DNA of 64,000 nucleotides from an uncultured Bacilli bacterium (GTDB lineage Bacteria > Bacillota_I > Bacilli_A > RF39 > UBA660). The position numbers and the translations under genes are program-made. The notes under the pieces were generated by a model. That model did no database searches, was not told the DNA's origin, and was given only the letters and a program-made list of their open reading frames with translations. Numbering within the stretch: position 1 is the first letter of the stretch; each line of letters begins with the position of its first letter. Where the stretch lies: positions 78,197 through 142,196 of the forward strand of contig CAKPRO010000001.1 in the NCBI GenBank assembly GCA_934182615.1, in the 5' to 3' direction. Positions 1 through 64,000 of this stretch are shown here, piece after piece.

Positions 1-155
1 CAATATCCTATGAAAAAAATAGTATAATAAATAGTGTAGAAATTAAAATAATAGATAAATCATCAATAACTATAAATATAAATAATACAGTCAGATATTA
101 CACAAATGCTACTGATGTTGTATCTTATCTAAATGAACAATTTAGTATATATTAA
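1..155 (+). CDS. 3' end of an unidentified CDS (open from the window edge, stop TAA at 153-155)
   Basis: Frame 3 is open from position 3 to the TAA. It converges on pepF with a shared hairpin terminator. Confidence 0.35.
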   Translation, partial: ISYEKNSIINSVEIKIIDKSSITININNTVRYYTNATDVVSYLNEQFSIY

Positions 156-189
156 TAAATATATAAAATAATTTTCTACATAAGTAACA

Positions 190-222
190 ACAAAAGAGAC
201 AACTAATTTGTCTCTTTTTTAT
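190..222. terminator. Bidirectional intrinsic terminator (AAGAGACAA-loop-TTGTCTCTTTTTT)
   Basis: Inverted repeat at 194-216 followed by a T-run, between convergent genes. It overlaps the pepF stop codon. Confidence 0.5.
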
Positions 223-1990
223 ACATATCTAATATATTTTTAAACTCATCTAAAGCCGAAGTAACAACTTCTTTCTTAGTCAAATCAACACCTGCTAATT
301 TTAGAGATTCAATAGGACTCTTTCTAGCACCACATTTCAAGAATTCAATATAACCATCTACTGCTCCCTCTTTACCAGATAAAATATTATTAACAATCAC
401 AGTAGCGGCACTTAAACCAGTAGCATACTTATAAACATAAAAGTCGTAGTAGAAGTGAGGTATTCTCTCCCATTCATATTTAATATAATCATCAACTACT
501 ACATTATCACCAAAGTAAAACTTATTAAGGTCATAATACATATTAGATAACTTATCCGCAGTTAAAGCTCCATCATTATCTATAATATTAGATATTTCTT
601 TCTCAAATTCAGCAAACATTGTCTGTCTATATATCGTAGCCCTATATAATTCCATTAAATTATTAAGAATAAATAATCTCTCTTCTTTACTATTACTATG
701 TTCTAACATATAATGACTAAGTAATAATTCATTAACAGTAGAAGCAACCTCTGCTACAAATATTCTATACTCACTATTCTGATAAGTATTATAATTTCTA
801 GAATAATAACTATGCATAGAATGACCCATCTCATGAATTAAAGTAGACATATCATTATACTTATCTTGATAGTTAAGTAAAATATAAGGATAAGTATCAT
901 ACATACCACCAGAGTATCCACCAGTTCTCTTGTTTTTAGTAGGATAAACATCAATCCATCTACTATCTAATCCTTCTTTAACCTTATTAACATATTCATC
1001 TCCAAATACTTCAAGAACTTTAATAATAATATTTTTAGCCTCTTCATATTCATATTTCTTATCATATTCACCCACTATTGGAACATAGATATCATATAAA
1101 TGAAGTTCATCAAGACCTAAAATACCTTTCTTTAAATTATAATATTCATAAATATAACCAATCTTTTCATGAACACTATCAATAAGATTATTATAAACAT
1201 CAATACTAACATCATCACCAAATAAACTCATCTCGATAGCGGTATCATATTTATATATCTTAGCCAAAGTAGATAGTTCTTTCATATTCGTAGCAATTAA
1301 ACTAGCATAAGTATTAGTATACTTCTTATATTCACTATATAAAGTATTAAAAGCACTCTCTCTAACATTTCTATCCTTACTCTCAATAAATAAAGAATAA
1401 TTACTATTAGTAAGTTCTATCTCTTTACCATCACTATCTATAACATTACCAAAAGACATATCACAATCCTTAAATAACTCATAAGTATCATAACAAGTAC
1501 CAATAATCTTACCCATACTAGACAGTATTTTCTCTTCATTGTCTCCTAATGTATGTTTCTTATATCTATATACCTCATCAATATAACATTTATATTCCTT
1601 AAGTAGTTTCTCTTCCTTATAAAACAATTTCAAAGTCTTATTATCAAGTTTCAATATACTAGGAACAATAAAATAACTACACTTACTAAAATCACTTCTT
1701 AGATTAGATACCTTCTCACTAAGTTCTTGCTTATCGTTATCAGAAGTATCCAAATCAAAAGATAAACTAGTATAAATAGATAACTTAGTAACAACTCTAT
1801 CAATATCAAAATATAACTTAATAGTCTTATAAAAATTACTACTATTAATTATCATCTTCTTCTCAAAATTACCAAGTTTCTTAATAAGCTTCTTAGCTTT
1901 ATCATAATCCTTATCAAAAGAATTCATATCACTATAAATAACATCTAAATCCCAAGTATACTTCTCATCAATATCGCATCTATTCTTCAT
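203..1990 (-). CDS. pepF: Oligoendopeptidase F (M3B family zinc metallopeptidase)
   Basis: 595 aa with an HEMGHSMH zinc motif. Length and architecture are typical of PepF. Confidence 0.85.
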   Translation of the reverse strand: MKNRCDIDEKYTWDLDVIYSDMNSFDKDYDKAKKLIKKLGNFEKKMIINSSNFYKTIKLYFDIDRVVTKLSIYTSLSFDLDTSDNDKQELSEKVSNLRSDFSKCSYFIVPSILKLDNKTLKLFYKEEKLLKEYKCYIDEVYRYKKHTLGDNEEKILSSMGKIIGTCYDTYELFKDCDMSFGNVIDSDGKEIELTNSNYSLFIESKDRNVRESAFNTLYSEYKKYTNTYASLIATNMKELSTLAKIYKYDTAIEMSLFGDDVSIDVYNNLIDSVHEKIGYIYEYYNLKKGILGLDELHLYDIYVPIVGEYDKKYEYEEAKNIIIKVLEVFGDEYVNKVKEGLDSRWIDVYPTKNKRTGGYSGGMYDTYPYILLNYQDKYNDMSTLIHEMGHSMHSYYSRNYNTYQNSEYRIFVAEVASTVNELLLSHYMLEHSNSKEERLFILNNLMELYRATIYRQTMFAEFEKEISNIIDNDGALTADKLSNMYYDLNKFYFGDNVVVDDYIKYEWERIPHFYYDFYVYKYATGLSAATVIVNNILSGKEGAVDGYIEFLKCGARKSPIESLKLAGVDLTKKEVVTSALDEFKNILDMYKKETN

Positions 1991-2005
1991 AATTATCCTT
2001 TCTTA

Positions 2006-3103
2006 CTACACATTAAATCTAAAATGACAAATATCTCCATCTTGCATTATATATTCTTTACCCTCAATTCTAGCCTTACCAAGTTCCCTAACCTTAAGTT
2101 CAGAACCAGCATTAACTAAATCATTATAAGACATAACCTCTGCCTTAATAAAACCTTTTTCAAAATCAGAATGAATAATACCAGCACATTCTGGAGCCTT
2201 AGAACCTTTCTTAAAAGTCCAAGCCCTAACCTCATCCTTGCCAACAGTAAAGAATGTTGCAAGACCAAGTAAATCATAAGTCTTATTAATTAGTCTTTCC
2301 ACTCCACTCTCTTTAATACCTAAATCATCTAAAAATAACTTCTTCTCTTCTTCATCAAGTTCAGATAATTCACTCTCTAACTTAGCACATATAATTGCAG
2401 TTTCACTACCCTCTTTTTTAGCATAATCTTCTACTAACTTAGTATAATTATTACCAGTATTAATATCATTATCTTCTACATTTAAAGCATAAATAATAGG
2501 TTTCAAAGTAATCAAGTTAAAAGAACTAATTAATTTCTTCTCTTCTTCATCTAAACCTAACTTTCTAACTGGAATATTACTCTCTAATGCTTCTTTAATT
2601 CTTTCTAATAACTCTATTTCTTTAACATCATCTTTATTCTTCGTAGTCATTGCTTTCTTACCAATCTTATTAATTCTAGAAGTAACAATCTCTAAATCAG
2701 ATAAAACAAGTTCTACATTAATAACTTCAATATCTCTAATTGGATCAACACTACCATCAACATGAATAATATTCTCATCATCAAAGCATCTAACTACTTC
2801 AACAACAGCATCAACTTCTCTAATATGTGATAAAAACTTATTACCAAGCCCTTCACCATTACTAGCTCCCTTAACTAATCCTGCTATATCAGTAAACTCA
2901 TAAGTAGTAGGAATAACTCTCTCTGGATTATACATATTCTTTAAAACATCAATCCTCTCATCTGGTACAATTACTACTCCTACATTAGGATCAATTGTCG
3001 CAAAAGGATAATTAGCCATCAAAATACTCTTCTTAGTAATAGCATTAAATAAAGTACTCTTTCCTACATTAGGAAGACCAACTATACCTGCTGTTAAACT
3101 CAT
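2006..3103 (-). CDS. ychF: Ribosome-binding ATPase YchF (Obg-family GTPase)
   Basis: GIVGLPNVGKSTLFNAIT P-loop and a C-terminal TGS-like region. The likely start is the internal ATG at 3103 (MSLTAGIVGLPNVGKS), not the extended ORF start at 3148. Confidence 0.85.
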   Translation of the reverse strand: MSLTAGIVGLPNVGKSTLFNAITKKSILMANYPFATIDPNVGVVIVPDERIDVLKNMYNPERVIPTTYEFTDIAGLVKGASNGEGLGNKFLSHIREVDAVVEVVRCFDDENIIHVDGSVDPIRDIEVINVELVLSDLEIVTSRINKIGKKAMTTKNKDDVKEIELLERIKEALESNIPVRKLGLDEEEKKLISSFNLITLKPIIYALNVEDNDINTGNNYTKLVEDYAKKEGSETAIICAKLESELSELDEEEKKLFLDDLGIKESGVERLINKTYDLLGLATFFTVGKDEVRAWTFKKGSKAPECAGIIHSDFEKGFIKAEVMSYNDLVNAGSELKVRELGKARIEGKEYIMQDGDICHFRFNV

Positions 3104-3321
3104 ATATATCACTTCTTTCTTCCTAATTATTATATCAAAAAAAGCCATATATTACAATCTTAAAAACAGTAATTAAATATTATTTTTATTCACTTTCAGC
3201 CTATAGTCTTCCAGTGTTATTGCTAGCCAATACTTGTCTATCAATAATATATCAGCCATATCTATTATATATAAGCATAAATACATACCCAAAACTATTG
3301 ATTATGAAACTCATAGGTTCA

Positions 3322-3352
3322 TAATCACTTTAAAAGACCTTAGGCTTTTAAA
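3322..3352. terminator. Hairpin terminator downstream of the AbgT-family gene
   Basis: CTTTAAAAGACC-tta-GGCTTTTAAAG inverted repeat. Confidence 0.35.
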
Positions 3353-3389
3353 GATATAAAAAAAGCTATACATAGAGTATAACTCTTAT

Positions 3390-4925
3390 TTATAACATAA
3401 CCCCAGTACCAATACCAATAGGAATACCAATAATATAGAAAGCTAATATAATAATAAGCCATAAAACAGTAAACGCTATTGCATAAGGTACCATCAAACT
3501 CATAGCATCCGCTATCGTAATAACATCATTCTTCCTCTTATTATAAATATGTAAGAATCCAATCAAAATAACAAAATAACTAAATATCGGAGTAAGACCC
3601 TTAACACTACTATCAGCAGCCCTAAATACCGCTTCAGCAAACTCTGGAGTCATTGAACTTTGCATAAACATCGGTACAATAACCGGTGACATCATAGCCC
3701 ACTTAGTCGATGCCATTGGTACAAAGAAAGTAGAAATAGCCACAACTAAGAAAGTAACAACCACTAGTAATAGACCAGTAAATTGAAATTTATTAATAAG
3801 TTCAGATAAAGAAGCCACAATAAATAACCCAATATTAGTTTCTTTAAATATCAAACAAAACTGAGCCGCAAAGAAAATAAGAACAAGAAGAGAAGCAACA
3901 TCTTTGAGATAATAACTCATACCATCTACCAAATCCCTATTATCATCAATAGTACCAACTCTAATACCATATATTAAAGAACTAAAGATAAGTAAAAATG
4001 AGAATATCGTAACCGAACCCTGATAGAAGTAAGAACCTTCTCCAAATAACATATCAACATATTTACTTTGATTCAAATCAAGTAATAATCCCGAAAAAGG
4101 AAGACCCTTAATAATACAATAAACAAGTAATAACAAAGCAATAAAAGTAGCCCCTAACGAAAGAACAACACCCTTTCTCTCTTTTTTACTAGGAACACCA
4201 TCTTGTGAAGGCTCTTCTTCATCAAAATAATACTTACCAAGTTTAGGAATAATAAATTTTTCCGTAACAACCATACCAACATAAGCCACTAATATCATAC
4301 TAATAGCGGTAAAAATAATATTACCATATAAATTAACATTATATGCCGAATCAAGTACCTTACTAGCCTTACCAGAATATAAAGTAAGCATTGAATCAAG
4401 CCTATTAATAATAACATTAGCTCCATACCCAAAAGTAATACCCGAAAAAGCCGCACAAATACCCGCTGACGGATGTCTACCAAGATTCATAAATAATATC
4501 GCAGCAAGAGGAATAAGTATTACATATCCAACTTCATAAAACATTGAAAATATAATACCTAGTAATACCACAAGAAAAGTCAAAAACTTTCTAGGTACCT
4601 TCTCACTAATCATCTTAAATAAAGAATTAAGAAATCCTGACTTATAAGCAACCCCTACTCCAAGTAAACCAATAATCAAATTACCTAAAGGAGCAAAATT
4701 AAGAAAATTATTAAGCATATTACTAATCAAATATTGAAGACCAGTCCTATTAAACAAATTATTAATATTAACAACCTGACTATTCAAATCACCAGTAGCC
4801 TCATTAACAACATAATAACTAGTCTCTAAATTAAGAATACTACCAATACTACTAATAATCATAATACCAATAGTAAGTATCAAAAATACCAATGCTGGAT
4901 GAAGTCTAATCTTTTTCTTTTTCAT
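3390..4925 (-). CDS. AbgT family transporter (p-aminobenzoyl-glutamate transporter-like)
   Basis: 511-aa polytopic membrane protein. Motifs NFAPLGNLIIGLLG and FRAADSSV match the AbgT family. Confidence 0.8.
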   Translation of the reverse strand: MKKKKIRLHPALVFLILTIGIMIISSIGSILNLETSYYVVNEATGDLNSQVVNINNLFNRTGLQYLISNMLNNFLNFAPLGNLIIGLLGVGVAYKSGFLNSLFKMISEKVPRKFLTFLVVLLGIIFSMFYEVGYVILIPLAAILFMNLGRHPSAGICAAFSGITFGYGANVIINRLDSMLTLYSGKASKVLDSAYNVNLYGNIIFTAISMILVAYVGMVVTEKFIIPKLGKYYFDEEEPSQDGVPSKKERKGVVLSLGATFIALLLLVYCIIKGLPFSGLLLDLNQSKYVDMLFGEGSYFYQGSVTIFSFLLIFSSLIYGIRVGTIDDNRDLVDGMSYYLKDVASLLVLIFFAAQFCLIFKETNIGLFIVASLSELINKFQFTGLLLVVVTFLVVAISTFFVPMASTKWAMMSPVIVPMFMQSSMTPEFAEAVFRAADSSVKGLTPIFSYFVILIGFLHIYNKRKNDVITIADAMSLMVPYAIAFTVLWLIIILAFYIIGIPIGIGTGVML

Positions 4926-5100
4926 TACATACCACCTTTTTAATCTTTTTATTAAGTTCCACTCTAGGTATCATAATAACCCTAGAACATTTAACACATC
5001 TAATTTTAACATCCGCTCCCAATCTAATAATTTCAAAATCATAAGAACCACACGGATGAACCTTCTTCATAGTAACAATATCACCTAAATTATAATTCAT
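4906..5100 (-). CDS. DUF951 family protein (YyzM-like)
   Basis: 64 aa with GDIVTMKKVHPCG...IIRLGADVKIRCVKCSRVIMIPR, matching the DUF951 signature. Confidence 0.7.
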   Translation of the reverse strand: MNYNLGDIVTMKKVHPCGSYDFEIIRLGADVKIRCVKCSRVIMIPRVELNKKIKKVVCNEKEKD

Positions 5101-5201
5101 ATAATCACTTCCATATTCACATTATAGCATTAATTTAATTTTAAGTAAATTAATATATTATACATTTTTAAATTTTTATTATGTATCTTCTTCTAAGAAT
5201 A

Positions 5202-5230
5202 TTGTAAAAAAACCTATCATTTGATATAAT
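5202..5230 (+). promoter_or_regulatory. Sigma-A type promoter (TTGTAA-17-TATAAT) for the 5257 gene
   Basis: TTGTAA at 5202-5207 and TATAAT at 5225-5230 with a 17-nt spacer. An AAGGGATGAT ribosome-binding site (RBS) precedes the GTG start. Confidence 0.4.
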
Positions 5231-5256
5231 ATAAAAGATAAAGAAGGGATGATGAA

Positions 5257-6600
5257 GTGAAAAAAGAAGTAAATAATACAAGAAAAAAAAGAAAACTAAA
5301 TTTTCAAAAAATATTTAATTTAGTAAGTGCTATGTTTATCTTAGCCTGCTGTATATTCTATGGAACAAGATTCCTAAAACTATATATAGCAAACAACAAA
5401 GTAGAAAAAATAACTGTACTCGCTGACAATATCAAAGATAACAATAAAGATAGTGAATCATTTAAACAAATAAATGAAGACTATTACTTTACTGGAGAAG
5501 TAGAAAATAACTATGTAAAATACTCTAATATATTATGGAGAATAGTAAAAGTAAACTCTGACAAATCAGTAACCCTAGTATCAGATAATGCTTTAACATC
5601 ATTAAATCCTGGTACAGGAACAACATATGAAAAAACATCCATAAATAAATGGTTAAATAAAGGAGAAGAAGAAAACACAGGTATTCTAGAAACAAATCTA
5701 AATAATACCTCAAAGTATCTAACATTCTCAAAAACATGTAAAGATACAGTAACCGATACCAAAAACATTACATGTAAAGATAAATTAGAAGATACTTACA
5801 TAACCGCCCCATCAGTATATGACTATGTAAATACCGGTGGTAATAAAGGCTTTATGAATAATAATGAATACTTCTATTTAACCAATATAGATAAAGATAA
5901 AAAATTAATGTATATCGATTCAACAGGTAAAACAAATAGTACTGATGATTCAGATATCCTAGGAGTAAAAGCCATTATAACATTAAAAAATACCCTAACA
6001 TTAAAAGAAGGAAATGGTACCAAAGATAACCCATATACCTTTGAAGATAAAGAAGGATTATTAGGAAGTTATGTAAAACTAGGTAATGATACATGGAGAA
6101 TCTATAGTATAGAAGATAATACTGTAAAATTATCATTAGATAACTATCTAAAAGTAAATAATAAAGAAGTAAAATATAAATATTCAAATAACGGCTACTA
6201 CCACAACGATACAAAACAAGGTACCTTAGCAGAATATCTAAATAAAACATATCTAAATACCTTAAGTTATAAAGATAAAATAAAAGAAAATAAATTCGCT
6301 AATGGTATCTATAGTAGTACCACTAACTACGATTATAATAAAGTATTAACAACTACTGTTGATACCAAAGTATCAGTATTAAGTATTGGTAACATAATAT
6401 TAAATAATAACAATACTAACTACTTCCTATCAACAGGAGTATCAAAAGATAGTAACCTAGTATATGTAATGCAAGATGATTATAAAGTATATACCAAAGT
6501 ATCCACTACTACATTAAAAATAGTTCCAACAATAGCACTAGATAAATCACTACTAACAAAAGGAGACGGAACAATAGAAAGTCCATACGAGGTAGAATAA
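5257..6600 (+). CDS. Hypothetical N-terminally anchored secreted protein (T/N/K-rich, no recognised domain)
   Basis: GTG start followed by an MKKEVNN... basic region and a hydrophobic anchor. Composition is low-complexity N/T/K/Y-rich. It is the first gene of a + strand envelope cluster. Confidence 0.5.
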   Translation: MKKEVNNTRKKRKLNFQKIFNLVSAMFILACCIFYGTRFLKLYIANNKVEKITVLADNIKDNNKDSESFKQINEDYYFTGEVENNYVKYSNILWRIVKVNSDKSVTLVSDNALTSLNPGTGTTYEKTSINKWLNKGEEENTGILETNLNNTSKYLTFSKTCKDTVTDTKNITCKDKLEDTYITAPSVYDYVNTGGNKGFMNNNEYFYLTNIDKDKKLMYIDSTGKTNSTDDSDILGVKAIITLKNTLTLKEGNGTKDNPYTFEDKEGLLGSYVKLGNDTWRIYSIEDNTVKLSLDNYLKVNNKEVKYKYSNNGYYHNDTKQGTLAEYLNKTYLNTLSYKDKIKENKFANGIYSSTTNYDYNKVLTTTVDTKVSVLSIGNIILNNNNTNYFLSTGVSKDSNLVYVMQDDYKVYTKVSTTTLKIVPTIALDKSLLTKGDGTIESPYEVE

Positions 6601-6601
6601 T

Positions 6602-7630
6602 ATGAGTACAAGAAAAAAGAAAAAAATATATAAAACAACAATTCTATTTATAATATTAGATTTATTAGCCATAACTGGCTTTGTAGTAATGTATGGTCCT
6701 TGGGACAAAGTAAGAAACATGTATGTAAATACCGCTTTAAAAACCATGCACCATCAATACTTTGCCAATATCTTCTACAGTCAAAAAACAATTGATAAAA
6801 TAAATAGTAGTAGTTATTTCGTAACCATAAATGAAGATGCTAATACTGAAGATGTTATAATAAATACCAAAGAAAAATCAAAATATAAAGATAAATATGA
6901 AGAAGAACTATTTACAAGAAACAACCCTGATGACTCCTATAAAATAATAGATCTAAAAATAGGAACATCAAAAGGTTACCTAGTAGCCATCTATAAACCA
7001 GAAAAAGTAAGACTAATATCCACTAAACAATTCAATGTTGGTGGTAAAGGAGAACGAATCCTAACCATGTGTCAAAGATATGGTGGCTCAGTATGTATAA
7101 ATGGTGGAGGCTTCCAAGATGAAGGTTATGGTTCTGATATACCAATAGGTATCGTAATCCAAAATGGCGAAATAACTTGGGGTAAAGATACTGCTGATAC
7201 CGCTAGAGACAATGTAATAGGTCTAACAAAAGACGGCAAACTAAAACTAATGTCAAATGCTACCGCTAATGAAGCATTAGCAGCTGGTGTAAATGACGCC
7301 ATGATATTTGGCCCATTCCTAATAGTAAATGGAAAACCACTAGAAATAGTTGGAGATCCATGGGGTCAAGCACCGAGAGTAGCCATTGGACAAACAAAAG
7401 ATGGAATAATCCTATTTCTAGTGGTAGATGGTGAAAACTATATAAATGGTGCTAGTCTGCAAGATATGGTAGATGTATTACAAAAATATGGCGCATATAA
7501 TGCCGCTAACCTAGATGGCGGACAATCATCAAGTTTAGTAGTAAATAACAAATTATATAATAACCCACCTCCTGCTGCTAAAAGACAAGGCGGAAGATAT
7601 GTTGTAACAGGATGGGGATTAATAGACTAA
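6602..7630 (+). CDS. Phosphodiester glycosidase family protein (DUF2233/NAGPA-like), membrane anchored
   Basis: N-terminal TM segment, then YGGSVCINGGGF and NLDGGQSSSL motifs typical of phosphodiester glycosidase domains. Confidence 0.6.
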   Translation: MSTRKKKKIYKTTILFIILDLLAITGFVVMYGPWDKVRNMYVNTALKTMHHQYFANIFYSQKTIDKINSSSYFVTINEDANTEDVIINTKEKSKYKDKYEEELFTRNNPDDSYKIIDLKIGTSKGYLVAIYKPEKVRLISTKQFNVGGKGERILTMCQRYGGSVCINGGGFQDEGYGSDIPIGIVIQNGEITWGKDTADTARDNVIGLTKDGKLKLMSNATANEALAAGVNDAMIFGPFLIVNGKPLEIVGDPWGQAPRVAIGQTKDGIILFLVVDGENYINGASLQDMVDVLQKYGAYNAANLDGGQSSSLVVNNKLYNNPPPAAKRQGGRYVVTGWGLID

Positions 7631-7702
7631 AGCTTATCTAAATATAAGCTTTTTTCATTTACAAAACATATTACATTTGATATACTAATAATAGGTGGTA
7701 AA

Positions 7703-8953
7703 ATGAACAAAAGAAGAAGAAAAAGAAAACTAAAAAAAAGTGTTAAAATAACCCTAGTATTATTACTAGTAATAGGACTATTATCCTATCCAACATATAA
7801 ACTGCTAACAAAAGAAAAAACTCCTAATAACGAAGCAAAACCAAATACCGAAGAAAAAGAAGAACATTATGAACTATCACTAATAGCAGTCGGAGACAAC
7901 CTAATTCATTCATCAGTATATAAAGATGCCAATAAACATGCCAATTATAACGGTTATGACTTCAAACCAATGATAACCAATATCAAAGAAATAGTATCAA
8001 ACTATGATATTGGCTACTACAACCAAGAAACAATCCTAGGAGGAACAGAACTAGGACTAAATGACTACCCAACATTTAATTCTCCATATGAAGCTGGAGA
8101 TGCCATGATCGATGCAGGCTTTAATCTAGTAAGTCTAGCCACTAATCATACCATGGATAGTGGTAAAAAGGCCGTAGAAAATTCATGTAAATACTGGAAC
8201 TCAAAAGAAAATGTTTTAACCGCAGGTAGTTATTGTAGTGAAGAAGAAAGAAACGAAATAAAAATAAAAGAAAAAAATAACATAACATATACTATGTTAA
8301 ATTATACATACGGAACAAATGGTATGAAAGTACCAAATGATTACTTAGTAAATGTATGGCCTACTGATATAGATAATATTAATAATCCAGAGAAAGATAC
8401 CAAATATCAAGAGTACAAGAAACAAGTAAAACAAGATGTAGAAAAAGTAAGAGACAAAGTAGATGTCCTAATCGTAGCCATGCACTGGGGTGTAGAGTAT
8501 ACTCATAATCCAACCGAATATGAAAAAGATATGGCTTCATACTTAGCCTCACTAGGAGTAGATCTAATAATTGGAACCCATCCCCATGTAATACAACCAG
8601 TAACATGGATAGATAATACCTTAGTAATATATTCTCTAGGTAATTTCCTATCAGCCCAATATCAAAACCAATCAACATGTACAAACTATAAATGTACAAC
8701 TGGATTAATGACAAGTCTAAAAATAGAAAAAGATGTCAAAGGAAAAGAAAAAAGTATAAAAATAACTAATGTAGAAAACGAATTAATATATAACTACTAC
8801 AACCAATCAACATGGAGAGGATTCAAAGTAATACCATTCTCTAATCCAGAAATAAAAACATACTTACCAAGTTATAAATCAGTATATAATACCTACAAAG
8901 AAGTAGTACAACGACTTGACAGTAATATGTATGTAAAAGAAACAGTAGAATAA
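7703..8953 (+). CDS. capA: CapA family protein (PGA_cap metallophosphatase-like, capsule/poly-gamma-glutamate biosynthesis)
   Basis: IAVGDN...HWGVEYTHNPTEYEKDMA...GTHPHV motifs of the CapA/PgsA family, with an N-terminal signal anchor. Confidence 0.75.
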   Translation: MNKRRRKRKLKKSVKITLVLLLVIGLLSYPTYKLLTKEKTPNNEAKPNTEEKEEHYELSLIAVGDNLIHSSVYKDANKHANYNGYDFKPMITNIKEIVSNYDIGYYNQETILGGTELGLNDYPTFNSPYEAGDAMIDAGFNLVSLATNHTMDSGKKAVENSCKYWNSKENVLTAGSYCSEEERNEIKIKEKNNITYTMLNYTYGTNGMKVPNDYLVNVWPTDIDNINNPEKDTKYQEYKKQVKQDVEKVRDKVDVLIVAMHWGVEYTHNPTEYEKDMASYLASLGVDLIIGTHPHVIQPVTWIDNTLVIYSLGNFLSAQYQNQSTCTNYKCTTGLMTSLKIEKDVKGKEKSIKITNVENELIYNYYNQSTWRGFKVIPFSNPEIKTYLPSYKSVYNTYKEVVQRLDSNMYVKETVE

Positions 8954-8990
8954 AAAAGTATCACTTTAACTAGTGATATTTTTTTTAACA
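8946..8990. terminator. Bidirectional terminator between convergent capA and clpC
   Basis: TATCACT-ttaac-AGTGATA hairpin followed by a T-run. Confidence 0.45.
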
Positions 8991-11272
8991 ATAGAATCGA
9001 TATAAATATCCTTATCTCCTCTAATAACCCCATCAATAATAACATTCTCAATATCTTTAGAAATAATCTTATCAATTCTCCTAGCCCCAAACTCATAAAA
9101 TTCACACTTATTAACAATCTCATCAATAACATTATCATTAATATCAATATTAATATCTTTATATTTATCTCTAATATATTCAAATCTCTTCTTAATAATA
9201 CATTTAATAGAAGTATCATCAAGTCTATCAAAAACAATAATATTATCAATCCTATTAATAAAAGCCGTATTAAAATATCCCTTCAAACTCGAAATAACAC
9301 TACTATCAGTCTTCTTATTAAAACCAATACCATTCTTCTCAAAACCAATATTTGAAGTCATAATAACAACAACATTATTAAATCTAACTTCTCTACCTTT
9401 AGAATTCTTAATTTTACCCTCTTCAAGTATCTGATAAAACAAATTAATAACATTAGGATGAGCTTTATCAATTTCATCAAGTAATAAAACACTATTAGGT
9501 TTATTTCTAATTTCTTCTAAAATATTCTTATTATCATCATATCCAACATATCCAGGTGAAGAACCAAGTATCTTATTAACCGCAGTACTATCACTATACT
9601 CACTCATATCCATTCTAATAAGATTATCTGCTCCTACTAAAATATTAGCATATTCTTTAGCCAACCTACTCTTACCTACACCTGAAGAACCTACAAATAA
9701 AAGAGAATAACATCTATCATTATATCCACATCTAATTCTTTTAGTAATATCCATCAAATTATCAATAGCTTTATCTTCTCCTACAATAATATCCTTAAGT
9801 CTATTTTCCATATCATTAATATTACCACTATTAGAAATAATTTCATATACAGGAACTCCCGTTCTATTACTAATAACACTAGCAATATCATCAAGTAAAA
9901 TCTTATTCTTATTATTCCTACTAAGTAATTCAATATCATTTAAACGAGACATAAGTTCTGTCTCCTTCTTTCTCAAAGAATAAGCCTTATCAATATTATT
10001 ATCAATAATAAAACTATTTTTATCCTTATTTAATTTACAAATTTCCCTCTTAATATCCCTAATCTCATTATCCGAAGTACACCCTCTAAGTCCAACTCTA
10101 GAAGCAACTTCATCTAAAATATCGATCTCTTTGTCAGGTCTATTTCTATCAAAAATATATTTCTCTGACAAATTAATAATATAATCAATCATATCATTAT
10201 CAATAATAACATTATGATATCTCTCATAAATATTCTTAATCTTCGTTAATATATTTTTAGTTTCCCCTATACTAGGCTCATTAACAAATATCTTTTGAAA
10301 TCTTCTCTCTAACGCCGAATCCTTTTCAATAAACTTCTTATATTCTTCAGTAGTAGTAGCCCCTATACATCTAATTTTACCCCTAGCTAATGCCGGTTTC
10401 AAAATATTAGAAGCATCAATAGCTCCTTCAGCTCCACCCGCTCCTACTAAAGTATGAATCTCATCGATAAATAAAATAATATCATCATTATCTTCAATCT
10501 CTTTAATAACCTTTTTCATTCTCTCTTCAAATTCACCACGATATTTAGTACCCGCTACCATCGTAGCCATATCTAAAGAAATAATTTTCTTATCACATAA
10601 TACCTTAGGAACCTCATCATTAACAATAAGCCTAGACAACTCTTCCACAATCGCAGTCTTACCAACACCAGCGTCTCCTATTAAAATAGGATTATTTTTA
10701 GTTCTTCTGCATAATATTTCCATAACTCTTTTAACTTCTTTATCTCTTCCAATAACCGGATCAAGTAAATTATTTTTAGCCTCACTAGTAAGATCTACCC
10801 CAAGATCATATATAAGAAGTTTTTTCTTCTTATTTTTTTTACTTTTCTTAATCAAGCTACTAGAAAAATCATCATATATATCTTCAATATCAATACCCAT
10901 ACCAATAATAAGTCTAATAGCAATACCTTCTCCCTCTTCTAACATAGCAAAAAACAAATGTTCTGAAGTAACCTCACCATCATTATTTTCCTTACTATCA
11001 ATAATAGCATTCTGAATAACCTTTCTAAGTAAAGGAGTATATAAAAATACCTCATTCTTTTTATCCGTAGTACCTACAACCTTACACAGTTCACTTTTAA
11101 AATTATCATACTCAAGTCCATATTCACTAAGTCTATCACATATATTACTATCACTATTAAGAATAGCAAGAAGTAAATGTTCAGTCCCAATATAAGGATG
11201 TCCAAGCCCTATCATCTCTTTCTTAGCATTATTCAAAATAGTCTGTGCCTCTTCATTAAAATTACCAATCAT
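8966..11272 (-). CDS. clpC: Clp protease ATP-binding subunit ClpC-like AAA+ chaperone
   Basis: Two Clp_N repeats, a D1 Walker A ([14 protein letters not shown]) and a D2 Walker A ([14 protein letters not shown]); 768 aa. Confidence 0.8.
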
Positions 11273-11391
11273 AATATTCTCCTTTCATAATTATTCTATG
11301 ATTATAATGTAATAATTTTAATAATTTTAAACAATAAAAATAGACTTTTAATGCAAAAAAAATACCTACCTAAGTAGATATTTTATTATAA

Positions 11392-12864
11392 CTATATCAA
11401 AGCCATTACAAGTAATACAAGTATTACAATTAATAATAGCATTAATACAAATCTCCAAATATACTTAACCCATGAAGTATATGGAACATCTAAGTATTTA
11501 AGAGCCACAATTAAAAGAAAACTTGTAGGTCCTATAATACCAACTATACCATAAATACTTTGGAAAGTCATAGCATAAGTAGCTAACATAGACTCATCAC
11601 TAACTGCACTAATTAAAGGTGAATAAACACCAGCAACAGTATAATATAAGTCAGAATGAAGTAAACTACCAATTGCAGAAATAATACTAGCAGTAACCAA
11701 ATTAATTCCTAATTTAGACTCAGAAACCCAAGTAATAATAGTAGAAATAAAACTATGGTTATAAGTGGAAACTAGTATAGCATAAGTAAGAATAACTAAG
11801 AAAACAGTGCCAACCATTTTTTTAGATCCATTAACAAAATTATGAACAGTTTCATCAAATTTAATTTTATAAACAAATTTAATAATTAAAGTAAATAAAA
11901 TTAAAGTAATGATAATTGACATATAAGAACCTAAACCAGCCCAGTTACCAAATGCATACATATTACCAGAAACAATATTAGAGAAAATAGTAAACTCTCC
12001 AATCTTAATTCCAAGTAACCATTCATTAAACTTATCAAAGCATTTAATACCAAATAAAGTGTTCCAAGGTAAATATCCTAAAATAAGAATAACTAATATA
12101 ACTGATAACATAACAATAATAGGCCATGTTTTAATATTTTTATAGTCACCCTTAACTTCAGAAACACTAACTTCATTACTTTCATTTAGTTCATACTTAA
12201 CTTTTTTATCATTAACATTCTTAATATGTTTTTTAATAAAGAATATAAGTAATGCAATACCTAATACTAATAAAATTAATTTAGGTAATAAAAGTGAAGT
12301 ATTACTAATATTAGTCATTTTCTCTATAGTAGTAGCACTATATCCATAATAACTATTAGGATCTCTAAAAGTAACAAATACGCCACCAATAAATCCTACT
12401 AGCATAGATACAACAGTAGAACTAATAGCCACTAATTTGTCATAACCAAGTAACATAATAATAGCTATAACAAATGGTACAAATACTAATAGAACATTAA
12501 CAAGTCCAGTAACTGAAGTAAGTACTGCAAATAAAGCAGTAACAATAAATACAAATAATTCACTATGTCCTTTTACTTTTTGAGCAATATTATCAACTAA
12601 TTTCTTATAAGCAGGAACTTCATTAAGAACACCATAAAAAGCTCCAAGTACTAATAGATAAACTACAGTATCAAAGAAATAATAGAATGATTGAACAAAA
12701 TTAATAAGAACATCACCTAGTGCAATCATAGTATATTTACCTTCTAATGCTGGAACAAAATATCCAAGTATAGCAAGAATACCATCTACTGCAAGTAATG
12801 CTCCTAACACAATTAAAATAACTTTAAATAAACTATGCTTTTTCATATTAACCTCCTCTAACAA
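11392..12864 (-). CDS. YfcC-family polytopic membrane transporter (putative anaerobic C4-dicarboxylate/basic amino acid carrier family)
   Basis: 490 aa with ~12 TM segments. GAFYGVLNEV-type motif resembles the YfcC/DcuC-like family. Confidence 0.5.
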   Translation of the reverse strand: MLEEVNMKKHSLFKVILIVLGALLAVDGILAILGYFVPALEGKYTMIALGDVLINFVQSFYYFFDTVVYLLVLGAFYGVLNEVPAYKKLVDNIAQKVKGHSELFVFIVTALFAVLTSVTGLVNVLLVFVPFVIAIIMLLGYDKLVAISSTVVSMLVGFIGGVFVTFRDPNSYYGYSATTIEKMTNISNTSLLLPKLILLVLGIALLIFFIKKHIKNVNDKKVKYELNESNEVSVSEVKGDYKNIKTWPIIVMLSVILVILILGYLPWNTLFGIKCFDKFNEWLLGIKIGEFTIFSNIVSGNMYAFGNWAGLGSYMSIIITLILFTLIIKFVYKIKFDETVHNFVNGSKKMVGTVFLVILTYAILVSTYNHSFISTIITWVSESKLGINLVTASIISAIGSLLHSDLYYTVAGVYSPLISAVSDESMLATYAMTFQSIYGIVGIIGPTSFLLIVALKYLDVPYTSWVKYIWRFVLMLLLIVILVLLVMALI

Positions 12865-12946
12865 TAATTATATCACAAAACAAGTAAATGTAAATAAAAA
12901 AAAGAAAAAAACTCAAGTTTTTCCCTTATTTTTATTGGTTTTATGA

Positions 12947-14437
12947 CTATTTTCTCTCCTTCATAGTAGGAAACAAAATAACATCTCTAATAGAATCAGA
13001 TTCAGTAAATAACATACATAATCTATCTATACCATATCCAATACCACCAGCAGGAGGCATACCATACTCTAATGCTTCAATAAAGTCCATATCAATATCA
13101 TTAGCCTCATCATTACCAAGTTCTCTTTCTTTAATTTGATTTTCAAATCTTTCTAATTGATCAATAGGATCATTAAGTTCAGTATATGCATTAGCAAATT
13201 CCTTACCACCAATAAACAATTCAAATCTATCTACAAATCTAGGATCCTCAGGATTCTTCTTTGTAAGTGGACTAATCTCAATCGGATGACCATATAAGAA
13301 TGTAGGCTGAATTAAAGTCTCTTCAACATATTTTTCAAAAAATAAATTAACAATATGTCCAAAACTCTTTTCATGTTCCTCAACCTCGATATGATGTTCC
13401 TCTGCTAACTTAAGAGCCTCTTCAACACTCATATCTTTCTTAAAGTCAATACCAGTCTTTTCTTTAATAGCCTCAACCATACTAACTCTCTTCCATGGAC
13501 CTTCTAAATTAATTTCATTACCACACCAATTAAAAGTCATTCTACCAAAAACTTCCCTAGCAATAGTTTGAAACATTCCCTCAGTCATATCCATCATACC
13601 ATCTAAATTACTATAAGCAAGATATGCTTCCATTTCTGTAAATTCAGGATTATGTCTAGTATCCATACCTTCATTTCTAAATACTCTACCAATCTCATAA
13701 ACAGCTTCCATTCCACCTACTAAAAGTCTCTTTAAAGGAAGCTCTAAAGCAATTCTAAGATACATATCTAAATCTTGTGCATTATGATGAGTACAGAAAG
13801 GTCTAGCACTAGCACCAGTAAGTAAAGTAGTAAGTACTGGAGTTTCAACTTCAACAAAACCTAATCCATCCATATAATTTTGAATACATCTAATGATTTT
13901 AGGTCTAAGAAAAGCCGTCTTCTTAGAATCCTCATTCATAATTAAATCAACATATCTTCTTCTATATCTTTCTTCAATATCAGTAAGACCATGGAATTTT
14001 TCAGGTAAAGGTCTAAGTGCCTTAACTAAATGAGTATATTCTAAACATTTAACAGTAAGTTCTCCAGTCTTAGTTTTCATAACCTTACCAGTAACACCAA
14101 CAATATCTCCAATATCAGCAGTCTTAAATAAATTATAAGTTTCTTCTCCTACATCATTAATAGAAATATATACTTGCATCTTACCAGTCTTATCTTGAAT
14201 ACTAAAGAAAGAAGCCTTTCCCATCTTTCTAATAAACATAATTCTACCAGCAATAGTAACTTTATCTTCTAAATTTTCTAATTCATCATGTTCATATTTA
14301 CTATATTGCTCTCTAATATCTTCAGATGTATGTGTCCTATCAAACCTATGTCCAAAAGGATCCATCCCCATTTCTCTTATTCTATTTGCCTTTTCTATTC
14401 TAACTAATTCTTGATCAGTTCTTTCCATTTTTATCAT
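12947..14437 (-). CDS. lysS: Lysine--tRNA ligase (class II)
   Basis: 496 aa with an OB anticodon-binding domain plus class II motifs ([25 protein letters not shown]). Confidence 0.95.
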
Positions 14438-15024
14438 TCCTCTCTTATCACATTAGTCTTAGCAATAATATCATGAAGTCCTCTGCCATCCTTCTTATAT
14501 AACATCATAAGAATACTAATGATAATAATCATACTCTCAATAGCAGATATTACACTAACACTATAATTAAACTTTTCCATATCTAAAAAGTTTATACTTA
14601 TCGTACTATATAAAGTTGTAACAATACCATATATTAATAATCCTCTAATAACCATATTCCAAATACTAGGTCTCTCACCCTTATCATTAACAACTTTAAT
14701 CTTAAGTAATTTCTTACCCAAAGTTTGTCCTTTATTAAAGTAAGCAAAAACAATATAATAGCCAATGAATACAACAGAGGTTGCAACATTGACTGGAAGT
14801 TTCCGTTTAGTAAGCTCATAATTAAGTGGCATTACCTTTTCAGTATATTCCTCCACAGTAATATTTCCCTCTTTATAATCATTCATTACATCATTAATTT
14901 CCTTAGTAAGATCACTACCAATATTAACACTAGCAGTAATTCCCATAAGTACTATCGTAATAATAAAGTAATCAATTAAATATGCAAATATTCTCTTAAA
15001 AAAATCCGCTTTCATAAAAATCAC
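14434..15024 (-). CDS. RDD family membrane protein
   Basis: [15 protein letters not shown] motif and 3-4 TM segments. Overlaps the lysS start by 4 nt. Confidence 0.65.
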
Positions 15025-15035
15025 CTATACACATA

Positions 15036-16019
15036 TTATATACTATTTTCCAATTTTTTCAAATAGTTATTTAATATTTTCTCGATATCTTCTCTACTAG
15101 TAGCCTTAAATATAGCATTCTTAACTTCCTGACTACCATTCATTCCCTTCAAATACCAAGCAATATGACTTCTCATCTCTAATACTGCTACCTTCTCAGG
15201 TTTAATCTTCATCAAATAATCCATATGATGAAAACACATATCAATTCTTTCCTTATAACTAGGCTTATCAATAATAGTACCATCATCAAAATAAGTAACA
15301 AGTTCTTTAATTAACCAAGGATTACCTAAAACTCCTCTACCAATCATAATAGCATCACAACCAGTATAAGAAAACATTCTTTTAGCACTTTCAATATCCT
15401 TAATATCACCATTACCAATAACAGGTATATTAACGCTTTCCTTAACAGCTTTAATAATATCTAAATTAACAGTCCCAGAGTATCCCTGACTCCTAGTTCT
15501 ACCATGAACACAAATAGCAGATGCCCCAGCCTTTTCTACTATTTTAGCCACTTCAACAGCATTTATACTATTATTATCCCATCCACTTCTAATTTTAACA
15601 GTAACAGGAACACTAACACTCTTAACAACAGCACTAACAATTTCATATATCTTTTCAGGATTCTTAAGAAGAGCAGCTCCTGCTTGTGACTTAATAGCAA
15701 CTTTAGGTACAGGACATCCCATATTAATATCAATAATATCAGGATGCATAATATCTTCAACCATTTTAGCAGCCTCTACAAAAGTATCCAAATCACTACC
15801 AAATATTTGCTGAACTATTGGTCTCTCACATTCCTCAAAATATAACATATCTTTAGTTTTCTTACTATCATAAACAAGTCCCTTATCACTAACCATTTCA
15901 GCATAGATAAGACCACACCCCATTTCTTTAATAATCTTTCTAAAAGCACTATTACATACCCCTGCCATTGGAGCTAAAACAATATTATTTTTAATAGTAA
16001 CATTACCAATTTTAAACAT
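15036..16019 (-). CDS. dusB: tRNA-dihydrouridine synthase B
   Basis: LAPMAGV...GCP TIM-barrel Dus motifs. The preferred start is the ATG at 16019, which has a GGTGA RBS; the extended ORF starts at a TTG at 16055. Confidence 0.85.
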   Translation of the reverse strand: MFKIGNVTIKNNIVLAPMAGVCNSAFRKIIKEMGCGLIYAEMVSDKGLVYDSKKTKDMLYFEECERPIVQQIFGSDLDTFVEAAKMVEDIMHPDIIDINMGCPVPKVAIKSQAGAALLKNPEKIYEIVSAVVKSVSVPVTVKIRSGWDNNSINAVEVAKIVEKAGASAICVHGRTRSQGYSGTVNLDIIKAVKESVNIPVIGNGDIKDIESAKRMFSYTGCDAIMIGRGVLGNPWLIKELVTYFDDGTIIDKPSYKERIDMCFHHMDYLMKIKPEKVAVLEMRSHIAWYLKGMNGSQEVKNAIFKATSREDIEKILNNYLKKLENSI

Positions 16020-16085
16020 AAAATCACCACTTGTATGTATTTTATCACATAACAAAGAAAAATAAAAGAAAAATTAAGTATTTTA

Positions 16086-16280
16086 CTACTTAATAATATT
16101 TAAAAAATCATACAAAAAATTACATACCAAATATGATAAAGAGAACATAACTAAAATATAAAATATTCTAGCTTGAAAAACCTTATTTTTCTTGAATATA
16201 CTATTAAAGTTAACACTATCCATAGTATAAATAACTAAAGGTAAAACAAATAAATATAAAACAAATTTATTCATTTTCAA
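16086..16280 (-). CDS. Small hypothetical membrane protein (64 aa)
   Basis: ORF with hydrophobic segments, overlapping the rpiB 3' end by 14 nt. Weak call. Confidence 0.25.
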   Translation of the reverse strand: MKMNKFVLYLFVLPLVIYTMDSVNFNSIFKKNKVFQARIFYILVMFSLSYLVCNFLYDFLNIIK

Positions 16281-16716
16281 TTTCCTTAATCATATTATTT
16301 CTTCTAATATATTTACTAACATTAGAAAAAGGTGTTTCAATAAAATTATTAACTATCTTTTTCATAACTTCATGATCAACTTCTTCACTCATAGCAATAA
16401 CATTAGCATTATTATGACTTCTACATAAAATAGCTTCACTCTCATTAGATACTTTAGCACAGTATACACCTTTCATTTTATTCAAAACAATACTCATTCC
16501 AATACCAGTACCACAAATAGCAATACCAAGATCAATTTCCTCATTTTGAATAGCTTCTCCTAATTTCTTAGCATATACAGGAAAATCAACAGACTCAGCA
16601 CTATTAGTACCAAAATCAATTACATAAATATCATTTTCATCAAAATATTCCTTCAAAAACTCTTTAGCAGTAAATCCTCTATGATCACTAGCAATACCAA
16701 TTTTAATATTATTCAT
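16267..16716 (-). CDS. rpiB: Ribose-5-phosphate isomerase B (RpiB/LacAB family)
   Basis: 149 aa with IGIASDHRGF...ICGTGIGMSI motifs. Confidence 0.85.
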   Translation of the reverse strand: MNNIKIGIASDHRGFTAKEFLKEYFDENDIYVIDFGTNSAESVDFPVYAKKLGEAIQNEEIDLGIAICGTGIGMSIVLNKMKGVYCAKVSNESEAILCRSHNNANVIAMSEEVDHEVMKKIVNNFIETPFSNVSKYIRRNNMIKEIENE

Positions 16717-16805
16717 AAAATCATCCTCTTTCTATAACAATTATAACAAAAAAAAGAATAATTAAAATATAATTATCTCTTTTTTACATATTTTTTACAT
16801 ATTAA

Positions 16806-17798
16806 TTATTGTCTTTCCAACATATATAAATTATCTAATAAAATACCAGTACCTTCTGCTACACAAGTAAGTGGAGATTCCGCTGTAAATACAGGAACCT
16901 TAAGTTCTTGACTAAGAACTTGCGAAAAACCATCTACTAAAGCACCACCACCAGTAAGTACTATACCTTTATCAATAATATCCGCAGAAAGTTCTGGAGG
17001 AGTCTGTTCAAGTATACCTTTTACCGCATGAATAATAGTATATACACTTTCTCTAAGAGCTTCTTCTATTTCATCACTAGTAAGAGTAATAGTATGTGGA
17101 AGACCAGTAACTAAATCTCTTCCTCTAACCTCCATTTTTTCATTCCTTGATCCAGGAAATACTGTACCAATAGTAATTTTAATATCTTCAGCAGTTCTTT
17201 CACCAACTAAAAGTTTATATTTATCTTTAATATATTTTACAATATCATTATCAAAAGCATTACCTGCTATTCTAATAGAAGCACTATTAACAATGCCACC
17301 TAAAGATAAAATAGCAATATCAGTAGTACCACCACCAATATCAATAACCATATTACCACTAGGTTTAGAAATATCCATTCCTGCACCAACAGCAGCCACC
17401 TTAGGCTCCTCTTCAAGAAAAACCTTTTTAGCTCCTGTTCTCTCAGCAGCTTCCTTAATAGCATTCTTTTCTACTTGTGTAATATTAGAAGGACAGCAAA
17501 TAAGAATTCTAGGTCTAGAGAAAAAACTCTTACCATTAACTTTTTTAATAAAGTAATTAAGCATAACTTCTGTAGTATCATAATCCGCTATTACACCATC
17601 TTTCATAGGTTTAATAGCCTTAACTTTCCCCGGAGTTCTACCAAGCATCTCATGAGCTTCAGTACCAACAGCCAAAGGTTTCTTCGTTTCAGCATCAATA
17701 GCAACTACAGATGGTTCATTTAAAACAATGCCCTGACCCTTAATATAGATAAGTACATTAGCAGTTCCTAAGTCAATACCAATATCTTTGTTAAACAT
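16806..17798 (-). CDS. mbl: Rod-shape-determining actin homolog MreB/Mbl
   Basis: 330 aa with DLGTANVLIY and DIGGGTTD actin-fold motifs. Its position next to spoIIID matches mbl. Confidence 0.9.
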   Translation of the reverse strand: MFNKDIGIDLGTANVLIYIKGQGIVLNEPSVVAIDAETKKPLAVGTEAHEMLGRTPGKVKAIKPMKDGVIADYDTTEVMLNYFIKKVNGKSFFSRPRILICCPSNITQVEKNAIKEAAERTGAKKVFLEEEPKVAAVGAGMDISKPSGNMVIDIGGGTTDIAILSLGGIVNSASIRIAGNAFDNDIVKYIKDKYKLLVGERTAEDIKITIGTVFPGSRNEKMEVRGRDLVTGLPHTITLTSDEIEEALRESVYTIIHAVKGILEQTPPELSADIIDKGIVLTGGGALVDGFSQVLSQELKVPVFTAESPLTCVAEGTGILLDNLYMLERQ

Positions 17799-17854
17799 AA
17801 AATCACCATCCTTATTTCCATTTTACCACAATTTAACAGTTTTTTATACAAATA

Positions 17855-18121
17855 TTACACTTTTCTTTTCAAAAACTTTCTTTTTGTCGACTCTCCTCCC
17901 TTAATATGCTTAATATCAGCATGAAATTCCATAATACTTGACACTTTTTCATACAAATTTTTGTCAATCAAAGAAAGTCTATATCGCATATCATTATGTA
18001 CAGTACTCTTAGAAACACCAAATACTAAAGAAGCATCCCTAACCGTTTTATCATTAATAATAATATACTTTGCCTCGTCAATTACTCTATTATATATTCT
18101 ATTATTCATATATTCACCCAT
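17855..18121 (-). CDS. spoIIID: Stage III sporulation protein D (mother-cell transcription factor)
   Basis: 88 aa with VFGVSKSTVHNDM HTH and a GGESTKRKF C-terminus, typical of SpoIIID. Confidence 0.85.
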   Translation of the reverse strand: MGEYMNNRIYNRVIDEAKYIIINDKTVRDASLVFGVSKSTVHNDMRYRLSLIDKNLYEKVSSIMEFHADIKHIKGGESTKRKFLKRKV

Positions 18122-18165
18122 AGTATTATATTAAATAAAGAATATATTTATGAAAAAAGATAAAA

Positions 18166-18858
18166 CTATAATTCATCTAAAGATTTATTATAGAATTCTT
18201 CAGGATTAACAATTTTACCTTTATGATATAATTCAAAATGTAAATGATTACCCATATCTTTCTCTATATTAGATAATCCACTTTTAGCAATAATTTGTCC
18301 CTGAATAACTTTATCATCCTTACTAACAATAACATCAGATAAACTTTGATATACACTAATTAGATCATTATTATGTCTAATCTCAATAGTAGTACCCATA
18401 ATATCATTATTTTCAACCGAAATAACAGTACCATCTAAAATACTAATAACATCAAAAACATTCTCACTAGCATAATCAACACCCGAATTTTGCATATAAG
18501 TATTCTCATAGAATATAATAGCTTTCTCCTGATTATCAGTAGAATCCTTATAATCATAGAAAGATTTAGCTATCTTAACATCATCACTAAGATATGGCTT
18601 AACTATAGTATTATTAGTACTAACTACTGGAATATCCCTATTAGTCCCCTCAGTAATCTCACCATCAACATATTTAATATTATTATCTTTCTTAGAAAAC
18701 AATAAATTATTAGCAAAATTACCTACAAAAAACATACTAAATAAAAATGCCAATACCAAAGTACCATATATTACAGGTACAAAAAATGATTTAATTCTTC
18801 TATTTCTCATCTTATCACCTCTAATATAATTGTTTCCTAAAACCAAAATAATATACAT
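18166..18858 (-). CDS. spoIIQ: M23 (LytM) peptidase-domain membrane protein, SpoIIQ-like by position
   Basis: N-terminal TM plus an M23 domain with an intact HLHFELYHKGKIVNP motif. The spoIID - M23 - spoIIID - mreB order matches clostridial spoIIQ loci. Confidence 0.55.
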   Translation of the reverse strand: MYIILVLGNNYIRGDKMRNRRIKSFFVPVIYGTLVLAFLFSMFFVGNFANNLLFSKKDNNIKYVDGEITEGTNRDIPVVSTNNTIVKPYLSDDVKIAKSFYDYKDSTDNQEKAIIFYENTYMQNSGVDYASENVFDVISILDGTVISVENNDIMGTTIEIRHNNDLISVYQSLSDVIVSKDDKVIQGQIIAKSGLSNIEKDMGNHLHFELYHKGKIVNPEEFYNKSLDEL

Positions 18859-19784
18859 TAATTTTCCATTTTTTTAATCTCAGTACCAGAATAATAATAT
18901 TTCAAAATATCTTTATAACTATAACCTTCTTGTGCCATACCAAGAGCACCATATTGACTCATACCAACACCATGACCATATCCAATAGTAGAAATAATAA
19001 TCTTATCACCTTCTTTTTTTAAAGAAAAATCAAGCGATCTAAGTCCTAATTTATCATATAAACTTTTCCCAGTAAATTCCTTACCATTAATACTAAGCGT
19101 AACAATTCTATTAGTACTACTCCTCTTAAGAACTTTAAAATCAAAAGAATCACTATAAGAAAGACCTAACTTTTTATAAAAAGAATTAATATCCATTGAA
19201 GTATTACTTCTAAATGCCGAACTAGTCTTTTCATCCCAAGAAGATTTAACACTTTTTAAATATGGCAAATCAACATCAAAAACTAAAGAAGCCGTTTCAG
19301 TATACCCATTACTAGTAGAAAAAAACAAAGCATCAATTACTTCACCATCATATTCTAAATATTCCATACTCGTTTCATTAACCACTTCTCTAAGTTTATT
19401 AATATTATTAATATAATCATCACCCCAAGCATCTTTTAAATAATTATCATCTAAATAAACCTGATTCATAATAGAATCAACAACATCATAATCATTATCT
19501 TTATTATACTCCATTCTTTTAAAAGCATAACTTCTAGCCGCCACTGCTTGAGCTTTAAAAGCCTCTTTTTCAAAATAAATAGGCATTTCACCCGCTAAAA
19601 CACCAACAATATATTCTTCAAAAGGAATAGAATCAATATTTCCCGTACTCATTCTTTTAACTCTAATAATAGTATTGGACATATATTTAATTTTTATTTC
19701 TTCTTTTTCATCTATTTTATAAAAATTAACAATCAAAAAAGGAATAAAAATAACAATAACAGTAATAAAAATAATCTTTTTCAT
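18858..19784 (-). CDS. spoIID: Stage II sporulation protein D (SpoIID/LytB-type lytic transglycosylase)
   Basis: 308 aa with a signal anchor and a SpoIID/LytB domain (AQAVAARSYA, GYGHGVGMSQYGA). Confidence 0.85.
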   Translation of the reverse strand: MKKIIFITVIVIFIPFLIVNFYKIDEKEEIKIKYMSNTIIRVKRMSTGNIDSIPFEEYIVGVLAGEMPIYFEKEAFKAQAVAARSYAFKRMEYNKDNDYDVVDSIMNQVYLDDNYLKDAWGDDYINNINKLREVVNETSMEYLEYDGEVIDALFFSTSNGYTETASLVFDVDLPYLKSVKSSWDEKTSSAFRSNTSMDINSFYKKLGLSYSDSFDFKVLKRSSTNRIVTLSINGKEFTGKSLYDKLGLRSLDFSLKKEGDKIIISTIGYGHGVGMSQYGALGMAQEGYSYKDILKYYYSGTEIKKMEN

Positions 19785-19848
19785 ATCATAACCTCTATCT
19801 AATTATATGACATAGAAAAAGAAAAAACTGTCAAAAAAAGAAATGATA

Positions 19849-20562
19849 TTATCTACCATTTCTTAACATTTCAAATTTAACATTAGAAGTAAGTCCTATA
19901 ATATCAGGATCCTTTTCATTAATAAAGGCCAAATCAAATAAAGTACCTCTATTAAAACCAACATTACCACCTCTATCAAGAACAATTCCTATAAAATCAT
20001 CCATACCAGGAACATTACTAATTCTAAAAATAGAATAGAATGGAAATGATGGATCTGCTGCTAAAATTCTAACAGTACCAAATTCATTATCATCATAATA
20101 CATAGATTCATTTAAATTATGACCTGCAGCTGTATAACCAGAACAACCATAACAATTAGCACCATACCCAGTTAAATTACCAACTACAGTATCAAGTACC
20201 TCTCTATCATAAAATAAACCTGAAGAACTAGGAGTAGTCGGAGTCTCAGGAACAACCGGTGTCGTATCAACAACAGGTTCTTCAGTAACTTCCTCTTTAA
20301 CCTCTTCTTCTTTTATTTCTTCTTTTTCAGTATCATCATCCAAAGGAACAACAACACTAGTATCAACAGAACTAAGAAGCAATTCTTCACTTTTAAATAA
20401 AGTCATTGTCTTATCTGCCATTTTGTCAAAATTATTATTACCAATAGTTATATTTTGATTATTAGCACCACCTGAAAAAACAAGTGTCAAAAATAAAGTA
20501 ACTACTAATAACTGTGAAGAAATAGTTATAACCTTAACAGTTACATTCTTCATTAATCTCAC
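19849..20562 (-). CDS. 3D-domain (MltA-like) cell-wall protein, YabE-like position
   Basis: Signal peptide, a Thr/Pro/Glu-rich linker, then a C-terminal 3D-type domain (YGCSGYTAAGHNL, DRGGNVGFNRGTLFD). It lies downstream of tatD, as yabE does in Bacillus. Confidence 0.6.
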   Translation of the reverse strand: MRLMKNVTVKVITISSQLLVVTLFLTLVFSGGANNQNITIGNNNFDKMADKTMTLFKSEELLLSSVDTSVVVPLDDDTEKEEIKEEEVKEEVTEEPVVDTTPVVPETPTTPSSSGLFYDREVLDTVVGNLTGYGANCYGCSGYTAAGHNLNESMYYDDNEFGTVRILAADPSFPFYSIFRISNVPGMDDFIGIVLDRGGNVGFNRGTLFDLAFINEKDPDIIGLTSNVKFEMLRNGR

Positions 20563-20593
20563 CTCATTAATATTTTAGAACATATTAATTGTA

Positions 20594-21358
20594 TCATTTT
20601 TCGCAAGAAAAGTCAAATACGGCCTCCGCATTAGCAGTAGTAACCCTAGCAATATCAAGGCTTGAAGTCCCTTTTATACTCGCAATCTCATCAGCAATAA
20701 TAGGTATATATTTAGGACTATTATTCTCTCCTCTATGAGGAACTGGAGCAAGATACGGACTATCAGTCTCTAATAAAATATATGCTAAATCAATATCTTT
20801 TACCACTTCTTTAATAGTCTTAGCATTTTTATAAGTAATTATACCTCCAATACCAATTTTATATCCAAGTTTAATAAATTCCCTAGCCATTTCTACAGAA
20901 CCACTAAAACAATGTATACTTCCCTTTAAATTGTATTCTTTTAAAATATTATATGTATCTTGTATAGAATCTCTACTATGAACAATAATAGGTTTATTAT
21001 ACTTTTGTGCAATATCTAATTGTTTCCTAAAAACCATACTTTGTTTTTCTCTATCAGTATCATCATAATGATAATCAAGCCCAATTTCACCAACAGCAAC
21101 AATTTTAGAATTATTAATATTCTCTTCTAAAAAAGAAAAATATTCATCATTAAAATCGTCGAGTTCGGTAGGATGAAATCCAATAGCCCCATATATAATA
21201 TCATATTTATTAACAAGTTCTAAAACCTCTTTATTTGAAACTATATCACATCCATTAACAATAATCCTATTAACATTATTATCTTTACATTCAGAAATAA
21301 CTTTTTCAATATCATCATAGTATTCACTAAATACATGACAATGAGTATCAATATACAT
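20594..21358 (-). CDS. tatD: TatD family metal-dependent DNase/hydrolase
   Basis: 254 aa with DTHCH...GEIGLD...HSRD motifs. Confidence 0.9.
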   Translation of the reverse strand: MYIDTHCHVFSEYYDDIEKVISECKDNNVNRIIVNGCDIVSNKEVLELVNKYDIIYGAIGFHPTELDDFNDEYFSFLEENINNSKIVAVGEIGLDYHYDDTDREKQSMVFRKQLDIAQKYNKPIIVHSRDSIQDTYNILKEYNLKGSIHCFSGSVEMAREFIKLGYKIGIGGIITYKNAKTIKEVVKDIDLAYILLETDSPYLAPVPHRGENNSPKYIPIIADEIASIKGTSSLDIARVTTANAEAVFDFSCEK

Positions 21359-21400
21359 AAAAATCCTCCTAATAAAAAATCATACTAACTAATAGTATAA

Positions 21401-21568
21401 TTATTTAATATTAATTTTAATAAAAATTTTAACAACAAGAAAACAAACTATTGATATATAAATAAAATCAATAATATTCTTATGATTAAAAATAAATAAA
21501 ATAATAATACCACCAAAAACTAAAGATAACACCTTATAAATCATACTATGATTCTTACCATTAAACAT
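21401..21568 (-). CDS. Small hydrophobic peptide (55 aa), not in the ORF track
   Basis: ATG at 21568 preceded by AAGGGAGACTGG at good spacing for an RBS. Single TM helix. Lies between metG and tatD. Confidence 0.3.
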   Translation of the reverse strand: MFNGKNHSMIYKVLSLVFGGIIILFIFNHKNIIDFIYISIVCFLVVKIFIKINIK

Positions 21569-21678
21569 AGCCAGTCTCCCTTTCAGTATTAGGTACTACA
21601 ACAAAAATATAGCATAATTATCATCATATGTAAATAAAAATAAGTAAACTTTACATAAAAAAAGAACTAAGTAAACAC

Positions 21679-23208
21679 TTAATTCTCAATTCTTTGAAAT
21701 AAAACTTCAGCCTTATTAACCCTAGTACCTGACTTATATCCACCAAACTCACTAGTACTATCATAAGAAATATTATCAGTATTAATTTGATTAAATATCT
21801 TCTCACAAGTATCAGGAATAAAAGCTTGTAATAATACAGTACAAATTCTAATACACTCAACTAGATTATATAACACAGTAGCAAGTCTATCTTTTTTAGA
21901 TTCATCTTTAACAAGAACCCAAGGCATAGTCTCATCAATATATTTATTACAATCTCTAAGTACATCAAATATACTAGCAATAGCTTTAGAAACTTCTAAT
22001 CCATTCATATAATCTTCTACTACATCTTTTAATCCTATAGCCTCTTCAATCAATTTATTATCAATCTCTTCATTAACTTTAGTATTAGTAACAACACCAT
22101 CAAAATATTTATTAGCCATACCAATAGTTCTATTAACCAAATTACCAAGTACATTAGCAAGATCTCCATTAGTTCTATTAATTAAAGCTTCTTCAGAAAA
22201 ATTACCATCACTACCAAATGGAACCTCTCTCAAAACAAAATATCTAACAGCATCAACACCATAAGCATCAATATACTCTCTAGGATCTTTATAATTACCT
22301 AAACTCTTAGATATTTTACCACCATTAATAACTAACCATCCATGTCCAAATACCTTGTCAGGTAAAGGTAAATCAAGAGCCATCAACATAATAGGCCAAA
22401 TAATAGTATGAAATCTAACTATTTCTTTACCTACTATATGTAAATTAGCAGGAAAATATCTCTTAAATAGTGAATCATCTTCACTTAAATATCCTACAGC
22501 AGACAAATAATTAGCTAAAGCATCAATCCATACATAAACAACATGTTTAGGATCAAAAGTTACAGGAATACCCCAATCAAAACTAGTTCTAGACACACAT
22601 AAATCTTCAAGTCCAGGTTTAATAAAATTATTAAGCATTTCATTCTTTCTAGATTCAGGTTCAATAAAAGTAGGATGTTCCTCATAAAACTTAACTAATC
22701 TATCTTGATATTTAGAAAGTTTAAAGAAATAAGCCTCTTCAGATACCTCATTAACTTCTCTACCACAATCAGGACATTTACCATCTACAAGTTGTGTCTC
22801 AGTCCAAAAAGATTCACAAGGAGTACAATATAATCCCTTATATTCTCCTTTATAAATATCCCCTTGATTATATAGTTTTTCAAATATTCTTTGTACACAA
22901 ACAACATGCTCTGGATCAGTAGTTCTAATAAATTTATCATAACTAATATTTAAACTCTTCCATAAATCTTTAGAATTAACAACAATCTTATCAACATACT
23001 CTTGAGGAGTAATACCAGCCTCTTCAGCCTTCTTTTGTATTTTTAATCCATGTTCGTCAGTACCAGTTAAATAAAATACATCATAACCAGTAAGTCTCTT
23101 ATATCTAGCAATAGCATCCGCTATTATAGTAGTATAACAATGTCCAATATGAAAATTAGCACTTGGATAATATATAGGTGTAGTAACATAAAATTTTTCT
23201 TTATTCAT
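21679..23208 (-). CDS. metG: Methionine--tRNA ligase (short form lacking the C-terminal tRNA-binding domain)
   Basis: 509 aa with HIGH (ANFHIGHCY), KMSKS (KISKSLGN) and a CPDCG zinc knuckle. Confidence 0.95.
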   Translation of the reverse strand: MNKEKFYVTTPIYYPSANFHIGHCYTTIIADAIARYKRLTGYDVFYLTGTDEHGLKIQKKAEEAGITPQEYVDKIVVNSKDLWKSLNISYDKFIRTTDPEHVVCVQRIFEKLYNQGDIYKGEYKGLYCTPCESFWTETQLVDGKCPDCGREVNEVSEEAYFFKLSKYQDRLVKFYEEHPTFIEPESRKNEMLNNFIKPGLEDLCVSRTSFDWGIPVTFDPKHVVYVWIDALANYLSAVGYLSEDDSLFKRYFPANLHIVGKEIVRFHTIIWPIMLMALDLPLPDKVFGHGWLVINGGKISKSLGNYKDPREYIDAYGVDAVRYFVLREVPFGSDGNFSEEALINRTNGDLANVLGNLVNRTIGMANKYFDGVVTNTKVNEEIDNKLIEEAIGLKDVVEDYMNGLEVSKAIASIFDVLRDCNKYIDETMPWVLVKDESKKDRLATVLYNLVECIRICTVLLQAFIPDTCEKIFNQINTDNISYDSTSEFGGYKSGTRVNKAEVLFQRIEN

Positions 23209-23702
23209 TATAAATCATCTCCCTTATTATTAGTACTACCAATTCCACCTTCTCTTAAATCAGTAGTATTATCATCATCAGTAATTAAATATGGTATAAA
23301 TATACCTTGTACAAATCTATCTCCCTTTTTAATCTCAATAACCTCATCCCCTTCATTCTCTAAACATACAAAAATATGACCACCATTACTAGAATTACCA
23401 TAGTAATCAGCATCAATAATACCAACCTGATTACACATCCGTACATTATACTTAAATCCCAAACTACTTCTAATAAATATACCAAGAAATTCATTATTAT
23501 TCATTATCACCCTAATACCAGTAGGAATAACCTTTCTCTCCCCTGGTTTCAAAGTAACAGAAATAACACTATAAAAATCATAACCAGCGCTACTAATAGT
23601 ACCCCTTTTAGGTAAAATAACATCATCATAATTACCATTAGGTATATCTTTAATAAAAGTATCTCTATCAATAATTTCAAATTTTCTCATATAAACCTCC
23701 AA
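23208..23702 (-). CDS. dut: dUTP diphosphatase (dUTPase/dCTP deaminase fold)
   Basis: 164 aa with GYDF, IIDADYYG and REGGIGSTN motifs. Its stop overlaps the metG start. Confidence 0.65.
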   Translation of the reverse strand: MEVYMRKFEIIDRDTFIKDIPNGNYDDVILPKRGTISSAGYDFYSVISVTLKPGERKVIPTGIRVIMNNNEFLGIFIRSSLGFKYNVRMCNQVGIIDADYYGNSSNGGHIFVCLENEGDEVIEIKKGDRFVQGIFIPYLITDDDNTTDLREGGIGSTNNKGDDL

Positions 23703-23703
23703 T

Positions 23704-23920
23704 AAAAAAATAAGATAGCCAAAGGACGAATAAATATCCGCGGTACCACCTTATTTTATGTAACATACACTCATTAAGTTATAACGTAACAACCGTCTAT
23801 ACCTATTAGATATAAAAGCTCCAGAACCATTTATAATAACTTTCATTATCTATTTCCACCAACCATAGACTCTCTATAAACTAATATTATTACTCTTTCC
23901 TTCATCGCATTACGAAATTA
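23704..23920 (-). promoter_or_regulatory. T-box riboswitch leader (probable Met specifier) with terminator/antiterminator, controlling dut-metG
   Basis: Minus strand carries the canonical T-box sequence AATAAGGTGGTACCGCGG (plus 23735-23752), then a terminator helix and a U-run ending at the dut start. Stem I candidate has a GA motif (GCGATGAAGG), an AGAGA box and an AAUGA specifier-loop candidate. The leader is preceded upstream by a TTGTAA-17-TGgTAAAAT promoter. Confidence 0.6.
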
Positions 23921-24080
23921 TTTTACCACAATAAAAACATAATTACAATAGAAAATCAACTTTTTTTATAATCTATGCTTATATATAATAGATATGGTTG
24001 ATATCTTGTTGTTAGACTACCATAGGCTAACAACAACACTCTAAGACTAAAGACTTAGAGTGAACAAAAAATAAATAATA

Positions 24081-24611
24081 TTAATCAACAAATTGTTTAC
24101 TAAGTAATTTAGACAAAACAATACACATCTTATCCTCAACATCACTGATAGGAACATCAGTAGAAATAAGAATAACACTACCTATAGCATCACCATTATC
24201 AACAATAGAAGAAAAAGTATAATATCCAACCTCCTCTTCATCTTTAATAATCTGAAAAGATTTCTTCTGTTTCTCAAAAAAATTATCCCTTCTCTCAATA
24301 GACCTCTCAGTAAACTCATTAATTTCCTTATCCAAATACTTCTTCTTTAAAGGACCAGCAGCCGCTATAACCTTATCCCTATCAGTAACAATAATATTAT
24401 GTTTAATAATCTGATTAAAAGCCTCAACATAATCAATAGAAACATTCTTTAAACTTTCAATCTGAGAATACTTCTTCAAAATAATAGAATCATTTTCCAA
24501 ATATATCTCTAAACTCTCACCATTTTTAATTCTAAGATTCTTTCTAATCTCTTTTGGAATAACAATTCTTCCCAACTCATCAATCCTTCTAATTATACCA
24601 GTAGTTTTCAT
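24081..24611 (-). CDS. spoVT: Stage V sporulation protein T (AbrB-type swapped-hairpin N-domain plus GAF)
   Basis: MKTTGIIRRIDELGRIVIPKEIRKNLRI AbrB/SpoVT N-terminus; 176 aa. Lies next to mfd as in Bacillus. Confidence 0.85.
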   Translation of the reverse strand: MKTTGIIRRIDELGRIVIPKEIRKNLRIKNGESLEIYLENDSIILKKYSQIESLKNVSIDYVEAFNQIIKHNIIVTDRDKVIAAAGPLKKKYLDKEINEFTERSIERRDNFFEKQKKSFQIIKDEEEVGYYTFSSIVDNGDAIGSVILISTDVPISDVEDKMCIVLSKLLSKQFVD

Positions 24612-24694
24612 TTATTTCACCTATACTTTCTCTAATTATTTTGTCAAATAACTAAAGAATTATACAATAAACAAAAAAATTAAAGAAATAATCT

Positions 24695-27600
24695 TTAATC
24701 TTTAATATCTTTAATAATTTTATCTAATAATTCATTAAAATAAAATATAAAATGTTTATCTAATTTTACAATATCTAATATAATATGTATTTTACCATCA
24801 ATATAAGAAAATCTAAATTGTTTACATATCTCATATGCACTAAAGAATAACAATTCACCATCAACTTTAGCAGAAACATCTTTAGGTAAAACAATCTCAA
24901 CATAATTTTTATTTTGTTTACTCTCAGTAATATTAAGTTCTTTAGCTTGTTTCTCAAACCACTCTTCATGCATATAAATAACCATATCTTCAGTAACTTT
25001 ACCAAATCTATTACTAAGTGTCTCTTTAATTTTATTAATATCCTCTATCGAATTAATACTATTAATCATCTCATGAATCTCAATCTTAATCTCATCATCA
25101 GGAACATATTCATCATCAATATGTGTGTCAACTTCAATTAAAGGCTTATTTGACACATCTTCTTTTTCTTCTACTTTAACACCCTTTAATTTGTCAACTT
25201 CTTCTTTTAACATCTTAAGATATAAATCAATACCAATACTATCAATAAATCCCGATTGTTCACTACCTAATATATCACCTGCCCCACGTATAGATAAATC
25301 TCTCATCGCAATTTTAAACCCACTACCAAGTTCTGTAAATTCCTTTATCGTATTAAGTCTCTTAACAGCCAAATCATTAAGTTCTTTTTTACCACTATAC
25401 ATCATATAAGCATAACCAATTCTATCACTTCTACCAATTCTACCTCTAATCTGATATAACTGTGATAAACCAAAATGATCGGCATCAAGAATAATCAAAG
25501 TATTAACATTAGGAATATCAATACCAGTCTCTATAATAGTAGTACATAAAAGAATATCAAATTCATGGTTAATAAAATCAATCATAATATTCTCCAAATG
25601 ATCCTTAGTCATTCTACCATGCGCATATCTAATAGTAGCCTCTGGAACAAGTTTATGTATTTCATCTAACTTACTATCTAATTTATCAATATTATTATAT
25701 AAAATAAATACCTGTCCCTCTCTAGATAGTTCCTTATATATAGCATCCTTAATAATATTTTTATTTTCCGGTATAACATAAGTTTGAATAGGTCTTCTCT
25801 TCTCAGGAGGAGTCTCAATAAGAGCAAGTCCTCTAATACCAGACATAGACATTTGCAAAGTTCTAGGTATTGGAGTAGCAGACAAAGTAAGAACATCTAT
25901 AGAACTCTTATATTTCTTAATCTTTTCCTTATGAGCAACACCAAACCTCTGCTCCTCATCAATAACAAGCAACCCCAAATCCTTAAAATCAATCTTCTCA
26001 TTAAGAATCTTATGAGTACCAAATAAAATATCAATCTTTCCTTCCTTTAACTTTTCAAGTATTTCTCTTTGCTCTTTAACAGAAGTAAATCTATTAAGAA
26101 GAGCAATATTAATAGGAAAATCAATAAATCTATTCAAAGCAGACTTATATTGTTGACTAGACAAAATAGTAGTAGGACACAAATACGCTACTTGCTTACC
26201 ATCATTAACAGCCTTAAATATCGCTCTAAAAGCAACTTCTGTTTTACCATAACCAACATCTCCACATAAAAGCATATCCATTGGCTTATTTCTTTCCATT
26301 TCCTTCTTTATAATCTCGGTAGCTCTAAGTTGATCAGAAGTAGGAACATAACTAAACTTACTTTCAAATAAAATTTGATTTTCATCATCATGTGAAAAAG
26401 CATATCCACTAGAAGCCTCTCTCTCAATAGAAACCTTAATAAGATCTGCCGCTATACTCTCTAATTTCTTCTTGACTCTAGCCTTTCTCTTATTCCAAGA
26501 ATCAGTACCAAGTTTATCCAACTTAAAGAAAGTGCCCTCTTTTCCATTAAATTTAGTAATCTTATCAATCTTTTCAACAGGTAAGTATAGAATATCATCA
26601 TCAGCATACAATAATTTAATATAGTCCTTCTTCATTCCATTCTTAACCAAAGTACATATCTCAATATATTTACCAATACCATGATCAATATGAACAATTA
26701 AATCTCCCTTTTCCAAATTATCAATATTACTAATCTTAGTACCAACCTTATATTTACTCTTTACTTTTCTTTTATCTTCAACCTTACCAAATAAGTCATT
26801 AACAGACATAACAACATAATCATCAAAGATAAAACCACCATAAATATATTTATTAACAAAATTAATCTTATTATTAATAATATTATTCTCATCAGTAAAT
26901 ATAATATCATCAAGTTCCAAATAAGTAACAATCCTCTTAACAACATTTCTATCATCAACACATAATATAACAGTCTTACCACTCTTAATATATCTAATTA
27001 AATCTAACTTTAACTTTTCAAAATTACCACAATAATTCTCAATACTATGTGAAACATATTTCTTATTATTAACATCTAAATCTACTAAATTATCTATATC
27101 AAGAATATAAATATTATGTTTATTAGAAATATCTTCAATATCCCACATATAATTAGTCTTAATATCATCATCAAGTTCACTATCATATTCTAATATATTC
27201 TCTCTAAGTAAAGAATAACTATTAATAATCTGATTATAATCATAATAAAAAATAACACTATCCGAAGCATAATCCCAAAGTCCACTAACAGAATCAGAAT
27301 AATTAAGTAAATATTTCTGTTTTCTAGTTATATTATCCTCTATTTTACCATCAATTAAAAACTCCGTATAAGGATATATTTTAACACTATCAACAGAAGT
27401 ATTAGATATCTGATCCTCTAAATCAAAATATTTAATACTATCAATAGTATCTCCCCAAAACTCTATTCTTATAGGATTATCAAACTCAATAGGAAATATA
27501 TCAATAACATATCCCCTAATAGCCATCTCTCCAGTCCTACTAACAACAGGTACTTTCTCATAACCTAAATCAAATAATTTATTAATAAAATCATCTCTAT

Positions 27601-28003
27601 CAATATCCATATCCTTATTAATATCAATAATCTTATTCTTATATAACTTAGTACTAGGTAAATATCTAAGTATACCCATCAAATTAGTAACAACAATATA
27701 TTTACCATTACCAAGTAATTTATTCAAAGTAGTAAGTCTATCAATAACAAATTCTGGACTAATATCAGTAACTTCACTAGTAATAAAGTCATCCATCGGA
27801 AAAAACAAAACCTTATCAGTATAATTAAGTAATCTATTATAAATATCATTAGCCTCATATAAAGAATTAGTTATAACTAAATTATTCTTCTTATTTTTAA
27901 TAAAATAATTATAAATATATAAAGAATTAAGTTCTTTATTTAACCCAGTAATAGCATAATTATCCCTACTATCAATATCAAATAGATTATTAAAAATCCC
28001 CAT
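24695..28003 (-). CDS. mfd: Transcription-repair coupling factor
   Basis: 1102 aa with a UvrB-homology region, an RNAP-interaction domain, and SF2 helicase motifs (GDVGYGKTEVA, DEEQRFG) and TRCF domain. Confidence 0.95.
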   Translation of the reverse strand: MGIFNNLFDIDSRDNYAITGLNKELNSLYIYNYFIKNKKNNLVITNSLYEANDIYNRLLNYTDKVLFFPMDDFITSEVTDISPEFVIDRLTTLNKLLGNGKYIVVTNLMGILRYLPSTKLYKNKIIDINKDMDIDRDDFINKLFDLGYEKVPVVSRTGEMAIRGYVIDIFPIEFDNPIRIEFWGDTIDSIKYFDLEDQISNTSVDSVKIYPYTEFLIDGKIEDNITRKQKYLLNYSDSVSGLWDYASDSVIFYYDYNQIINSYSLLRENILEYDSELDDDIKTNYMWDIEDISNKHNIYILDIDNLVDLDVNNKKYVSHSIENYCGNFEKLKLDLIRYIKSGKTVILCVDDRNVVKRIVTYLELDDIIFTDENNIINNKINFVNKYIYGGFIFDDYVVMSVNDLFGKVEDKRKVKSKYKVGTKISNIDNLEKGDLIVHIDHGIGKYIEICTLVKNGMKKDYIKLLYADDDILYLPVEKIDKITKFNGKEGTFFKLDKLGTDSWNKRKARVKKKLESIAADLIKVSIEREASSGYAFSHDDENQILFESKFSYVPTSDQLRATEIIKKEMERNKPMDMLLCGDVGYGKTEVAFRAIFKAVNDGKQVAYLCPTTILSSQQYKSALNRFIDFPINIALLNRFTSVKEQREILEKLKEGKIDILFGTHKILNEKIDFKDLGLLVIDEEQRFGVAHKEKIKKYKSSIDVLTLSATPIPRTLQMSMSGIRGLALIETPPEKRRPIQTYVIPENKNIIKDAIYKELSREGQVFILYNNIDKLDSKLDEIHKLVPEATIRYAHGRMTKDHLENIMIDFINHEFDILLCTTIIETGIDIPNVNTLIILDADHFGLSQLYQIRGRIGRSDRIGYAYMMYSGKKELNDLAVKRLNTIKEFTELGSGFKIAMRDLSIRGAGDILGSEQSGFIDSIGIDLYLKMLKEEVDKLKGVKVEEKEDVSNKPLIEVDTHIDDEYVPDDEIKIEIHEMINSINSIEDINKIKETLSNRFGKVTEDMVIYMHEEWFEKQAKELNITESKQNKNYVEIVLPKDVSAKVDGELLFFSAYEICKQFRFSYIDGKIHIILDIVKLDKHFIFYFNELLDKIIKDIKD

Positions 28004-28051
28004 AAATATTCCTCCTTTCCAAGACTAAAAGATACATATTAATGTATCTTA

Positions 28052-28636
28052 TTATAATTCATTCTTTTTATTCATACTATTATAAATTTGTTTCAATCTA
28101 ACAATATCACAATTAACAAAGTCCTCTAATAAATTATCTACTTTAGCATAAACCGCATCAAGTACTTCCCTTTGTTCTTTACTAAATTTACCAAGTACAC
28201 AATCAATAGCATCTATCGTTCTATCTTTTCCATATATTCCAATTTTAAATCTAACATAGTCTCTAGTTTGAATAGCCTTAGTAATACTCTTAAGACCATT
28301 ATGTCCTCCACTAGAACTATTATTAACAACCTTAATTTTACCCAATACCATATCCAAATCATCATGCATTATCAAAATATCTTGACTATTAATATTATAA
28401 AAATCAACAATTTTTTTAACAGCATTACCAGATAAATTCATATAAGTCAAAGGTTTAGCCACAATTACCTTTTCCCCATTTATATTAATATCAAATATAT
28501 CAGCCTCAAATTTTCTTTCAGTTCTAAAAGCACAACCATATTTTTTAGCAAACATATTTGCAAGTTCGTAACCAATATTATGTCTTGTATTTTCATATTC
28601 CTTACCAGGATTTCCAAGTCCCACTACTAACTTCAT
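28052..28636 (-). CDS. pth: Peptidyl-tRNA hydrolase
   Basis: LVVGLGNPGKEYENTRHNIG N-terminus; 194 aa. Confidence 0.95.
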   Translation of the reverse strand: MKLVVGLGNPGKEYENTRHNIGYELANMFAKKYGCAFRTERKFEADIFDININGEKVIVAKPLTYMNLSGNAVKKIVDFYNINSQDILIMHDDLDMVLGKIKVVNNSSSGGHNGLKSITKAIQTRDYVRFKIGIYGKDRTIDAIDCVLGKFSKEQREVLDAVYAKVDNLLEDFVNCDIVRLKQIYNSMNKKNEL

Positions 28637-29490
28637 TATTTTCCCTCCTTATGATATTCTTTATATACTTCATTTTTAGGTATTTTTCTATCCTTTGCTA
28701 CTTTCTTAATTGCAGTCATAACATCAAGTCCAGCTTTAATATACAAGTCAACAGCTTCATTAATAGACAAATTATCATCAATAACCTTTTCATCACATCC
28801 ACTTACAACAATAACAAATTCCCCTTTTTCAGGAATATTCTTAATAACATCACTAAGTTTTCCCCTATATACAGTTTCAAACTTCTTAGTAATTTCCCTT
28901 GAAATACTAATATCTCTATCACCAAATACTTCTAACATCATATTAAGTGTTTTCATAATACGATGCGGTGCTTCATAAAAAATCATAGTATATTCATTAT
29001 CCTTAAGCATTTCTAATTCATCTCTACGTTTAGAATCCTTACTATTTAAGAAACCATAGAATAAAAATGGTTGTGGTGATATACCAGAAGCAATCAAAGC
29101 ACATACAAAAGCAGTAGCGCCAGGTAATGCAATAACATTATAATTATTATCACTAATATACTTAACCGTTTTATACCCAGGATCACTTATAATAGGAGTT
29201 CCTCTATCCGTAACTAACCCAACAGAATAACCATTTTTCAAATATTCAAGTACCTTCTCCTTTAAAATATCTTCATTATGTTCATGTAAAGAAATAAGTT
29301 TCTTTTTAATACCAAAATTATTAAGTAAATTAAGTGTAACCCTCGTATCTTCAGAAAAAATAACCCCTACTTCTTCTAGTACTTTAACTGCTCTATAAGT
29401 CATATCATCCAAATTACCAATCGGTGTAGGAATCAAATATAAACTAGGAGTATCATTATAACTATTTTGTATCATGAGTATCATCTCCAA
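28636..29490 (-). CDS. rsmI: 16S rRNA (cytidine1402-2'-O)-methyltransferase RsmI
   Basis: LYLIPTPIGNLDDMTYRA tetrapyrrole-methylase-fold motif. The true start is probably a few codons inside the extended ORF. Confidence 0.85.
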   Translation of the reverse strand: MEMILMIQNSYNDTPSLYLIPTPIGNLDDMTYRAVKVLEEVGVIFSEDTRVTLNLLNNFGIKKKLISLHEHNEDILKEKVLEYLKNGYSVGLVTDRGTPIISDPGYKTVKYISDNNYNVIALPGATAFVCALIASGISPQPFLFYGFLNSKDSKRRDELEMLKDNEYTMIFYEAPHRIMKTLNMMLEVFGDRDISISREITKKFETVYRGKLSDVIKNIPEKGEFVIVVSGCDEKVIDDNLSINEAVDLYIKAGLDVMTAIKKVAKDRKIPKNEVYKEYHKEGK

Positions 29491-30208
29491 ACATATTCTT
29501 TATCTCAATATTATAGTTACCATCATTATCATAAACAATCAAAGGATAAAGCATTTTTAACCCTTTTTTACCACCTTTTACAAACTCAATAAGCATTAAA
29601 TCACTATCCCTATTTTCTTTAGGATAAATAAATCTAATCTTCTTAGCCATAAACCCATATTTATTAGCAGTATCTAGTATCTGTGTTAATCTCTCTGTCC
29701 TATGAACCATTGCTAACCTACCATTAGTTTTAAGTACCCTTTTAGATATAGTAAATATATCATCTAAATTAAGAAGTTTCTCATGCCTAGCAATAGCCTT
29801 AATCGAATTAACATTCTCAAATAAAGAATTATTAGTATCAAAATAAGGAGGATTACAAGTAATAACATCAAAATAATCATCACCAAATAAATTAATAACA
29901 TTCTTAGCATCATCATTAATAATAGTTATCTGCTTGTCCATCTTATTTTCAATAATAGATTTAACTCCCAAATCAAAAACAGATTTTTGTATCTCAACAC
30001 CATAAATATTAGCCTTTGTCCTAAAACTAAGAAGCATTGGAATAGGAGCATTACCAGTAGCAATATCTAAAATATTTTTGTCTCTTAAATTAATAGTTAC
30101 AAAATTAGCAAGTAATAAAGAATCTAAAGAAAATTTAAAATAATCAGTATCTTGATAAATATAAGCATCTTTAAAATTTAAAAGATTATTCTTTACTATC
30201 ATTAACAT
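29462..30208 (-). CDS. tRNA1(Val) (adenine37-N6)-methyltransferase-like class I SAM MTase (YabB/YfiC family)
   Basis: DIATGNAPIP SAM motif and NPPY catalytic motif (ITCNPPYF). Confidence 0.8.
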   Translation of the reverse strand: MLMIVKNNLLNFKDAYIYQDTDYFKFSLDSLLLANFVTINLRDKNILDIATGNAPIPMLLSFRTKANIYGVEIQKSVFDLGVKSIIENKMDKQITIINDDAKNVINLFGDDYFDVITCNPPYFDTNNSLFENVNSIKAIARHEKLLNLDDIFTISKRVLKTNGRLAMVHRTERLTQILDTANKYGFMAKKIRFIYPKENRDSDLMLIEFVKGGKKGLKMLYPLIVYDNDGNYNIEIKNMFGDDTHDTK

Positions 30209-30965
30209 CTACCTGTACAATTTCATTATCCACAAATACCTTATATTTACCCGCTAACGGTTCAGAAGAAATTACCTTTCCTTCATTACCATTTATTTTA
30301 ACCTTTTTACCAACATCTGGAATATTTTTTCTAACTTCCGTATATTGTTCATTTTCATAATTTAAACAACATAAAAGCCTACCACAAACCCCATTAATTT
30401 TAGTAGGATTTAAAGCAATTCCTTGATTCTTAGCCATATTAATTGAAACAGATTCAAAATTAGTTAAAAAAGAACTACAACATAAAATCCTACCACAAGG
30501 ACCTATACCACCAATTTCTTTAGCCTTATCTCTAACACCAATCTGTCTAAGTTCAATCCTTGTCTTTAAATTAGAAGCTAAATCTTTAGCTAATTTTCTA
30601 AAATCAATTCTCTCATCAGCTAAAAAGCGAAAAATCAATTGACTCTTATCAAAATTATAATTAGCATCAATAATAGTCATATTAAGATTTTCTCTAAGAG
30701 CTAATTCCCTACATTTTTCCAAAGCTTTCTTCTCATCCTGTATATTTCTCAAATGTTGTTGAAAATCCTTTTTAGTAGCTACTCTAACAACTTCAGGATA
30801 AACCTCATTTTCTCTCTTAGAATCAACTATCTCAACAATCTTACCAAACTTAAGACCTTTCTCAGTATTAACAATAACCGTTAAATTAACCTTTAAATCC
30901 AAGTCTTTAGGATTAAAATAATAAACTTTAGTATCATTATTAAACTTTACTCCCACTATTTTCAT
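30186..30965 (-). CDS. ricT: PSP1-domain protein YaaT/RicT (stage 0 sporulation/RNase Y regulatory complex)
   Basis: 259 aa with a PSP1 C-terminal domain (GPCGRILCCSSFL...CGRLLCCLNYE cysteine pairs). Lies downstream of holB as in Bacillus. Confidence 0.85.
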   Translation of the reverse strand: MKIVGVKFNNDTKVYYFNPKDLDLKVNLTVIVNTEKGLKFGKIVEIVDSKRENEVYPEVVRVATKKDFQQHLRNIQDEKKALEKCRELALRENLNMTIIDANYNFDKSQLIFRFLADERIDFRKLAKDLASNLKTRIELRQIGVRDKAKEIGGIGPCGRILCCSSFLTNFESVSINMAKNQGIALNPTKINGVCGRLLCCLNYENEQYTEVRKNIPDVGKKVKINGNEGKVISSEPLAGKYKVFVDNEIVQVDVNDSKE

Positions 30966-31900
30966 GAATTATCACCACACATATCTATAATCAATTTATC
31001 AATCAATAAATTAATATTCAAATTATACTTAATATTATTTAAAGCATCATTTAAAACATTAATTTTATCACATAACACATCAATATCATTCATATTAGCA
31101 ATCTTTATAATATTATCTTCATAATCATTAAAAAATAATATACTTAAACCACTCTTATACCTAATAACATCATAATAAAAATAAATCATTAAATTAATAC
31201 CAATAATATTATAGTTTCTATCTTTAAAATTATTATGCCATAACTTCCTAGTATAAATTAAAGTATCAAGTTTATAATTCTCAATATATTCAGTAAACCC
31301 AATAACATCATTTATAATCTTCTCTTTATTATCATCAGAAATATCATTATACCCATAACTAATAAGTAAATCAGATAGATTACTAATAGTATCATGACTA
31401 CATTTCTTCTTATTTAATTTAATCACTTGACATCTAGAAATAATCGTAGGAAGAAGCATATTAATATTATCCGTAATCAAAATAGCAATAATATCATCAA
31501 CAGGTTCTTCCAAAAATTTTAATATAGAATTAGCAGTCTGAACATTCATCTTTTCAGCAGATCTAATAATATAAATTTTCTTATTTCCTTCAAAAGCTTT
31601 ATTATTAAATTCACTCTGTAAATCAAGTAATTGATCTTTCTTTATCCACATACCATCAGGTTTAATAACTTTAACATCAACATAATTACCATCATCAATA
31701 CGTTTACATATATTTTTAATATCATTATCATCATTAATATCCATACAAATAATTTCTTTAACAAAAGATAAAACAATATCCATAACATCAGGATTACCAT
31801 TAGAATCAAAAATATAAGCATGAGAAAGTTTATTATTTTTAATAGCATTATTAACCATATTATAAAAAATAGGTTGTCCATCTTTATATAGTTCTAACAT
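30962..31900 (-). CDS. holB: DNA polymerase III subunit delta'
   Basis: 312 aa AAA+-like protein with sensor motifs (SHAYIF, IISRCQVIKL). Confidence 0.8.
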   Translation of the reverse strand: MLELYKDGQPIFYNMVNNAIKNNKLSHAYIFDSNGNPDVMDIVLSFVKEIICMDINDDNDIKNICKRIDDGNYVDVKVIKPDGMWIKKDQLLDLQSEFNNKAFEGNKKIYIIRSAEKMNVQTANSILKFLEEPVDDIIAILITDNINMLLPTIISRCQVIKLNKKKCSHDTISNLSDLLISYGYNDISDDNKEKIINDVIGFTEYIENYKLDTLIYTRKLWHNNFKDRNYNIIGINLMIYFYYDVIRYKSGLSILFFNDYEDNIIKIANMNDIDVLCDKINVLNDALNNIKYNLNINLLIDKLIIDMCGDNS

Positions 31901-31910
31901 AACTCACCTC

Positions 31911-32099
31911 TCAAACAATTAAAATTGAAAACAAACATAATCCAACTACTGCCGGTAAACCAAAAATACCAATTAAAACAATAGTAAATACATTAAAGGC
32001 AATAGTAATTCCTAACGGAAAAACAATAATATTATAAGTATAAATCATTAATATTGCAATTATAACTTTCTTAATAATCAAAAATAATTTATTAAACAT
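31911..32099 (-). CDS. bofA: BofA-like small membrane protein (pro-sigma-K processing inhibitor family)
   Basis: 62 aa with two TM segments and a G-x-x-N...GIFGLPAVVGL pattern like BofA. Lies just downstream of recR as in B. subtilis. Confidence 0.45.
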   Translation of the reverse strand: MFNKLFLIIKKVIIAILMIYTYNIIVFPLGITIAFNVFTIVLIGIFGLPAVVGLCLFSILIV

Positions 32100-32132
32100 A
32101 ACCCACCAATAAATTATATGATATTTATAATA

Positions 32133-32726
32133 CTATATGTCTTTTCTCCCTTCAAGAGCAAACTCTAATGTCATAGCATCAATATAATCAATATCAGTCC
32201 CCATTGGAATACCCGTAGCAATTCTAGTAATCTTAATATTTTTATTTTCTAATATTTTCTTTATATATTGCATTGTCGTTTCCCCTTCAATTGAAGGTTT
32301 AAGAGCCAAAATAATTTCTTCAATATTTTCCTTATCAATTCTAGAAATCAAACTAGAAATATTAACATCATCAGGCCCTATTCCCTCCAAAGGAGAAATA
32401 AGTCCACCTAAAACATGATATTTACCATTATAAATATTAATCTTTTCAAATAAAGAAATATCCTTTGCCTTTTCCACAACAAAGACTATCTTACTATTTC
32501 TATTAGAATCAGAACAAATATCACAAATATCACTCTCTGTAATATTTCCACATATAGAACAATTAGTTAGTTTATCCCTAACATCAATAATGGCATCAGA
32601 AAAAGATGTCAATTTTTCTTTACTAAAATTTATTAAAGAAAAAGCAAGTCTCTCTGCTGTTTTCTCTCCAATACCAGGTAAATCTTTAAAACAATCAATA
32701 ATATTCTTTATACTGTTAGGATACAT
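32133..32726 (-). CDS. recR: Recombination protein RecR
   Basis: HhH at N-terminus, a C4 zinc finger (CSICGNI...CDIC) and a Toprim domain; 197 aa. Confidence 0.95.
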   Translation of the reverse strand: MYPNSIKNIIDCFKDLPGIGEKTAERLAFSLINFSKEKLTSFSDAIIDVRDKLTNCSICGNITESDICDICSDSNRNSKIVFVVEKAKDISLFEKINIYNGKYHVLGGLISPLEGIGPDDVNISSLISRIDKENIEEIILALKPSIEGETTMQYIKKILENKNIKITRIATGIPMGTDIDYIDAMTLEFALEGRKDI

Positions 32727-32727
32727 C

Positions 32728-33033
32728 TTACATCAAACCATTTAACATATTACTATATTTACCAAGTTTTTCTTTTTTATCTTTTTCCATATTTTCAATA
32801 GCATTATTAACTGCTACTAAAACCATATCTTCTAACATTTCTTTGTCATCTTGTTCTATACTATCAACATCTATATTAACAGAAATAAGTTTATTATTTC
32901 CTCCAACCACAGCTGTCACCAATTGTGATTTACCTTCATAAGTTTTACTTTCTAACTCATTTTGTGTCTTTTCAATATCTCTTTGCATTTTTTTAGCCTG
33001 CATCATTATAGCTTGCATATTCATATTTATCAT
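32728..33033 (-). CDS. ybaB: Nucleoid-associated protein YbaB/EbfC
   Basis: 101 aa with NMQAIMMQAKKMQ N-terminus. Confidence 0.9.
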   Translation of the reverse strand: MINMNMQAIMMQAKKMQRDIEKTQNELESKTYEGKSQLVTAVVGGNNKLISVNIDVDSIEQDDKEMLEDMVLVAVNNAIENMEKDKKEKLGKYSNMLNGLM

Positions 33034-33042
33034 TCTCCTTTA

Positions 33043-34701
33043 TCATTTATATTCTATAATACTATCTCCTACTAAATCAATCAAATCATCAATAGAAGAT
33101 TTTTCTTTCTTATTATTATCATTATTTTCTATTTCCTTAACACTATATTTAATTCCTTTTTTTAAATCATCAATATATTTATTTTTAATAACCTTCCATT
33201 TATCATTATCAACAGCAACAGCATAAACTCTATTACCAAAAAGTCTTTCTAATAATTTCTCAGTAACTTCTAAATTACTATTAATTCTACTTGCTGTAGA
33301 TGGATAATTACAAGATAAAATTACATATTGACTTGCTCCAACCACTATATTAGAATCCTTAAGTAACCCAGAAACGACAGAAAATTCTTCATCATCAATA
33401 TAATCATCTAAACTATTCCATCTTAATTTAAACTCTTCTAATACACTCTTTGAAGCTAAAGCCAAAGAATTATTAACTCTAATTTCAACTTGTTCATCAG
33501 AAATAGAACTATCTTTTATTTCCCGGGAAATATTTTCATTATTTTGGGAAATATTTTTCTCTTTTTTCTCAATTATTTCCCGGGAAATAATTTTTTCACT
33601 ACTTTTCTCATTATTTACCATTAGATTTCCAAATTTTAAATCAGAATATTTAAGAATTGAAATCATAAATATAATTGAACTATGATTAGAAATCTTTATA
33701 GAATTTTGAACACCATTAAGGCTTTCTATTAAATCATATAAATCTTTATCATTATATTTATCAGAAACCAATTTGATATAATCGTTTTTAGTAGAAATAC
33801 TTGATAAAATATTAGCATTTTTATACAAAATAACATCTTTAAGAAAAATAAGCATTTCTTCAACAAACTTATTAATGTCTTTACCAGACTCATCTAAATA
33901 ATCAACAAATTCTATTAATTTAACCTTATTATTATTTTTAATATTATCTAATAATGTATAAAGTTCTTCATATGAAACCGAACCATTAACTTTATAAACA
34001 TCATCGATAGTAATATTATCATTAGAATAAGCTACCAATTGATCTAAAAAGTTTATAGCATCTCTCATTCCACCATCAGATAATCTTGCTATTTCATATA
34101 ATGCATCATCATCAATAGTAATATCTTCAAGATTAGAAATTTCTCTAAGTCTTTCCACTATTTTTTTATCATCAATCTTAGAAAATCTAAATTTTTGACA
34201 TCTTGAAGCTATAGTTAATGGTATTTTATGAGGCTCAGTCGTAGCTAAAATAAATATAACATGACTAGGAGGTTCCTCCAAAGTCTTTAAAAGTGCATTA
34301 AATGCTTGTGTTGTAAGCATATGAACTTCATCTATTATATAGACCTTATATTTAGAATTACTAGGAACTAAATTAATTTTATCCCTTAATTCTCTGATTT
34401 CATCAACACCATTATTCGAAGCAGCATCTATTTCAACAATATCATTACTATTCAAATAATTAAGACAATTATAACATTTCCCACATGGGTTACCATCAAC
34501 TAAATTTTCACAATTAACTAATCTTGCAATAATTTTAGCAATAGTAGTCTTTCCCGTTCCTCTAGGTCCACAAAAAAGATAAGCATGGGACACTTTTCCA
34601 GAAACAATAGCATTTTTAATAACAGTAACAACCTCTTCTTGTCCATAAACACTATTAAAATCAACAGGTCTATATTTTCTATACAAAGCTAAATATCCCA
34701 T
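33043..34701 (-). CDS. dnaX: DNA polymerase III subunits gamma/tau
   Basis: GPRGTGKTT Walker A, CGKCYNC zinc module and an SRC motif (TIASRCQ); 552 aa. The linker region contains two in-frame Noc-binding palindromes. Confidence 0.95.
   Translation of the reverse strand: MGYLALYRKYRPVDFNSVYGQEEVVTVIKNAIVSGKVSHAYLFCGPRGTGKTTIAKIIARLVNCENLVDGNPCGKCYNCLNYLNSNDIVEIDAASNNGVDEIRELRDKINLVPSNSKYKVYIIDEVHMLTTQAFNALLKTLEEPPSHVIFILATTEPHKIPLTIASRCQKFRFSKIDDKKIVERLREISNLEDITIDDDALYEIARLSDGGMRDAINFLDQLVAYSNDNITIDDVYKVNGSVSYEELYTLLDNIKNNNKVKLIEFVDYLDESGKDINKFVEEMLIFLKDVILYKNANILSSISTKNDYIKLVSDKYNDKDLYDLIESLNGVQNSIKISNHSSIIFMISILKYSDLKFGNLMVNNEKSSEKIISREIIEKKEKNISQNNENISREIKDSSISDEQVEIRVNNSLALASKSVLEEFKLRWNSLDDYIDDEEFSVVSGLLKDSNIVVGASQYVILSCNYPSTASRINSNLEVTEKLLERLFGNRVYAVAVDNDKWKVIKNKYIDDLKKGIKYSVKEIENNDNNKKEKSSIDDLIDLVGDSIIEYK
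33517..33599. promoter_or_regulatory. Two Noc-binding-site palindromes (TATTTCCCGGGAAATA) inside the dnaX coding sequence
   Basis: Exact 16-mers at 33517-33532 and 33584-33599, translated in frame as ...ISREI... / KIISREII in the tau linker. A TTGGGAAATAT half-site lies between them. Confidence 0.7.
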
Positions 34702-34748
34702 AAAATACCTCCTACATAAACATTATACCACATAAAACAAAGAAAACA

Positions 34749-35177
34749 TCATTTTTTTCTCTTTTTTTTAAAAAAATCAGATAATATTTCAGAGCATTTA
34801 TTGCTTTTAATATAATTCAAAGAAACATATGGCTCTACAGTTGTTTTATTGTACATTTGTATGCCTTGTCTGATAGTGCCATAATAAATATTTTTAATTC
34901 TACTCTCCATAATAGCTCCAACACACATCATACAAGGCTCTAAAGTAACATATAAAGAGCAGTCATCTAACCTCCAACTCCCCAATTTTCGACACGCTCT
35001 GCTGATAGCCACTATCTCAGCATGCATTATAGCATCATTTTCCCTCTCTTTTTCATTGTATCCACAGGCGATGAGCTCATTTCCTCGAAATATGGCACAA
35101 CCAACAGGTATTTCATCCAAATTATAAGCAATTTTAGCTTGCTCAAAAGCCACTTCTAATTTATCAACATCCATCAT
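34749..35177 (-). CDS. tadA: tRNA-specific adenosine deaminase
   Basis: HAE and PC..C CMP/dCMP deaminase zinc motifs (HAEIVAI, EPCMMCVGA). Preferred start is the ATG at 35177, which has an AGAGGAGAAG RBS. The longer ORF to 35210 begins with MFHVEH, which is simply the parS palindrome read as codons. Confidence 0.85.
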   Translation of the reverse strand: MMDVDKLEVAFEQAKIAYNLDEIPVGCAIFRGNELIACGYNEKERENDAIMHAEIVAISRACRKLGSWRLDDCSLYVTLEPCMMCVGAIMESRIKNIYYGTIRQGIQMYNKTTVEPYVSLNYIKSNKCSEILSDFFKKKRKK

Positions 35178-35203
35178 AATATCTTCTCCTCTATGTTCCA
35201 CGT

Positions 35204-35968
35204 GGAACATAAAAAAATATTATCATAGTAATTATCAAATTTCAAAATATTATATTTTAAATTAAACAAAACATTTAAAAATCTCATGTTCCACGTGAAA
35301 CATTGATTGTTTTTTTATAATTAAATTTATTATTAATAATCATTAACAACAAAAATATAATAATAAAAGAATATAATTCAAAGATTACAAAAAAAATATA
35401 AATAGCTTTTTAAAATAAATAAAAATTGTTGATGAATTCATGTTCCACGTGAAACATTAAAATAATCATTTATCTAAAGCAAGTTATTATTAATTTCAAA
35501 TATACAAAAAATAATAATTAAAACATATAAAAATAAAATACGTAATAATTTAATTTGAAAATTATATAGGAAAAAGCTGTTGATAATCTATGTTCCACGT
35601 GAAACATAGAATTTACTTTCAAATTTTATTTAATATTTAATACATAAAACATTTCTAATCAACATAGTATTAAAAATTATTTCTATTAAATAATTTTTTT
35701 TATGGCTAATTTAATATATTTTTTACATATATTAATTAACTGTTGATAACCAATGTTCCACGTGGAACATGAGTTATTATTTTATAATTAAATTTGTTAT
35801 TAATAATCATTAATGAATAAAATACAATAATAAATATATATAATTCAAAAATCACATAACAAATATAAACGACTTTTAAAAATAAATAAAAAATTGTTGA
35901 TAACCAATGTTCCACGTGGAACATGAAGTTAGTTATCTAATTATTATTGCTATGTTTCACGTGAAACA
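35204..35968. repeat. Tandem array of seven parS (ParB/Spo0J centromere) sites, ~150-bp period, each unit with a DnaA-box-like TTATCAACA
   Basis: 16-mers at 35204-35219, 35287-35302, 35441-35456, 35591-35606, 35754-35769, 35908-35923, 35953-35968. Three are TGTTCCACGTGAAACA (exact B. subtilis consensus), three are the symmetric TGTTCCACGTGGAACA, one is fully palindromic TGTTTCACGTGAAACA. Spacers are paralogous AT-rich ~130-bp units ending in TGTTGATAA(CC). Confidence 0.8.
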
Positions 35969-36007
35969 TAGTATAATTTTAAATCTAATTTATCAACAGG
36001 CATAAAA

Positions 36008-36086
36008 AAAGATACACACACTAAATAAATGTTAAAGCTGCTGACTTCCGTCCCTGACTTGGTTCCATCATTTAATGTTGTATCAA
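36008..36086 (-). ncRNA. ffs: Small (4.5S-type) signal recognition particle RNA
   Basis: Minus strand contains CCAAGUCAGGGACGGAAGUCAGCAGC, matching the conserved SRP domain IV (AGGUCAGGUCCGGAAGGAAGCAGC). 5' and 3' ends can pair; a U-run lies at 36001-36010. A perfect promoter sits upstream. Confidence 0.6.
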
Positions 36087-36091
36087 CAAGT

Positions 36092-36120
36092 ATTATATAA
36101 CAATTAAAAAACATAGTCAA
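36092..36120 (-). promoter_or_regulatory. Sigma-A promoter of the SRP RNA (TTGACT-17-TATAAT)
   Basis: Minus strand TTGACT (plus 36115-36120), a 17-nt spacer and TATAAT (plus 36092-36097), about 7 nt before the predicted RNA 5' end. Confidence 0.55.
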
Positions 36121-36233
36121 TATAAGCAAATAAACATACAAATGTATGTTTATTTGCTTATAAACTATATATATTAAAGAATTTTATAAAATTAATAATT
36201 GCTTAATTGTGATTAAAATTTAGTAATAAAAAT

Positions 36234-36249
36234 TATTTCCCGGGAAATA
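36234..36249. promoter_or_regulatory. Noc-binding-site palindrome TATTTCCCGGGAAATA
   Basis: Exact 16-mer within an extended AATTATTTCCCGGGAAATAA, downstream of gyrA. Confidence 0.65.
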
Positions 36250-36254
36250 AAATA

Positions 36255-36288
36255 TAAAAATGAAGACACCAAGACTTCATTTTTTACA
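36255..36288 (-). terminator. Intrinsic terminator downstream of gyrA
   Basis: Minus strand AAAAATGAAGTCTTGGTGTCTTCATTTTTATATTTT: a GC-poor hairpin plus U-run. Confidence 0.45.
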
Positions 36289-36290
36289 TT

Positions 36291-36341
36291 AAAGACTACA
36301 GACTTTAATGTACACTGAGAGATATAATATAGCTCGAAGTG
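36291..36341 (-). repeat. REP-like ~50-nt element (copy a), directly 3' of the gyrA stop
   Basis: Minus-strand form CACTTCGAGCT...TCTCAGTGT...CATTAAAG-TCTGTAGT-CTTTAATG. Shares 5' motifs and a hairpin with conserved loop with the copies at 47452, 56438, 56594 and 61391. Confidence 0.6.
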
Positions 36342-36354
36342 AAAAAAAAGAAAG

Positions 36355-38883
36355 CTATTCACTTTCCTTTTCGATATTTTCACCATTAATATTATCATCA
36401 CTAACTTCTTCTCTATCAACAATAGAAGTAGAACTAACAATACTATCTTCTTTTAAATTAATAAGTTTAACACCTTGAGTAACTCTACTCATAGTAGAAA
36501 TCTTATCAACAGCCAATCTAATAATAATACCAGAATCAGTAATAATCATTAAGTCTTTACTATCATCAACTGTCTTAAATGACACAATAGAACCATTCTT
36601 TTCAGTAATATTAACAGTCTTAACACCTTTACCACCACGATTAGTAATTCTATATTCATCAACAGGTGTCTTCTTACCATAACCCTTTTCAGTAATAACA
36701 AGTACATACTCATTAGGTTCAACAATTTCCATACCAACAAGTATACCACCATCAAGATTAATACCTCTAACACCAGAAGCACTTCTACCCATAATTCTAA
36801 CAGCATCTTCATTAAATCTAACCATTCTACCATTAGAAGAAGCCATTAATATCTCATCATTGCCAGTAGTTTTCTTAACAGATACAAGTTCATCATCATC
36901 TTTTAAAGTAATAAACTTCTTACCATTATTCCTAATACTATCAAATTCAGATATATCAGTCCTTTTAATTAAACCACTTTTAGTAGCAAATACCAAACAC
37001 TTGTATTCATCATTATTAGATATCTTCAATAAAGAAGTAACCTTTTCATCTTTATCTAAAGATAATAAATTAATAATAGGTAATCCTTTAGATTGTCTAC
37101 TGTACTCAGGAATCTCATAACCCTTAATTCTATATACTTTACCCTTATTAGTAAACATAAGAATATAATCATGACTAGTCGCATTAATCAAATGCTCTAC
37201 AAAATCCTCTTCATTAGTAGCCATACCTTTAACACCCATACCACCTCTATTTTGAGTTTTATAAGTATCAGCAGGTAATCTCTTAATATAACCCTTATTA
37301 GTTAAAGTAATAACAACATTCTCAACAGGAATCAAAGATTCATCTTCAATATAATCAATAGCAGTCATATCAATATGTGTTCTTCTCTCATCAGCATATT
37401 TATCTTTAATTTCAAGCATTTCAGTCTTAATAACCTCAAGAATCTTCTCTTCACTAGCTAATATTTCTTCTAATTCCTTAACTAATTTTTCAAGTTCAGC
37501 AATCTCTTCTTCAATCTTAGATTTTTCAAGTCCAGTAAGTCTCTTCAATCTCATATCAAGAATAGCTTGAGATTGAACCTCTGATAAAGCAAAATTAGAC
37601 ATAAGTCCAGCTTTAGCCTCATCGTCATCAGCAGACTCTCTAATAATCTTAATAACTCTATCAATATTATCAAGAGCAATCTTTAAACCATCTAATATAT
37701 GTAATCTATCCTTATATCTCTTTAAATCAAATTGACATCTACGATAAATAACATGTTTCTGATGATCAATATACTTCTCAATAATCTCTCTTAAACCAAG
37801 TGTTCTAGGACTTCCATCCACAAGCATTAAGAAATTAATACCATAAGAAGTCTGAAGTTGCGTATGCTTATATAAGTTATTTAAAACAACATTAGCATTA
37901 GCCTCTTTCTTAACATCAATAACAATCTTAATACCCTCTAAAGCCGATTCATCACTTAAATTAGAAATACCATCAATAACCTTATCTCTAACAAGTTCAC
38001 CAATTCTTTGAATCAAAGCCTTCTTATTAACCTGATATGGAAGCTCTGTAATAACGATTCTGTGCTTATTATGAGTCTCTTCTACAGTAGCCATACCTCT
38101 AATAGTAATAGCTCCTCTACCGCTCTCATATGCCCTTTTAATGCCACTATTACCAAGAATAACACCAGCAGTAGGAAAATCAGGTCCCTTAATATATTGC
38201 ATAAGTTCAGTAACAGTAATCTCTGGATTATCAATATAAGCAACACATCCATCAATAACTTCACCTAAATTATGTGGTGGAATATTAGTAGCCATACCAA
38301 CAGCAATACCCATATTACCATTAACTAATATATTAGGAAATCTACTAGGTAATACAACAGGCTCTTTTCTCTGACCATCATAATTCTCCGAAAAATCAAC
38401 AGTATCCTTATTTAAATCTCTTAAAAGTTCCATCGATATCTTAGCAAGTCTAGCCTCAGTATAACGACTAGCAGCTGCTCCATCACCATCAATAGAACCA
38501 AAATTACCATGTCCATCAACAAGTGTATGTCGATAAGTAAAGTCTTGAGCCATTCTAACCATAGATTCATAAATAGCAGAATCACCATGTGGATGATAAT
38601 GACCCATAACAGCACCAACAGCATTAGCAGATTTCTGATATTTCTTATCAGGAGTCATACCCTCTTCATATAAAGTATATAAAATTCTTCTATGAACAGG
38701 CTTAAGACCATCTCTAACATCAGGAAGAGCTCTAGCAACAATAACACTCATTGAATAATCAAGGAAAGACTTCCTCATTTCACCAACAATATTAACTGCT
38801 ACTTTTCTATCTCTCTCATGATTATTATCTTCACCCATATCTTCTATATTCAAATTTTTATCTACATTCTTATCTTCCATCAT
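36355..38883 (-). CDS. gyrA: DNA gyrase subunit A
   Basis: 842 aa with the active-site Tyr region, a QRDR-like segment and C-terminal beta-pinwheel repeats. Confidence 0.97.
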
Positions 38884-38890
38884 AAACCTC

Positions 38891-40810
<1,920 letters not shown>

Positions 40811-40826
40811 CTATCACCTTCCTGCA

Positions 40827-41927
40827 TCAAATTATTTCCCGGGAAATAATTTTACCATTTTCTATTCTATAAACATTAGCTTTATTTCTCACATTTTTAT
40901 CAATATTTTCAATATCCGTAGTAGTAACTATCGTTTGAATATCATTATCTAAATATTTAATTACCTTATTTCTCTTATCAATATCTAATTCACTAAATAT
41001 ATCATCCAAAAGTAAAATAGGCGTATCAGACAAAACATCCGTAAATAATTTAACTTCTGCTAACTTAAGAGCAAGTACAGCACTCCTTATTTGTCCCTGT
41101 GAACCATATAAAGATAAATTCTTTCCATTCAAATCAAAATAAAAATCATCTCTATTAGGTCCAATAAAAGTAATCTTATACTGAATTTCTCTTGATAAAT
41201 TACTTTTAAGTTTATCTTTAAATAAATTATTATCTAAATTACTAACATTAGAAGTATATATCATCTTAAGTCCTTCTAATCCTGTAATAGAACTAAATAT
41301 ATCATCTATATATTTATTAACTAAGTCTACATATTTCCTTCTAAAATTATAAATAACTATTGATAAACCAATATATTTATCATTAAGAATATCTAAATAA
41401 TTCATATCACTCTCTTTATTAATATTAATAATCTTCAAAAATTCATTTCTTTGACGTAAAACTAAATTATAATTATTTAAATTTGCTAAATAAATCTTAT
41501 TAATTTGACTAATTTGAATATTAAAGTATTTTCTTCTACAAGATGGACTATCTTTAAATATTCTAATACTATCACTACTAAAAAGAATAACATTCATTTT
41601 AGAAATATAGTCACTTAATTTTTTGATCTCTTTTTTATTTATCTTAACAACCTTACCATTCTCATTAATTAATAGTTCAAGTTCATCATAAGAACCATTA
41701 TAATCAACAATTCCTTTAATCATTGAATATCTACTATTAAAATTAATAAGATTCTTATCACTAATAGATAAAAAAGACTTCGTAACAGCAAGTACATAAA
41801 TAGATTCTAGTAAATTAGTTTTTCCTTGAGCATTATCTCCTATTATAATATTTAAATTATTATTAAATTCTAATAAAATATCATCATAATTACGATAATT
41901 TTTTAAATAAATTTTTTGTAATTTCAA
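40827..41927 (-). CDS. recF: DNA replication and repair protein RecF
   Basis: GDNAQGKTNLLE Walker A and an ABC signature; 366 aa. The last eight codons (KIISREII) and the TGA stop are supplied by a Noc-binding palindrome. Confidence 0.95.
   Translation of the reverse strand: MKLQKIYLKNYRNYDDILLEFNNNLNIIIGDNAQGKTNLLESIYVLAVTKSFLSISDKNLINFNSRYSMIKGIVDYNGSYDELELLINENGKVVKINKKEIKKLSDYISKMNVILFSSDSIRIFKDSPSCRRKYFNIQISQINKIYLANLNNYNLVLRQRNEFLKIININKESDMNYLDILNDKYIGLSIVIYNFRRKYVDLVNKYIDDIFSSITGLEGLKMIYTSNVSNLDNNLFKDKLKSNLSREIQYKITFIGPNRDDFYFDLNGKNLSLYGSQGQIRSAVLALKLAEVKLFTDVLSDTPILLLDDIFSELDIDKRNKVIKYLDNDIQTIVTTTDIENIDKNVRNKANVYRIENGKIISREII
40833..40848. promoter_or_regulatory. Noc-binding-site palindrome forming the recF 3' end (part of a 29-bp repeat identical to 53707-53735)
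   Basis: CAAATTATTTCCCGGGAAATAATTTTACC at 40827-40855 is identical to 53707-53735. Confidence 0.7.
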
Positions 41928-42053
41928 TATAAAGTCATTTTCTTGCCCATATTTTCACCTTTACTAATCTCATGTACCCCTATACATATATAATTATACC
42001 ATATTTCAATAAAAATTAAAAGAAAAAACACATATTTTCTATGTATTTTTTCC

Positions 42054-42509
42054 TTATTTTTCAACGGTTTTTCTCATAATTCCATTTAAATATTTTTCTA
42101 TCTTTATACACTTCGTAATTTGATTATCAATCGTAGTATAAGGTACCTTAATATTCATCTCTTTACCATTATCAAAATATATTTTTGTACCATTACTTTC
42201 TTTAACATATCTAGTAATATTATTATAAGCAAGCCATATACATTTCTTAGAACTAGGAGTACATGTAGGAAAGAAAATAATCATATTATAAGAAGATACA
42301 ATAATAGGAGTCTTAATATAATAATTAAAAATATCAATAACAAATTGCCTCTGAATATTATAAGAATTACCATAAAAATTACACCCATATTTAAGTAATT
42401 TAAGACAATCAATACTCAAATAAAAATCCTTATTCTTCTCCACAACATAAGTACCATATCCATTAGAAGTAAAGCACAAAACATCATCAGTAAGAATATA
42501 ATTTCTCAT
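42054..42509 (-). CDS. comK: ComK family protein (competence transcription factor family)
   Basis: Alignable to B. subtilis ComK across the conserved core: CNFYGNSY / CRFFGSSY; KTPIIVSSYNMIIFFPT / KPPIMVDPSNQIFLFPT; FDNGKEMNIKVPY / FSNGKTMELPISY. The start is assigned to the ATG at 42509, which has a GGAGAGGGGGA RBS. Confidence 0.7.
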   Translation of the reverse strand: MRNYILTDDVLCFTSNGYGTYVVEKNKDFYLSIDCLKLLKYGCNFYGNSYNIQRQFVIDIFNYYIKTPIIVSSYNMIIFFPTCTPSSKKCIWLAYNNITRYVKESNGTKIYFDNGKEMNIKVPYTTIDNQITKCIKIEKYLNGIMRKTVEK

Positions 42510-42707
42510 AAAATCCCCCTCTCCACATATAAAAATATGTACCATGTATTAAAGCATATAATCATGTCGAATTTTATCAAAATATGTCGTAAATTATCAA
42601 AAATTTTCCTTTTCTTAACATTTCTATCATCAAAATTACTGTTTTATCACAAAAAAAATAGATAAAAGAATCAAATCCCTTATCTATTAAACAAATATAA
42701 ATCAAAA

Positions 42708-43823
42708 TTAGCAAGTTTTAATAGGTAAAACAAGTTGTACCAAAGAATCATCTTCATTACTCTTAATAACAATAGGAGAACTATCATTATTCATACATAA
42801 AACAATCTTTTCTTTATTAAAACTCTTAATAGCATCTAACATAAACTTAGAACTAAACGAAATTTCAATATTCTTATCATTTTCTACATTAATTTTTTCC
42901 TCTACTTTACCAATTTCTGGACTATTTGAAGAAATCATAAGTTCATTACCATTTAAAGATAACTTAATAGTATTCTTTTCTCTATCAGAAGTAAGTAAAC
43001 TAGCTCTATCAATCATATTATATAAATCATTAAAAGAACACTCAAGTAATATATTAAAATTCTTAGGAATAATATCACTAGTAGTAGGATAAGTACCAGA
43101 AAGTAATCTAGATAAAAATACAATATTACCATATTTAAACAAAACCTTATTACTAAATAAATGTAATTCTAAAGATTCTTCATCATTATCAAGCATTTTA
43201 GTAAGTTCTACTAAGTTCTTACCAGGAATAACAATATTAATATCACTTTCATCAACTTTATCAATAGCTACTAATTTTCTAGCAAGTCTATATGAATCAG
43301 TAGCAATAACATCTAATTCACCATTATTAATTCTAAAATTAATACCTGTAAGAAGTGGTCTAGTTTCACTTTGTGAAATAGCAAATACTGTTTGATTAAT
43401 AATATCCTTAAATACTCCATTGTTAATAACAATAGGCTCCTTAGTTTCATCTAAATCTAAATTAGGAAATTCATTAGGATTAATACCATTTAAATTAAAC
43501 TCTGTATTATCTGTACTAACAATCATCTTATATCCATCAATAACCTCAATAGATATATCTGTATTAGGAAGTTTTCTTATTATTTCAACAATATACTTAC
43601 CTCCTATTACTATACTACCTGTTTCTTCTAAACTTGTTAACTTATCTTTTGGTATAAAAGATCTAATTGAGACATCAGTATCACTTGCATATAAATATAA
43701 TCCATCATCCTTTAAATCAAACTTAATACCTGTTAATATTGGAATCAAGTTTTTAGTAGATATTGCTCTTGCTGTATTATTTAAACTTTCTAATAATATT
43801 TCTTTCTTTACGACTAATTTCAT
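42708..43823 (-). CDS. dnaN: DNA polymerase III beta sliding clamp
   Basis: 371-374 aa three-domain clamp. Start is probably the ATG at 43823 (MKLVVKKEILL), which has a GAGGA RBS. Confidence 0.95.
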   Translation of the reverse strand: MKLVVKKEILLESLNNTARAISTKNLIPILTGIKFDLKDDGLYLYASDTDVSIRSFIPKDKLTSLEETGSIVIGGKYIVEIIRKLPNTDISIEVIDGYKMIVSTDNTEFNLNGINPNEFPNLDLDETKEPIVINNGVFKDIINQTVFAISQSETRPLLTGINFRINNGELDVIATDSYRLARKLVAIDKVDESDINIVIPGKNLVELTKMLDNDEESLELHLFSNKVLFKYGNIVFLSRLLSGTYPTTSDIIPKNFNILLECSFNDLYNMIDRASLLTSDREKNTIKLSLNGNELMISSNSPEIGKVEEKINVENDKNIEISFSSKFMLDAIKSFNKEKIVLCMNNDSSPIVIKSNEDDSLVQLVLPIKTC

Positions 43824-43832
43824 TTTTATCAT

Positions 43833-43974
43833 CCTCTTTCTTTTATTATTTATTTATTATATTATTATTATTATGCTGTGGATATTGTGGAAAACTCACC
43901 TTTACCCTTGTTTTATATACTTTTACTTATCCACAATACCTGTTGATAACTTCAAACTTTTCCACTATCAACAA
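43833..43974. other. oriC part 2 (dnaA-dnaN spacer): DnaA-box cluster plus AT-rich unwinding element
   Basis: Perfect TTATCCACA at 43927-43935. Variants: ATATCCACA (43878-43886, reverse), TTTTCCACA (43887-43895, reverse), TTATCAACA (43941-43949, reverse), CTATCAACA (43965-43973). A pure A/T run at 43840-43875 lies next to the dnaN start. Confidence 0.8.
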
Positions 43975-45345
43975 CTATATTCTCTTTTTTAACTCCTCAA
44001 TTACTGTTTGTAACTGATAATTTGTCTCTAAATCTTTCTCTATTTTTTGATATGCACTTATTATTGTTGAGTGGTCTCTACCTCCAAAGTAAGTTCCCAT
44101 CTTTGGATATGACTCATTTGTCATTATTCTACACAAGTATATAGCTATTTGCCGCTGATAGTTTATATCCTTACTTCTTTTTTTACCTTTTAAATCTTCA
44201 ATATCTATCTTAAAGTACTCACAGACAATTCTCTGAATCCTATGAATATCATTTTTATATACACTACGTTCACTAATTTTATCTTTTAAAGCCTCAATAG
44301 CAATATCTAAAGTAACAACTCCATGATTCATCATTAGTGCATAAGCAAAAACCCTTGTAATTGCTCCTTCTAACTGTCTAACATCGGAATCATTAATATT
44401 AGCAATATACTCAATGACTTCAATCGGAATATCTTCCGCTGCCTCCTGATGAGATATCTTCCTTTTAATAATATCTACTCTCAGTCCAAAATCAGGTGGA
44501 GTGATATTAGCAGTAAGACCCCAATTAAACCTTGTAATAAGCCTATTTTCTAACATCTTTAAATCATCAACAGACCTGTCGGAAGCTATAATAATTTGTT
44601 TATTTGAGTCATGTAACTGATTAAAAGTATGGAAGAATTCTTCTTGTCCTTTAGTAGCGGACCCTAAAAATTGAATATCATCAATAATTAGAACATCAAT
44701 ATTCCTATACTTATTCTTAAAAGAATCAATCTTATCAAAACTATTCTTCTCATTATTTCTAACCGCCGCTATATAATCATTAACAAACTGTTCACTTGAC
44801 ACATACAAAACCTTCTTATTCGTATTTTGAATAATATAATTACCAATAGCATGCATTAAATGTGTTTTACCAAGTCCACTTTTACCATATAAAAATAAAG
44901 GATTATAAGCTTTACCAGGTTTTTCCGCCACCGCTCTAGCAGCAGTAAAAGCAAACCTATTCGAGTTACCTACAATAAAACTATCAAAAGTATATTCGCT
45001 ATTTAGATTAGCGGAAGCACTAGTTTGATGTGGAACTCCCATACTTTCATTAGAAGTACCAATAATAACCTCTTCATTATTATCACTAATTTCATTAATT
45101 TCGTTTTCTAAAATAAATTTAAAATTAAAATTTGTTCCCGTAATAGAATTAAAAGTTTCTTCAATATCATCAATATAATTTTCTTCTAAATGTTTTTTAT
45201 GTAAAGCTAAAGGAACGATAATAGTGGCAGTACCACCATCTAATTTATATAATTTAGTATCCTTAAACCAAGTATCATAAGATAAAGGAGTAATACGTTC
45301 TTTAATTTTATCAAGAAATTCATTCCATAAATTATCCGTATTCAT
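43975..45345 (-). CDS. dnaA: Chromosomal replication initiator protein DnaA
   Basis: 456 aa with an AAA+ domain (GKSGLGKTHLMHAIGN) and a C-terminal DnaA-box binding domain. Confidence 0.97.
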   Translation of the reverse strand: MNTDNLWNEFLDKIKERITPLSYDTWFKDTKLYKLDGGTATIIVPLALHKKHLEENYIDDIEETFNSITGTNFNFKFILENEINEISDNNEEVIIGTSNESMGVPHQTSASANLNSEYTFDSFIVGNSNRFAFTAARAVAEKPGKAYNPLFLYGKSGLGKTHLMHAIGNYIIQNTNKKVLYVSSEQFVNDYIAAVRNNEKNSFDKIDSFKNKYRNIDVLIIDDIQFLGSATKGQEEFFHTFNQLHDSNKQIIIASDRSVDDLKMLENRLITRFNWGLTANITPPDFGLRVDIIKRKISHQEAAEDIPIEVIEYIANINDSDVRQLEGAITRVFAYALMMNHGVVTLDIAIEALKDKISERSVYKNDIHRIQRIVCEYFKIDIEDLKGKKRSKDINYQRQIAIYLCRIMTNESYPKMGTYFGGRDHSTIISAYQKIEKDLETNYQLQTVIEELKKRI

Positions 45346-45439
45346 ATCAAAACCTCCTTAATCAAATCTGCCATTAATCTTATTATATCTCAAAAAAAAA
45401 TTTTGTCTAGATATTTTTTTTAATTAACAGGTAAAATAA

Positions 45440-45580
45440 CAAGTTATCCACAACTTATCAACAATATAATACCATATAAAATAAGACTTTAAAAGACTTT
45501 TCCACAATTTTTGTCAATTTTTGTTGTCAACAGTCAACAGCTTTACTTTTCCACAGCCCTGTGGATATTGTGGATAAATA
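45440..45580. other. oriC part 1 (upstream of dnaA): DnaA-box cluster
   Basis: TTATCCACA at 45445-45453 and 45569-45577 (reverse); TTATCAACA at 45455-45463; TTTTCCACA at 45498-45506 and 45547-45555; ATATCCACA at 45560-45568 (reverse). Confidence 0.8.
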
Positions 45581-45609
45581 AAAAAAGCCTTGATTTATAA
45601 GGCTTTATT
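45581..45609 (-). terminator. Intrinsic terminator of the HerA-like gene
   Basis: AAGCCTT-gatttat-AAGGCTT hairpin followed by a U-run on the minus strand. Confidence 0.5.
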
Positions 45610-47370
45610 CTAGTTACTTTTCCACTGTATCATCCACTTGTCAAATATTTTAGCATTTGTACTCTGTGGTTCTGGATTAGGAAGTTGCATTTTTACAATA
45701 AGTGGAATCTTCATCATCTTACCAAATGCAACACAAGTACCAGATTGAAGTGATTTTTGTTTTTCAATAACATCACTACTAATATTAGGAACCATCTTTT
45801 CAATATACTCTAAATCACTAGGATGGTTAATTTTAAATATTAAGAAATTACTACACTGTGATAAAACAGTTTCAGATAGTTCAGTAGGTCTTTGCGTAAT
45901 TAAATCAAGACATATACCAAATTTTCTACCTTCTTTAGCAATTCTTTCAAATATATTATATCCAAGAATATTAATATCATTATCCTTCTGAACATATCTA
46001 TGAGCCTCCTCTAGCATAAGATGCATTGGCATACTACCTCTAGTAGGAAGCTTTTTAGCAAAGTTAAAGATAATTCTTGCATATACTTTAACAAGAGCTT
46101 TAGCAAATCTATCATCAATATTTTCTAATACAAAATTAATAATTTGTGCTCTCTTATTATTACTCACTAATATTAAATCAGAAATAAATTCATTTACAGT
46201 AATAAACTTATCACATTCAAAATACTTTCTCATAGAACTATTAGCAATAGTATGTAATTTAACTTTTAAAGCTGTAGCTTCAGCATAAGATTTCTCATTA
46301 AGAAGAAGTCCTTCAGATATTAATGTAAAGTTAAGAGCTACTTCTAAATCGTCAATTGTAAAGAAAGTAGGTACATAATCCTCATTCCATTTAGTTTCAT
46401 TATCGACAAACTTCTTAATATATTCAGTAATAAGAATTCTTTCTACAAATTGCCCTTGACTATCAATTTCAAAACATTTTCTAAAAGTTCTAGTATAACC
46501 AACACCAGGTACTTCAACATCTAAGTTAAGTTCAGGTGTATGACAATCAGTCAAAATAGAAAATATTTGGTCTCTAATTCTAGCAGATACTTGATTAGAA
46601 TACATAACTGATACAATAGCGGATGCAATTAAATGGTTTTTATATCTATTAGATTCCTCATCATTTTTAGCAAATAAAGAAACATAAGCAAGCATCTTTT
46701 CAATAATCATAATTTGTGAATAATCAGTTACATCAAGTATATTAGCATAATCATCAACAGAAAGTAACCATAAAGGTAATTTAAGAATATTAACTCCCTT
46801 ATCAGTATCAGTGCTAAACATCTTGTAATTAAAATTATAATTATAACTAGAAATACTACTAAAAGCACTATCATATTCATCAGTATTATTAAATATAAAA
46901 ATAATACTATTAAAAGGAATATAATTAGGCATAGTAAATAAATTTTGTACTAATCTAGCAACACCATAAGTTTTACCAGAACCAGTATTACCAAAAATAG
47001 CACTATGATTGCTCCACATATCATCAATATTAATTTTAATAGGGCTATCGTTATACAAAGGAGAAAGTCCTAGCATCATTGCAGTATTGTCATTATACCC
47101 AGTAAGTTCTGCTAATTCATCAGCATTAATAATTCTAATTTTAGAATTAATACTAGGTTTTCTAATAATACCATCATAAAATTTGCTTCCATGAAATTCT
47201 CCTAAAAAACTAATTTTAGCCTCTCCGTTCATAATTTCTTCTACTTCACCTAATATTTTTTTATTATTTTCTTCAAAAACAACATTTAAGTTAAGTAAAT
47301 CATCAGTAATAACATTATCAATTTTAACAATAGCATAATTTTTACTGATAGCAATAATTTCTTTAAACAT
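45610..47370 (-). CDS. HerA/FtsK-like (DUF87) P-loop ATPase with N-terminal HAS-barrel-like region, solitary
   Basis: Walker A AIFGNTGSGKTYG, Walker B LMLEEAH, and the GICLDLITQRP arginine-finger segment typical of HerA-type ATPases. Start assigned to the ATG at 47370, which has an AAGAAGGG RBS. Confidence 0.7.
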   Translation of the reverse strand: MFKEIIAISKNYAIVKIDNVITDDLLNLNVVFEENNKKILGEVEEIMNGEAKISFLGEFHGSKFYDGIIRKPSINSKIRIINADELAELTGYNDNTAMMLGLSPLYNDSPIKINIDDMWSNHSAIFGNTGSGKTYGVARLVQNLFTMPNYIPFNSIIFIFNNTDEYDSAFSSISSYNYNFNYKMFSTDTDKGVNILKLPLWLLSVDDYANILDVTDYSQIMIIEKMLAYVSLFAKNDEESNRYKNHLIASAIVSVMYSNQVSARIRDQIFSILTDCHTPELNLDVEVPGVGYTRTFRKCFEIDSQGQFVERILITEYIKKFVDNETKWNEDYVPTFFTIDDLEVALNFTLISEGLLLNEKSYAEATALKVKLHTIANSSMRKYFECDKFITVNEFISDLILVSNNKRAQIINFVLENIDDRFAKALVKVYARIIFNFAKKLPTRGSMPMHLMLEEAHRYVQKDNDINILGYNIFERIAKEGRKFGICLDLITQRPTELSETVLSQCSNFLIFKINHPSDLEYIEKMVPNISSDVIEKQKSLQSGTCVAFGKMMKIPLIVKMQLPNPEPQSTNAKIFDKWMIQWKSN

Positions 47371-47451
47371 AATCGCCCTTCTTTCTATTCTAAGTAAATT
47401 ATACCAAATAAATATCAAAAAATAAATAACTTTTTAATAATTTTTTAGAGT

Positions 47452-47495
47452 AGTTCGCACTTTGTTGCTCACTATTTTTAAAGCCTAGGGTCTTT
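47452..47495 (+). repeat. REP-like element (copy d) in the ltaS-like 5' region
   Basis: AGTTCGCAC...GCTCACTAT...TTTTAAAG-CCTAGGGT-CTTTAAAA. Confidence 0.55.
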
Positions 47496-47596
47496 AAAAA
47501 ATAATTTTAAGCCAAAATTGTCTTAAAATTAATATTTTTCTTCAATTATTTACAAAATATTAAATATATAGTATAATTTCATTAGTGGTGATTTTT

Positions 47597-49570
47597 GTGA
47601 AAAAAGAAGTAAAACAAAAAAAGAATAAAAAAAATATAAATAAAAAAACAAAATATGAAGAAATAAAAAATAAAGTTAAAGATTTTATTTTAAAATATTA
47701 TTATATATTAATTATATCATTACCTTTTATATTAATCGATATAATAACTAAAATATTGGGATACAAAATACATTTCTATGGAATATTTAGATTAGTACCA
47801 TGTTTATTTACTCTCACATATATAATCCTAATGGTTGGAATATCCCTATTCTTAGAAAAAAAGAAAGGTAAGATAGTATATACAATCTTTTTTATATTAG
47901 CCTTTGCTTTATTTATAACTAACAATATCTACTATTCAATGACTAACACATTCTTTGATTTTAGTTTAATTATGTTAGCAGGAGAAGGCTCAGACTACTT
48001 TATGGATGCTATTTTAAATTGTAATATTTGGGTATATATATCAAGTGTAATAATAATAATATCTTATATATTTGGATTAAAACAATTTAAAGAAAGAAAG
48101 AAAACAGACTTAAAAAAAATAATAAAAGTATTTTTCTTATTTTTAATTCTTCATTTAATAACTCCATTATTCTTAGGAAAACCAAATGATACCTTAACAT
48201 GGAGTACATGGAGAAATCCAAGAAATATATATATAAATTTCAATGATAACAATAAAAGTATGATGGTATCAGGAATATATGAATATAGTATTAGAAATTT
48301 CTATATAACATTTATTAAAGCTAAAAAAACAGATAATGAAGAAGATATAACTTTTCTTGAAGAAGAATATAATAAAGAAGAAGAAAATTATCAAACAAGT
48401 TATACTGGAAAATTTAAAGATAAAAATGTAATCTTTCTTCAATTAGAGGGAACCGATAACTGGTTAATAACAAAAGAAGATACACCAACTCTATATAATA
48501 TGATGAATAATTCTATTAACTTTACTAATCATTATTCATATTATAATGGCGGTGGATCAACCTTCAATTCAGAGTTTGCAGTAAATACAGGATTTATAAC
48601 ACCTCTATCATATACCCAAAACGCTTATTCATTTAATAAAAATTCATTCCCATATTCATTAGCAAAATTATTAAAAAATAAAAATTATAGTGTTAATGCC
48701 TTCCATATGAATGATGGAGAATATTATTCAAGAGCAACAAATTATAAAAATTGGGGTTATGATAACTATTATGGTTTAAAAGAACTAGGAACATATAAAG
48801 ATGATGCCTATACATTAGATAGAGAATTAATATTAAATGAAACATTTAAAGAAAAAATGTTTAGTGAAGAAAAATTTGCCGATTATATAATAACTTACTC
48901 AGGACACTTACCATTTACTACAGAAAAAGGTGTATGTAAAAAATTAGTAACTGAAGATATATTAAAAGAACAAGGATTAGAAGAACTTCCATCAGATTAT
49001 ATTCTACCTACTATGAGTGAAGAAGATTGTGCTAGAAGACAAGCTAAAGAAACAGATTATATGGTTGAACTTCTAATAAATACACTAACTGAGAAGAATT
49101 TAATAGACAATACAGTAATAGTAGTATTCACTGATCATTATCTATATACCTTATCAGATCAAACAATATTAGATAAATATAAAGATACAAGTAATAATTT
49201 AATAAATCATACTCCATTCTTTATATGGGACAATGGAAATACTAAAAAGAAAGTAACATCTGTAACATCACAATTAAATATATTACCTACTATAATAAAT
49301 CTATTAGGTTTAGAATATCATCCTAATTACTATATAGGAAAAGATGCTTTAAATGGTAGTTACAATGGCATAGTCTTCTTTAGTGATTATTCATGGTATG
49401 ATGGAAATGTATATGTTGATGGCGGAGCAGTAACCAATAACAAATACATAGACCAAGTATCATTAGAAGATAAAAATTATTATATAAACTACATTATAAG
49501 AAAAAACGATTTAACATTAAAATATAATTATTTCAAAAAGATATCTACTTCAAAAGATAAAGAAGTATAA
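47597..49570 (+). CDS. ltaS: LTA synthase family protein (LtaS-like sulfatase-fold, polytopic N-terminus)
   Basis: Five N-terminal TM helices plus an extracellular sulfatase-like domain (YNGGGSTFNSEF). Start assigned to GTG 47597, which has an AGTGGTGAT RBS. Same start sequence GTGAAAAAAGAAGTA as the 5257 gene. Confidence 0.75.
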   Translation: MKKEVKQKKNKKNINKKTKYEEIKNKVKDFILKYYYILIISLPFILIDIITKILGYKIHFYGIFRLVPCLFTLTYIILMVGISLFLEKKKGKIVYTIFFILAFALFITNNIYYSMTNTFFDFSLIMLAGEGSDYFMDAILNCNIWVYISSVIIIISYIFGLKQFKERKKTDLKKIIKVFFLFLILHLITPLFLGKPNDTLTWSTWRNPRNIYINFNDNNKSMMVSGIYEYSIRNFYITFIKAKKTDNEEDITFLEEEYNKEEENYQTSYTGKFKDKNVIFLQLEGTDNWLITKEDTPTLYNMMNNSINFTNHYSYYNGGGSTFNSEFAVNTGFITPLSYTQNAYSFNKNSFPYSLAKLLKNKNYSVNAFHMNDGEYYSRATNYKNWGYDNYYGLKELGTYKDDAYTLDRELILNETFKEKMFSEEKFADYIITYSGHLPFTTEKGVCKKLVTEDILKEQGLEELPSDYILPTMSEEDCARRQAKETDYMVELLINTLTEKNLIDNTVIVVFTDHYLYTLSDQTILDKYKDTSNNLINHTPFFIWDNGNTKKKVTSVTSQLNILPTIINLLGLEYHPNYYIGKDALNGSYNGIVFFSDYSWYDGNVYVDGGAVTNNKYIDQVSLEDKNYYINYIIRKNDLTLKYNYFKKISTSKDKEV

Positions 49571-49605
49571 AAAAAGCTCACTTTAATTTAGTGAACTTTT
49601 TCTTT
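49571..49605. terminator. Bidirectional terminator between the convergent ltaS-like and GT2 genes
   Basis: AAAAAGCTCACT-ttaattt-AGTGAACTTTTT hairpin. Confidence 0.45.
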
Positions 49606-51111
49606 TACATTAGTATCAATATCATCAATAGTAACTTTACTATCATGTGGTATAGGTTTCCATGTAACTTTCATAAATAATGCTGCATAAGTAGTATATC
49701 TACCAATAATATCAAATATTGGCCAAGTAATAGTATATAATACTTTTTTCTTAAAAGTCATCTTTTTAATATTTTTTCTTTCAATAATAAATACATAAAC
49801 AGCTACCCACATGTTCTGTATATACATACCCATTCGATAGAATAATCTAAGCCAAATAGCAGTAATCATTCCAATAAATAAAGCATTAATACCAGGCTCT
49901 ACAGAAATCTTAATTGAAAATAAATTTCTAAGACCTTTAGCCAAATAAGTACCACCACTAAGTAAATCAATATTATTAATACCATTGTTGTAGTAGTAGC
50001 AACTTCCCATAATAAGAATAACAATAATCCATTTAGCTAAATTAAATACTGAAAAAGGTGTTAATTGAAGTAAAGTATCATAAGAAGCAAATCTATGTCT
50101 AATAGATTCAATAATACTAAGAATAATATCTTTAAAAGATTTATTATTTTTCTTAGTATTTTCTCTCCACTTAGTTTTAATAAATAATTTACCAAAGAAA
50201 ATATTTAAAAATAAATAAGGACCACTTTCACAGAAGGCAAGTAAATGACCTTTTGACCATCTAAGTCTTTGTCTTAATGCAATCTTTAAGCTAGTAGGTT
50301 GCTCATCATAAAACATAGCCTCATCATTATAAGTAATCTGATATCCCTGTGCAACAGCATCTGCTGTAAGTGCTCTATCCTCAGTAAGAGAAGTATATTT
50401 CCAGCCATCCTTTACTATCTCACTAGCAAATAAGAAACCAGTACCCTGTATATTAGTAGCTAGTCTAAGAACAGACCTAGCTCTATGATTACATCTTATC
50501 GATCTAATCCAGTGAATAGCATAAGTAGAAGCAATCCAGTTTTCATCAAAATTCTTCGTATTACGATAAGAAGTAATAATTTTTTCACCAGAATCAAAGG
50601 CATCATTCATCTTAGAAATATAATTTCCATTAAGAAGATTATCAGCATCAAAGATAAAGTATCCCTCAAAACTCATTCTACCATAATCTTCACCTATTTT
50701 TTCTAATAAATATTGAAGAGCAAATCCTTTAGTTTTATGTTCATTATCAAATCTTTCGTAGCAGATAGCTCCATGCTTTCTAGCAATATCAGCAGTATTA
50801 TCAGTACAATTATCCGCTACTACAAAAGTAGTAATAAGTTCTTTTGGATAATCTTGTTTATTAATACTATCAAGTAAGTTACCAATGACATTTTTTTCAT
50901 TTCTTGCTGCTATCAATATAGCATATTTATGTTTATTTTTAGCAGGTTTAAACTTCCTAGTAAAGAAAACACCAATTAACCAATATAAAGTTTTATAAGC
51001 CATCATAATAACAAGAATTTTACCAATAATATTGTATACATTTTTCCAAGCAAGATAAGAATCTCCTATTGAATTAATAATATTAAAAAAATACATCACA
51101 TACAACCTCAC
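49588..51111 (-). CDS. Processive family-2 glycosyltransferase (membrane; PgaC/IcaA/cellulose-synthase-like)
   Basis: GT-A fold with DAD (FIFDADNLL) and QRLRWSKG (QxxRW) motifs, plus C-terminal TM helices; 507 aa. Confidence 0.7.
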   Translation of the reverse strand: MRLYVMYFFNIINSIGDSYLAWKNVYNIIGKILVIMMAYKTLYWLIGVFFTRKFKPAKNKHKYAILIAARNEKNVIGNLLDSINKQDYPKELITTFVVADNCTDNTADIARKHGAICYERFDNEHKTKGFALQYLLEKIGEDYGRMSFEGYFIFDADNLLNGNYISKMNDAFDSGEKIITSYRNTKNFDENWIASTYAIHWIRSIRCNHRARSVLRLATNIQGTGFLFASEIVKDGWKYTSLTEDRALTADAVAQGYQITYNDEAMFYDEQPTSLKIALRQRLRWSKGHLLAFCESGPYLFLNIFFGKLFIKTKWRENTKKNNKSFKDIILSIIESIRHRFASYDTLLQLTPFSVFNLAKWIIVILIMGSCYYYNNGINNIDLLSGGTYLAKGLRNLFSIKISVEPGINALFIGMITAIWLRLFYRMGMYIQNMWVAVYVFIIERKNIKKMTFKKKVLYTITWPIFDIIGRYTTYAALFMKVTWKPIPHDSKVTIDDIDTNVKEKVH

Positions 51112-51220
51112 TTCAGAAATATTGTATCATACATTGACATTTAATACAATAAAAAAACTCCCTAATAAAAAATGTTTGAATAATTATGTTAAATATGATA
51201 TTATATAACCGGTGATAATT

Positions 51221-52363
51221 ATGCATGTAATAGGAGTAATAGCGGAATATAATCCTTTTCACAAAGGACATTTATATCAAATAAATAAAATAAAAGAAAA
51301 ATATCCCAATAGTCTTTTAGTAGTGGTTACTTCTTCTTCTTTTACACAAAGAGGAGATATCTCACTACTAAATAAATGGGATAAAACAAAAATAGCTTTA
51401 GATAATAATGTCGATTTAGTCGTAGAGTTACCATTTGTCTATTCAACTCAGTCTTCTGATCTTTTTGCAGAAGGTGCAATTAGTATTCTAAATGCCTTAA
51501 AAATAGATACTCTTGTTTTTGGTACAGAAAGAGATAATATTAGCGACTTAGAACTCCTAGCAGATATTCAAATAAATAATATAGAGTATCAAGACAAAGT
51601 AAAAGAATATCTAAGTCAAGGATTAAACTATGCAACATCTACTAATAAAGCCCTTGAAGATTTAACTAATATAAAAGTAGATACTCCTAATGACTTATTA
51701 GCTTTGTCTTATATAAAACAAATAAAAAAACATAACTACCCAATAAAATATATAAATATAAAAAGAACAACATCATATCACGGTTCAGAAGTATTAGATA
51801 ACATAACATCAGCATCAAATATCAGAAAACTATATCTATCAGATAATACCATAGATAATCTAATACCATTTGATAAAAAATATCTTTATAAAATAGATAT
51901 GAATAAGTATTATGACATACTAAAATACAAAATATTAGCAGAAGATACAAGTATCAGCAAATATCAAACAGTAGATGAAGGCATTGAATCAAGAATAATA
52001 AAAAGTATTTATATATCAAATAACTATGAAAAATTAATTCAAAATATTAAAACCAAAAGATATACTTATAATAAAATATCTAGAATGCTTCTTCATATAC
52101 TCGTAGGCTTTACCAAAGAAGATGCTAGTAATATATCTATAGATTACATAAGAATATTAGGCTTTAATAAAAGAGGTCAAGAATATTTAAACAAAATAAA
52201 AAAAGAATTATCAATACCTTTAGTTATAGGATATAAAAAAAATATATCTAAAGTATTAGATATAGAATTAAAGGCTACAAAAATATATGCCTTAGTTACA
52301 GATGTGTCTCTTATTAAAAGAGAATATCAAATAAAACCAATAATTAAAGAAAATAATGACTAA
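51221..52363 (+). CDS. tmcAL: tRNA(Met) cytidine acetate ligase (TmcAL/YlbM nucleotidyltransferase family)
   Basis: GVIAEYNPFHKGHLYQ HIGH-like motif. Start assigned to the ATG at 51221, which has a GGTGAT RBS. Confidence 0.8.
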   Translation: MHVIGVIAEYNPFHKGHLYQINKIKEKYPNSLLVVVTSSSFTQRGDISLLNKWDKTKIALDNNVDLVVELPFVYSTQSSDLFAEGAISILNALKIDTLVFGTERDNISDLELLADIQINNIEYQDKVKEYLSQGLNYATSTNKALEDLTNIKVDTPNDLLALSYIKQIKKHNYPIKYINIKRTTSYHGSEVLDNITSASNIRKLYLSDNTIDNLIPFDKKYLYKIDMNKYYDILKYKILAEDTSISKYQTVDEGIESRIIKSIYISNNYEKLIQNIKTKRYTYNKISRMLLHILVGFTKEDASNISIDYIRILGFNKRGQEYLNKIKKELSIPLVIGYKKNISKVLDIELKATKIYALVTDVSLIKREYQIKPIIKENND

Positions 52364-52763
52364 AAATGTCTTTTATTTTCCCACTAAATAGAGATTCAAT
52401 AATCTCTTTTTTTTCATCTTTATCCTTAGATAAAAGCAAACTAGCCGTTAAAGTAATCTTTTCATTATTACCATTCTTATATTTATCATATTCTTCCCTT
52501 ACATTAATATATTTAGCATCCTCATCACTGTCAATATCATTCATAGTAAATATATAAGCCTTAAATCTATTACTATTCTTATTATCATAAATATTAAGAA
52601 TAATATTGTCTCCTAATATTTTATATTGAATATAGACATACTCTTCCTTTTTAATATCAAAATCATAACCAAAAATATCATTTACAAAGTCATTAAGTAA
52701 CCCCTCATTCATTACATCAATTAAAGATAATCTAAATATTTCGTCATTCATAAAATTCACCAC
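52344..52763 (-). CDS. Hypothetical protein (139 aa, acidic, no recognised domain)
   Basis: ORF with a plausible start; overlaps the tmcAL 3' end convergently by 20 nt. Confidence 0.3.
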   Translation of the reverse strand: MVNFMNDEIFRLSLIDVMNEGLLNDFVNDIFGYDFDIKKEEYVYIQYKILGDNIILNIYDNKNSNRFKAYIFTMNDIDSDEDAKYINVREEYDKYKNGNNEKITLTASLLLSKDKDEKKEIIESLFSGKIKDIFSHYFL

Positions 52764-52807
52764 TTTTAAATTACCATATAGATAATAGTAAAGTCAATAA
52801 AAAAAAT

Positions 52808-52845
52808 AAAATGTAACCAAATGGGTTACATTTTTAGTGTCAAAT
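52808..52845. terminator. Bidirectional hairpin terminator downstream of mutM
   Basis: ATGTAACC-aaatg-GGTTACAT with flanking T/A runs. Confidence 0.45.
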
Positions 52846-53672
52846 TATTGTAAAGTTTGGCACTTAGGACAATAATAAGTACCTCTACCACCAACTTTAA
52901 TCTTTTCAATTTTCGTATTACAAATAGGACAATTATTTTTATCCTTACCATGAACAAATAATTCATTTTGAAATAAACCGTGAACTCCATCAACAGAACT
53001 ATATGTTCTAATAGTAGTTCCTCCTTTTTCAATAGCGGCTTCTAAAACTTTTTTTGTATATTTAATTATATTTTCAGCTTCTTCTTTAGTAATTAAATTA
53101 CATTTCTTCAAAGGATTAATTTTAGATAGAAATAAAATTTCATCAGCATATATATTACCAATACCAACGATTATATTTTGGTCAAGTAAAACGCTCTTAA
53201 TAGGTAATTTCTTTTTCTTATATTTATCAAGTAAATATTCACTAGTAAGATTATCATCCCAAGGTTCAAGACCAAGCTTCACTAGTGGTCCTATCTTATC
53301 AATATCTTCTTTTTTTATAAGATACATTTTACCAAATTTTCTAGTATCCATATACCTAAGTTCGCTACCATCATCTAAGTCAAAAATAACATGTTCATGT
53401 TTATTAATATCATCATCTTTAGTCTTAAAAAAGTATTTACCTTCCATTCTAAGATGTGACAGAAGATAATAATCGTCTAAATCAAACAGCAAGAATTTAC
53501 CTCTTCTTTTAACATCATTAATACTTTGATTAGCAGTCTCTTTAATAAATTTCTCTTTACTAGGATATGCAATAATATTATCCCATAAAACTCTAGTTCT
53601 AATTATTTTTTTATTATTTAATCTTAACTTTAAAGATTCTTTAACAGTCTCTACCTCTGGTAATTCTGGCAT
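52845..53672 (-). CDS. mutM: Formamidopyrimidine-DNA glycosylase
   Basis: MPELPEVE N-terminus with catalytic Pro2 (start assigned to the ATG at 53672), an H2TH domain and a C-terminal CPICNT...CPKC zinc finger. Confidence 0.9.
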   Translation of the reverse strand: MPELPEVETVKESLKLRLNNKKIIRTRVLWDNIIAYPSKEKFIKETANQSINDVKRRGKFLLFDLDDYYLLSHLRMEGKYFFKTKDDDINKHEHVIFDLDDGSELRYMDTRKFGKMYLIKKEDIDKIGPLVKLGLEPWDDNLTSEYLLDKYKKKKLPIKSVLLDQNIIVGIGNIYADEILFLSKINPLKKCNLITKEEAENIIKYTKKVLEAAIEKGGTTIRTYSSVDGVHGLFQNELFVHGKDKNNCPICNTKIEKIKVGGRGTYYCPKCQTLQ

Positions 53673-53711
53673 ATATATCACCTCTTTTATTACTTAAATT
53701 ATTTTCCAAAT

Positions 53712-53727
53712 TATTTCCCGGGAAATA
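53712..53727. promoter_or_regulatory. Noc-binding-site palindrome immediately 3' of polA (29-bp copy identical to the recF 3' end)
   Basis: CAAATTATTTCCCGGGAAATAATTTTACC at 53707-53735. Confidence 0.7.
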
Positions 53728-53734
53728 ATTTTAC

Positions 53735-56329
53735 CTATTTAGCCTCATACCAATTATTTCCCAACTCTATATCTACATCGAGTGGTACCTTTAAATCAAA
53801 TACATTAGTCATAGTATTATATACAATCTCTTTAACTTTATCAATTTCATCATCGTATACATTAAATATTAATTCGTCATGTACTTGAAGAATCATCTTA
53901 CTCTTAATATTTTCTTTTTCAAATATTTCATCAATTTCAATCATAGCTTTTTTCAAAATATCTGAAGCTGACCCTTGAACAGGAGTATTAAGAGCCATTC
54001 TTTCACCCATATTTCTAATCATATAATTAGTACTCTTTAATTCATCAATAACTCTCTTTCTATTCATAATAGTTTTAACATAGCCATTCTTTTTAGCAGT
54101 TTCAATTTCTTTATCCATATAGTCTCTAACACCTGGATAAGTATCAAAATATTTATTAATAAATTCTTTAGCCTCTTTAACTGGAATACCTAAGTCTTCA
54201 GCTAAGCCATAACTACTAATACCATATAAAATACCAAAGTTAACAGCTTTAGCCTGCCTACGCATATTTTTAGTAACACCTTCTTGTGGTACTTTAAATA
54301 TATCCATAGCGGTCTTAGTATGAATATCTATACCTTCATTAAAAGCATTTATTAAATCATTAACTCCTGATAAATGAGCAAATACTCTAAGTTCAATCTG
54401 TGAGTAGTCAGAAGATAAAATAACACTATTACTTTCTGGAATAAAAGCCTTTCTAATAAGTCTACCATACTCACTTCTCATCGGAATATTTTGTAAGTTA
54501 GGTTCAATTGAAGATAACCTACCAGTTCTTGTTAAAGTCTGTGTATAAATAGTATGTATTTTACCATCATCACTAATACAGTTAATCATACCATCAATAT
54601 AAGTAGAATAAAGCTTAGTAAGTGCTCTATATTCTAAGATACAATTAACAATAGGATAATCCACTAATTTTTTAAGAACATCAGCATCAGTAGTATATCC
54701 CCCACTTTTATTTTTCTTTCCATAAGGAAGATTAAGCTTTTCAAATAAAATTTCACCAAGTTGTTTAGGAGAATTAATATTAAATTCACATCCAGCATAA
54801 TTATAAATATCCTTAGTAATAAGTTCTAATTTAATTTTAATTTCTTCTCCCATTTCTTTTAAAATATTTTTATCAACTCTAATACCTTCAATTTCCATCT
54901 TAGCAAGTACCTTTGCTAGAGGCATTTCAATATTTTCAAATAGATAAATATTATCTTCTTCTTTCATCTTATTATATAGTTCTTTCTTTGAAGTATAAAT
55001 AAATTTAGCTTTAAGAATAGCTCTCTTACTAGCTTCTTCATCACTTACTACTTCTTTCTTATCATAAATAGGAATATTAAAATTCATATTATTAGCAAGA
55101 TAAGCAATATCATCTTTAGTTTCGTAGTTAAGTAAATAAGCACTAATCATAGTATCAAAAACAATCTTAGGTACTTTAATACCATATCTATTAAATATTA
55201 CAATTAACTTCTTATAATCATAAGTAAATAAATTAAATTCAGTATTTAAAACATTATAATTATTTTTTAATATATCAAAAGGAATATAGTAGGCCAAATT
55301 ATTATTATATAAAGAAATACCAAGTAATTCAGCATCATGATAATTACCAATAGTAGTATCTAACCAGATAGCGGTCTCTTCATTAATTTTAACTTCATTA
55401 ATATCAGTAATGATTTTAAAGTTATCTATACTACTATGTTCTTCTTCCTTTTTATCTTCTTCAATTACATCATCTAATTTTTTAAGAAGAGAATGAAAAC
55501 CTAATTCTTTATAAATATTAGTAAGTTCTTCAATATTACAATTTTTATATTTTAAATCATCAAAACTAGCATCAAGAGGAACTTCTCTATATATTGTAAC
55601 TAAATCTTTACTATAATAAGCATCTTCTTCCCCATCAATAAGTTTAGTTTGTGTAGCACCTTTAATATTATTAATATTAGCATAAATATTTTCAATAGTG
55701 GTATATTCACTAACTAATTTAATAGCTCCTTTTTCTCCAATACCACGAACACCAGGAATGTTATCTGAAGCATCTCCCATTAAAGCCTTTAAATCTATCA
55801 TATGAATAGGTTCAAAACCATATGTCTCGTTAAAAGTTTTTCTATCCATCATAATATAATCTTTAGTTTTAAGTAATTTAACCGTTGTCTCATCACTAAT
55901 TAACTGAAGTAAATCTTTATCACTACTTACAATTAAAGCCTCATATTCTGGATCTTTCTCACACCACATAGATACAGTACCAATAATATCATCGGCTTCA
56001 TAACCGGCACATTCTAAATATTTAATTCCCATTGCTGCAAGTATTTTCTTAGCAATTGGAAATTGTACCTTTAAGTCATCAGGAGTTTCTTTTCTTCCAT
56101 CTTTATATCTTTCATATTTTTCATGTCTAAAAGTCTTACCTATATCAAAAGCCACCATCATATATTCTGGTTTCTCATCATTAACAATTTTATTAATCAT
56201 ATTAACAAAACCATATACTCCATTCGTAGGAAATCCATCTTTATTTCTCATTATATTACCTGTATAAAGAGTAGCATAATAGCTTCTAAATAAAAGATTA
56301 TTACCATCTACTAAAACTATTTTTTTCAT
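53735..56329 (-). CDS. polA: DNA polymerase I
   Basis: 864 aa with a 5'-3' exonuclease domain, a 3'-5' exonuclease-like domain and family A polymerase motifs (DYSQIELR, QVHDEL). Confidence 0.95.
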   Translation of the reverse strand: MKKIVLVDGNNLLFRSYYATLYTGNIMRNKDGFPTNGVYGFVNMINKIVNDEKPEYMMVAFDIGKTFRHEKYERYKDGRKETPDDLKVQFPIAKKILAAMGIKYLECAGYEADDIIGTVSMWCEKDPEYEALIVSSDKDLLQLISDETTVKLLKTKDYIMMDRKTFNETYGFEPIHMIDLKALMGDASDNIPGVRGIGEKGAIKLVSEYTTIENIYANINNIKGATQTKLIDGEEDAYYSKDLVTIYREVPLDASFDDLKYKNCNIEELTNIYKELGFHSLLKKLDDVIEEDKKEEEHSSIDNFKIITDINEVKINEETAIWLDTTIGNYHDAELLGISLYNNNLAYYIPFDILKNNYNVLNTEFNLFTYDYKKLIVIFNRYGIKVPKIVFDTMISAYLLNYETKDDIAYLANNMNFNIPIYDKKEVVSDEEASKRAILKAKFIYTSKKELYNKMKEEDNIYLFENIEMPLAKVLAKMEIEGIRVDKNILKEMGEEIKIKLELITKDIYNYAGCEFNINSPKQLGEILFEKLNLPYGKKNKSGGYTTDADVLKKLVDYPIVNCILEYRALTKLYSTYIDGMINCISDDGKIHTIYTQTLTRTGRLSSIEPNLQNIPMRSEYGRLIRKAFIPESNSVILSSDYSQIELRVFAHLSGVNDLINAFNEGIDIHTKTAMDIFKVPQEGVTKNMRRQAKAVNFGILYGISSYGLAEDLGIPVKEAKEFINKYFDTYPGVRDYMDKEIETAKKNGYVKTIMNRKRVIDELKSTNYMIRNMGERMALNTPVQGSASDILKKAMIEIDEIFEKENIKSKMILQVHDELIFNVYDDEIDKVKEIVYNTMTNVFDLKVPLDVDIELGNNWYEAK

Positions 56330-56414
56330 AACATCACCAAGTCTTTCTATATATAATTATACTAAAAAAAAGCTTTAAAATAAAGTCTTTCTATGTTATT
56401 TTATTTATATAAAT

Positions 56415-56677
56415 TATTTCCCAGGAAATAATTTATTAGTTCGAATCTACGTTTCTCACTATCATTAAAGCCTAATGTCTTTAATGAAAAATATGAAGCC
56501 TATAAAAATAGTCTTCATATTTAACAACATTTTTAATTTAGGTATTATTTTATATAATATTTATTCATTAAAATAACAAAAAACACTTTAAATAAAGACT
56601 ACAGGCTTTATTTAACAGTGAGAGATTACAAGCTCGAACTGAAAAAAAATATTTCCCAAATTATTTCCCGGGAAATA
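56415..56677. repeat. REPIN-like composite: Noc site + REP-like copy b (plus orientation), ~105-bp spacer, REP-like copy c (inverted) + Noc site
   Basis: TATTTCCCAGGAAATA at 56415-56430 (1 mismatch); REP-like 56438-56483; inverted REP-like 56594-56641; TATTTCCCGGGAAATA at 56662-56677 plus an ATATTTCCCAAA half-site. Lies in the polA-polC intergenic region. Confidence 0.65.
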
Positions 56678-56681
56678 TTTT

Positions 56682-59600
56682 CTAAAATAAACTAAGTTGA
56701 CTAGTCTCAGGCATACCTTCAAATATACCCATCGTTCTCATCTTATCAATTAAAGTTTGAGATACCTTACATCTAGTTTGAAAATCCTCAATACTAATAA
56801 ATGGAGCTCTTGCAGCCTCTTTTTCAATATTCTTAGCAACAACATCACCAAGACCATCAATAGCTCTAAATGGAGGAATAATAGTCTTATCATCTTCTAC
56901 TGTAAAGATAGAACCCTTACTTTTATATAAATTATAAGGAGCAACCTTAATACCTCTTGCAGCCATCTCTAAAGCAACCTTTAAAGATTCAGATATACCA
57001 TTCTCTTTATTAGAGGCATCAAAACCCTTATTCTCAATTTCAATAATAGAGTTCTTAATACTATCATATCCTCTAATCATAGCCTCAATATTAAAATCAG
57101 TAGCCTTAGTAGTATACCAACTAGCATAGAAGTATACAGGCATATGTACCTTATACCAAGCAATTCTAAAAGCACTTATAACATAAGCAGCAGCATGTGC
57201 TTTAGGGAACATATACTTAATCTTATGACAACTATCAATAAACCAAGATTCAATACCAGCCTTTTCCATAGTTTCTTTATGCTTAGCCCAAGTTTCTGGA
57301 TCTTTACTAGCCTTACCCTTACGTACAAATTCCATTATTTTAAATGCCTTAATAGGTTCAACACCATGATACATCAGATAAACCATTATATCATCACGAC
57401 ATCCAATAACATCTTTAAAAGGAACAATATTATTCTTAATAAGTTCTTGTGCATTACCAAGCCATACATCAGTACCATGAGATAATCCAGATATCTTAAT
57501 AAGTTCCGCAAAAGTAGTAGGTTTAGTTTCCGCTACCATAGAAATAGTAAAGGGAGTACCAAACTCAGGAATACCAAGAGTACCAGTATCACACATAATT
57601 TGTTCATTAGTAACCCCAAGTACCTTAGTAGAAGTAAATATACTCATCGTATCCTTATCATCAAGAGGAACCTTAAGAATATCCGTACCAGATAATTCTT
57701 GAATTAATCTAAGTTGTGTAGGATCAGAATGACCTAATATATCAAGTTTAAGTAAATCTTGGTCAATAGCATGATAATCAAAGTGTGTCGTTCTCCATGC
57801 ACTAGTAGGATCTTCAGCAGGAAATTGAAAAGGTGTAAAGTCAGATACATCCATATAATCAGGAACAACAACAATACCACCAGGATGCTGACCAGTTGTT
57901 CTCTTAACACCAGTACACCCCATCGCCAGTCTCTCAATTTCACAAGATCTCTTATTCATAATACCCTTATCTTCAAAGTATCCCTTAACAAAACCAAAGG
58001 CTGTTTTTTCCGCAACAGTACCAATCGTACCAGCCCTATAAACATTATCAACACCAAATAAAACTTTAGTATATTCATGAGCAGACGCTTGATTCAAATC
58101 CGAAAAGTTAAGATCAATATCAGGAACCTTATCAGCATTAAACCCAAGGAAAGTAGCAAATGGCATATCTTGCCCATCTTTATACATATGCTCACCACAA
58201 TTAGGACAAATCTTATCAGGCAAATCAAATCCACTAGAATAAGTAGCACCTAAATCATTACCATTATCATCTTTAAAAATACTATTTTTACATTTAAGGC
58301 ATCTATAATGAGCAGGAAGAGGATTAACCTCAGTAATACCCATCATCGTAGCTACAAATGAAGAACCAACACTACCTCTTGAACCAACCAAGAAACCTTC
58401 ATCATTAGAGTGTTTAACAAGTCTTTGAGCAATCAAATAAATAGGATCAAATCCCCCACCAATAACACCACCTAGAGACTTTTTAATTTTTTTATCTAGT
58501 GCCTTATCAGTCATTTCACCATCTTCTTCACTCCAATGTTTTTTAACATAATCACTAACAAGCATCTTAACCTCATCAAATCCGTTAACTAAAGTATTAT
58601 GTAAATTTTCAAATAACTTAGAATCAAGTTCATCATCACTAATATTAGGATTATCTTCACTAATAATTTCTTTCCAGCATTTGTAGACAATATCACCATA
58701 TAATTCCTTAGATATTCTCTCTTCAATATTATGTGGTAAATCATCACCATACCATTCTTTAGCCCTATCAAATACTAAGTCAGTAACCACTCTAGGACAA
58801 TCCAAATAAGACTTACCATCATCACTCTTAACTCTAGGTGAAAAAGGAATACCACCAGTATCAATAATAACCTCAATCTCATCTACCATATCAAGAACTT
58901 TATTAGTATTAGTAACAACAATATCATAAGCAAGTTCTTCTCCTAGAAAAGCAAAATCATTAAGCATTTCCTCAGTAGTTCTAAAGTGCTGTGAAGGAAT
59001 ACTCTTAATACTACTCTTAGCAAGAGGATGTCTACCACCACCAGGAACCTTCTGATTAACAATAATTTCTCTATATATCTTATCTTCCCTGCTAAAATGA
59101 TGAACATCCCCAGTAGCCACGATAAGCTTACCAGCCTCACGAGTAGCATTAATAATCTTCTTAATATGTTCCTTAATTTCATTAACATCTTTAAAATCAC
59201 TAGTCTGAATCAAATGGTCATATACTTCCGGAGGCTGTACTTCAACATAATCATAGAAATTAATAATATTAGTAAGTTCTTCTCCCTCTTTACTTCTCCC
59301 CTCAATAAAAACTTCGCTTTCGTAGCAGCCACTACCAATAATAAGACCTTCTCTAAGTTCATTAAGTTTACTTCTAAGAATTCTTGGTGTCTTATATAAA
59401 TAAGTAGTATTAGCAAGAGAAATAATTTTAAATAGATTCTTAAGTCCTGTCTTATTAAGAGCAATAGCATTAAAATGATAAGTTCTACCAAATTTATATA
59501 TTTCATCTTTTGGAATAAGTTTCTCTAAATCACTTATCTTCTCAAAGTTCTGTGTAAATAATTTACCAAGCATCTTGTAGAAAACTAAAGCAGTACCTTC

Positions 59601-61304
59601 AGCATCATAATCAGCTCTATGATGGGCGTCTTCATCCCAAGGAACATTATATCTTTTAACTAATGCAGATAAACTATGCCTAGAATAGCCAGTATCTAAC
59701 GCTCTAGATAACTCCAAAGTATCAATAACAGTACTATTAAATTCACCAAGATTATATTTTTTCATAGCACTAGAAATAAACGAAATATCAAACTTAGCAT
59801 TATGAGCAACCATTGGATTATCTCCTGCCCATTCTAAGAATCTCTTTGTAACATTCTCTTCATTGTCTTTACCTTTTACCATATCATCAGTAATACAAGT
59901 AAGTTCTGTAATTTTATCAGGGATATGTCTTCCTGGATCAATTAATTCATCAAATCTATCAATAATAGCACCATCTTTAATCTTAACAGCACCTATTTCA
60001 ATCATTTGATCAGCCCCACCAGCATTAAAACCAGTAGTCTCTGTATCAAAAACAACATAAGTAAGATCCTTAAGAATTCTATCATCAGGTCTAACAACAA
60101 TATTAACAGTATCATCAACAACAGTAAGTTCAGTACCATATAAACCCTTAAAATGTTTACTAGGATCTTCTATCTTTTTATTATAACTTTTAATAATATC
60201 ATAAGCAATAGGAAAGGCTTGACAACCACTATGATCGGTAATAGCAACCCCTCTGTAACCCATATCAATACACTTACTAACAAGTTCACAAGTATGTTTA
60301 TTTAAATCAACATTAGTAATACCATCCATCTGACTCATCATTGTATGAGCATGAAGTTCAACTCTCTTAATAGGGGCATTATCTACTACCTTTTCTTTTT
60401 CAGGACTCTCTGTCTTATCAACATCTTTATATCTAGTAGTAAAAGTAAGTTCGTTAGAATACTTATCCATAGCTACTTTACCATAAAAGTTATACCAAGA
60501 ACCAACCCTAAGTAAATCTTTAATTCTAGCATATTCATCATTATCTTTAGTAAACATCTTAACATAAATACTATCACTATTATCAGTAACCTTAAGAGTA
60601 ATAATCTTATATCCACTCTTAGATTCAAACATATCCATACCAAATATCATCCCATTAATAGTAATATTATCTACTTCATACATTAAATCCTTAATAGGAG
60701 TAATACTAGTATCTCTCTTTGGTCTAAAGTATTTTTTTTCTTCTACTTTATCAGGAACACTTTCCTTTCTAGGAGACACCATACTAGGTATATTAACTAT
60801 TTTATCTTTTTCAATTTGATTAAGAATATCATTCTCTTTATTCTCACATAGATTTAAAACAAAATTACCATTAAATCCATATCTATTAAGCATTTCATTC
60901 AAATATTCTTTCTTTTCAGTCATATAAGCAAGCTCTGCTTTATTATAAACATCAAATATATAATTATCATTATCAATATTTAACTTTCTATCAATAAAAG
61001 TCTTATATTTAATACTCTCATCACTAAATAAATCTATTAATTTATCAAAATAATCTTCTAAATATTCATTACTATTATTATTCGTAGTAATAACAACATT
61101 AATATCTTTAATAGTCTTAAAAGTATTCATTATTTTATTACATAATTCATCATATATATATACAGGTAAAACTTTATCATTACTAATAATAAACTCCCAT
61201 AAATTATTTTTCTCATACACTATAATCTTATCAATACTAGCATTCTCTAAATAATCTTTGTTCATGCCTATTTGATTAAGCAATCTTTCCATTTTATCCT
61301 GCAT
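56682..61304 (-). CDS. polC: DNA polymerase III PolC-type (Gram-positive replicative polymerase)
   Basis: 1540 aa with an OB domain, a DEDDh 3'-5' exonuclease inserted in the PHP domain (FDTETTG), a polymerase core and a C-terminal region. Confidence 0.95.
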   Translation of the reverse strand: MQDKMERLLNQIGMNKDYLENASIDKIIVYEKNNLWEFIISNDKVLPVYIYDELCNKIMNTFKTIKDINVVITTNNNSNEYLEDYFDKLIDLFSDESIKYKTFIDRKLNIDNDNYIFDVYNKAELAYMTEKKEYLNEMLNRYGFNGNFVLNLCENKENDILNQIEKDKIVNIPSMVSPRKESVPDKVEEKKYFRPKRDTSITPIKDLMYEVDNITINGMIFGMDMFESKSGYKIITLKVTDNSDSIYVKMFTKDNDEYARIKDLLRVGSWYNFYGKVAMDKYSNELTFTTRYKDVDKTESPEKEKVVDNAPIKRVELHAHTMMSQMDGITNVDLNKHTCELVSKCIDMGYRGVAITDHSGCQAFPIAYDIIKSYNKKIEDPSKHFKGLYGTELTVVDDTVNIVVRPDDRILKDLTYVVFDTETTGFNAGGADQMIEIGAVKIKDGAIIDRFDELIDPGRHIPDKITELTCITDDMVKGKDNEENVTKRFLEWAGDNPMVAHNAKFDISFISSAMKKYNLGEFNSTVIDTLELSRALDTGYSRHSLSALVKRYNVPWDEDAHHRADYDAEGTALVFYKMLGKLFTQNFEKISDLEKLIPKDEIYKFGRTYHFNAIALNKTGLKNLFKIISLANTTYLYKTPRILRSKLNELREGLIIGSGCYESEVFIEGRSKEGEELTNIINFYDYVEVQPPEVYDHLIQTSDFKDVNEIKEHIKKIINATREAGKLIVATGDVHHFSREDKIYREIIVNQKVPGGGRHPLAKSSIKSIPSQHFRTTEEMLNDFAFLGEELAYDIVVTNTNKVLDMVDEIEVIIDTGGIPFSPRVKSDDGKSYLDCPRVVTDLVFDRAKEWYGDDLPHNIEERISKELYGDIVYKCWKEIISEDNPNISDDELDSKLFENLHNTLVNGFDEVKMLVSDYVKKHWSEEDGEMTDKALDKKIKKSLGGVIGGGFDPIYLIAQRLVKHSNDEGFLVGSRGSVGSSFVATMMGITEVNPLPAHYRCLKCKNSIFKDDNGNDLGATYSSGFDLPDKICPNCGEHMYKDGQDMPFATFLGFNADKVPDIDLNFSDLNQASAHEYTKVLFGVDNVYRAGTIGTVAEKTAFGFVKGYFEDKGIMNKRSCEIERLAMGCTGVKRTTGQHPGGIVVVPDYMDVSDFTPFQFPAEDPTSAWRTTHFDYHAIDQDLLKLDILGHSDPTQLRLIQELSGTDILKVPLDDKDTMSIFTSTKVLGVTNEQIMCDTGTLGIPEFGTPFTISMVAETKPTTFAELIKISGLSHGTDVWLGNAQELIKNNIVPFKDVIGCRDDIMVYLMYHGVEPIKAFKIMEFVRKGKASKDPETWAKHKETMEKAGIESWFIDSCHKIKYMFPKAHAAAYVISAFRIAWYKVHMPVYFYASWYTTKATDFNIEAMIRGYDSIKNSIIEIENKGFDASNKENGISESLKVALEMAARGIKVAPYNLYKSKGSIFTVEDDKTIIPPFRAIDGLGDVVAKNIEKEAARAPFISIEDFQTRCKVSQTLIDKMRTMGIFEGMPETSQLSLF

Positions 61305-61390
61305 AATATCACCTAAACTTCCTAAATAATATTATACTAAAAAAAAGAAGTAAATTAAACATATTTACATTCTTTTTACAAACTTTTTTA

Positions 61391-61437
61391 ACTTCAGAGC
61401 CTGTAGTCTCTTCCGTGTTATAGAAAGCCTAGGTCTT
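61391..61437 (+). repeat. REP-like element (copy e) in the polC upstream region
   Basis: ACTTCAGAGC...TCTCTTCCGTGTTA...TATAGAAAG-CCTAGGT-CTTTCTATA. Confidence 0.5.
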
Positions 61438-61477
61438 TCTATAATAATTTAGAGCCTTTCTAAAAAAGTCTCTAAAT

Positions 61478-61498
61478 TAACCTATCAACAGATATTGT
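61478..61498. promoter_or_regulatory. Inverted pair of DnaA-box-like motifs (TATCAACAG-ATA-TTGTTGATA) in the polC 5' region
   Basis: Near-palindrome containing two TTATCAACA-like boxes in opposite orientation. Confidence 0.35.
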
Positions 61499-61524
61499 TG
61501 ATACATAAAAAATCACCCATTTAA

Positions 61525-61968
61525 CTATGAGTGATTTTCTTCTTCTAAATAATCTTTTATACCATTAGCGGATAAAGTAGCACATTTAATTCTTGATGGT
61601 TGCTTACTAGTATCATCAAAAACAAGTAATTCTTTAAGTACATCTTTATCATATTCTTCTTCATTAATCATCTTAAGATAATTATCAATTAAATAAATAC
61701 CTTCTTCCTTAGATTTACCTACTAGCATATTAGCTAAAATATTAGTAGAAGATATACTAATAACACAAGCTTCACCTTCAAAAGAAATATCTCTAATAAT
61801 ATTATCTTCTATTTTTAAATAAATATCTAAATTATCAATACAACTAACATTTCTAGTATTAATCTTAACATAATCTTCATTACTAGTATGTTTCATATTA
61901 GGATTCTGATAATTATCTAAAATAATACTTCTTTTTAAATCTCTATCCATTATAATATTTCCTTCCAT
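61525..61968 (-). CDS. sufU: SUF Fe-S cluster scaffold/sulfur-transfer protein SufU (NifU-like)
   Basis: 147 aa. Conserved Cys residues in GEACVISIS and CATLS contexts match SufU/IscU. Confidence 0.85.
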   Translation of the reverse strand: MEGNIIMDRDLKRSIILDNYQNPNMKHTSNEDYVKINTRNVSCIDNLDIYLKIEDNIIRDISFEGEACVISISSTNILANMLVGKSKEEGIYLIDNYLKMINEEEYDKDVLKELLVFDDTSKQPSRIKCATLSANGIKDYLEEENHS

Positions 61969-63146
61969 ATATTACTACTATTCTTAAGTACATTAATAAG
62001 TAAATCAATTTCTTCCTTATTATTATAGAAACTTAAACTAATTCTAACAGTATTACTAATATTAAATACATTATCAAGAATTTTAGCACAATGATTACCT
62101 GCCCTAACACATATATTATATTTATCTAAGTAAATAGCGGCATCTTGAGCAAATACTCCTTTAATATTAAATGCTACAATATTAGTATCAACATCTTTAT
62201 TATATACTTCAATAAAGTCTAGTTTATTAAGTTCATTAATTAAGTATCTTCTAAGATCTTTTTCATATTTATTAATTTTATCCATACCTATATTATTTAA
62301 ATATTGAATAGCAGCACTAAGGCCCAATACTCCCTCTATATTAGGAGTACCTCCTTCTAGTCTAGTAGGAATTTCTCTAAGTTCAACATAACCATCTTTA
62401 GTAAATATGGCATTCATACCACCACCATAGTTCATAGGAGTAATCTTATCAAGTAAATCAAATTTAGCATATAAAACTCCAACTCCAGTAGGTCCATACA
62501 TCTTATGACCTGAAAAAGCCATAAAATCTATATCATCTTTTTGAACATCAATCTTCTTATGAGGAATACCCTGAGCAGCATCTACTACTACGAAAATATT
62601 ATTATCATGAGCTATCTTACTAATTTCTTTAATAGGTCTTTCATCCCCTACAACATTAGTAACATAAGCAAGTGATACAACTTTAGTCTTATTAGTAATA
62701 TTCTTTTTAAAATTATCAATAGTAACTTCATGATTTTCATTTAAAGGAATATATTTAACCTTGATACCAATTTCTTTTTGTAAAATAAACCACGGAAGAA
62801 TATTTGAAGCATGTTCACTAAGTGTAATTAATACTTCATCATCTTTCTTAAGATAATTCCTAAAAAATCCTGTAACTATCATATTCATTCCATTAGTAGT
62901 ACCACTAGTAAAAACGATTTCTGAGTTTTCTTTAGCATTTATAAAATTTTTAATTTCTTCTCTTGTACTTTCATATAAATTATCAACAATAGCACTAGTT
63001 TTATAATCTCCTCTATGTGCATTAGCAGTATATTCATCATAGTATTTACAAATAGCCTCTCTAACACACTTAGGTTTTAAAGTAGTAGCACCATTATCAA
63101 AGTAAACAATATTATTAGAAAGCATTGCAAAATCATCTCTATGCAT
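61950..63146 (-). CDS. sufS: Cysteine desulfurase SufS (class V aminotransferase)
   Basis: 398 aa with the PLP-lysine region FSGHKMYGPTGVG and the catalytic Cys loop AGNHCA. Confidence 0.9.
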   Translation of the reverse strand: MHRDDFAMLSNNIVYFDNGATTLKPKCVREAICKYYDEYTANAHRGDYKTSAIVDNLYESTREEIKNFINAKENSEIVFTSGTTNGMNMIVTGFFRNYLKKDDEVLITLSEHASNILPWFILQKEIGIKVKYIPLNENHEVTIDNFKKNITNKTKVVSLAYVTNVVGDERPIKEISKIAHDNNIFVVVDAAQGIPHKKIDVQKDDIDFMAFSGHKMYGPTGVGVLYAKFDLLDKITPMNYGGGMNAIFTKDGYVELREIPTRLEGGTPNIEGVLGLSAAIQYLNNIGMDKINKYEKDLRRYLINELNKLDFIEVYNKDVDTNIVAFNIKGVFAQDAAIYLDKYNICVRAGNHCAKILDNVFNISNTVRISLSFYNNKEEIDLLINVLKNSSNIWKEIL

Positions 63147-63911
63147 TTATTCACCTCCAATCGAATCTAAAATACTAAGTATTCTCTCCATATTTTCCAT
63201 ATCAGGATTAATATTAGAAAGTATCATACCTTTAATAATTAATTTAACAGAATCATTATATGATATACCTCTACTCATCAAATAGAATAAATCTTCTTCA
63301 TTAATACTACCAATAGTAGAACTATGAATAGCGGTAACATCTTCTTCACTAATAAACATATTAGGATTAACTCTATTATCAGAATCACCTAAAGTAACAA
63401 TCTTTGTACTTTGATTTAAGTAGCAGTCCTTAATACCATTATCAACATAACTATTAATATCAAAGTAATTAGAACTATTTTCTTTAGCTACAATTCTATT
63501 AAATACATCACTACTAGTATTATTATCTAAATGATAAACATTAATTTTATAAAAATTATCATTATTACTAATACTAGAAAAATTATATTTAATATTAGCT
63601 CCTCTTTTATTTAAATTAATATTAACTACTTCATTACATTTATTATTATAATAAAATTTACTTATTATTAAAGAAGAAGCCATATCTAAATTATACTTAA
63701 TATTAAAATTAATATCATTATTATTAGAATACTCAAATAAATGAATACATTTATTATTATTAACGTTAATACATAAACTTACATTATTACAATCTATATA
63801 ATCAATAAAATAATTACCATTATTATTAAAATTAATACTATTATCATTAATTTCTACATCATCACTAACAAATGGAATAATTTTATTGTTTACTACTTTT
63901 ATTTTATTCAT
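63147..63911 (-). CDS. sufD: SufB/SufD-family Fe-S assembly protein (short SufD-like, 254 aa)
   Basis: The C-terminal beta-helix region resembles SufD/SufB (LFYLMSRGIS...). An AAAGAGGACAATAATG RBS overlaps the upstream gene's stop. Confidence 0.65.
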   Translation of the reverse strand: MNKIKVVNNKIIPFVSDDVEINDNSINFNNNGNYFIDYIDCNNVSLCINVNNNKCIHLFEYSNNNDINFNIKYNLDMASSLIISKFYYNNKCNEVVNINLNKRGANIKYNFSSISNNDNFYKINVYHLDNNTSSDVFNRIVAKENSSNYFDINSYVDNGIKDCYLNQSTKIVTLGDSDNRVNPNMFISEEDVTAIHSSTIGSINEEDLFYLMSRGISYNDSVKLIIKGMILSNINPDMENMERILSILDSIGGE

Positions 63912-64000
63912 TATTGTCCTCTTTAGTTATAACATTTTCCTTATTTAAATATTTATTGTATCCATTTTTTTCAATATCATTAGCAAGAGAATAGTCTCCA
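63908..64000 (-). CDS. sufC: 3' end of the upstream suf gene (probably the sufC ABC ATPase); partial
   Basis: Open frame ending NNE* and overlapping the sufD start by 4 nt (ATGA). The C-terminal ...NGYNKYL resembles the SufC C-terminus. Confidence 0.4.

What the first reader, a model, noticed from the sequence alone, without database searches (positions are those of the whole stretch)
36291..61437. New REP-like element family: ~50 nt with a covarying hairpin and conserved CCUNNNGU loop (5 copies)
Copies at 36291-36341 (-), 47452-47495 (+), 56438-56483 (+), 56594-56641 (-) and 61391-61437 (+) share a 5' block [A/C]GTTCGAGC...TCTCACTGT followed by a hairpin. The stems differ but stay complementary: CATTAAAG/CTTTAATG, TTTTAAAG/CTTTAAAA, TTAAATAAAG/CTTTATTTAA, TATAGAAAG/CTTTCTATA. 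The 7-8-nt loop is conserved: CCTAATGT, CCTAGGGT, CCTGTAGT, TCTGTAGT, CCTAGGT. Compensatory stem changes with a fixed loop are the signature of a selected structure. It could be a REP/RAYT substrate, a protein-binding RNA or ssDNA hairpin, or a 3'-UTR stability element. Copies occur in both orientations relative to neighbouring genes, which is typical of REP elements.
Basis: seen in the sequence. Interest (0 to 1): 0.7.

Follow-up and report, generated by a model that had tools for sequence, protein, structure and literature searches.

The report
Three-hairpin intergenic repeat in gut Bacilli
The five copies are real members of a small, lineage-restricted family of about 55-95-nt intergenic repeats made of two or three hairpins that share a conserved mismatched top; it resembles REP and BOX repeats, and its biochemical role is unknown.

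Summary
The anatomy needs correcting.

- **Structure.** The "5' block" is itself a hairpin (hp0). The unit is hp0-hp1, usually followed by hp2, and spans 55-95 nt.
- **The "loop".** It is a helix top: a G-C pair, a conserved C.U mismatch, a C-G pair, then a small or long apex (5'-AG-C-CU...AG-U-CU-3').
- **More copies.** Three degenerate relatives (F, G, H) lie in the window.
- **Stems.** They covary strongly: 98% paired, and 9 of 13 pairs show double changes.

The family occurs only in human-gut uncultured Bacilli/"Tenericutes" MAGs with PolC at least 81% identical to the window's. Three relatives at 74-79% lack it. Copy number is low (3-5 strict matches per genome). Copies sit in terminator-to-promoter spacers in every orientation. 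I found paralogous dispersal, presence/absence differences between species, one loop flip, one phage copy and no G.U excess. There was no Rfam, phage-database or plasmid-database match, and no Y1 transposase in the DNA held.

Best reading: a REP/BOX-like hairpin repeat of mobile origin, recognised through its mismatched top. The mobilising or binding protein is unknown. Interest is moderate.

The parts
36256..36341 (-). Copy A (three hairpins). hp0 is 36313-36341 (CACTTCGAG / CTCTCAGTG with an 11-nt loop). hp1 is 36285-36312 (TACATTAAAG-TCTGTAGT-CTTTAATGTA). hp2 is 36256-36284 (AAAAATGAAG-TCTTGGTGT-CTTCATTTTT). It begins directly after the gyrA-stop hairpin and its run of eight T (36342-36366).
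   Evidence: (51.5 bits)
47451..47531 (+). Copy B (three hairpins). hp0 has a compensated apex stem GCA/TGC (AGT-TC-GCA-CTTTGT-TGC-TC-ACT). hp1 is 47475-47500 and hp2 is 47502-47531. It lies in the divergent spacer between a HerA-like gene (-) and a sulfatase-family gene (+).
   Evidence: (64.8 bits)
56437..56522 (+). Copy C (three hairpins). hp0 has apex stem GAA/TTC. hp1 is 56462-56487 and hp2 is 56489-56522. It is antisense to the flanking genes, upstream of polA, and directly preceded by a Noc-binding-site-like palindrome.
   Evidence: (64.1 bits)
56588..56641 (-). Copy D (hp0 and hp1 only). hp1 is 56588-56615. It lies in the sense direction 41 nt after the polC stop codon, directly after a hairpin that contains a Noc-binding site followed by eight T (56642-56681).
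   Evidence: (74.5 bits)
61390..61479 (+). Copy E (three hairpins). hp0 has a pyrimidine internal loop (ACTTCAGAG / CTCTTCCGT). hp1 is 61418-61444 with a 7-nt apex CCTAGGT. hp2 is 61445-61479. It lies antisense in the NifU-to-polC spacer.
   Evidence: (45.1 bits)
23971..24062 (-). Copy F, a variant subfamily. hp0 is a perfect hairpin (CACTCTAAG-TCTTTAGT-CTTAGAGTG, 24037-24062). hp1 is 24006-24036. A conserved tail ...ATCTATTATATATAAGCA follows. It lies downstream of a SpoVT-like gene and upstream of the metS T-box leader.
   Evidence: I1; 16.2 bits
3299..3353 (-). Copy G: two tandem hairpins with the same top (3328-3353 CTTTAAAAG-CCTAAGGT-CTTTTAAAG; 3299-3327) and no recognisable hp0. It lies downstream of an AbgT-family transporter gene and converges on copy H.
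   Evidence: 25.7 bits
3170..3282 (+). Copy H: a degenerate F-type unit, 79% identical to F over 113 nt including the tail. Its stems carry mismatches.
   Evidence: I1; 19.1 bits

Best explanation
This is a low-copy, lineage-specific family of modular hairpin repeats. It is the same kind of thing as REP/BIME, BOX or bcr1 elements, but it belongs to none of those families.

**The unit (shown).** The unit is a polar tandem of two or three hairpins (hp0, hp1, sometimes hp2). Stem sequences are free to vary as long as they stay complementary. Each hairpin top is fixed: 5'-AG-C-CU...(A/G)G-U-CU-3', which gives a G-C pair, a C.U mismatch (C.T in DNA) and a C-G pair.

**History (inferred).** The family arose and spread in the recent ancestor of one group of human-gut uncultured Bacilli (RF39-like by my own placement). 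Whole units were copied into the non-transcribed spacers between a terminator-like hairpin with a T-run and the next promoter. Most copies then stayed at orthologous positions.

**Mechanism (inferred, no protein identified).** The units are recognised as folded single-stranded DNA or extruded hairpins by a structure-specific protein. That protein reads the mismatched top, which is the one feature that tells the two strands apart. This is the way Y1/HUH transposases read REP and IS200/IS605 hairpins.

**Present-day effect (inferred).** The copies probably act mainly as passive spacers. hp2, read from the opposite strand, is followed by a U-rich stretch and probably serves as an intrinsic terminator for the upstream gene in antisense copies.
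For: **Structure**
- RNAalifold independently predicts three hairpins. It leaves the mismatch unpaired and keeps the C-G pair above it in 11 of 11 sequences. Twelve of 28 pairs show compensatory changes.
- On 46 distinct sequences, 98.4% of cells are paired and 9 of 13 pairs show double changes. Controls with the partner slid by 1-3 columns give 36-60% paired.
- Top positions are 85-93% conserved, whereas the three central apex positions vary freely. In long apexes the helix continues above the mismatch and covaries: CCUAU/AUAGU, CCUAA/UUAGU, CCUAC/GUAGU.

**Restricted to one lineage**
- Scans of genomes and metagenomes find the family only in gut MAGs whose PolC is 81-99% identical to the window's.
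- Relatives at 74-79% identity have none in 72 kb. These include a syntenic NifU...polC-polA-fpg locus that still carries the Noc-site hairpins.

**Dispersal and turnover**
- A near-identical unit sits upstream of polC and directly after the mutL stop codon in one assembly.
- Subfamilies share hp1 and hp2 stems across unrelated flanks.
- Presence or absence differs between species downstream of polA, downstream of polC and in the glycosyltransferase/TmcAL spacer.
- The hp1 apex is flipped to its reverse complement between orthologues.
- One copy lies in a phage contig.

**Pointers to DNA rather than RNA**
- Every model hit is intergenic, and all four gene configurations occur.
- Stems are almost perfectly Watson-Crick. 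Of 975 pairs only 16 are mismatched, and G.T (3) is no commoner than A.C (5).
- The 10 nt upstream are 67% T against a 35% background. Sense copies follow a separate hairpin plus T-run.
Against: - No mobilising or binding protein was identified. No Y1 transposase was found in the roughly 1.3 Mb held, but no whole genome could be scanned.
- No terminal inverted repeats or target-site duplications could be defined at filled versus empty sites.
- Copy number (3-5 strict matches per genome) is far below that of typical REP or BOX families.
- Copies look concentrated around polC, polA, gyrA and the dcw genes. That could indicate a host function rather than parasitism.
- Orientation shows no bias relative to the dominant gene strand (4 to 4 in the window). 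IS200/IS605-type single-strand transposition would usually leave a strand bias.
- In about 6% of tops the mismatch is replaced by an A-U pair.
- Flanking spacers are still 75-85% identical between species. Conservation at orthologous sites therefore does not by itself prove selection.
Confidence: 0.45

Rival explanations
1. RNA-level cis element. The hairpins would act in transcripts as 3'-end protectors or auxiliary terminators, or as binding sites for an RNA-binding protein that reads the G-C / C.U / C-G top.
For: - The element is polar: the hp0-hp1-hp2 order and the C.U mismatch (rather than A.G) are always kept.
- The RNA fold is very stable (z = -6.1).
- Copies A, D, F and G lie in the sense direction 14-41 nt after stop codons.
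- In antisense copies hp2, read on the gene strand, is followed by a U-rich linker and, in the case I read (polA-upstream copy C, L031), is the only terminator-like hairpin after the upstream gene.
- A phage uses one copy directly downstream of a gene.
Against: - About half of the independent loci are antisense to both neighbours or lie in divergent promoter spacers. There the transcript would carry A.G, not C.U.
- Sense copies lie behind a separate hairpin plus T-run, so they should seldom be transcribed.
- There is no excess of G.U wobble pairs on either strand.
- No Rfam family matches.
- The consensus terminator scan finds nothing, although its G+C criterion does not suit this 27% G+C genome.
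Confidence: 0.2
2. Host chromosomal cis-site acting on DNA. The roughly 10-20 units per genome would be binding or extrusion sites for a clade-specific protein that serves as an insulator, manages supercoiling or organises the origin domain, alongside the neighbouring parS and Noc-site arrays.
For: - Eight units lie in this 64-kb dnaA-gyrA-polA-polC window, while whole genomes hold only 3-5 strict matches. All four strict matches of MAG MNTB01 lie on one 247-kb contig.
- The units are independent of orientation.
- By eye, they lie between inward-facing terminator-like hairpins.
- Noc-site palindromes abut copies A, C and D, and a cluster of seven parS sites lies 300 nt from copy A.
Against: - The spacing between the two AGYCT half-sites varies from 2 to 10 nt. 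This argues against a rigid duplex site, so any protein would have to read a hairpin.
- The family is missing from close relatives that keep the Noc sites at the same spacers. An essential role is therefore unlikely.
- Copies also lie by leuS, rnj, pepF, rpsJ, the dcw genes and in a phage.
- No candidate protein is known.
Confidence: 0.2
3. Independent small-RNA genes. Each unit would be a roughly 90-nt sRNA with three hairpins that present CCU-containing apexes, with hp2 as its terminator.
For: - The size and three-hairpin layout resemble multicopy Gram-positive sRNAs (own knowledge).
- A promoter-like TTTATA-17-AATAAT ends 5 nt before copy C. L017 has TTTACA-17-TATTAT a few nt before the unit (read by eye).
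Against: - Promoter-like matches are no more frequent than in shuffled sequence.
- No promoter is conserved across loci. Several copies start 0-1 nt after a terminator's T-run or overlap a stop codon (copy A; L073), which leaves no room for one.
- Copy D and the leuS and pbp2B copies lack hp2.
- The U-tract after hp2 is weak in the sense direction.
Confidence: 0.07
4. Relic of a tRNA 3' end, such as an integrase attachment-site duplication or a tRNA-derived element. The 5' block GTTCGAGCC / GTTCGAATC looks like a T-loop.
For: AGTTCGAATC in copy C and AGTTCGAGCC in the canonical form match the GTTCRANNC T-loop consensus (consensus from own knowledge).
Against: - The flanking bases do not form a T-stem.
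- The covariation supports the hp0 pairing instead: AGT/ACT to ACT/AGT or CAC/GTG, and GAG/CTC to GCA/TGC or GAA/TTC.
- None of the four distinct tRNAs found in the held loci has a matching 3' end.
- No integrase lies next to the copies, except one serine recombinase 331 nt from a single divergent copy.
Confidence: 0.03

Closest known systems
REP / BIME / REPIN elements of Enterobacteria and Pseudomonas, mobilised by RAYT transposases (PMC3116915, PMC3337134)
   Same: - Short extragenic hairpin-forming repeats found in both orientations.
- Mosaic intergenic arrangements, including convergent pairs (D/C and G/H).
- Family specific to one lineage, largely inherited vertically and stable in position.
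- Hairpin imperfections that distinguish the two strands.
   Different: - No GTAG-type tetranucleotide 5' of the hairpin foot.
- Hairpins are in direct tandem (hp0-hp1-hp2), not two inverted REPs.
- Stems differ between copies while the apex is conserved. In REPs the whole palindrome is conserved.
- A+T-rich rather than G+C-rich.
- About 10-20 copies rather than hundreds.
- No RAYT found (not properly testable here).
BOX, RUP and SPRITE repeats of Streptococcus pneumoniae (PMC3049150)
   Same: - Firmicute host.
- Modular units with extensive secondary structure, sited in intergenic DNA.
- Confined to one species group and nearly absent from relatives.
- Judged to be parasitic, with a low present-day transposition rate.
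- Can be co-transcribed with neighbouring genes.
   Different: - No sequence similarity.
- BOX is an A-Bn-C mosaic and RUP has IS-like terminal inverted repeats. The present units have neither.
- Much lower copy number.
- The conserved mismatched hairpin top has no counterpart described there.
IS200/IS605-family ends and their miniature derivatives (own knowledge)
   Same: - Two or more similar imperfect hairpins lie in direct orientation on one strand.
- Those hairpins are read as single-stranded DNA, through an unpaired or mismatched base, by a Y1 HUH transposase.
- No terminal inverted repeats and no target-site duplication.
- Insertion next to a short T-rich target.
   Different: - No tnpA or tnpB partner was seen.
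- No fixed tetranucleotide or pentanucleotide target: the upstream sequence is merely T-rich.
- No strand bias relative to the dominant gene (replication) direction.
- No guide or cleavage-site logic could be identified.
Intrinsic (Rho-independent) terminators
   Same: - A-tract, hairpin, T-tract geometry of hp2, especially when read on the opposite strand.
- Position just after genes.
   Different: - hp0 and hp1 have no U-tract.
- The conserved apex motif and the fixed hp0-hp1-hp2 order are not properties of terminators.
- Ordinary terminators without the motif coexist in the window (for example 192-218 and 52808-52834).
- Copies also occur in divergent promoter spacers.

Membership tests
REP/REPIN (RAYT-associated) | Imperfect palindrome of 20-40 nt repeated in extragenic DNA | tested here: met
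   Hairpins of 24-35 nt. All 176 model hits are intergenic.
REP/REPIN (RAYT-associated) | Conserved tetranucleotide (GTAG-like) 5' of the hairpin foot, with the whole palindrome conserved in sequence | tested here: not met
   The sequence 5' of the hairpins is only T-rich. Stems differ between copies and only the apex is conserved.
REP/REPIN (RAYT-associated) | Two REPs in inverted orientation form the mobile unit | tested here: not met
   hp0, hp1 and hp2 lie in direct tandem on one strand in every copy. Whole units are occasionally convergent (D/C, G/H).
REP/REPIN (RAYT-associated) | A single-copy RAYT (Y1 transposase) gene flanked by the repeats in the same genome | tested here: inconclusive
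   tblastn found no significant hit in the 1.3 Mb held (best E = 1.2). The queries were an IS200 TnpA and a RAYT-like sequence written from memory. No complete genome was available.
REP/REPIN (RAYT-associated) | Tens to hundreds of copies per genome | tested here: inconclusive
   There are 3-5 strict-pattern matches per species genome and 8 units in this 64-kb window. My estimate is 10-20 per genome.
BOX / RUP (pneumococcal repeats) | Sequence homology to boxA/B/C or RUP, with an A-Bn-C mosaic or IS-like terminal inverted repeats | tested here: inconclusive
   I saw no terminal inverted repeats at the unit ends. Direct sequence homology to the boxA/B/C or RUP consensus was not compared. The Rfam search of the copy C/D region found nothing, but I did not check whether Rfam holds models for these repeats.
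IS200/IS605-derived miniature element | Subterminal imperfect hairpins at both ends on the same strand | tested here: met
   hp0 and hp1/hp2 are co-oriented and share the same mismatched top.
IS200/IS605-derived miniature element | Fixed 4-5-nt target immediately 5' of the left end, and an autonomous partner with the same ends | tested here: not met
   The upstream 12 nt show only T-richness and no fixed word. No pair of separated hairpins flanking a transposase was seen. The neighbouring genes are housekeeping.
Intrinsic terminator | Stable hairpin immediately followed by a U-tract on the transcribed strand | tested here: inconclusive
   The consensus scan finds none, but it requires at least 3 G-C pairs. 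By eye, hp2 read on the opposite strand is followed by AUAUUUUUC. hp0 and hp1 lack U-tracts.
Any Rfam RNA family | Covariance-model match | tested here: not met
   At gathering threshold the window yields only a T-box leader and SRP RNA. With E up to 10, the copy C/D region gives only noise.

The most novel reading that the evidence does not exclude
The mismatched hairpin top (G-C / C.U / C-G) would be the recognition site of a dedicated protein that binds hairpins or cruciforms. The 10-20 units per genome would then form a third class of origin-domain cis-elements, acting as extruded DNA hairpins in chromosome organisation or replication-coupled control. They are concentrated around dnaA, gyrA, polA and polC, beside a cluster of seven parS sites and a series of Noc-binding sites. 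They would not be mere parasitic repeats.
Probability: 0.12. Interest if true: 0.7.

Novelty: new member of a known kind. Interest (0 to 1): 0.38.

Why it matters
Small dispersed hairpin repeats are well described in Proteobacteria and a few Firmicutes. They are essentially uncharted in the reduced, uncultured gut Bacilli (RF39-like) that are common in human metagenomes.

This family has an unusual conservation pattern: stems are free to vary, while a mismatch-containing top stays fixed. That pattern points to a structure-specific reader protein that has not yet been found.

In practice, the covariance model and motif allow these elements to be annotated. Annotation helps avoid false calls of sRNAs or terminators. 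The elements could also serve as lineage markers for this clade in metagenomes.

If the clustering around replication genes is confirmed on a closed genome, the family would become a tractable entry point into chromosome organisation in organisms that cannot be cultured.

Tried and rejected
- **Rfam.** At gathering threshold the whole window gave only a T-box leader and SRP RNA. At E up to 10 the copy C/D region gave only noise.
- **tRNA origin.** ARAGORN finds no tRNA in the window and four distinct tRNAs in the related loci. None has a matching 3' end, and the T-stem is not supported.
- **LexA (Cheo) box** (own knowledge). GTTCG is only a half-site, and no CGAAC lies 4 nt away. Rejected by eye.
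- **Phage and plasmid collections.** No meaningful match. The viral-contig scan with the canonical hp0 gave 0 hits. A looser double-top pattern gave one genuine phage copy, L168, and one hit (L169) that I could not read.
- **Y1 transposase.** No hit in the held loci. This is a weak test because the queries were written from memory.
- **Promoter and terminator scans.** At chance level or not applicable to this A+T-rich genome.
- **G.U versus A.C asymmetry, to pick the functional strand.** No asymmetry.
- **Clean filled and empty sites with target duplications.** Presence/absence was found at three loci, but the boundaries are blurred by other indels.
- **Mobile cassette between copies D and C.** Other species carry 2.4-5.6 kb there (an AraC-like gene as read by eye, a T4SS coupling-protein-like gene by Pfam, and small ORFs). 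This looks like ordinary gene content that the window species has lost.
- **Regulon of DNA replication and repair genes.** The neighbours include polC, polA, gyrA, mutL, addA and rmuC. They also include leuS, pbp2B, rnj, pepF, rpsJ, mraZ, murG and ABC-transporter genes, so this is not convincing.
- **The TTTCCCGGGAAA palindrome as part of the element.** It is the 16-bp Noc-binding site. It is present at the same spacers in a relative that lacks the element.
- **Literature.** Two full-text searches found no description of repeats in RF39.

Full report
**1.

The five sequences are at the stated coordinates and strands. A scan for hairpins closed by AG/CT, with an apex that starts YCT and ends GT, recovers the quoted stems and loops exactly. 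A covariance model (R1) was built from 24 related copies found elsewhere plus two of the window's own copies (A and E). Run over the window with filters off, it ranks the five copies first, at 45-75 bits (E = 6e-9 to 3e-16). It then finds three weaker relatives at 3327-3370(-), 3191-3247(+) and 24006-24062(-). The core pattern AAGYCTNNNGTCTT occurs six times against 0.04 expected from shuffles.

**2. Corrected anatomy**

The canonical form in related genomes is:

tAGTTCGAG-CCTATAGT-CTCTCACT at CATTAAAG-CCTAAGGT-CTTTAATG aaaaat ATGAAG-CCTATAAAATAGT-CTTCAT.

- **The 5' block is a hairpin (hp0).** It has a 3-4-bp basal stem, a 2x2 pyrimidine internal loop (UC/UC), a 3-bp upper stem and the same apex as hp1.
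- **hp0 covaries.**
  - Basal stem: AGT/ACT becomes ACT/AGT in copy A and CAC/GTG or CCCC/GGGG elsewhere.
  - Upper stem: GAG/CTC becomes GCA/TGC in B, GAA/TTC in C, and GGAG/CTCC or AAG/CTT elsewhere.
- **A third hairpin (hp2)** follows in copies A, B, C and E.
- **Independent prediction.** RNAalifold predicts the three hairpins on 11 diverse full-length units, and 12 of 28 pairs show compensatory changes. A single copy folds with z = -6.1.
- **Pair counts.** On 46 distinct hp0-hp1 sequences, 98.4% of cells are paired and 9 of 13 pairs show double changes. No shuffle of 500 reaches the observed covariation score. Controls with the partner slid by 1-3 columns give only 36-60% paired.

**3. The 'conserved loop' is a helix top with a mismatch**

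Apex positions 1-3 (C, C, U) and 7-8 (G, U), together with the closing A-G/C-U, are 85-93% conserved. Positions 4-6 vary freely.

In hp2 the apex is 9-15 nt long. There the helix resumes after the first C and covaries: CCUAU...AUAGU, CCUAA...UUAGU, CCUAC...GUAGU.

The invariant feature is therefore 5'-AG-C-CU / 5'-AG-U-CU. That gives a G-C pair, a C.U mismatch (rarely U.U) and a C-G pair. Among 1,729 distinct hairpins with stems of at least 7 bp in 1.29 Mb of related DNA, this is by far the commonest class, although that DNA was selected for carrying the element. Ordinary terminator-like hairpins without the motif coexist in the window. About 6% of tops have an A at the first position, which closes the mismatch.

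**4. Host and breadth**

The window has 27% G+C, a strong negative GC skew, and almost all genes on the minus strand. It carries dnaA, dnaN, recF, gyrB, gyrA, dnaX, polA and polC.

- **Genome scan.** A strict pattern scan of 185,579 species genomes returned 47 loci. About 35 come from human-gut 'uncultured Tenericutes/Bacilli' MAGs (Clostridium sp. CAG:302, Firmicutes bacterium CAG:321, UMGS1185, UMGS1739, UMGS610). The rest lack the element and are chance matches. Each genome has 2-5 strict matches.
- **Metagenome scan.** The record names that say so are human gut.
- **Divergence of carriers.** PolC in the carrier loci where it was compared is 81-99% identical to the window's, and PolA is 71-98% identical.
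- **Absence in relatives.** Three contigs from relatives with PolC at 74-79% identity (72 kb in all) have no model hit below E = 0.39 and no top-motif hairpins. One of them keeps the NifU...polC-polA-fpg synteny and the Noc-site hairpins after polC and polA.

The family is therefore young and confined to roughly a genus-level clade. This is the same pattern that led Croucher et al. to regard BOX, RUP and SPRITE as parasitic (PMC3049150).

**5. Genomic behaviour**

Model hits in 1.1 Mb of related loci fall into about 25 clusters defined by their flanks.

- **Many are orthologous across species.** Examples are downstream of polC (D), upstream of polA (C), the NifU-polC spacer (E), the HerA/sulfatase spacer (B), and downstream of leuS and pbp2B.
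- **There is also dispersal.** An E-type unit with the same hp1 and hp2 stems sits immediately after the mutL stop codon in the assembly that also has the polC copy. C-type units occur upstream of rmuC and downstream of polA. The F-type, with its ...CTATTATATATAAGC tail, occurs at three or more loci.
- **Presence or absence differs between species** downstream of polA, downstream of polC and in the glycosyltransferase/TmcAL spacer. The junctions are not clean enough to define a target duplication.
- **One orthologous set shows the hp1 apex flipped** to its reverse complement (CCATAAGT against ACTTATGG). This is a DNA-level event mediated by the palindrome.
- **One copy lies in a 31-kb phage contig,** antisense and directly after an HD-domain/kinase-like gene (domain read by eye).

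**6. Position and orientation**

No hit lies inside a long ORF. All four neighbour configurations occur: tandem sense, tandem antisense, divergent and convergent. In the window the strand split is 4 to 4.

The neighbouring genes are housekeeping: polC, polA, gyrA, mutL, addA, rmuC, leuS, pbp2B, rnj, pepF, rpsJ, mraZ, murG and parA.

The 10 nt upstream of hp0 are 67% T against a 35% background. In sense copies this T-run is the tail of a separate hairpin. Copy A follows GAAAG-tgaatag-CTTTC plus eight T, which overlaps the gyrA stop codon. Copy D follows a hairpin containing a Noc site plus eight T. In other species a different hairpin precedes the same D unit.

The hp1-hp2 linker is A-rich, so hp2 read from the other strand is followed by a U-rich stretch. 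My inference is that hp0-hp1 normally lies between inward-facing terminators and is seldom transcribed. The consensus terminator scanner cannot confirm this, because it demands three G-C pairs.

**7. RNA or DNA?**

Stems are almost perfectly Watson-Crick. Only 16 of 975 pairs are mismatched, and G.T (3) is no more frequent than A.C or C.A (5). In the model alignment only 2 cells changed on one side, against 85 that changed on both. An RNA under selection would normally tolerate G.U on its own strand.

Taken with the lack of orientation preference, the loop flip and the position behind terminators, this favours a DNA-level element, either single-stranded or extruded. A caveat applies. Quasi-palindrome template switching can keep DNA inverted repeats perfect without selection (own knowledge). 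The persistence of the C.T mismatch against that homogenising tendency is the stronger sign that the top is read by something.

**8. Comparison with known families**

- **Databases and literature.** There is no Rfam match, no meaningful match in the annotated phage or plasmid collections, and no description in two literature searches.
- **REP/REPIN.** The element works like these, but it fails the defining tests that could be run. It has no 5' tetranucleotide, it has tandem rather than inverted hairpins, and it has variable stems. The RAYT test was inconclusive.
- **BOX/RUP.** Its evolutionary behaviour is closest to the pneumococcal repeats. It has neither the A-Bn-C mosaic nor terminal inverted repeats, though sequence homology to the BOX or RUP consensus was not compared directly.
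- **IS200/IS605 ends.** The co-oriented, similar, imperfect hairpins recall these, but no fixed target word, partner gene or strand bias was found.

I therefore file it as a new member of the general kind 'small dispersed hairpin repeats', not as a member of any named family.

**9. Verdict**

The REP-like interpretation is partly supported. The mechanism is unresolved.

My best account (confidence 0.45) is a repeat of mobile origin, recognised as a folded hairpin through its mismatched top, now mostly fixed in terminator-to-promoter spacers, with hp2 co-opted as a terminator in some copies. The rivals are:
- an RNA-level 3'-end or protein-binding element (0.2);
- a host DNA site linked to the origin domain (0.2);
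- sRNA genes (0.07);
- a tRNA relic (0.03).

Interest is moderate.

Noticed in passing
window 33517-33532, 33574-33589, 36234-36249, 40833-40848, 53712-53727, 56415-56430 (one mismatch), 56662-56677: There are seven copies of TATTTCCCGGGAAATA against 0.01 expected. This is exactly the 16-bp Bacillus subtilis Noc-binding site used for the Noc-DNA crystal structure (bioRxiv 10.1101/2022.02.28.481274). Five lie in spacers next to recF/gyrB, gyrA, polA and polC, often extended into a hairpin followed by a T-run, so they may double as terminators. Two lie 57 nt apart inside the dnaX ORF. Those next to polC and polA are conserved at the same spacers in related MAGs, including a relative that lacks the hairpin repeat. 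No noc or parB gene lies in the window.
   Followed up: partly
window 35194-35968: Seven parS-like sites (TGTTCCACGTGGAACA with up to 2 mismatches; 0.01 expected) are packed into about 780 nt of non-coding DNA. Most are spaced about 150-160 nt apart and are embedded in longer direct repeats (family D1/D3). The stretch lies between a TadA-like deaminase gene and the SRP RNA. Such a dense, centromere-like array is unusual for a chromosome, where parS sites are normally scattered and often lie within genes.
   Followed up: partly
window 1-64000 (dnaA at 43975-45345): GC skew stays strongly negative (-0.2 to -0.47) and genes stay on the minus strand on both sides of dnaA-dnaN. DnaA-box-like TTTTCCACA sequences flank dnaA (43884-43925 and 45467-45508). 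Either the skew tracks the coding strand rather than replication, or the origin is not at dnaA.
   Followed up: no
L031:3201-5620, L036, L006, L025 (about 2.4 kb); L013, L023 (about 5.5 kb); compare window 56523-56587: Between polC and polA, related species carry a small gene block that the window species lacks. It comprises an AraC-like gene of 117-119 aa (annotation by eye), a 453-463-aa protein whose L087 homologue matches the Pfam family for type IV secretion coupling proteins, and ORFs of 97 aa or larger. In the window, copies D and C are therefore only 65 nt apart and convergent.
   Followed up: partly
L168:1391-1444 (IMG/VR UViG_3300008512_000079): A phage contig (endolysin, holin and tail genes as read by eye; 29% G+C) carries one hp0-hp1 unit (33 bits). 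The unit lies directly downstream of a 449-aa HD-domain/kinase-like gene next to a WYL-type regulator (both annotations by eye). This is the only copy found outside bacterial chromosomes.
   Followed up: partly
window 23719-23914 (-) and 36003-36089 (-): A T-box leader (113 bits) lies upstream of metS, and a small SRP RNA (53 bits) lies downstream of gyrA. Both are ordinary. Copy F sits just upstream of the T-box promoter region.
   Followed up: no
window 56376-56403; L002, L021, L025 upstream of polA: The hairpin AAAGACTT-aaaata-AAGTCTTT in the polA promoter region resembles the repeat's top, but with an A-U pair in place of the C.U mismatch. It could be a degenerate or ancestral form.
   Followed up: no

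Follow-up and report, generated by a model that had tools for sequence, protein, structure and literature searches.

Two places in the window (the whole stretch of DNA analysed here, 64,000 nt long, in whose numbering all coordinates are given) carry the same 29-bp sequence, one at the 3′ end of recF and one in the 3′ flank of polA. At recF, the repeat is translated as the end of the protein. In a preliminary description, the identity of the two copies was taken as a sign of recent spread or replacement at gene 3′ ends. The locus therefore raises the question of whether the repeat is a newcomer that has altered RecF, or DNA that is kept for its own sequence and is translated only as a by-product. 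The two copies were compared with the other sites of the window, with the corresponding loci of relatives and with known binding sites.

Results

The 29-bp repeat and its core

The 29-mer CAAATTATTTCCCGGGAAATAATTTTACC has exactly two plus-strand copies in the whole window (Table 1). Their identity stands as first described, but the start of the first copy had been placed one base low, at 40827; the correct position is 40828. A chance origin of the whole 29-mer was ruled out, with zero matches in shuffled windows.

Noc-binding sites (NBS) were reportedly described by Wu et al. in 2009. The consensus palindrome is quoted as ATTTCCCGGGAAAT (PMC3020112), and the 16-bp form TATTTCCCGGGAAATA is described elsewhere (PMC8429893). 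The core of the 29-mer is identical to this form at 16 of 16 positions, and the repeat contains an NBS, as the preliminary description had recognized. In addition, 24 of the 29 bases are the extended consensus palindrome of the lineage, AAATTATTTCCCGGGAAATAATTT, in which the core is flanked by AAAT and ATTT (AAAT-TATTTCCCGGGAAATA-ATTT). In 23 distinct sites, at loci chosen regardless of their flanks, AAAT and ATTT are conserved at 85–87%. Farther out, 184 copies taken from other genomes, among the matches listed, have flanks near background.

The two window copies have five further bases in common. Five or more common bases are found in 3.4% of unrelated 24-mer pairs, so that the surplus is weakly beyond chance (about 3%), and chance is a plausible origin for it. 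The surplus counts against a plain binding-site reading. One of the five bases is the G of the polA TAG stop codon, a position at which strains are polymorphic (TAA or TAG); other strains read TAAGTAAAAT or TAGATAAAAT there. According to these comparisons, the 29-bp identity is more than chance, but most of it is due to the common 24-bp consensus site and not to common descent of the two copies.

Distribution of the sites in the window

The NBS consensus is matched at 16 of 16 positions by both 29-mer copies and by four further sites of the window, and one more site has a single mismatch (Table 1). When up to three mismatches were allowed, eight sites were found, against 0.36 expected. The hexamer CCCGGG occurs six times in the window, each time inside a perfect NBS. 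The six perfect sites and the one with a single mismatch all lie within 33.5–56.7 kb, at most about 12 kb either side of dnaA; neither an NBS nor a parS was found in the remaining window (about 41 kb free of NBS) or in the 10 kb beyond either end. Rfam gave no match at the NBS sites, and its sole matches in the window are a T-box leader and a small SRP RNA gene.

Table 1. Positions of the sites, genes and other features of the window
Feature	Position	Strand	Remark
T-box leader	23719–23914	−	upstream of metG-like gene
NBS, perfect	33517–33532		in dnaX linker, translated NISREIK
NBS, perfect	33574–33589		in dnaX linker, translated EKIISREIIE
parS, seven canonical (ParB sites)	35194–35968		between tadA and SRP RNA gene
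SRP RNA gene, small	36003–36089	−	between parS array and NBS downstream of gyrA
NBS, perfect	36234–36249		105 nt downstream of gyrA stop; kept in L223 and L224
gyrB	38891–40807	−	start 19 nt past recF stop
recF	40827–41927	−	C-terminus GKIISREII* encoded by NBS
29-mer, copy 1	40828–40856	+	inside recF 3′ end; 24-bp palindrome 40829–40852, 16-bp NBS core 40833–40848 (perfect)
ComK-family ORF (PF06338)	42054–42545	−	between dnaN and recF
dnaA	43975–45345	−	flanked by DnaA-box clusters 43877–43949 and 45444–45577
fpg (mutM)	52845–53672	−	probable ATG at 53672, preceded by ribosome-binding site AAAGAGG
Degenerate extra half-site	53700–53707		reads GGAAAATA on − strand; most other strains GGGAAATA
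29-mer, copy 2	53707–53735	+	62-nt polA–fpg spacer; 24-bp palindrome 53708–53731, NBS core 53712–53727 (perfect)
polA	53735–56329	−	TAG stop 53735–53737, one base within 29-mer
NBS, one mismatch (CCCAGG)	56415–56430		polC–polA spacer
NBS, perfect	56662–56677		4 nt after polC stop; with half-site 56650–56657 and T run (56650–56677)

The dnaA region, with its two clusters of DnaA boxes, is probably the oriC around which the sites cluster. On both sides of dnaA the GC skew is negative and most genes are on the minus strand, and neither switches there. The missing switch counts against the explanation proposed below, in that the exact position of the origin is not proven. One possibility is that polA and polC are oriented head-on to replication; the other is that the origin is located elsewhere than the DnaA boxes suggest.

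The seven parS sites of the window read ATGTTCCACGTG(A/G)AACAT and are spaced about 150 bp apart. The spacers are AT-rich and non-repetitive, and tandem-repeat detection over the parS region of the window did not identify them as repeats. The presence of seven true parS sites together with NBS in one window indicates that both kinds of ParB-family site coexist, and this genome appears to use both. A DnaA-box-like sequence, TTATCAACA, precedes three of the parS sites (35578, 35741 and 35895). The number of parS copies varies by strain, with eight in L001 and seven in L002. The longest ORF of tadA begins with MFHVEH (35193–35210), which is the first parS read in frame; the true start is probably further in, at MMDVDK.

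In relatives, the gyrA–tadA spacer holds tandem arrays in which each unit has one parS and one 24-bp NBS. The array of L097 (2363–3702) has 10.7 units of 125 bp with 91% identity, and that of L006 (18–435) has 6.7 units of 62 bp; more such arrays are present in L007 (2263–2947), L051 (1117–1553), L085, L084, L102 and L054. parS is also found in 72 of the 120 blocks with the NBS 24-mer among the matches listed. By a crude search of the literature, no description of alternating ParB/Noc site arrays was found.

The copy at the end of recF

The recF gene ends with ENGKIISREII followed by TGA, and the stop codon occupies 40827–40829. The 29-mer takes in two bases of the Gly codon, all of KIISREII (eight codons) and two of the three stop bases. 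The RecF tail is an NBS read in frame, as had been proposed.

The site is carried by 114 of the 120 best RecF homologues. The residues IISREI are present in 110 of the 120 (from 98% down to 65% identity), four end with GKLFPGK*, and the remaining six are variants. GKLFPGK* corresponds to AAATTATTTCCCGGGAAATAA translated one base out of frame by a 1-nt shift upstream, and this shifted reading with the NBS retained was seen in the DNA of L010 and L047. Thus, the site is retained while the peptide differs. Across the relatives compared, the C-termini of RecF follow the site DNA and its frame, ending with IISREI(I) or GKLFPGK*. Where the site is decayed or absent, the protein ends differently, with KIVSHEIV or with NGKIERS*.

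Relatives chosen by protein similarity alone, among them L223 and L224, were compared as well. The DNA of L223 (78% RecF identity) does not differ from that of the window between AATGGT and the gyrB ribosome-binding site, the NBS included. In L224 (68% RecF identity), the recF end reads GGTAAAATTATTTCCCGGGAAATAATTTG and then TGAGCAGG. The reverse complement of the 29-mer, GGTAAAATTATTTCCCGGGAAATAATTTG, is therefore base-identical at the recF end in the 78% and 68% relatives, and the codons TCC and CGG within the site are also identical in both. This identity indicates that GGTAAAATTATTTCCCGGGAAATAATTTG is ancestral at recF. The recF gene of L224 continues for eight codons (CEQEGDINE*) and overlaps the gyrB ATG. 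The stop codon, which had been counted as part of the repeat, is not an ancestral part of it; the TGA of the window is the result of a later small change just after the site.

These results give no support to a recent spread or replacement. Relatives with as little as 68% RecF identity have the recF copy without a single base changed, all strains seen and a sister species have the polA site, and the G by which the polA copy reaches the full 29-bp identity is itself a TAA/TAG strain polymorphism. Identical DNA in relatives, together with a peptide that varies by frame, points to selection acting on the DNA and to an old site at recF.

In L225, which is represented by a single short contig, the site at the recF end (approximately 2085–2110) is decayed to TGTTTCACATGAAATA, a parS/NBS hybrid, and the peptide is KIVSHEIV. 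The left half of TGTTTCACATGAAATA matches a parS half-site perfectly; the right half is between parS and NBS.

The recF–gyrB junction

No gene lies between recF and gyrB, as noted before; 19 nt separate the stop and the start, and nothing is encoded there. The proposal that the repeat explains the loss of a recF–gyrB spacer is not borne out by the relatives. In more distant relatives, with a RecF C-terminal region at most 56% identical, the site is absent and RecF ends with NGKIERS* or similar. Most of these site-less relatives have the gyrB start 1–13 nt past the end of recF; in a few, recF extends as far as the gyrB start or beyond it. Since these junctions are equally tight or overlapping, the tight junction is the ancestral state. 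The site amounts to about 24 bp added between GGNAAAATT and the gyrB ribosome-binding site, and the junction is even tighter where the site is absent.

The ComK-family ORF between dnaN and recF is kept in L223, L224 and L225. It occupies the place that yaaA/rlbA has in Bacillus.

The polA and polC copies

The second 29-mer is located at the polA 3′ flank as described, but it does not start right after the stop codon, because the C at 53735 is the third base of TAG. polA and fpg are separated by 62 nt. In all strains of the species and in a sister species, whose PolA is 91% identical over its last 300 residues, the sequence is stop-GTAAAAT-NBS-ATTT-GGGAAATAATTT. The extra half-site of the window at this flank differs by a G-to-A change from that of most other strains.

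The block is present in relatives at 90% PolA identity or above. At 80–83% PolA identity, two relatives (L147 and L151) have the NBS, the half-site and a T run, and four (L148, L150, L155 and L179) have a compact junction, AAGTAG followed directly by GTGATAAGAATG of fpg. Relatives at 75% PolA identity or below have, in nearly all cases, the compact polA–fpg junction or unrelated spacers. This presence and absence among the 80–83% relatives indicates that a block of about 55 bp, NBS plus half-site, was gained or lost at the polA–fpg junction. It is the sole evidence favouring some copying-in, and it counts against the plain site reading. The half-site accompanies the NBS in just 17 of 271 distinct copies among the matches listed.

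After the polC stop, the NBS, half-site and T run (56640–56690, minus strand) form a 16-bp stem with a folding energy of −15.8 kcal/mol (z = −3.8). This NBS may double as the polC terminator. In one strain, L127 (18375–20677), an AraC-type regulator and a TraG/T4SS-coupling-protein gene follow polC in place of polA, as if a mobile element had inserted or the region had been rearranged; this strain still has the NBS after the polC stop.

The sites across relatives

In a scan of a genome collection, the 24-mer was found in at least 120 blocks of 8 kb, from about 115 species representatives. Among the matches listed, nearly all of the blocks belong to uncultured gut 'Bacilli', 'Tenericutes' or CAG genomes. 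In these at least 120 blocks, the genes found are dnaX (72), tadA (66), gyrA (61), gyrB (37), recF (25) and dnaA (19). The recurring dnaX, tadA and gyrA neighbours indicate that, throughout the group, the sites are concentrated in one and the same part of the chromosome.

The listed blocks have 258 copies of the 16-mer, 171 intergenic and 87 in ORFs. The 87 ORF-internal copies, among the matches listed, are translated as ISREI (46), YFPGN (37) or FPGK (4). FPGK is always located at a stop codon, as TAA is part of the extended site. In DnaX, the variable linker (approximately residues 345–400) holds 41 copies in the blocks of GTDB relatives among the matches listed, and these are translated according to frame as IISREII (32) or NYFPGNN (9). 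The two dnaX sites of the window (33517–33589) belong with this set. The DnaX linker is hypervariable and has one or two NBS copies; the DNA site stays while the adjacent protein varies freely.

The presumed binding protein

Neither among the window's ORFs of at least 120 aa nor in the 10 kb adjoining each end was a ParB-family or noc gene found, and the missing local noc gene counts against a Noc-type reading. L010, the closest relative in the genome collection, has the same DUF87–dnaA arrangement as the window; thus, a noc gene would have to lie elsewhere. Noc-like genes were found in relatives (L058, L069, L080, L083, L089 and the P0148 locus). In relatives, the gene order is rnpA-yidC-jag-mnmE-mnmG-rsmG and then the ParB-family gene, often with an NBS directly upstream. 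The P0148 locus, from an abundant relative, also encodes ParA and a ParB with the parS-type residues R-T-N-G.

The Noc-like proteins of relatives score 273–280 bits on the nucleoid_noc model (TIGR04285, NCBIfam), against 168–193 bits on the general ParB model. The scores are below the nucleoid_noc cut-off of 315 bits because the C-terminal quarter of the model is unmatched. The specificity for NBS is set by Q173, K179, K184 and R201 (PMC7383237). The corresponding pattern, Q-K-(N/S/T/A/G)-R with Q173, K179 and R201, is present in 119 of 120 Noc-like homologues. A long low-complexity insert is located between the DNA-binding domain and the C-terminal domain in the Noc-like proteins of L058, L069, L080, L083, L089 and L209 (10001–11038).

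The Noc-like proteins align with the solved Noc structures only from residue 25–27 onwards; their residue 4 is matched to residue 25 in the Noc of Geobacillus and to residue 27 in that of B. subtilis. Just 15–20 residues precede NRFQPR in 114 of 120 Noc-like homologues; about 40 residues precede it in B. subtilis Noc. The stop-to-stop ORFs of the noc-like genes start just 2–8 codons upstream of the Met, and thus there is no room for an N-terminal extension. These features indicate that the Noc-like proteins of relatives lack the N-terminal amphipathic membrane-targeting helix. The helix is needed for nucleoid occlusion in B. subtilis (PMC8429893), and in S. aureus, Noc controls replication (PMC5540599). 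The absence of the helix in relatives argues against the classical nucleoid-occlusion mechanism, which may not apply here.

Discussion

Proposed explanation

We consider that both copies of the 29-mer are, with a probability of about 0.8, Noc-type binding sites in a dense cluster that extends about 12 kb either side of dnaA. The identity of the site, its clustering, its deep conservation as DNA regardless of frame and the Noc-like genes of relatives are read directly from sequence. We infer that this organism also encodes a Noc-like protein, which would bind the sites.

In this uncultured low-GC lineage of gut Bacilli, the preferred site is the 24-bp palindrome, maintained by selection as a DNA sequence. 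Since the constraint is on the DNA, the sites would persist where sequence is cheap to constrain. Such places are the DNA after stop codons (polA, polC and gyrA), the variable or disordered linker of DnaX and the C-terminal tail of RecF, which is dispensable and whose final residues would be a by-product of the site. By analogy with B. subtilis and S. aureus, a dimer of a Noc-like ParB-family CTPase would nucleate on each palindrome. From the known behaviour of the family, the nucleated dimer may then close as a CTP clamp and spread over several kb, and the spread clamp may mark an origin-proximal domain. The complex could act in nucleoid occlusion, in the control of replication as in S. aureus, or in the organization of the origin.

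More tentatively, and with clearly less confidence than in the identity of the sites, the protein may form a second origin-centred CTP clamp, which acts with ParB on a composite parS/NBS centromere, or bounds it, and does not act in nucleoid occlusion. The helix-less protein of relatives, the packing of the sites at oriC and the one-for-one parS/NBS arrays of many relatives suggest this possibility. If it is true, the recF, polA, polC and dnaX sites would be outposts of the origin domain.

Alternative explanations

A small mobile or copy-and-paste repeat, REP- or MITE-like and recently inserted at gene 3′ ends, would account for the five bases that both copies share outside the consensus palindrome. 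It would also fit the presence or absence of the 55-bp block of NBS and half-site at polA–fpg among relatives at 80–83% PolA identity, and the like module after the polC stop. This explanation is improbable, in view of the recF copy. That copy is unchanged at 68% RecF identity, the site is fixed at recF in all close relatives and is found in nearly all (114 of 120) of the best homologues, and the base that completes the identity at polA is polymorphic among strains. Moreover, no common unit longer than 24 bp is evident, as the flanks of the 184 listed copies are near background farther out, and the half-site is seen in only 17 of the 271 distinct copies listed.

It is still less probable that the palindromes are primarily terminator hairpins at gene ends and resemble the NBS only secondarily. 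Three copies lie 4–105 nt past stop codons, and the polC copy with its half-site folds into the stable stem given above, followed by a U run. The recF (−6.9 kcal/mol, z = −0.45), polA (−7.5 kcal/mol, z = −0.5) and gyrA (−3.2 kcal/mol) copies, in contrast, fold no better than shuffled sequences, and a terminator scan of 33–46 kb reports none of the copies. An intrinsic-terminator identity was rejected, as the stem-loop with a U run was found in the polC copy only. The recF and dnaX copies are within coding sequence, and recF–gyrB and polA–fpg look co-transcribed, with short spacers that carry ribosome-binding sites. Terminators are conserved in structure and not as an identical 16–24-mer across about 115 species, as is seen among the matches listed. 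Equally doubtful is another binder of the palindrome, such as a regulator of replication or repair, or a restriction-modification component acting on CCCGGG. The neighbouring genes all function in DNA replication or repair (recF, gyrBA, dnaX, polA and polC), and no noc gene was found in the window. Against such a binder, the NBS is matched in full, the Noc-like proteins of relatives have the Q, K and R residues, and their genes often have the site directly upstream. The sites of relatives alternate in tandem arrays with parS, to which the sister protein ParB binds, and sites are located at 3′ ends and inside genes, not at promoters.

Significance

The finding itself is modest: the binding sites are of a known type, and the gut bacteria that have them are an unstudied group. 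It provides a clean natural case in which the sequence of a protein is imposed by a DNA-binding site: in many species, one 24-bp sequence is translated, in RecF and DnaX, as IISREII, LFPGK* or NYFPGNN. For annotators it is a warning that a short "conserved peptide motif" at the end of a protein can be the shadow of a DNA site. The 24-bp site, the helix-less Noc-like protein, the origin-packed sites and the parS/NBS arrays may be relevant to studies of the CTP switch of the ParB family and to chromosome organization.

Comparison with known systems

The sites of the window have the identical 16-bp palindrome TATTTCCCGGGAAATA in common with the NBS of B. subtilis and S. aureus. The site occurs in several copies, which in the window and the 10 kb on either side of it are all found around dnaA; this would fit an enrichment towards the origin as in these species. 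A ParB paralogue that has Q173, K179 and R201 is presumed to bind in both cases. In contrast to the B. subtilis and S. aureus sites, the consensus extends to 24 bp, and several copies are within coding sequence and are kept in different frames. The density in B. subtilis is roughly one NBS per 50 kb, whereas here a 23-kb cluster around dnaA has approximately one site per 3 kb. Unlike B. subtilis Noc, the proteins of relatives appear to lack the N-terminal membrane-targeting helix and have the long low-complexity insert.

The NBS belongs to the same site family as the parS of ParB/Spo0J, with 12 of 16 positions matching, and it resembles parS in clustering near oriC and in being a probable loading site of a CTP clamp. 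parS can also lie inside genes, as one does within spo0J of B. subtilis. The sites differ from parS at half-site positions 2 and 7, which are of the NBS type, and the window has its seven parS in a separate array. Like repeats of the REP/BIME type, the sites are short palindromes just past stop codons, present or absent at orthologous junctions. Unlike these repeats, they have no common sequence outside the binding consensus, their positions are conserved across species, and some copies are located in frame within genes.

Follow-up and report, generated by a model that had tools for sequence, protein, structure and literature searches.

ComK, the master regulator of competence in B. subtilis, is the textbook bistable switch of this process. 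Nearly all that is known of it comes, to our knowledge, from cultured Bacillales. Short ComK paralogues exist in other Bacillales, such as ComK2 of B. cereus. In B. subtilis, the comK promoter (PcomK) is bound directly by Spo0A~P (PMC3297582), and the MecA/ClpCP degron of ComK corresponds to the C-terminal FMLYPKEERT...GERY (PMC8138137). The 0A box consensus TGTCGAA holds in Bacillus and Clostridioides, with G2, C4 and G5 being contacted by Spo0A, and footprinted Spo0A sites often consist of boxes placed 3 bp apart (PMC3485338, PMC2731898); spoIIG, as cited in the same papers, is activated by Spo0A via weak 0A boxes. In S. pneumoniae, comCDE is origin-proximal, and replication stress is linked to competence through gene dosage (PMC5034851, PMC8394987). 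Moreover, the gene table of B. subtilis gives the order dnaN-yaaA-recF-yaaB-gyrB-gyrA for its origin region (PMC7317962).

Here, we analysed a window of 64 kb, by which we mean the whole stretch of DNA presented above. On its minus strand, a ComK-family gene lies between dnaN and recF:

42708..43832, minus strand: dnaN, with three DNA_pol3_beta domains
42054..42509, minus strand: comK coding sequence, short-form ComK family, 151 aa, stop included in the coordinates (PF06338, BLASTP, dN/dS, AF2)
40827..41927, minus strand: recF, Pfam SMC_N, with the RecF-like N-terminus MKLQKIYLKNYRNYD

The order on this strand is herA-like DUF87 ATPase gene, dnaA, dnaN, comK, recF, gyrB and gyrA, followed past gyrA by the SRP RNA, tadA, dnaX, recR, holB, a yaaT-like gene, rsmI, pth, mfd and spoVT. 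Beyond spoVT, we found spoIID, an M23 peptidase gene, spoIIID, mbl and lastly a clpC-like gene. The initial annotation had described the host as a sporeformer, in agreement with the presence of spoIID, spoIIID and spoVT within the window. Compared to the B. subtilis origin region, the order is the same, except that comK takes the place of yaaA and yaaB is missing. The gaps in the dnaN-recF-gyrB interval measure 162, 126 and 19 bp; this interval holds no S4/yaaA-like or yaaB-like ORF, and no other ORF fits the 162-bp and 126-bp spacers. The ORF map, read against the B. subtilis order (PMC7317962), therefore bears out the earlier statement that comK stands between dnaN and recF instead of yaaA. 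When the comK protein was examined for RlbA/YaaA, an S4 RNA-binding domain protein of ~70 aa, the only family above threshold was ComK.

The 151-aa protein matches Pfam PF06338 with 93.7 bits (E 1.2e-26, profile positions 11-145 of 152), the curated gathering cut-off of this family being 22.3. By BLASTP, it shares 28% identity with B. subtilis ComK over residues 22-131 (E 9e-21), using a query that an exact-sequence look-up identified as exact COMK_BACSU. This profile search and the BLASTP match support the ComK-family membership proposed initially, and the three motifs quoted in its favour (CNFYGNSY, KTPIIVSSYNMIIFFPT and FDNGKEMNIKVPY) are all present in the translation. In the protein alignment including B. 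subtilis ComK, 17 columns are invariant, among which the motifs C-x3-G-x-SY, KxPI, FPT and CxW are common to both proteins. The NCBI name for the exact protein is "competence protein ComK [Bacilli bacterium]", and the same sequence occurs in 2,731 indexed blocks of the assembly collection, the longest contig among them measuring 1.41 Mb. The Pfam and BLASTP matches together with this name indicate that the family assignment is right and already public at the annotation level. In an NCBIfam scan no model claims the protein, it has no match to the Pfam LytTR domain, and a PDB sequence search gave no solved relative. A "Bacteroidales" match in L013 (26% identity) was discarded as spurious, since it is a TolB/OmpA-like protein with only the word YFDNGKEM in common.

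The ORF can also be read in frame from an upstream ATG at 42545, which would give 163 aa. This ATG lies inside the promoter sequence and is not kept in relatives, whereas the ribosome-binding site and the ATG at 42509 are kept, as observed in the upstream alignment of 12 related genomes. The 151-aa reading is thus the correct one. The ribosome-binding site itself is as strong as first described, with GGAGAGGGGGA at 42514-42524, 4 nt 5' of the ATG. Moreover, the gene is under purifying selection, with a dN/dS of 0.05-0.10 in close pairs, and it evolves much faster than the neighbouring genes. This ORF is far more than a chance ORF, and its sequence identifies the product as a genuine short DNA-binding transcription factor, by prediction, of the known ComK family.

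The comK protein and 70 aligned relatives stop ~28 aa before the C-terminus of B. subtilis ComK. Given that the short ComKs end these ~28 residues early, the C-terminal FMLYPK... degron for MecA/ClpCP is missing from the comK protein and from all 70 relatives. Compared to B. subtilis ComK (COMK_BACSU, 192 aa), the window protein is 41 aa shorter and also lacks ~8 N-terminal residues. The AlphaFold2 model of the protein is confident (pLDDT 93.7). Compared by fold with the PDB, it comes closest to the LytTR domains of AgrA and ComE (Foldseek E ~0.02, probability ~1), with a TM of 0.4-0.6 (0.5-0.6 on the target). At 9-16% identity, there is no sequence similarity between these LytTR domains and the short ComK, which, unlike AgrA and ComE, has no receiver domain. 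The resemblance between ComK and LytTR was already remarked in a 2026 preprint (PMC13232269).

The embedding of comK in the dnaA-dnaN-recF-gyrBA block had at first been considered unusual. Across relatives, dnaN-comK-recF instead proved to be the rule for the whole short-ComK subfamily. The order dnaA-dnaN-comK-recF-gyrB-gyrA is kept in 12/12 species-level genomes from the genome scan, and dnaN-comK-recF at every metagenome locus with enough flank; the nearest genome, the gut MAG "Firmicutes bacterium CAG:321", shows 99% identity. In the loci L091-L093, dnaN-comK-recF is kept even if ComK is only 33% identical, compared to 71-73% for DnaA and DnaN. An exhaustive HMMER search yielded 624 ComK-family clusters at 50% identity, and the closest 150 representatives are mostly 145-160 aa long. 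Nine divergent short representatives (24-42% identity) were looked up, of which P0240 was left out, its contig being too short to judge; in 8/8 judgeable contigs, the gene adjoins dnaN and/or recF. In P0173, one extra gene separates dnaN and comK, and in P0266 the canonical rpmH-rnpA-yidC genes are divergent from dnaA. By contrast, the long-form ComK that was sampled (n=1, 191 aa) adjoins yhjD in a Bacillus-like context, so that the short form at dnaN-recF and the long form in a yhjD-type neighbourhood differ in genomic place. Since the embedding is kept at all related loci with enough flank, we regard it as the gene order that defines a broad subfamily of short ComKs. As far as our searches reached, the conserved comK address beside dnaN is undescribed; a literature search on competence in this lineage, and on ComK with dnaN and recF, found nothing relevant. 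The dnaA-dnaN-recF-gyrBA order is among the most stable bacterial gene orders, and the place of comK beside dnaN would most simply be explained by an ancient insertion kept by the stability of this block. A mobile origin of the gene was considered and rejected, as the phage and plasmid collections gave only matches of ~30% identity to Listeria/Bacillus comK.

We then turn to the transcription of comK relative to its neighbours, for which the features below are relevant.

42651..42689, minus strand: intrinsic terminator after dnaN, 13-bp stem then U8 (-12.5 kcal/mol, z -4.5, 0/200 shuffles as good)
42018..42053, minus strand: intrinsic terminator after comK, 16-bp stem with a U-rich tail (-15.1 kcal/mol, z -5.9, 0/200 shuffles as good)
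41993..42003, minus strand: recF -10 element TATGGTATAAT, a TRTG-extended TATAAT; TATAAT and TG invariant in 13 lineages
41972..41987, minus strand: palindrome ATGTATAGGGGTACAT, just 3' of the recF -10 element and nearly invariant in the alignment
41924..41950, minus strand: mini-uORF encoding MGKKMTLY and a stop, with an SD AAAGGTGA at 41955-41962; the stop overlaps the TTG start of recF (41925-41927)

Relatives have a similar hairpin and T-run after dnaN, and the T-run of the comK terminator is kept in the recF-upstream alignment. The extended -10 promoter of recF (TRTGGTATAAT) follows directly 3' of the comK terminator. Relatives also keep the recF uORF, its SD and a stop that overlaps or abuts the recF start. 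Terminators on both sides of comK, together with recF's own promoter, make comK monocistronic, and on this sequence evidence the gene is predicted to lie outside both neighbouring operons, dnaA-dnaN and recF-gyrBA.

Upstream of comK, the following elements were found.

42565..42591, minus strand: triple heptamer TACGACA, TTTGATA, TTCGACA (sense strand), head-to-tail with a 10-bp period
42548..42558, minus strand: extended -10-like element TATGCTTTAAT (TRTG-n-TTTAAT), with T/G/TTTAAT columns invariant or almost invariant in the 12-genome alignment; putative promoter element
42525..42540, minus strand: perfect palindrome ACATATTTTTATATGT between the -10 element and the RBS, a possible operator or weak 5' hairpin
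42514..42524, minus strand: RBS GGAGAGGGGGA, whose core GAAAGGGGG(A/G) is kept in all relatives

The family consensus of the heptamers is three times TTCGACA, which on the opposite strand reads TGTCGAA, the 0A box of Spo0A. Allowing up to 3 mismatches, the triple TTCGACA pattern has a single match in the 64-kb window and is found in 0/100 shuffles. In the 12-genome and distant-lineage upstream alignments, the heptamers are in phase and at a fixed distance, 11 nt, from the TRTG-n-TTTAAT element. This promoter block is better conserved than the ComK protein in the 12 related genomes; the architecture of boxes and -10 element recurs in lineages in which ComK is only 24-38% identical, and the box layout is conserved across lineages with a dS near 1, where synonymous sites are near saturation. 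The TG-n-TTTAAT core is likewise largely retained across distant lineages. In boxes 1 and 3, the columns matching the Spo0A-contacted G2, C4 and G5 show no or almost no variation. Tandem 0A boxes with a 3-bp spacer, as expected of a direct Spo0A regulon promoter, are thus found at 42565-42591. Taken as sequence, the conserved comK promoter would most simply be a direct Spo0A target. In two divergent lineages (L104, L106/107), DnaA boxes replace the 0A boxes 5' of comK.

No -35-like hexamer is found 17 bp 5' of TTTAAT, and TTTAAT itself has a T at the key -11 position; owing to these two features, the core promoter looks activator-dependent. For this reason, activation is favoured over repression. 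[quoted passage not shown]

Several other readings of these elements were tried and rejected. The repeats are not DnaA boxes, given that the DnaA boxes of the host form canonical TTATCCACA-type clusters elsewhere and the comK boxes carry CGACA. A CtsR operator (RGTCAAA-NAN-RGTCAAA) has no match at the comK promoter or 5' of clpC. The consensus sequences of sigma H, E, F, G and K promoters were compared by eye, and only a partial sigma-K -10 resemblance was noticed, inside the palindrome ACATATTTTTATATGT. This palindrome is kept in most close relatives and absent in L006, L054, L091 and more distant lineages, and since the sigma-K-like -10 is lost with it in several lineages, the alternative-sigma reading was rejected. 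Strong RNA hairpins can also be dismissed for the two palindromes, as both fold weakly, at -4.4 kcal/mol (z -1.3) for ACATATTTTTATATGT and -3.9 kcal/mol (z -1.9) for ATGTATAGGGGTACAT on the recF side.

Conservation is far higher in boxes 1 and 3, at a distance of 20 bp, than in box 2, a pattern that would suit a dimeric LytTR-like protein such as ComK itself. LytTR-controlled promoters have repeats that abut a promoter without a -35 hexamer, and the repeats found here abut such a -35-less promoter. Instead of Spo0A, the TTCGACA repeats could bind the short ComK itself, for autoregulation, or some other regulator specific to the lineage; ComK would sit on direct repeats 20 bp apart as LytTR regulators do, giving positive feedback. 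In B. subtilis, the comK promoter is autoactivated by ComK (PMC3297582), and direct repeats are also what AgrA and ComE bind through the LytTR domains that our model matches best in the PDB; these matches are however weak in E value and TM. Moreover, known ComK sites read AAAA-N5-TTTT and not TTCGACA, whereas the heptamer is the exact 0A core, including G2, C4, G5 and the A/T flanks, at the 3-bp spacing typical of Spo0A. The boxes also stay invariant while ComK falls to ~25% identity, which is a better fit to the highly conserved DNA-binding domain of Spo0A. We therefore hold binding of the repeats by ComK or by such another regulator to be unlikely, and retain binding by Spo0A as the preferred reading.

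The locus had initially been placed in an origin cluster, a view that goes too far: canonical DnaA-box clusters at 45444-45577 and 43877-43949 flank dnaA, but neither GC skew nor gene orientation switches there. To judge from the skew, the region around dnaA may not serve as the active origin of the host genome. This bears on whether the 0A boxes might serve replication control, comK being merely adjacent. Spo0A~P is known to bind origin 0A boxes and to block initiation (PMC2731898), and a similar block near oriC at the onset of sporulation could be imagined, as the boxes and the DnaA-box/AT-rich region of the dnaA-dnaN interval are ~1.3 kb apart. However, the boxes lie outside the DnaA-box clusters, in a region that may not be an active origin. 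They also keep the fixed 11-nt distance to TRTGnTTTAAT and accompany comK in all lineages of the distant-lineage alignment, which is the signature of a promoter element. A role of the boxes in replication control is consequently highly improbable, and we continue to read them as candidate Spo0A sites of the comK promoter.

If the short ComK indeed controls competence, its targets deserve a closer examination. No DNA-uptake or late competence genes (comG, comE, comF, comC, dprA, ssbB, recA) lie within the 64-kb window. Over the same 64 kb, we found no conserved canonical ComK boxes, the counts of types I and II being at chance level; for the type-II pattern, there are 2 matches compared to 1.5 expected. 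One match lies near comK:

42601..42644, no strand assigned: weak type-II ComK-box-like site, AAAC-N5-TTTT, N18, AAAA-N5-ATTT, with 2 mismatches, just 5' of the candidate 0A boxes; probably chance

In the upstream alignment of 12 related genomes, this site is not kept outside the same species. The initial annotation also called recF a classic ComK-regulated gene. In RNA-seq of sorted competent and non-competent B. subtilis cells (RPKM, supplementary file 2 of PMC7317962), recF stays level across the paired samples, whereas recA goes up by several-fold to more than ten-fold, the assignment of columns to competent and non-competent cells having been deduced from the recA pattern itself. Since recF stays flat while recA rises, recF does not qualify as a classic ComK target on that evidence. 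In the window, recF has its own extended -10 promoter, and in the recF-upstream alignment of 13 lineages no conserved AT-boxes are found at this promoter. The competence role of the short ComK is proposed by family analogy.

Given this context, the short ComK might not be primarily a competence regulator and could act in replication or repair, for example by controlling recF-gyrBA or other DNA-metabolism genes, with Spo0A/DnaA input. The dnaN-comK-recF linkage, which holds at all informative loci even where ComK is only 24% identical, points in this direction, although the stable dnaA-dnaN-recF-gyrBA block can keep an inserted gene passively. The same applies to the DnaA boxes 5' of comK in two lineages, and to a window without late competence genes or conserved K-boxes; the one role that experiments have established for the family is nevertheless competence control. 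The conserved palindrome at the recF promoter, which has a GTATAGGAGTAC version in the distant L111, also speaks for such a role, but it resembles neither the boxes nor K-boxes. In addition, terminators insulate comK, and the TRTGGTATAAT promoter that recF itself possesses looks constitutive. Overall, a primary role in replication or repair appears quite unlikely, and a competence regulator under Spo0A control remains our preferred reading.

The locus thus combines an intact gene of the ComK family that is under selection, terminators insulating it, conserved boxes at its promoter, a protein that lacks the degron tail, and sporulation genes on the same stretch. Beyond these features, we infer Spo0A as the box-binding protein, the sign of the regulation and the competence targets, as follows. 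The comK gene would be driven by a weak extended -10 promoter without a -35 hexamer, with terminators insulating both sides, and the three phased 0A boxes would cover about -50 to -24 relative to the predicted start. Spo0A~P, building up at nutrient limitation or at entry into stationary phase, would bind the boxes and switch the comK promoter, activation being the favoured sign. The short ComK would then act on target promoters, which by family analogy may be those of DNA-uptake and recombination genes. With a Spo0A-box promoter and a ComK devoid of the degron tail, control of comK would be mainly transcriptional via Spo0A, rather than through MecA/ClpCP proteolysis and K-box autoregulation as in B. 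subtilis. This joint reading, i.e., a short ComK in an insulated unit, a Spo0A-switched promoter and ComK acting on target promoters, is in our opinion on balance probable.

A broader proposal can be formulated, which we consider a long shot. The short ComKs of uncultured low-GC gut Bacilli would form a hard-wired switch in the dnaA-dnaN-recF-gyrBA block, in which Spo0A~P (or DnaA, where DnaA boxes are found) and gene dosage of the dnaA region might tie competence, or some other programme of DNA transactions, directly to replication status and to the entry into sporulation. It would be a counterpart of comCDE without MecA/ClpCP control.

A compact version of ComK is now seen in abundant, uncultured, spore-forming gut bacteria. 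It has no MecA degron, an apparently minimal promoter consisting of only Spo0A boxes, and a place conserved down to ~25% protein identity. Were the competence role and the link to Spo0A borne out, the boxes would offer a simple, sequence-readable predictor of the timing of DNA uptake, bearing on gene flow in the gut. At present, the locus represents a well-supported annotation together with a regulatory hypothesis, and not a new kind of system.

At spoIIG, 0A boxes overlap the misplaced -35 of a sigma-A promoter. Like spoIIG-type promoters, the comK promoter has tandem candidate 0A boxes over the -35 region and lacks a correctly spaced -35 hexamer. Unlike spoIIG, there appear to be three boxes, and in most lineages two of them conform to the consensus; TTCGACA is the sequence on the coding strand, and the proximal box would extend to about -24. 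The B. cereus ComK2-type short paralogues of Bacillales likewise consist of the ComK core without the C-terminal extension, and the subfamily described here is defined by its fixed dnaN-comK-recF synteny and its candidate 0A-box promoter. As with pneumococcal comCDE, a competence-family regulator gene, in this case comK, is kept beside the dnaA region. The two differ in the regulator family, comCDE encoding a LytTR response regulator and a peptide signal, and in that GC skew does not put the origin at dnaA here; a dosage effect is hypothetical. Finally, the B. subtilis comK promoter and, putatively, the one found here have a link to Spo0A, which in B. subtilis is reported binding (PMC3297582), whereas here the promoter is a simple combination of triple candidate 0A boxes and an extended -10 element, without a conserved K-box. 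Should the Spo0A link and the competence role hold, this locus would provide a natural stripped-down ComK circuit to set against the elaborate one of B. subtilis.

Two clusters of DnaA boxes flank dnaA in the canonical bipartite layout of an oriC, and the gene on its upstream side is set apart by a terminator:

45610-47418, HerA-like DUF87 ATPase gene (602 aa), directly upstream of dnaA
45584-45606, terminator between the HerA-like ATPase gene and dnaA
45444-45577, cluster of six DnaA boxes, upstream of dnaA
43877-43949, cluster of four DnaA boxes, between dnaA and dnaN
43835-43870, AT-rich run that follows the four-box cluster

The HerA-like ATPase gene is kept beside dnaA in most relatives of this lineage. 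The oriC-like clusters are at odds with the strand composition, as no switch in GC skew or in gene orientation was found at dnaA, either across the window (1-64000, especially 43800-64000) or in loci L098/L099. On both sides of dnaA, plus-strand skew ranges from -0.23 to -0.54 for minus-strand genes and is about 0 for plus-strand genes, and the co-orientation of genes continues for at least 10 kb past the right edge of the window. Upstream of dnaA, polC, polA, mutM and others, all directed towards dnaA, occupy the place of the usual rpmH-rnpA-yidC-jag-parAB block; a distant relative (L111) retains rpmH-rnpA-yidC, divergent from dnaA. Given that neither skew nor orientation switches at dnaA and that the usual upstream block is replaced, the active origin of this lineage may be located elsewhere.

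DnaA boxes were also observed upstream of comK in two divergent lineages, as TGTGGATAA and TTTTCCAC in L104 (~3960-4000) and L106/L107 (~1-60). There they stand in place of the TTCGACA triplet, the three phased candidate Spo0A boxes of the comK promoter (42565-42591), which hints, from the sequence, that comK could be under DnaA control in these lineages.

Between comK and recF, two further elements were found:

41972-41987, palindrome ATGTATAGGGGTACAT with core GTATAGGRGTAC, directly downstream of the recF -10 element
41924-41962, uORF of 6-10 codons (MGKK...) with a good SD, before recF

The recF start codon is TTG (41927), without an SD of its own. The uORF is conserved, and in almost every relative it terminates at or beside the start codon of recF; this arrangement of an SD-less recF behind a uORF with a good SD suggests that the two are translationally coupled. 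The palindrome is kept even where ComK identity falls to 25% (L111, ~4510-4530); it is weak when folded as an RNA hairpin and had no match in Rfam.

Elsewhere in the window, a dUTPase-like gene leads a T-box operon, which is unusual:

23719-23914, T-box leader (113 bits)
23208-23702, dUTPase-family ORF, first gene after the leader
21679-23208, metG, after the dUTPase-family ORF

Sporulation genes (16806-19784 and 24081-24611), among them spoIID, an M23 peptidase gene (spoIIQ-like), spoIIID (17855-18121, 88 aa) and mbl, follow a B. subtilis-like arrangement, and spoVT lies downstream of mfd. No Pfam family was found at E <= 0.001 for the ORFs at 5257-6600 (447 aa), 19849-20562 (237 aa) and 52344-52763 (139 aa).

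Finally, the nearest folds to the predicted model of ComK (42054-42509) are the LytTR DNA-binding domains of AgrA and ComE, a weak match but consistently top-ranked; the resemblance between ComK and LytTR was already remarked on in a 2026 preprint (PMC13232269).

Follow-up and report, generated by a model that had tools for sequence, protein, structure and literature searches.

To our knowledge, bacterial HerA ATPases have so far been seen in two-gene systems, in which NurA, SIR2 or DUF4297 is the other member. In the Sir2-HerA system of S. aureus, protruding hairpins and loops of the HerA barrel touch Sir2, and HerA alone is an inactive trimer (PMC11514289). The S. aureus HerA (8yhx) carries an extended helical bundle of nine helices, and the bundle of Sulfolobus HerA consists of four (PMC11514289). 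DUF4297-HerA encircles and translocates double-stranded DNA (PMC11291478).

Our analysis concerns a herA gene in a 64-kb stretch of DNA from an uncultured Bacilli bacterium, which we call the window. The gene lies between dnaA and a divergent LtaS-type gene (Table 1). Both neighbours had been named in the original prediction, and the Pfam domains of both agree with it.

Identity of the gene product and comparison with known HerA systems

The open reading frame encodes a genuine, intact HerA-type ATPase. Pfam DUF87 matches its product above the gathering score (64.6 bits versus a cut-off of 23.2, E = 1.9e-17), and the PADLOC HerA model PDLC04102 scores 329 bits. The single-chain AlphaFold model has a pLDDT of 84 and a pTM of 0.82. 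When this predicted model was used as a Foldseek query against the PDB, the top matches were all HerA chains, full-length and with a probability of 1.00, and the best single-chain match was S. aureus HerA 8yhx (TM 0.74-0.77). The gene runs from the ATG at position 47370, which is preceded by AGAAGGG; the mechanically called frame reaches a TTG at 47418.

The sequence hallmarks that first suggested HerA (GNTGSGKT, LEEAH and GICLDLITQRP) are intact, and their key residues are invariant among 35 family members. These comprise G127, G130, G132 and K133 of Walker A; E454, E455, A456 and H457 of Walker B; and K479, E480, G481, R482, K483, G485, Q493, R494 and P495 of the KEGRKFG and ITQRP motifs, whose arginines may act as an arginine finger or sensor. 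P564, P566 and P568 of the C-terminal tail motif are likewise invariant. The expected HAS-barrel appears in the AlphaFold model as an all-beta N-terminal domain of good confidence, with strands at residues 2-8, 12-17, 29-34, 37-47, 50-60, 63-66 and 77-80. Bundle helices are modelled at residues 205-211, 218-234, 238-256, 262-275, 311-319, 339-352, 359-376, 379-384 and 392-400.

Table 1. Features of the herA locus in window coordinates
Feature	Position	Strand	Basis or remark
dnaA-dnaN spacer: four DnaA boxes (43877-43949), four TAA repeats, AT-rich tract	43833-43949	none	
dnaA, downstream neighbour of herA	43975-45345	minus	Pfam DnaA_N, Bac_DnaA, Bac_DnaA_C
dnaA promoter-like element, TAGACA-16-TATAAT	45382-45409	minus	11/12 matches; conserved in alignment
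Six DnaA boxes, herA-dnaA spacer	45444-45577	none	context, outside the herA gene
herA intrinsic terminator, AAAGCCTT...AAGGCTTT then T-run	45584-45606	minus	hairpin
herA, stand-alone HerA-family ATPase gene	45610-47370	minus	586 aa; DUF87, PADLOC, AlphaFold, Foldseek
C-terminal LPNPEPQS tail motif	45661-45684	minus	residue-by-residue alignment to anti-phage HerA 9c1m
KEGRKFG and ITQRP motifs, residues 479-495	45886-45936	minus	carry conserved arginines; GICLDLITQRP is residues 485-495 (45886-45918)
Walker B HLMLEEAH, residues 450-457	46000-46023	minus	sequence
Extended helical-bundle insertion between Walker A and B, residues ~205-400	46171-46758	minus	model
Walker A GNTGSGKT, residues 127-134	46969-46992	minus	sequence
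N-terminal beta-barrel (HAS-barrel-like), residues 1-80	47131-47370	minus	AlphaFold model
herA ribosome-binding site AGAAGGG	47376-47382	minus	read directly from the sequence
Extended -10-like element TGgTATAAT upstream of herA	47398-47406	minus	read directly from the sequence
Divergent sulfatase/LtaS-type membrane protein gene, upstream of herA	47585-49570	plus	Pfam Sulfatase

Profile searches place the protein in HerA rather than in FtsK or TraG/VirD4, as the original prediction had it. FtsK/SpoIIIE belongs to the same superfamily, and some members of the present family resemble it in lying near division genes and in bearing disordered Pro/Gln-rich tails. However, the match of the window protein to FtsK is a P-loop match of 44 residues alone (PF01580, residues 104-147; 24.9 bits versus a cut-off of 24), and the transmembrane, FtsK_alpha, FtsK_gamma and 4TM features are absent, so an FtsK paralogue is ruled out. 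An ATPase of conjugation or another mobile element is also ruled out (TrwB_AAD_bind 12.1 versus 20.5; plasmid_TraB 13 versus 800; no transfer genes nearby).

The SIR2-HerA systems (Nezha or GAO_19; for example S. aureus 8yho/8yhx, E. coli 8j4u and 8sub, and the HerAs of Listeria and Enterococcus plasmids) have the beta-barrel, RecA-like core and extended helical bundle in common with the window protein. Their HerAs are 31-37% identical to it over ~90% of the length, with the same Walker, EGRK and TQRP motifs. However, SIR2 abuts or overlaps herA in those systems, whereas the window gene has no adjacent SIR2. They reside in defence islands or on plasmids rather than in core operons, and the window protein is ~30 residues shorter, with three barrel and linker segments absent. 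It also scores far below the cut-offs of the NCBIfam HerA_antiphage equivalogs (151.6 versus 850 and 144.4 versus 800).

DUF4297-HerA (9c1m, 8xau, 8ziq) provides the top PDB sequence match (9c1m, 2.2e-44) and the top Foldseek matches, and it shares a C-terminal PNPEP...W tail with the window protein. Yet sequence similarity is limited to two stretches, the region holding the DNA-contact residues R284 and K287 (PMC11291478) has no sequence alignment to the window protein, and the window carries no DUF4297 nuclease gene. HerAs of this type fall outside the clade formed by the stand-alone and SIR2-type proteins, as judged by the tree position of representatives. The HerA-NurA end-resection helicases of archaea and Deinococcus-Thermus (Sulfolobus 4d2i) have the same fold (Foldseek E = 1e-22) and ATPase motifs, but the window protein scores only 98 versus 970 for NCBIfam helicase_HerA and 119 versus 800 for HerA_Thermprot, and its helical bundle is much larger than that of Sulfolobus HerA.

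Partner genes, conservation and gene contexts

The gene had been described as lacking an adjacent NurA, Sir2 or DUF4297 partner, and a wider search extends that description. No NurA, SIR2 or DUF4297 gene was found in the window or in ~10 kb further right, as read from near-identical contigs (L044-L046), and no partner gene was found in ~150 related loci. The contexts covered include locus L029, six distant subfamilies and the 47 loci of a clade that is 47-54% identical. Neither Mre11 nor Rad50 genes are neighbours of the window herA. In the 47-54% clade, a conserved downstream partner was rejected because the genes directly downstream of herA (12 loci sampled) are unrelated to each other. A hidden fused partner domain was ruled out as well; the 70-360 extra residues of some relatives are low-complexity tails that hold no enzymatic domain.

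Among close relatives, 56 of the 58 loci with at least 70% identity have dnaA as the downstream neighbour of herA. The gene is intact in ~100 loci, full-length in all except one low-quality assembly, and can be followed through species as far as 62% identity, its synteny conserved. None of the close relatives examined lacks the gene or its synteny, which argues against a recent insertion. In some species, one to four unrelated opposite-strand genes lie between herA and dnaA. Values of dN/dS are 0.007-0.17 for herA, 0.009-0.086 for dnaA, 0.034-0.167 for dnaN and 0.16-0.33 for recF. Cross-species identity of herA is comparable to that of dnaA and dnaN, and in more distant loci it exceeds that of dnaA (at locus L027, herA is 71%, dnaA 60% and dnaN 69% identical). 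In uncultured, low-GC gut Bacilli, herA shows the conservation of a housekeeping gene and is under strong purifying selection. Because the genomes are all metagenome-assembled, its core status is judged from gene contexts rather than from a presence/absence census.

The placement beside dnaA is a feature of gene order specific to this lineage. More distant members (38-54% identical) are likewise partner-less and are placed in other core operons, and members with 38-62% identity occur away from dnaA at L029, at L076 and in ftsY/ffh, sepF/divIVA and yqeH contexts. One such arrangement is ftsY, an 89-aa gene, ylxM, herA and ffh, with ftsY and ylxM upstream in 30 of 47 loci. Another, herA-sepF-divIVA, occurs close to FtsK and DnaE in three subfamilies, and distant members also show the arrangements yqeG-yqeH-herA and rnc-herA. 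All contexts examined, of which the order rpmH, herA, dnaA is one, are core operons. However, neighbourhoods vary by subfamily and do not indicate a single pathway. A divergent sulfatase gene also lies beside a 38%-identical member (L037). Many members carry long, disordered tails in which Ser, Asn, Gln and Pro are abundant and short motifs such as MGLFGENL and IMAQQAQ are conserved; a tail of this kind is absent from the window protein. Related genomes encode a bona fide FtsK as a separate gene, and the stand-alone HerA is thus no simple FtsK replacement.

Ancestry and possible roles of the stand-alone family

In a neighbour-joining tree of one alignment, all 100 of 100 bootstraps recover the stand-alone clade as monophyletic, and the same is true of the clade that unites it with the SIR2-linked HerAs. 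In the next group out (33-37% identity), herA directly adjoins a SIR2_2 gene; this group occurs in defence islands alongside PglZ and JetD, and also on Listeria and Enterococcus plasmids; the plasmid copies are ~31% identical and SIR2-linked. Phage records gave three weak partial matches to the window protein. On this tree, the stand-alone family is either the sister group of the HerA subunits of SIR2-HerA systems or nested within them.

In an alignment with SIR2-linked HerAs, three segments of ~11, ~16 and ~14 residues are missing from the barrel and linker of the stand-alone clade; without the insertions of ~11 and ~16 residues, the window protein has a minimal barrel. Judged by position in this alignment with other SIR2-linked HerAs, the segments may be equivalent to the Sir2-contacting elements of S. 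aureus HerA, its beta3-beta4 hairpin and beta6-beta7 loop. This partner-less branch is previously undescribed; an incomplete coverage of the literature on stand-alone HerA, on HerA with sepF or divIVA, and on bacterial HerA in segregation produced no description of the family.

The explanation that we prefer, and to which we give about an even chance, is that the family consists of stand-alone, vertically inherited ATPases that have lost the SIR2 gene, have become fixed in core-genome operons and act as housekeeping DNA motors. On this account, the family also lacks three segments of the Sir2-docking barrel region. As in other HerAs, the subunits presumably form a ring, which may use ATP to travel along double-stranded DNA or to remodel it; both steps are proposed because homologous HerAs have been shown to do so (PMC11291478). 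Its task might then be cell-cycle housekeeping (replication, segregation, division or repair) and not defence against phages. However, the closest characterised relatives of the stand-alone HerA all act in defence, which counts against a housekeeping role, as does the inactive trimer that S. aureus HerA forms by itself. A more sweeping version, in which a motor of the SIR2-HerA lineage or of its ancestor became a core DNA pump of the cell cycle, with no partner, throughout a whole group of gut Bacilli, is tentative and on balance doubtful.

We regard it as unlikely that the protein, now chromosomally fixed, still functions in immunity, whether as a single-protein sensor or effector or together with an effector, SIR2-like or a nuclease, whose gene lies elsewhere in the genome. 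Anti-phage HerAs are closest to it in sequence, profile and structure, and it has the C-terminal tail motif in common with 9c1m. Yet an effector gene is missing from all of the related loci searched, the contexts are core operons and not defence islands, and in both selection and synteny the gene behaves much as dnaA and dnaN do. The absent barrel segments, the scores far under the anti-phage cut-offs, the near-absence from phage records and the SIR2-linked state of the divergent plasmid copies also argue against immunity. Recruitment of the ring ATPase to the division or envelope machinery, perhaps with a non-DNA substrate, seems improbable to us. Disordered tails such as those of many members are typical of division proteins. 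Such a role would also fit the sepF-divIVA linkage of three subfamilies, which have FtsK and DnaE close by, and the divergent LtaS-type gene found beside herA in two subfamilies that are distant from each other. However, the window protein has no disordered tail, its clade lacks the sepF-divIVA linkage, and characterised HerAs all act on DNA.

A translocase or remodeller specific to the origin, working at oriC or on DnaA, would explain the adjacency to DnaA boxes and had been one proposal of the original prediction. The herA-dnaA adjacency that speaks for it is conserved and survives rearrangement of the upstream side, and the boxes have been kept along with the herA terminator. This proposal is nevertheless weakened because members with 38-62% identity sit away from dnaA and because strand asymmetry does not switch at the locus, either in the window or in 12 relatives with rpmH-rnpA. 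In addition, herA has its own terminator and lies outside the unit formed by the box cluster and dnaA, and unrelated genes intervene in some species, so we consider an origin-specific factor quite improbable. The other proposal, an orphan remnant of a defence module, holds for the ancestry alone, in that the nearest relatives are SIR2-linked, but purifying selection, the many intact loci and the age of the monophyletic clade contradict decay. Loss of the ancestral partner gene is what a decaying, pseudogene-like remnant or a recent mobile-element insertion would have in its favour. Such an origin is scarcely credible and is refuted by dN/dS values down to 0.007 and by the synteny data; the gene is full-length nearly everywhere and spans species, the TrwB/VirD4 profile is under its cut-off, and no integrase, transposase or conjugation genes were found beside herA.

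A large, old, partner-less clade that is conserved like dnaA suggests either that HerA has an unrecognised housekeeping job in some bacteria or that a defence ATPase can persist for a new purpose once its effector is lost. The clade is a natural comparison for separating the effector-docking features of HerA from its motor features. If the DNA-pump reading is true, no housekeeping HerA would have been described in bacteria before this one; the finding would agree with an old proposal of an FtsK-like role for HerA and would clearly exemplify how machinery passes between defence and housekeeping.

The herA-dnaA spacer and strand asymmetry

The herA gene forms its own transcription unit, which is terminated ahead of the DnaA-box region that precedes dnaA. 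A promoter scan made no call for the extended -10-like element because a -35 element is absent. Rfam and tRNA scans found no RNA elements in the flanks of herA. The terminator hairpin keeps its position across species and lies 7 nt from the first DnaA box.

Clusters of DnaA boxes flank dnaA on both sides, six upstream and four downstream, and are conserved across species; box positions in the herA-dnaA spacer are conserved in 13 species. The whole window contains 43 boxes with at most one mismatch versus 26.7 expected, a count reached in 0 of 100 shuffles. In the dnaA-dnaN spacer, the tandem boxes are followed by the TAA repeats and AT-rich tract, an arrangement that resembles a Firmicute unwinding module. 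However, the genome has 27% GC, so AT-rich and TAA tracts are common.

The gene had been proposed to replace rpmH-rnpA on this side of the origin. This applies only to the sub-lineage of the window, where rpmH was not found in the 64 kb, whereas relatives keep rpmH upstream and have herA between it and the DnaA-box cluster. In relatives with rpmH-rnpA, the herA-dnaA spacer contains 2-12 DnaA boxes versus 0-1 in the rpmH-herA spacer.

Coding-strand GC skew at fourfold sites is +0.63 to the left and +0.30 to the right of herA-dnaA for minus-strand genes, and -0.87 and -0.64, respectively, for plus-strand genes. GC and AT skews at these sites thus have the same polarity on both sides, and no switch at herA-dnaA was detected in the window or in the 12 relatives where rpmH-rnpA still precedes herA. 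Rightward of herA-dnaA, gene orientation and skew remain constant over at least 27 kb, of which ~10 kb beyond the window comes from the near-identical contigs. Because skew polarity is equal on both sides, composition does not support the placement of the gene next to oriC. Of the claim that its terminator abuts an oriC box cluster, the terminator and the boxes are real and conserved, but the unswitched skews do not bear out a functional oriC. The absence of a strand-asymmetry switch at the classical rpmH-dnaA locus in this lineage may matter as much as the HerA finding; if complete genomes confirm it, it would bear on origin prediction in uncultured Bacilli.

A partner-less HerA and its SIR2-linked relatives

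The 586-aa protein encoded by herA (start ATG, with AGAAGGG 5' of the start; the mechanical ORF reaches a TTG 16 codons upstream) belongs to the HerA family, as the original prediction held. It scores 64.6 bits against the Pfam DUF87/HerA model (cut-off 23.2). In Pfam profile searches the FtsK_SpoIIIE match is confined to a 44-residue P-loop, and the TrwB/VirD4 model stays under threshold. The three motifs quoted from the sequence are all found, and the top PADLOC HerA model matches residues 91-582 at 329 bits. However, NCBIfam equivalogs for anti-phage and repair HerAs reach 98-152 bits, versus cut-offs of 800-970. Thus, the protein is a HerA that lies outside every curated HerA equivalog.

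A confident AlphaFold model (pLDDT 84, pTM 0.82), derived from 35 diverse homologues, predicts an N-terminal β-barrel (residues 1-80), consistent with the proposed HAS-barrel-like N-terminus, together with a RecA-like core and a long insertion of helices. The best 50 Foldseek PDB matches listed are HerA chains throughout, including DUF4297-HerA (9c1m, 8xav, 8zit), SIR2-HerA (8yhx, 8wld, 8sub, 8j4u) and Sulfolobus HerA (4d2i). The top single-chain superposition is with S. aureus HerA 8yhx (TM 0.74-0.77).

Features of the window and of related loci
Feature	Location	Strand	Remark
herA	45610-47370	minus
herA terminator	45584-45606		downstream of herA
Six DnaA boxes	45444-45577		start 7 nt past the terminator
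Sulfatase/LtaS-type membrane protein gene	47585-49570		directly upstream of herA
ComK-family gene	42054-42509	minus	between dnaN and recF
Putative parS array	35190-35973		seven palindrome copies
Walker A	HerA residues 127-134
Walker B	HerA residues 450-457
GICLDLITQRP	HerA residues 485-495
LtaS-type gene	L037 4796-6832		directly upstream of herA
AraC-type regulator and TraG/VirD4-type coupling protein gene	L044 18375-20303		right after polC
Genes between herA and dnaA	L020 2193-4582		opposite strand
Genes between herA and dnaA	L021 9910-10419		opposite strand
Genes between herA and dnaA	L023 9943-11277		opposite strand
HerA with disordered tail	L109 6001-8346

The lack of a NurA, SIR2 or DUF4297 partner extends across the 64 kb and, in near-identical contigs, ~10 kb further right. 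The flanks are also as originally described, with dnaA downstream and a divergent sulfatase/LtaS-type gene upstream. Remaining genes form an ordinary Bacillus-type origin-proximal set. Among them are dnaN, recF, gyrB, gyrA, dnaX, recR, holB, mfd, pth, metG, lysS and clpC to one side and, to the other, fpg, polA, polC and suf genes.

In the nearest outgroup, the SIR2-linked HerAs (33-37% identical, 615-635 aa), a SIR2_2 gene abuts herA, and the pair resides within defence islands that hold, for instance, PglZ and JetD. The group is present in Veillonella, and Roseburia and Acetobacterium proteins fall within it; Listeria and Enterococcus plasmids carry a SIR2-linked HerA at ~31% identity. In a neighbour-joining tree, the stand-alone clade is monophyletic in 100/100 bootstraps, as are stand-alone and SIR2-linked HerAs together (100/100). 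Because SIR2-linked HerAs are monophyletic in only 51/100, the stand-alone members may branch from inside that group.

All stand-alone members lack ~11 and ~16 barrel residues, and ~14 just past the barrel, that SIR2-linked HerAs possess. Sir2 of the S. aureus complex is gripped by a hairpin and loops that project from the HerA barrel, and the interaction is disrupted when HerA residues 1-35 and the Sir2 N-terminus are both deleted (PMC11514289). The positional match, obtained by alignment with SIR2-linked HerAs other than that of S. aureus, suggests that the docking surface was lost.

Conservation and gene order beside dnaA

Identical HerA protein is encoded on many human-gut metagenome contigs. 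In one-genome-per-species data, herA orthologues of 62-100% identity occur at 27 loci of uncultured Bacilli, with dnaA downstream except at L029 (62% identical), where herA lies between rhomboid protease and DEAD-box helicase genes. At L032, a frameshifted long-read assembly, herA failed the gene-order length filter, yet dnaA is downstream of the match. Synteny with dnaA, a point raised by the original prediction, is kept in 56 of 58 loci at least 70% identical to the window protein, metagenome loci included. The adjacency is a stable, lineage-specific gene-order trait.

The gene matches its essential neighbours in conservation (herA 71%, dnaA 60% and dnaN 69% identical in L027). Its dN/dS of 0.007-0.17, alongside 0.009-0.086 for dnaA and 0.034-0.167 for dnaN (recF, 0.16-0.33), rules out a decaying remnant. 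The earlier idea of an orphaned defence module survives as ancestry, since the clade either descends from SIR2-linked HerAs or is their sister group, but the gene itself is intact and strongly constrained.

More distant clade members (L024-L027, L064-L073) retain the classical mnmG-mnmE-jag-yidC-rnpA-rpmH block upstream, with herA between rpmH and the DnaA-box cluster (0-1 boxes in the rpmH-herA spacer, 2-12 in the herA-dnaA spacer). Therefore herA did not replace the rpmH-rnpA side, contrary to what had been proposed. Rather, the window sub-lineage has a rearrangement breakpoint just upstream of herA, where ltaS...polA-polC now lies; rpmH was not found in the 64-kb window.

In some species (L020, L021, L023, L061), one to four opposite-strand genes of ~150-240 aa separate herA from dnaA. 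Their products lack a Pfam match and begin with alike Glu/Lys-rich sequences; they are a variable cassette inserted beside the DnaA-box region. In one strain, L044, AraC/TraG genes take the polC-adjoining slot held by polA in other strains, which indicates a mobile-element insertion into the block upstream of herA. The ComK-family gene (Pfam ComK, 1.2e-26) keeps its position in all relatives; in B. subtilis this position is that of yaaA.

Base composition and the putative origin

By motifs, the region resembles a bipartite Firmicute origin, with DnaA-box clusters on both sides of dnaA at positions conserved across 13 species. The boxes beyond herA are followed by a dnaA promoter-like element and dnaA, and the dnaA-dnaN spacer carries tandem boxes, then four TAA repeats and an AT-rich tract. 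Transcription of herA is ended separately from that of dnaA.

However, composition argues against an oriC at herA-dnaA. At fourfold-degenerate sites of the coding strand, minus-strand genes have GC and AT skews of +0.63 and -0.56 left of the locus and +0.30 and -0.56 right of it, and plus-strand genes have -0.87 and +0.50 (left) and -0.64 and +0.28 (right). Thus, one strand is G- and T-rich on both sides. To the right, gene orientation and skew are constant for at least 27 kb. Polarity is likewise unswitched in 12 relatives that keep the classical gene order, whose upstream minus-strand genes have G=128 versus C=817 at fourfold sites and whose rnpA-yidC-jag-mnmE block bears a lagging-strand signature. 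The non-switching skew at dnaA spans window 1-64000 and recurs in L024-L027, L064-L073 and L045. A functional origin abutting herA is therefore not confirmed: the terminator does adjoin the boxes, as originally noted, but the oriC label is unproven. The skews suggest that forks traverse the locus in the same direction as dnaA is transcribed and that the origin has been displaced from dnaA in this lineage.

The 1.1-kb non-coding stretch from a tadA-like gene to gyrA, adjoining the SRP RNA gene, holds seven copies of the palindrome ATGTTCCACGTGGAACAT spaced ~45-163 nt apart (mostly ~150-163), with none expected by chance. Its core matches the Firmicute parS consensus, TGTTNCACGTGAAACA, and the cluster resembles a dense array of parS (ParB-loading) sites. 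The DnaA-box variant TTATCAACA precedes three copies.

The wider family and its possible roles

Full-length relatives at 38-51% identity were recovered from 1.8 billion cluster representatives. Gene contexts were retrieved for several subfamilies, and each is partner-less and in a core operon. These are herA-sepF-divIVA in three subfamilies, close to DnaE and FtsK; yqeG-yqeH-herA, with pgsA or comEA-comEC after it; rnc-herA; a divergent LtaS-type gene beside herA; and, in a 47-54% clade, ftsY, an 89-aa membrane protein gene, ylxM, herA and ffh. In that clade, ftsY/ylxM lie upstream at 30 of 47 loci; the genes directly downstream, sampled at 12 loci, are mutually unrelated, and thus no hidden partner is present. 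We found no description of such a partner-less family in the searchable literature.

The window gene encodes a HerA without a partner, intact and under strong constraint, from a distinct clade that is fixed in core operons. By analogy with DUF4297-HerA, a ring moving on dsDNA (PMC11291478), and with the archaeal enzyme, it would form a ring that moves on dsDNA, presumably in a housekeeping, cell-cycle-linked process. Given its SIR2-linked kin, it may instead retain some role in immunity, acting with an effector encoded elsewhere, but the putative docking surface appears lost. The dnaA pairing would fit an origin-specific role, which may apply, but the skews speak against an origin here and related subfamilies occupy other operons. 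A division or envelope role may be favoured by sepF-divIVA and LtaS-type neighbours; these lineages encode a separate FtsK. The original observation was thus largely right, and its interpretation partly so.

For both the window clade and a 38%-identical subfamily (L037), the LtaS-type gene directly upstream of herA is divergent; in L021-L023 it is co-oriented. Its presence in two subfamilies may reflect coincidence or a functional link.

Many family members, excluding the window protein, have N- or C-terminal disordered tails, 40-350 residues long and enriched in Ser, Asn, Gln and Pro (P0121, P0123, P0125, P0127, P0281, P0316, P0318, P0328 and others). Their conserved short motifs (N-terminal MGLFGENL..., internal ...IMAQQAQ..., HNPALDFG repeats, C-terminal NRFxxF..TDNSQ or FI[ED]NM) are probably protein-docking peptides. 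Two members, P0128, with degenerate catalytic motifs (GNDGFGKS, LLIDNAH), and P0122, with THQP in place of TQRP, are possibly inactive paralogues.
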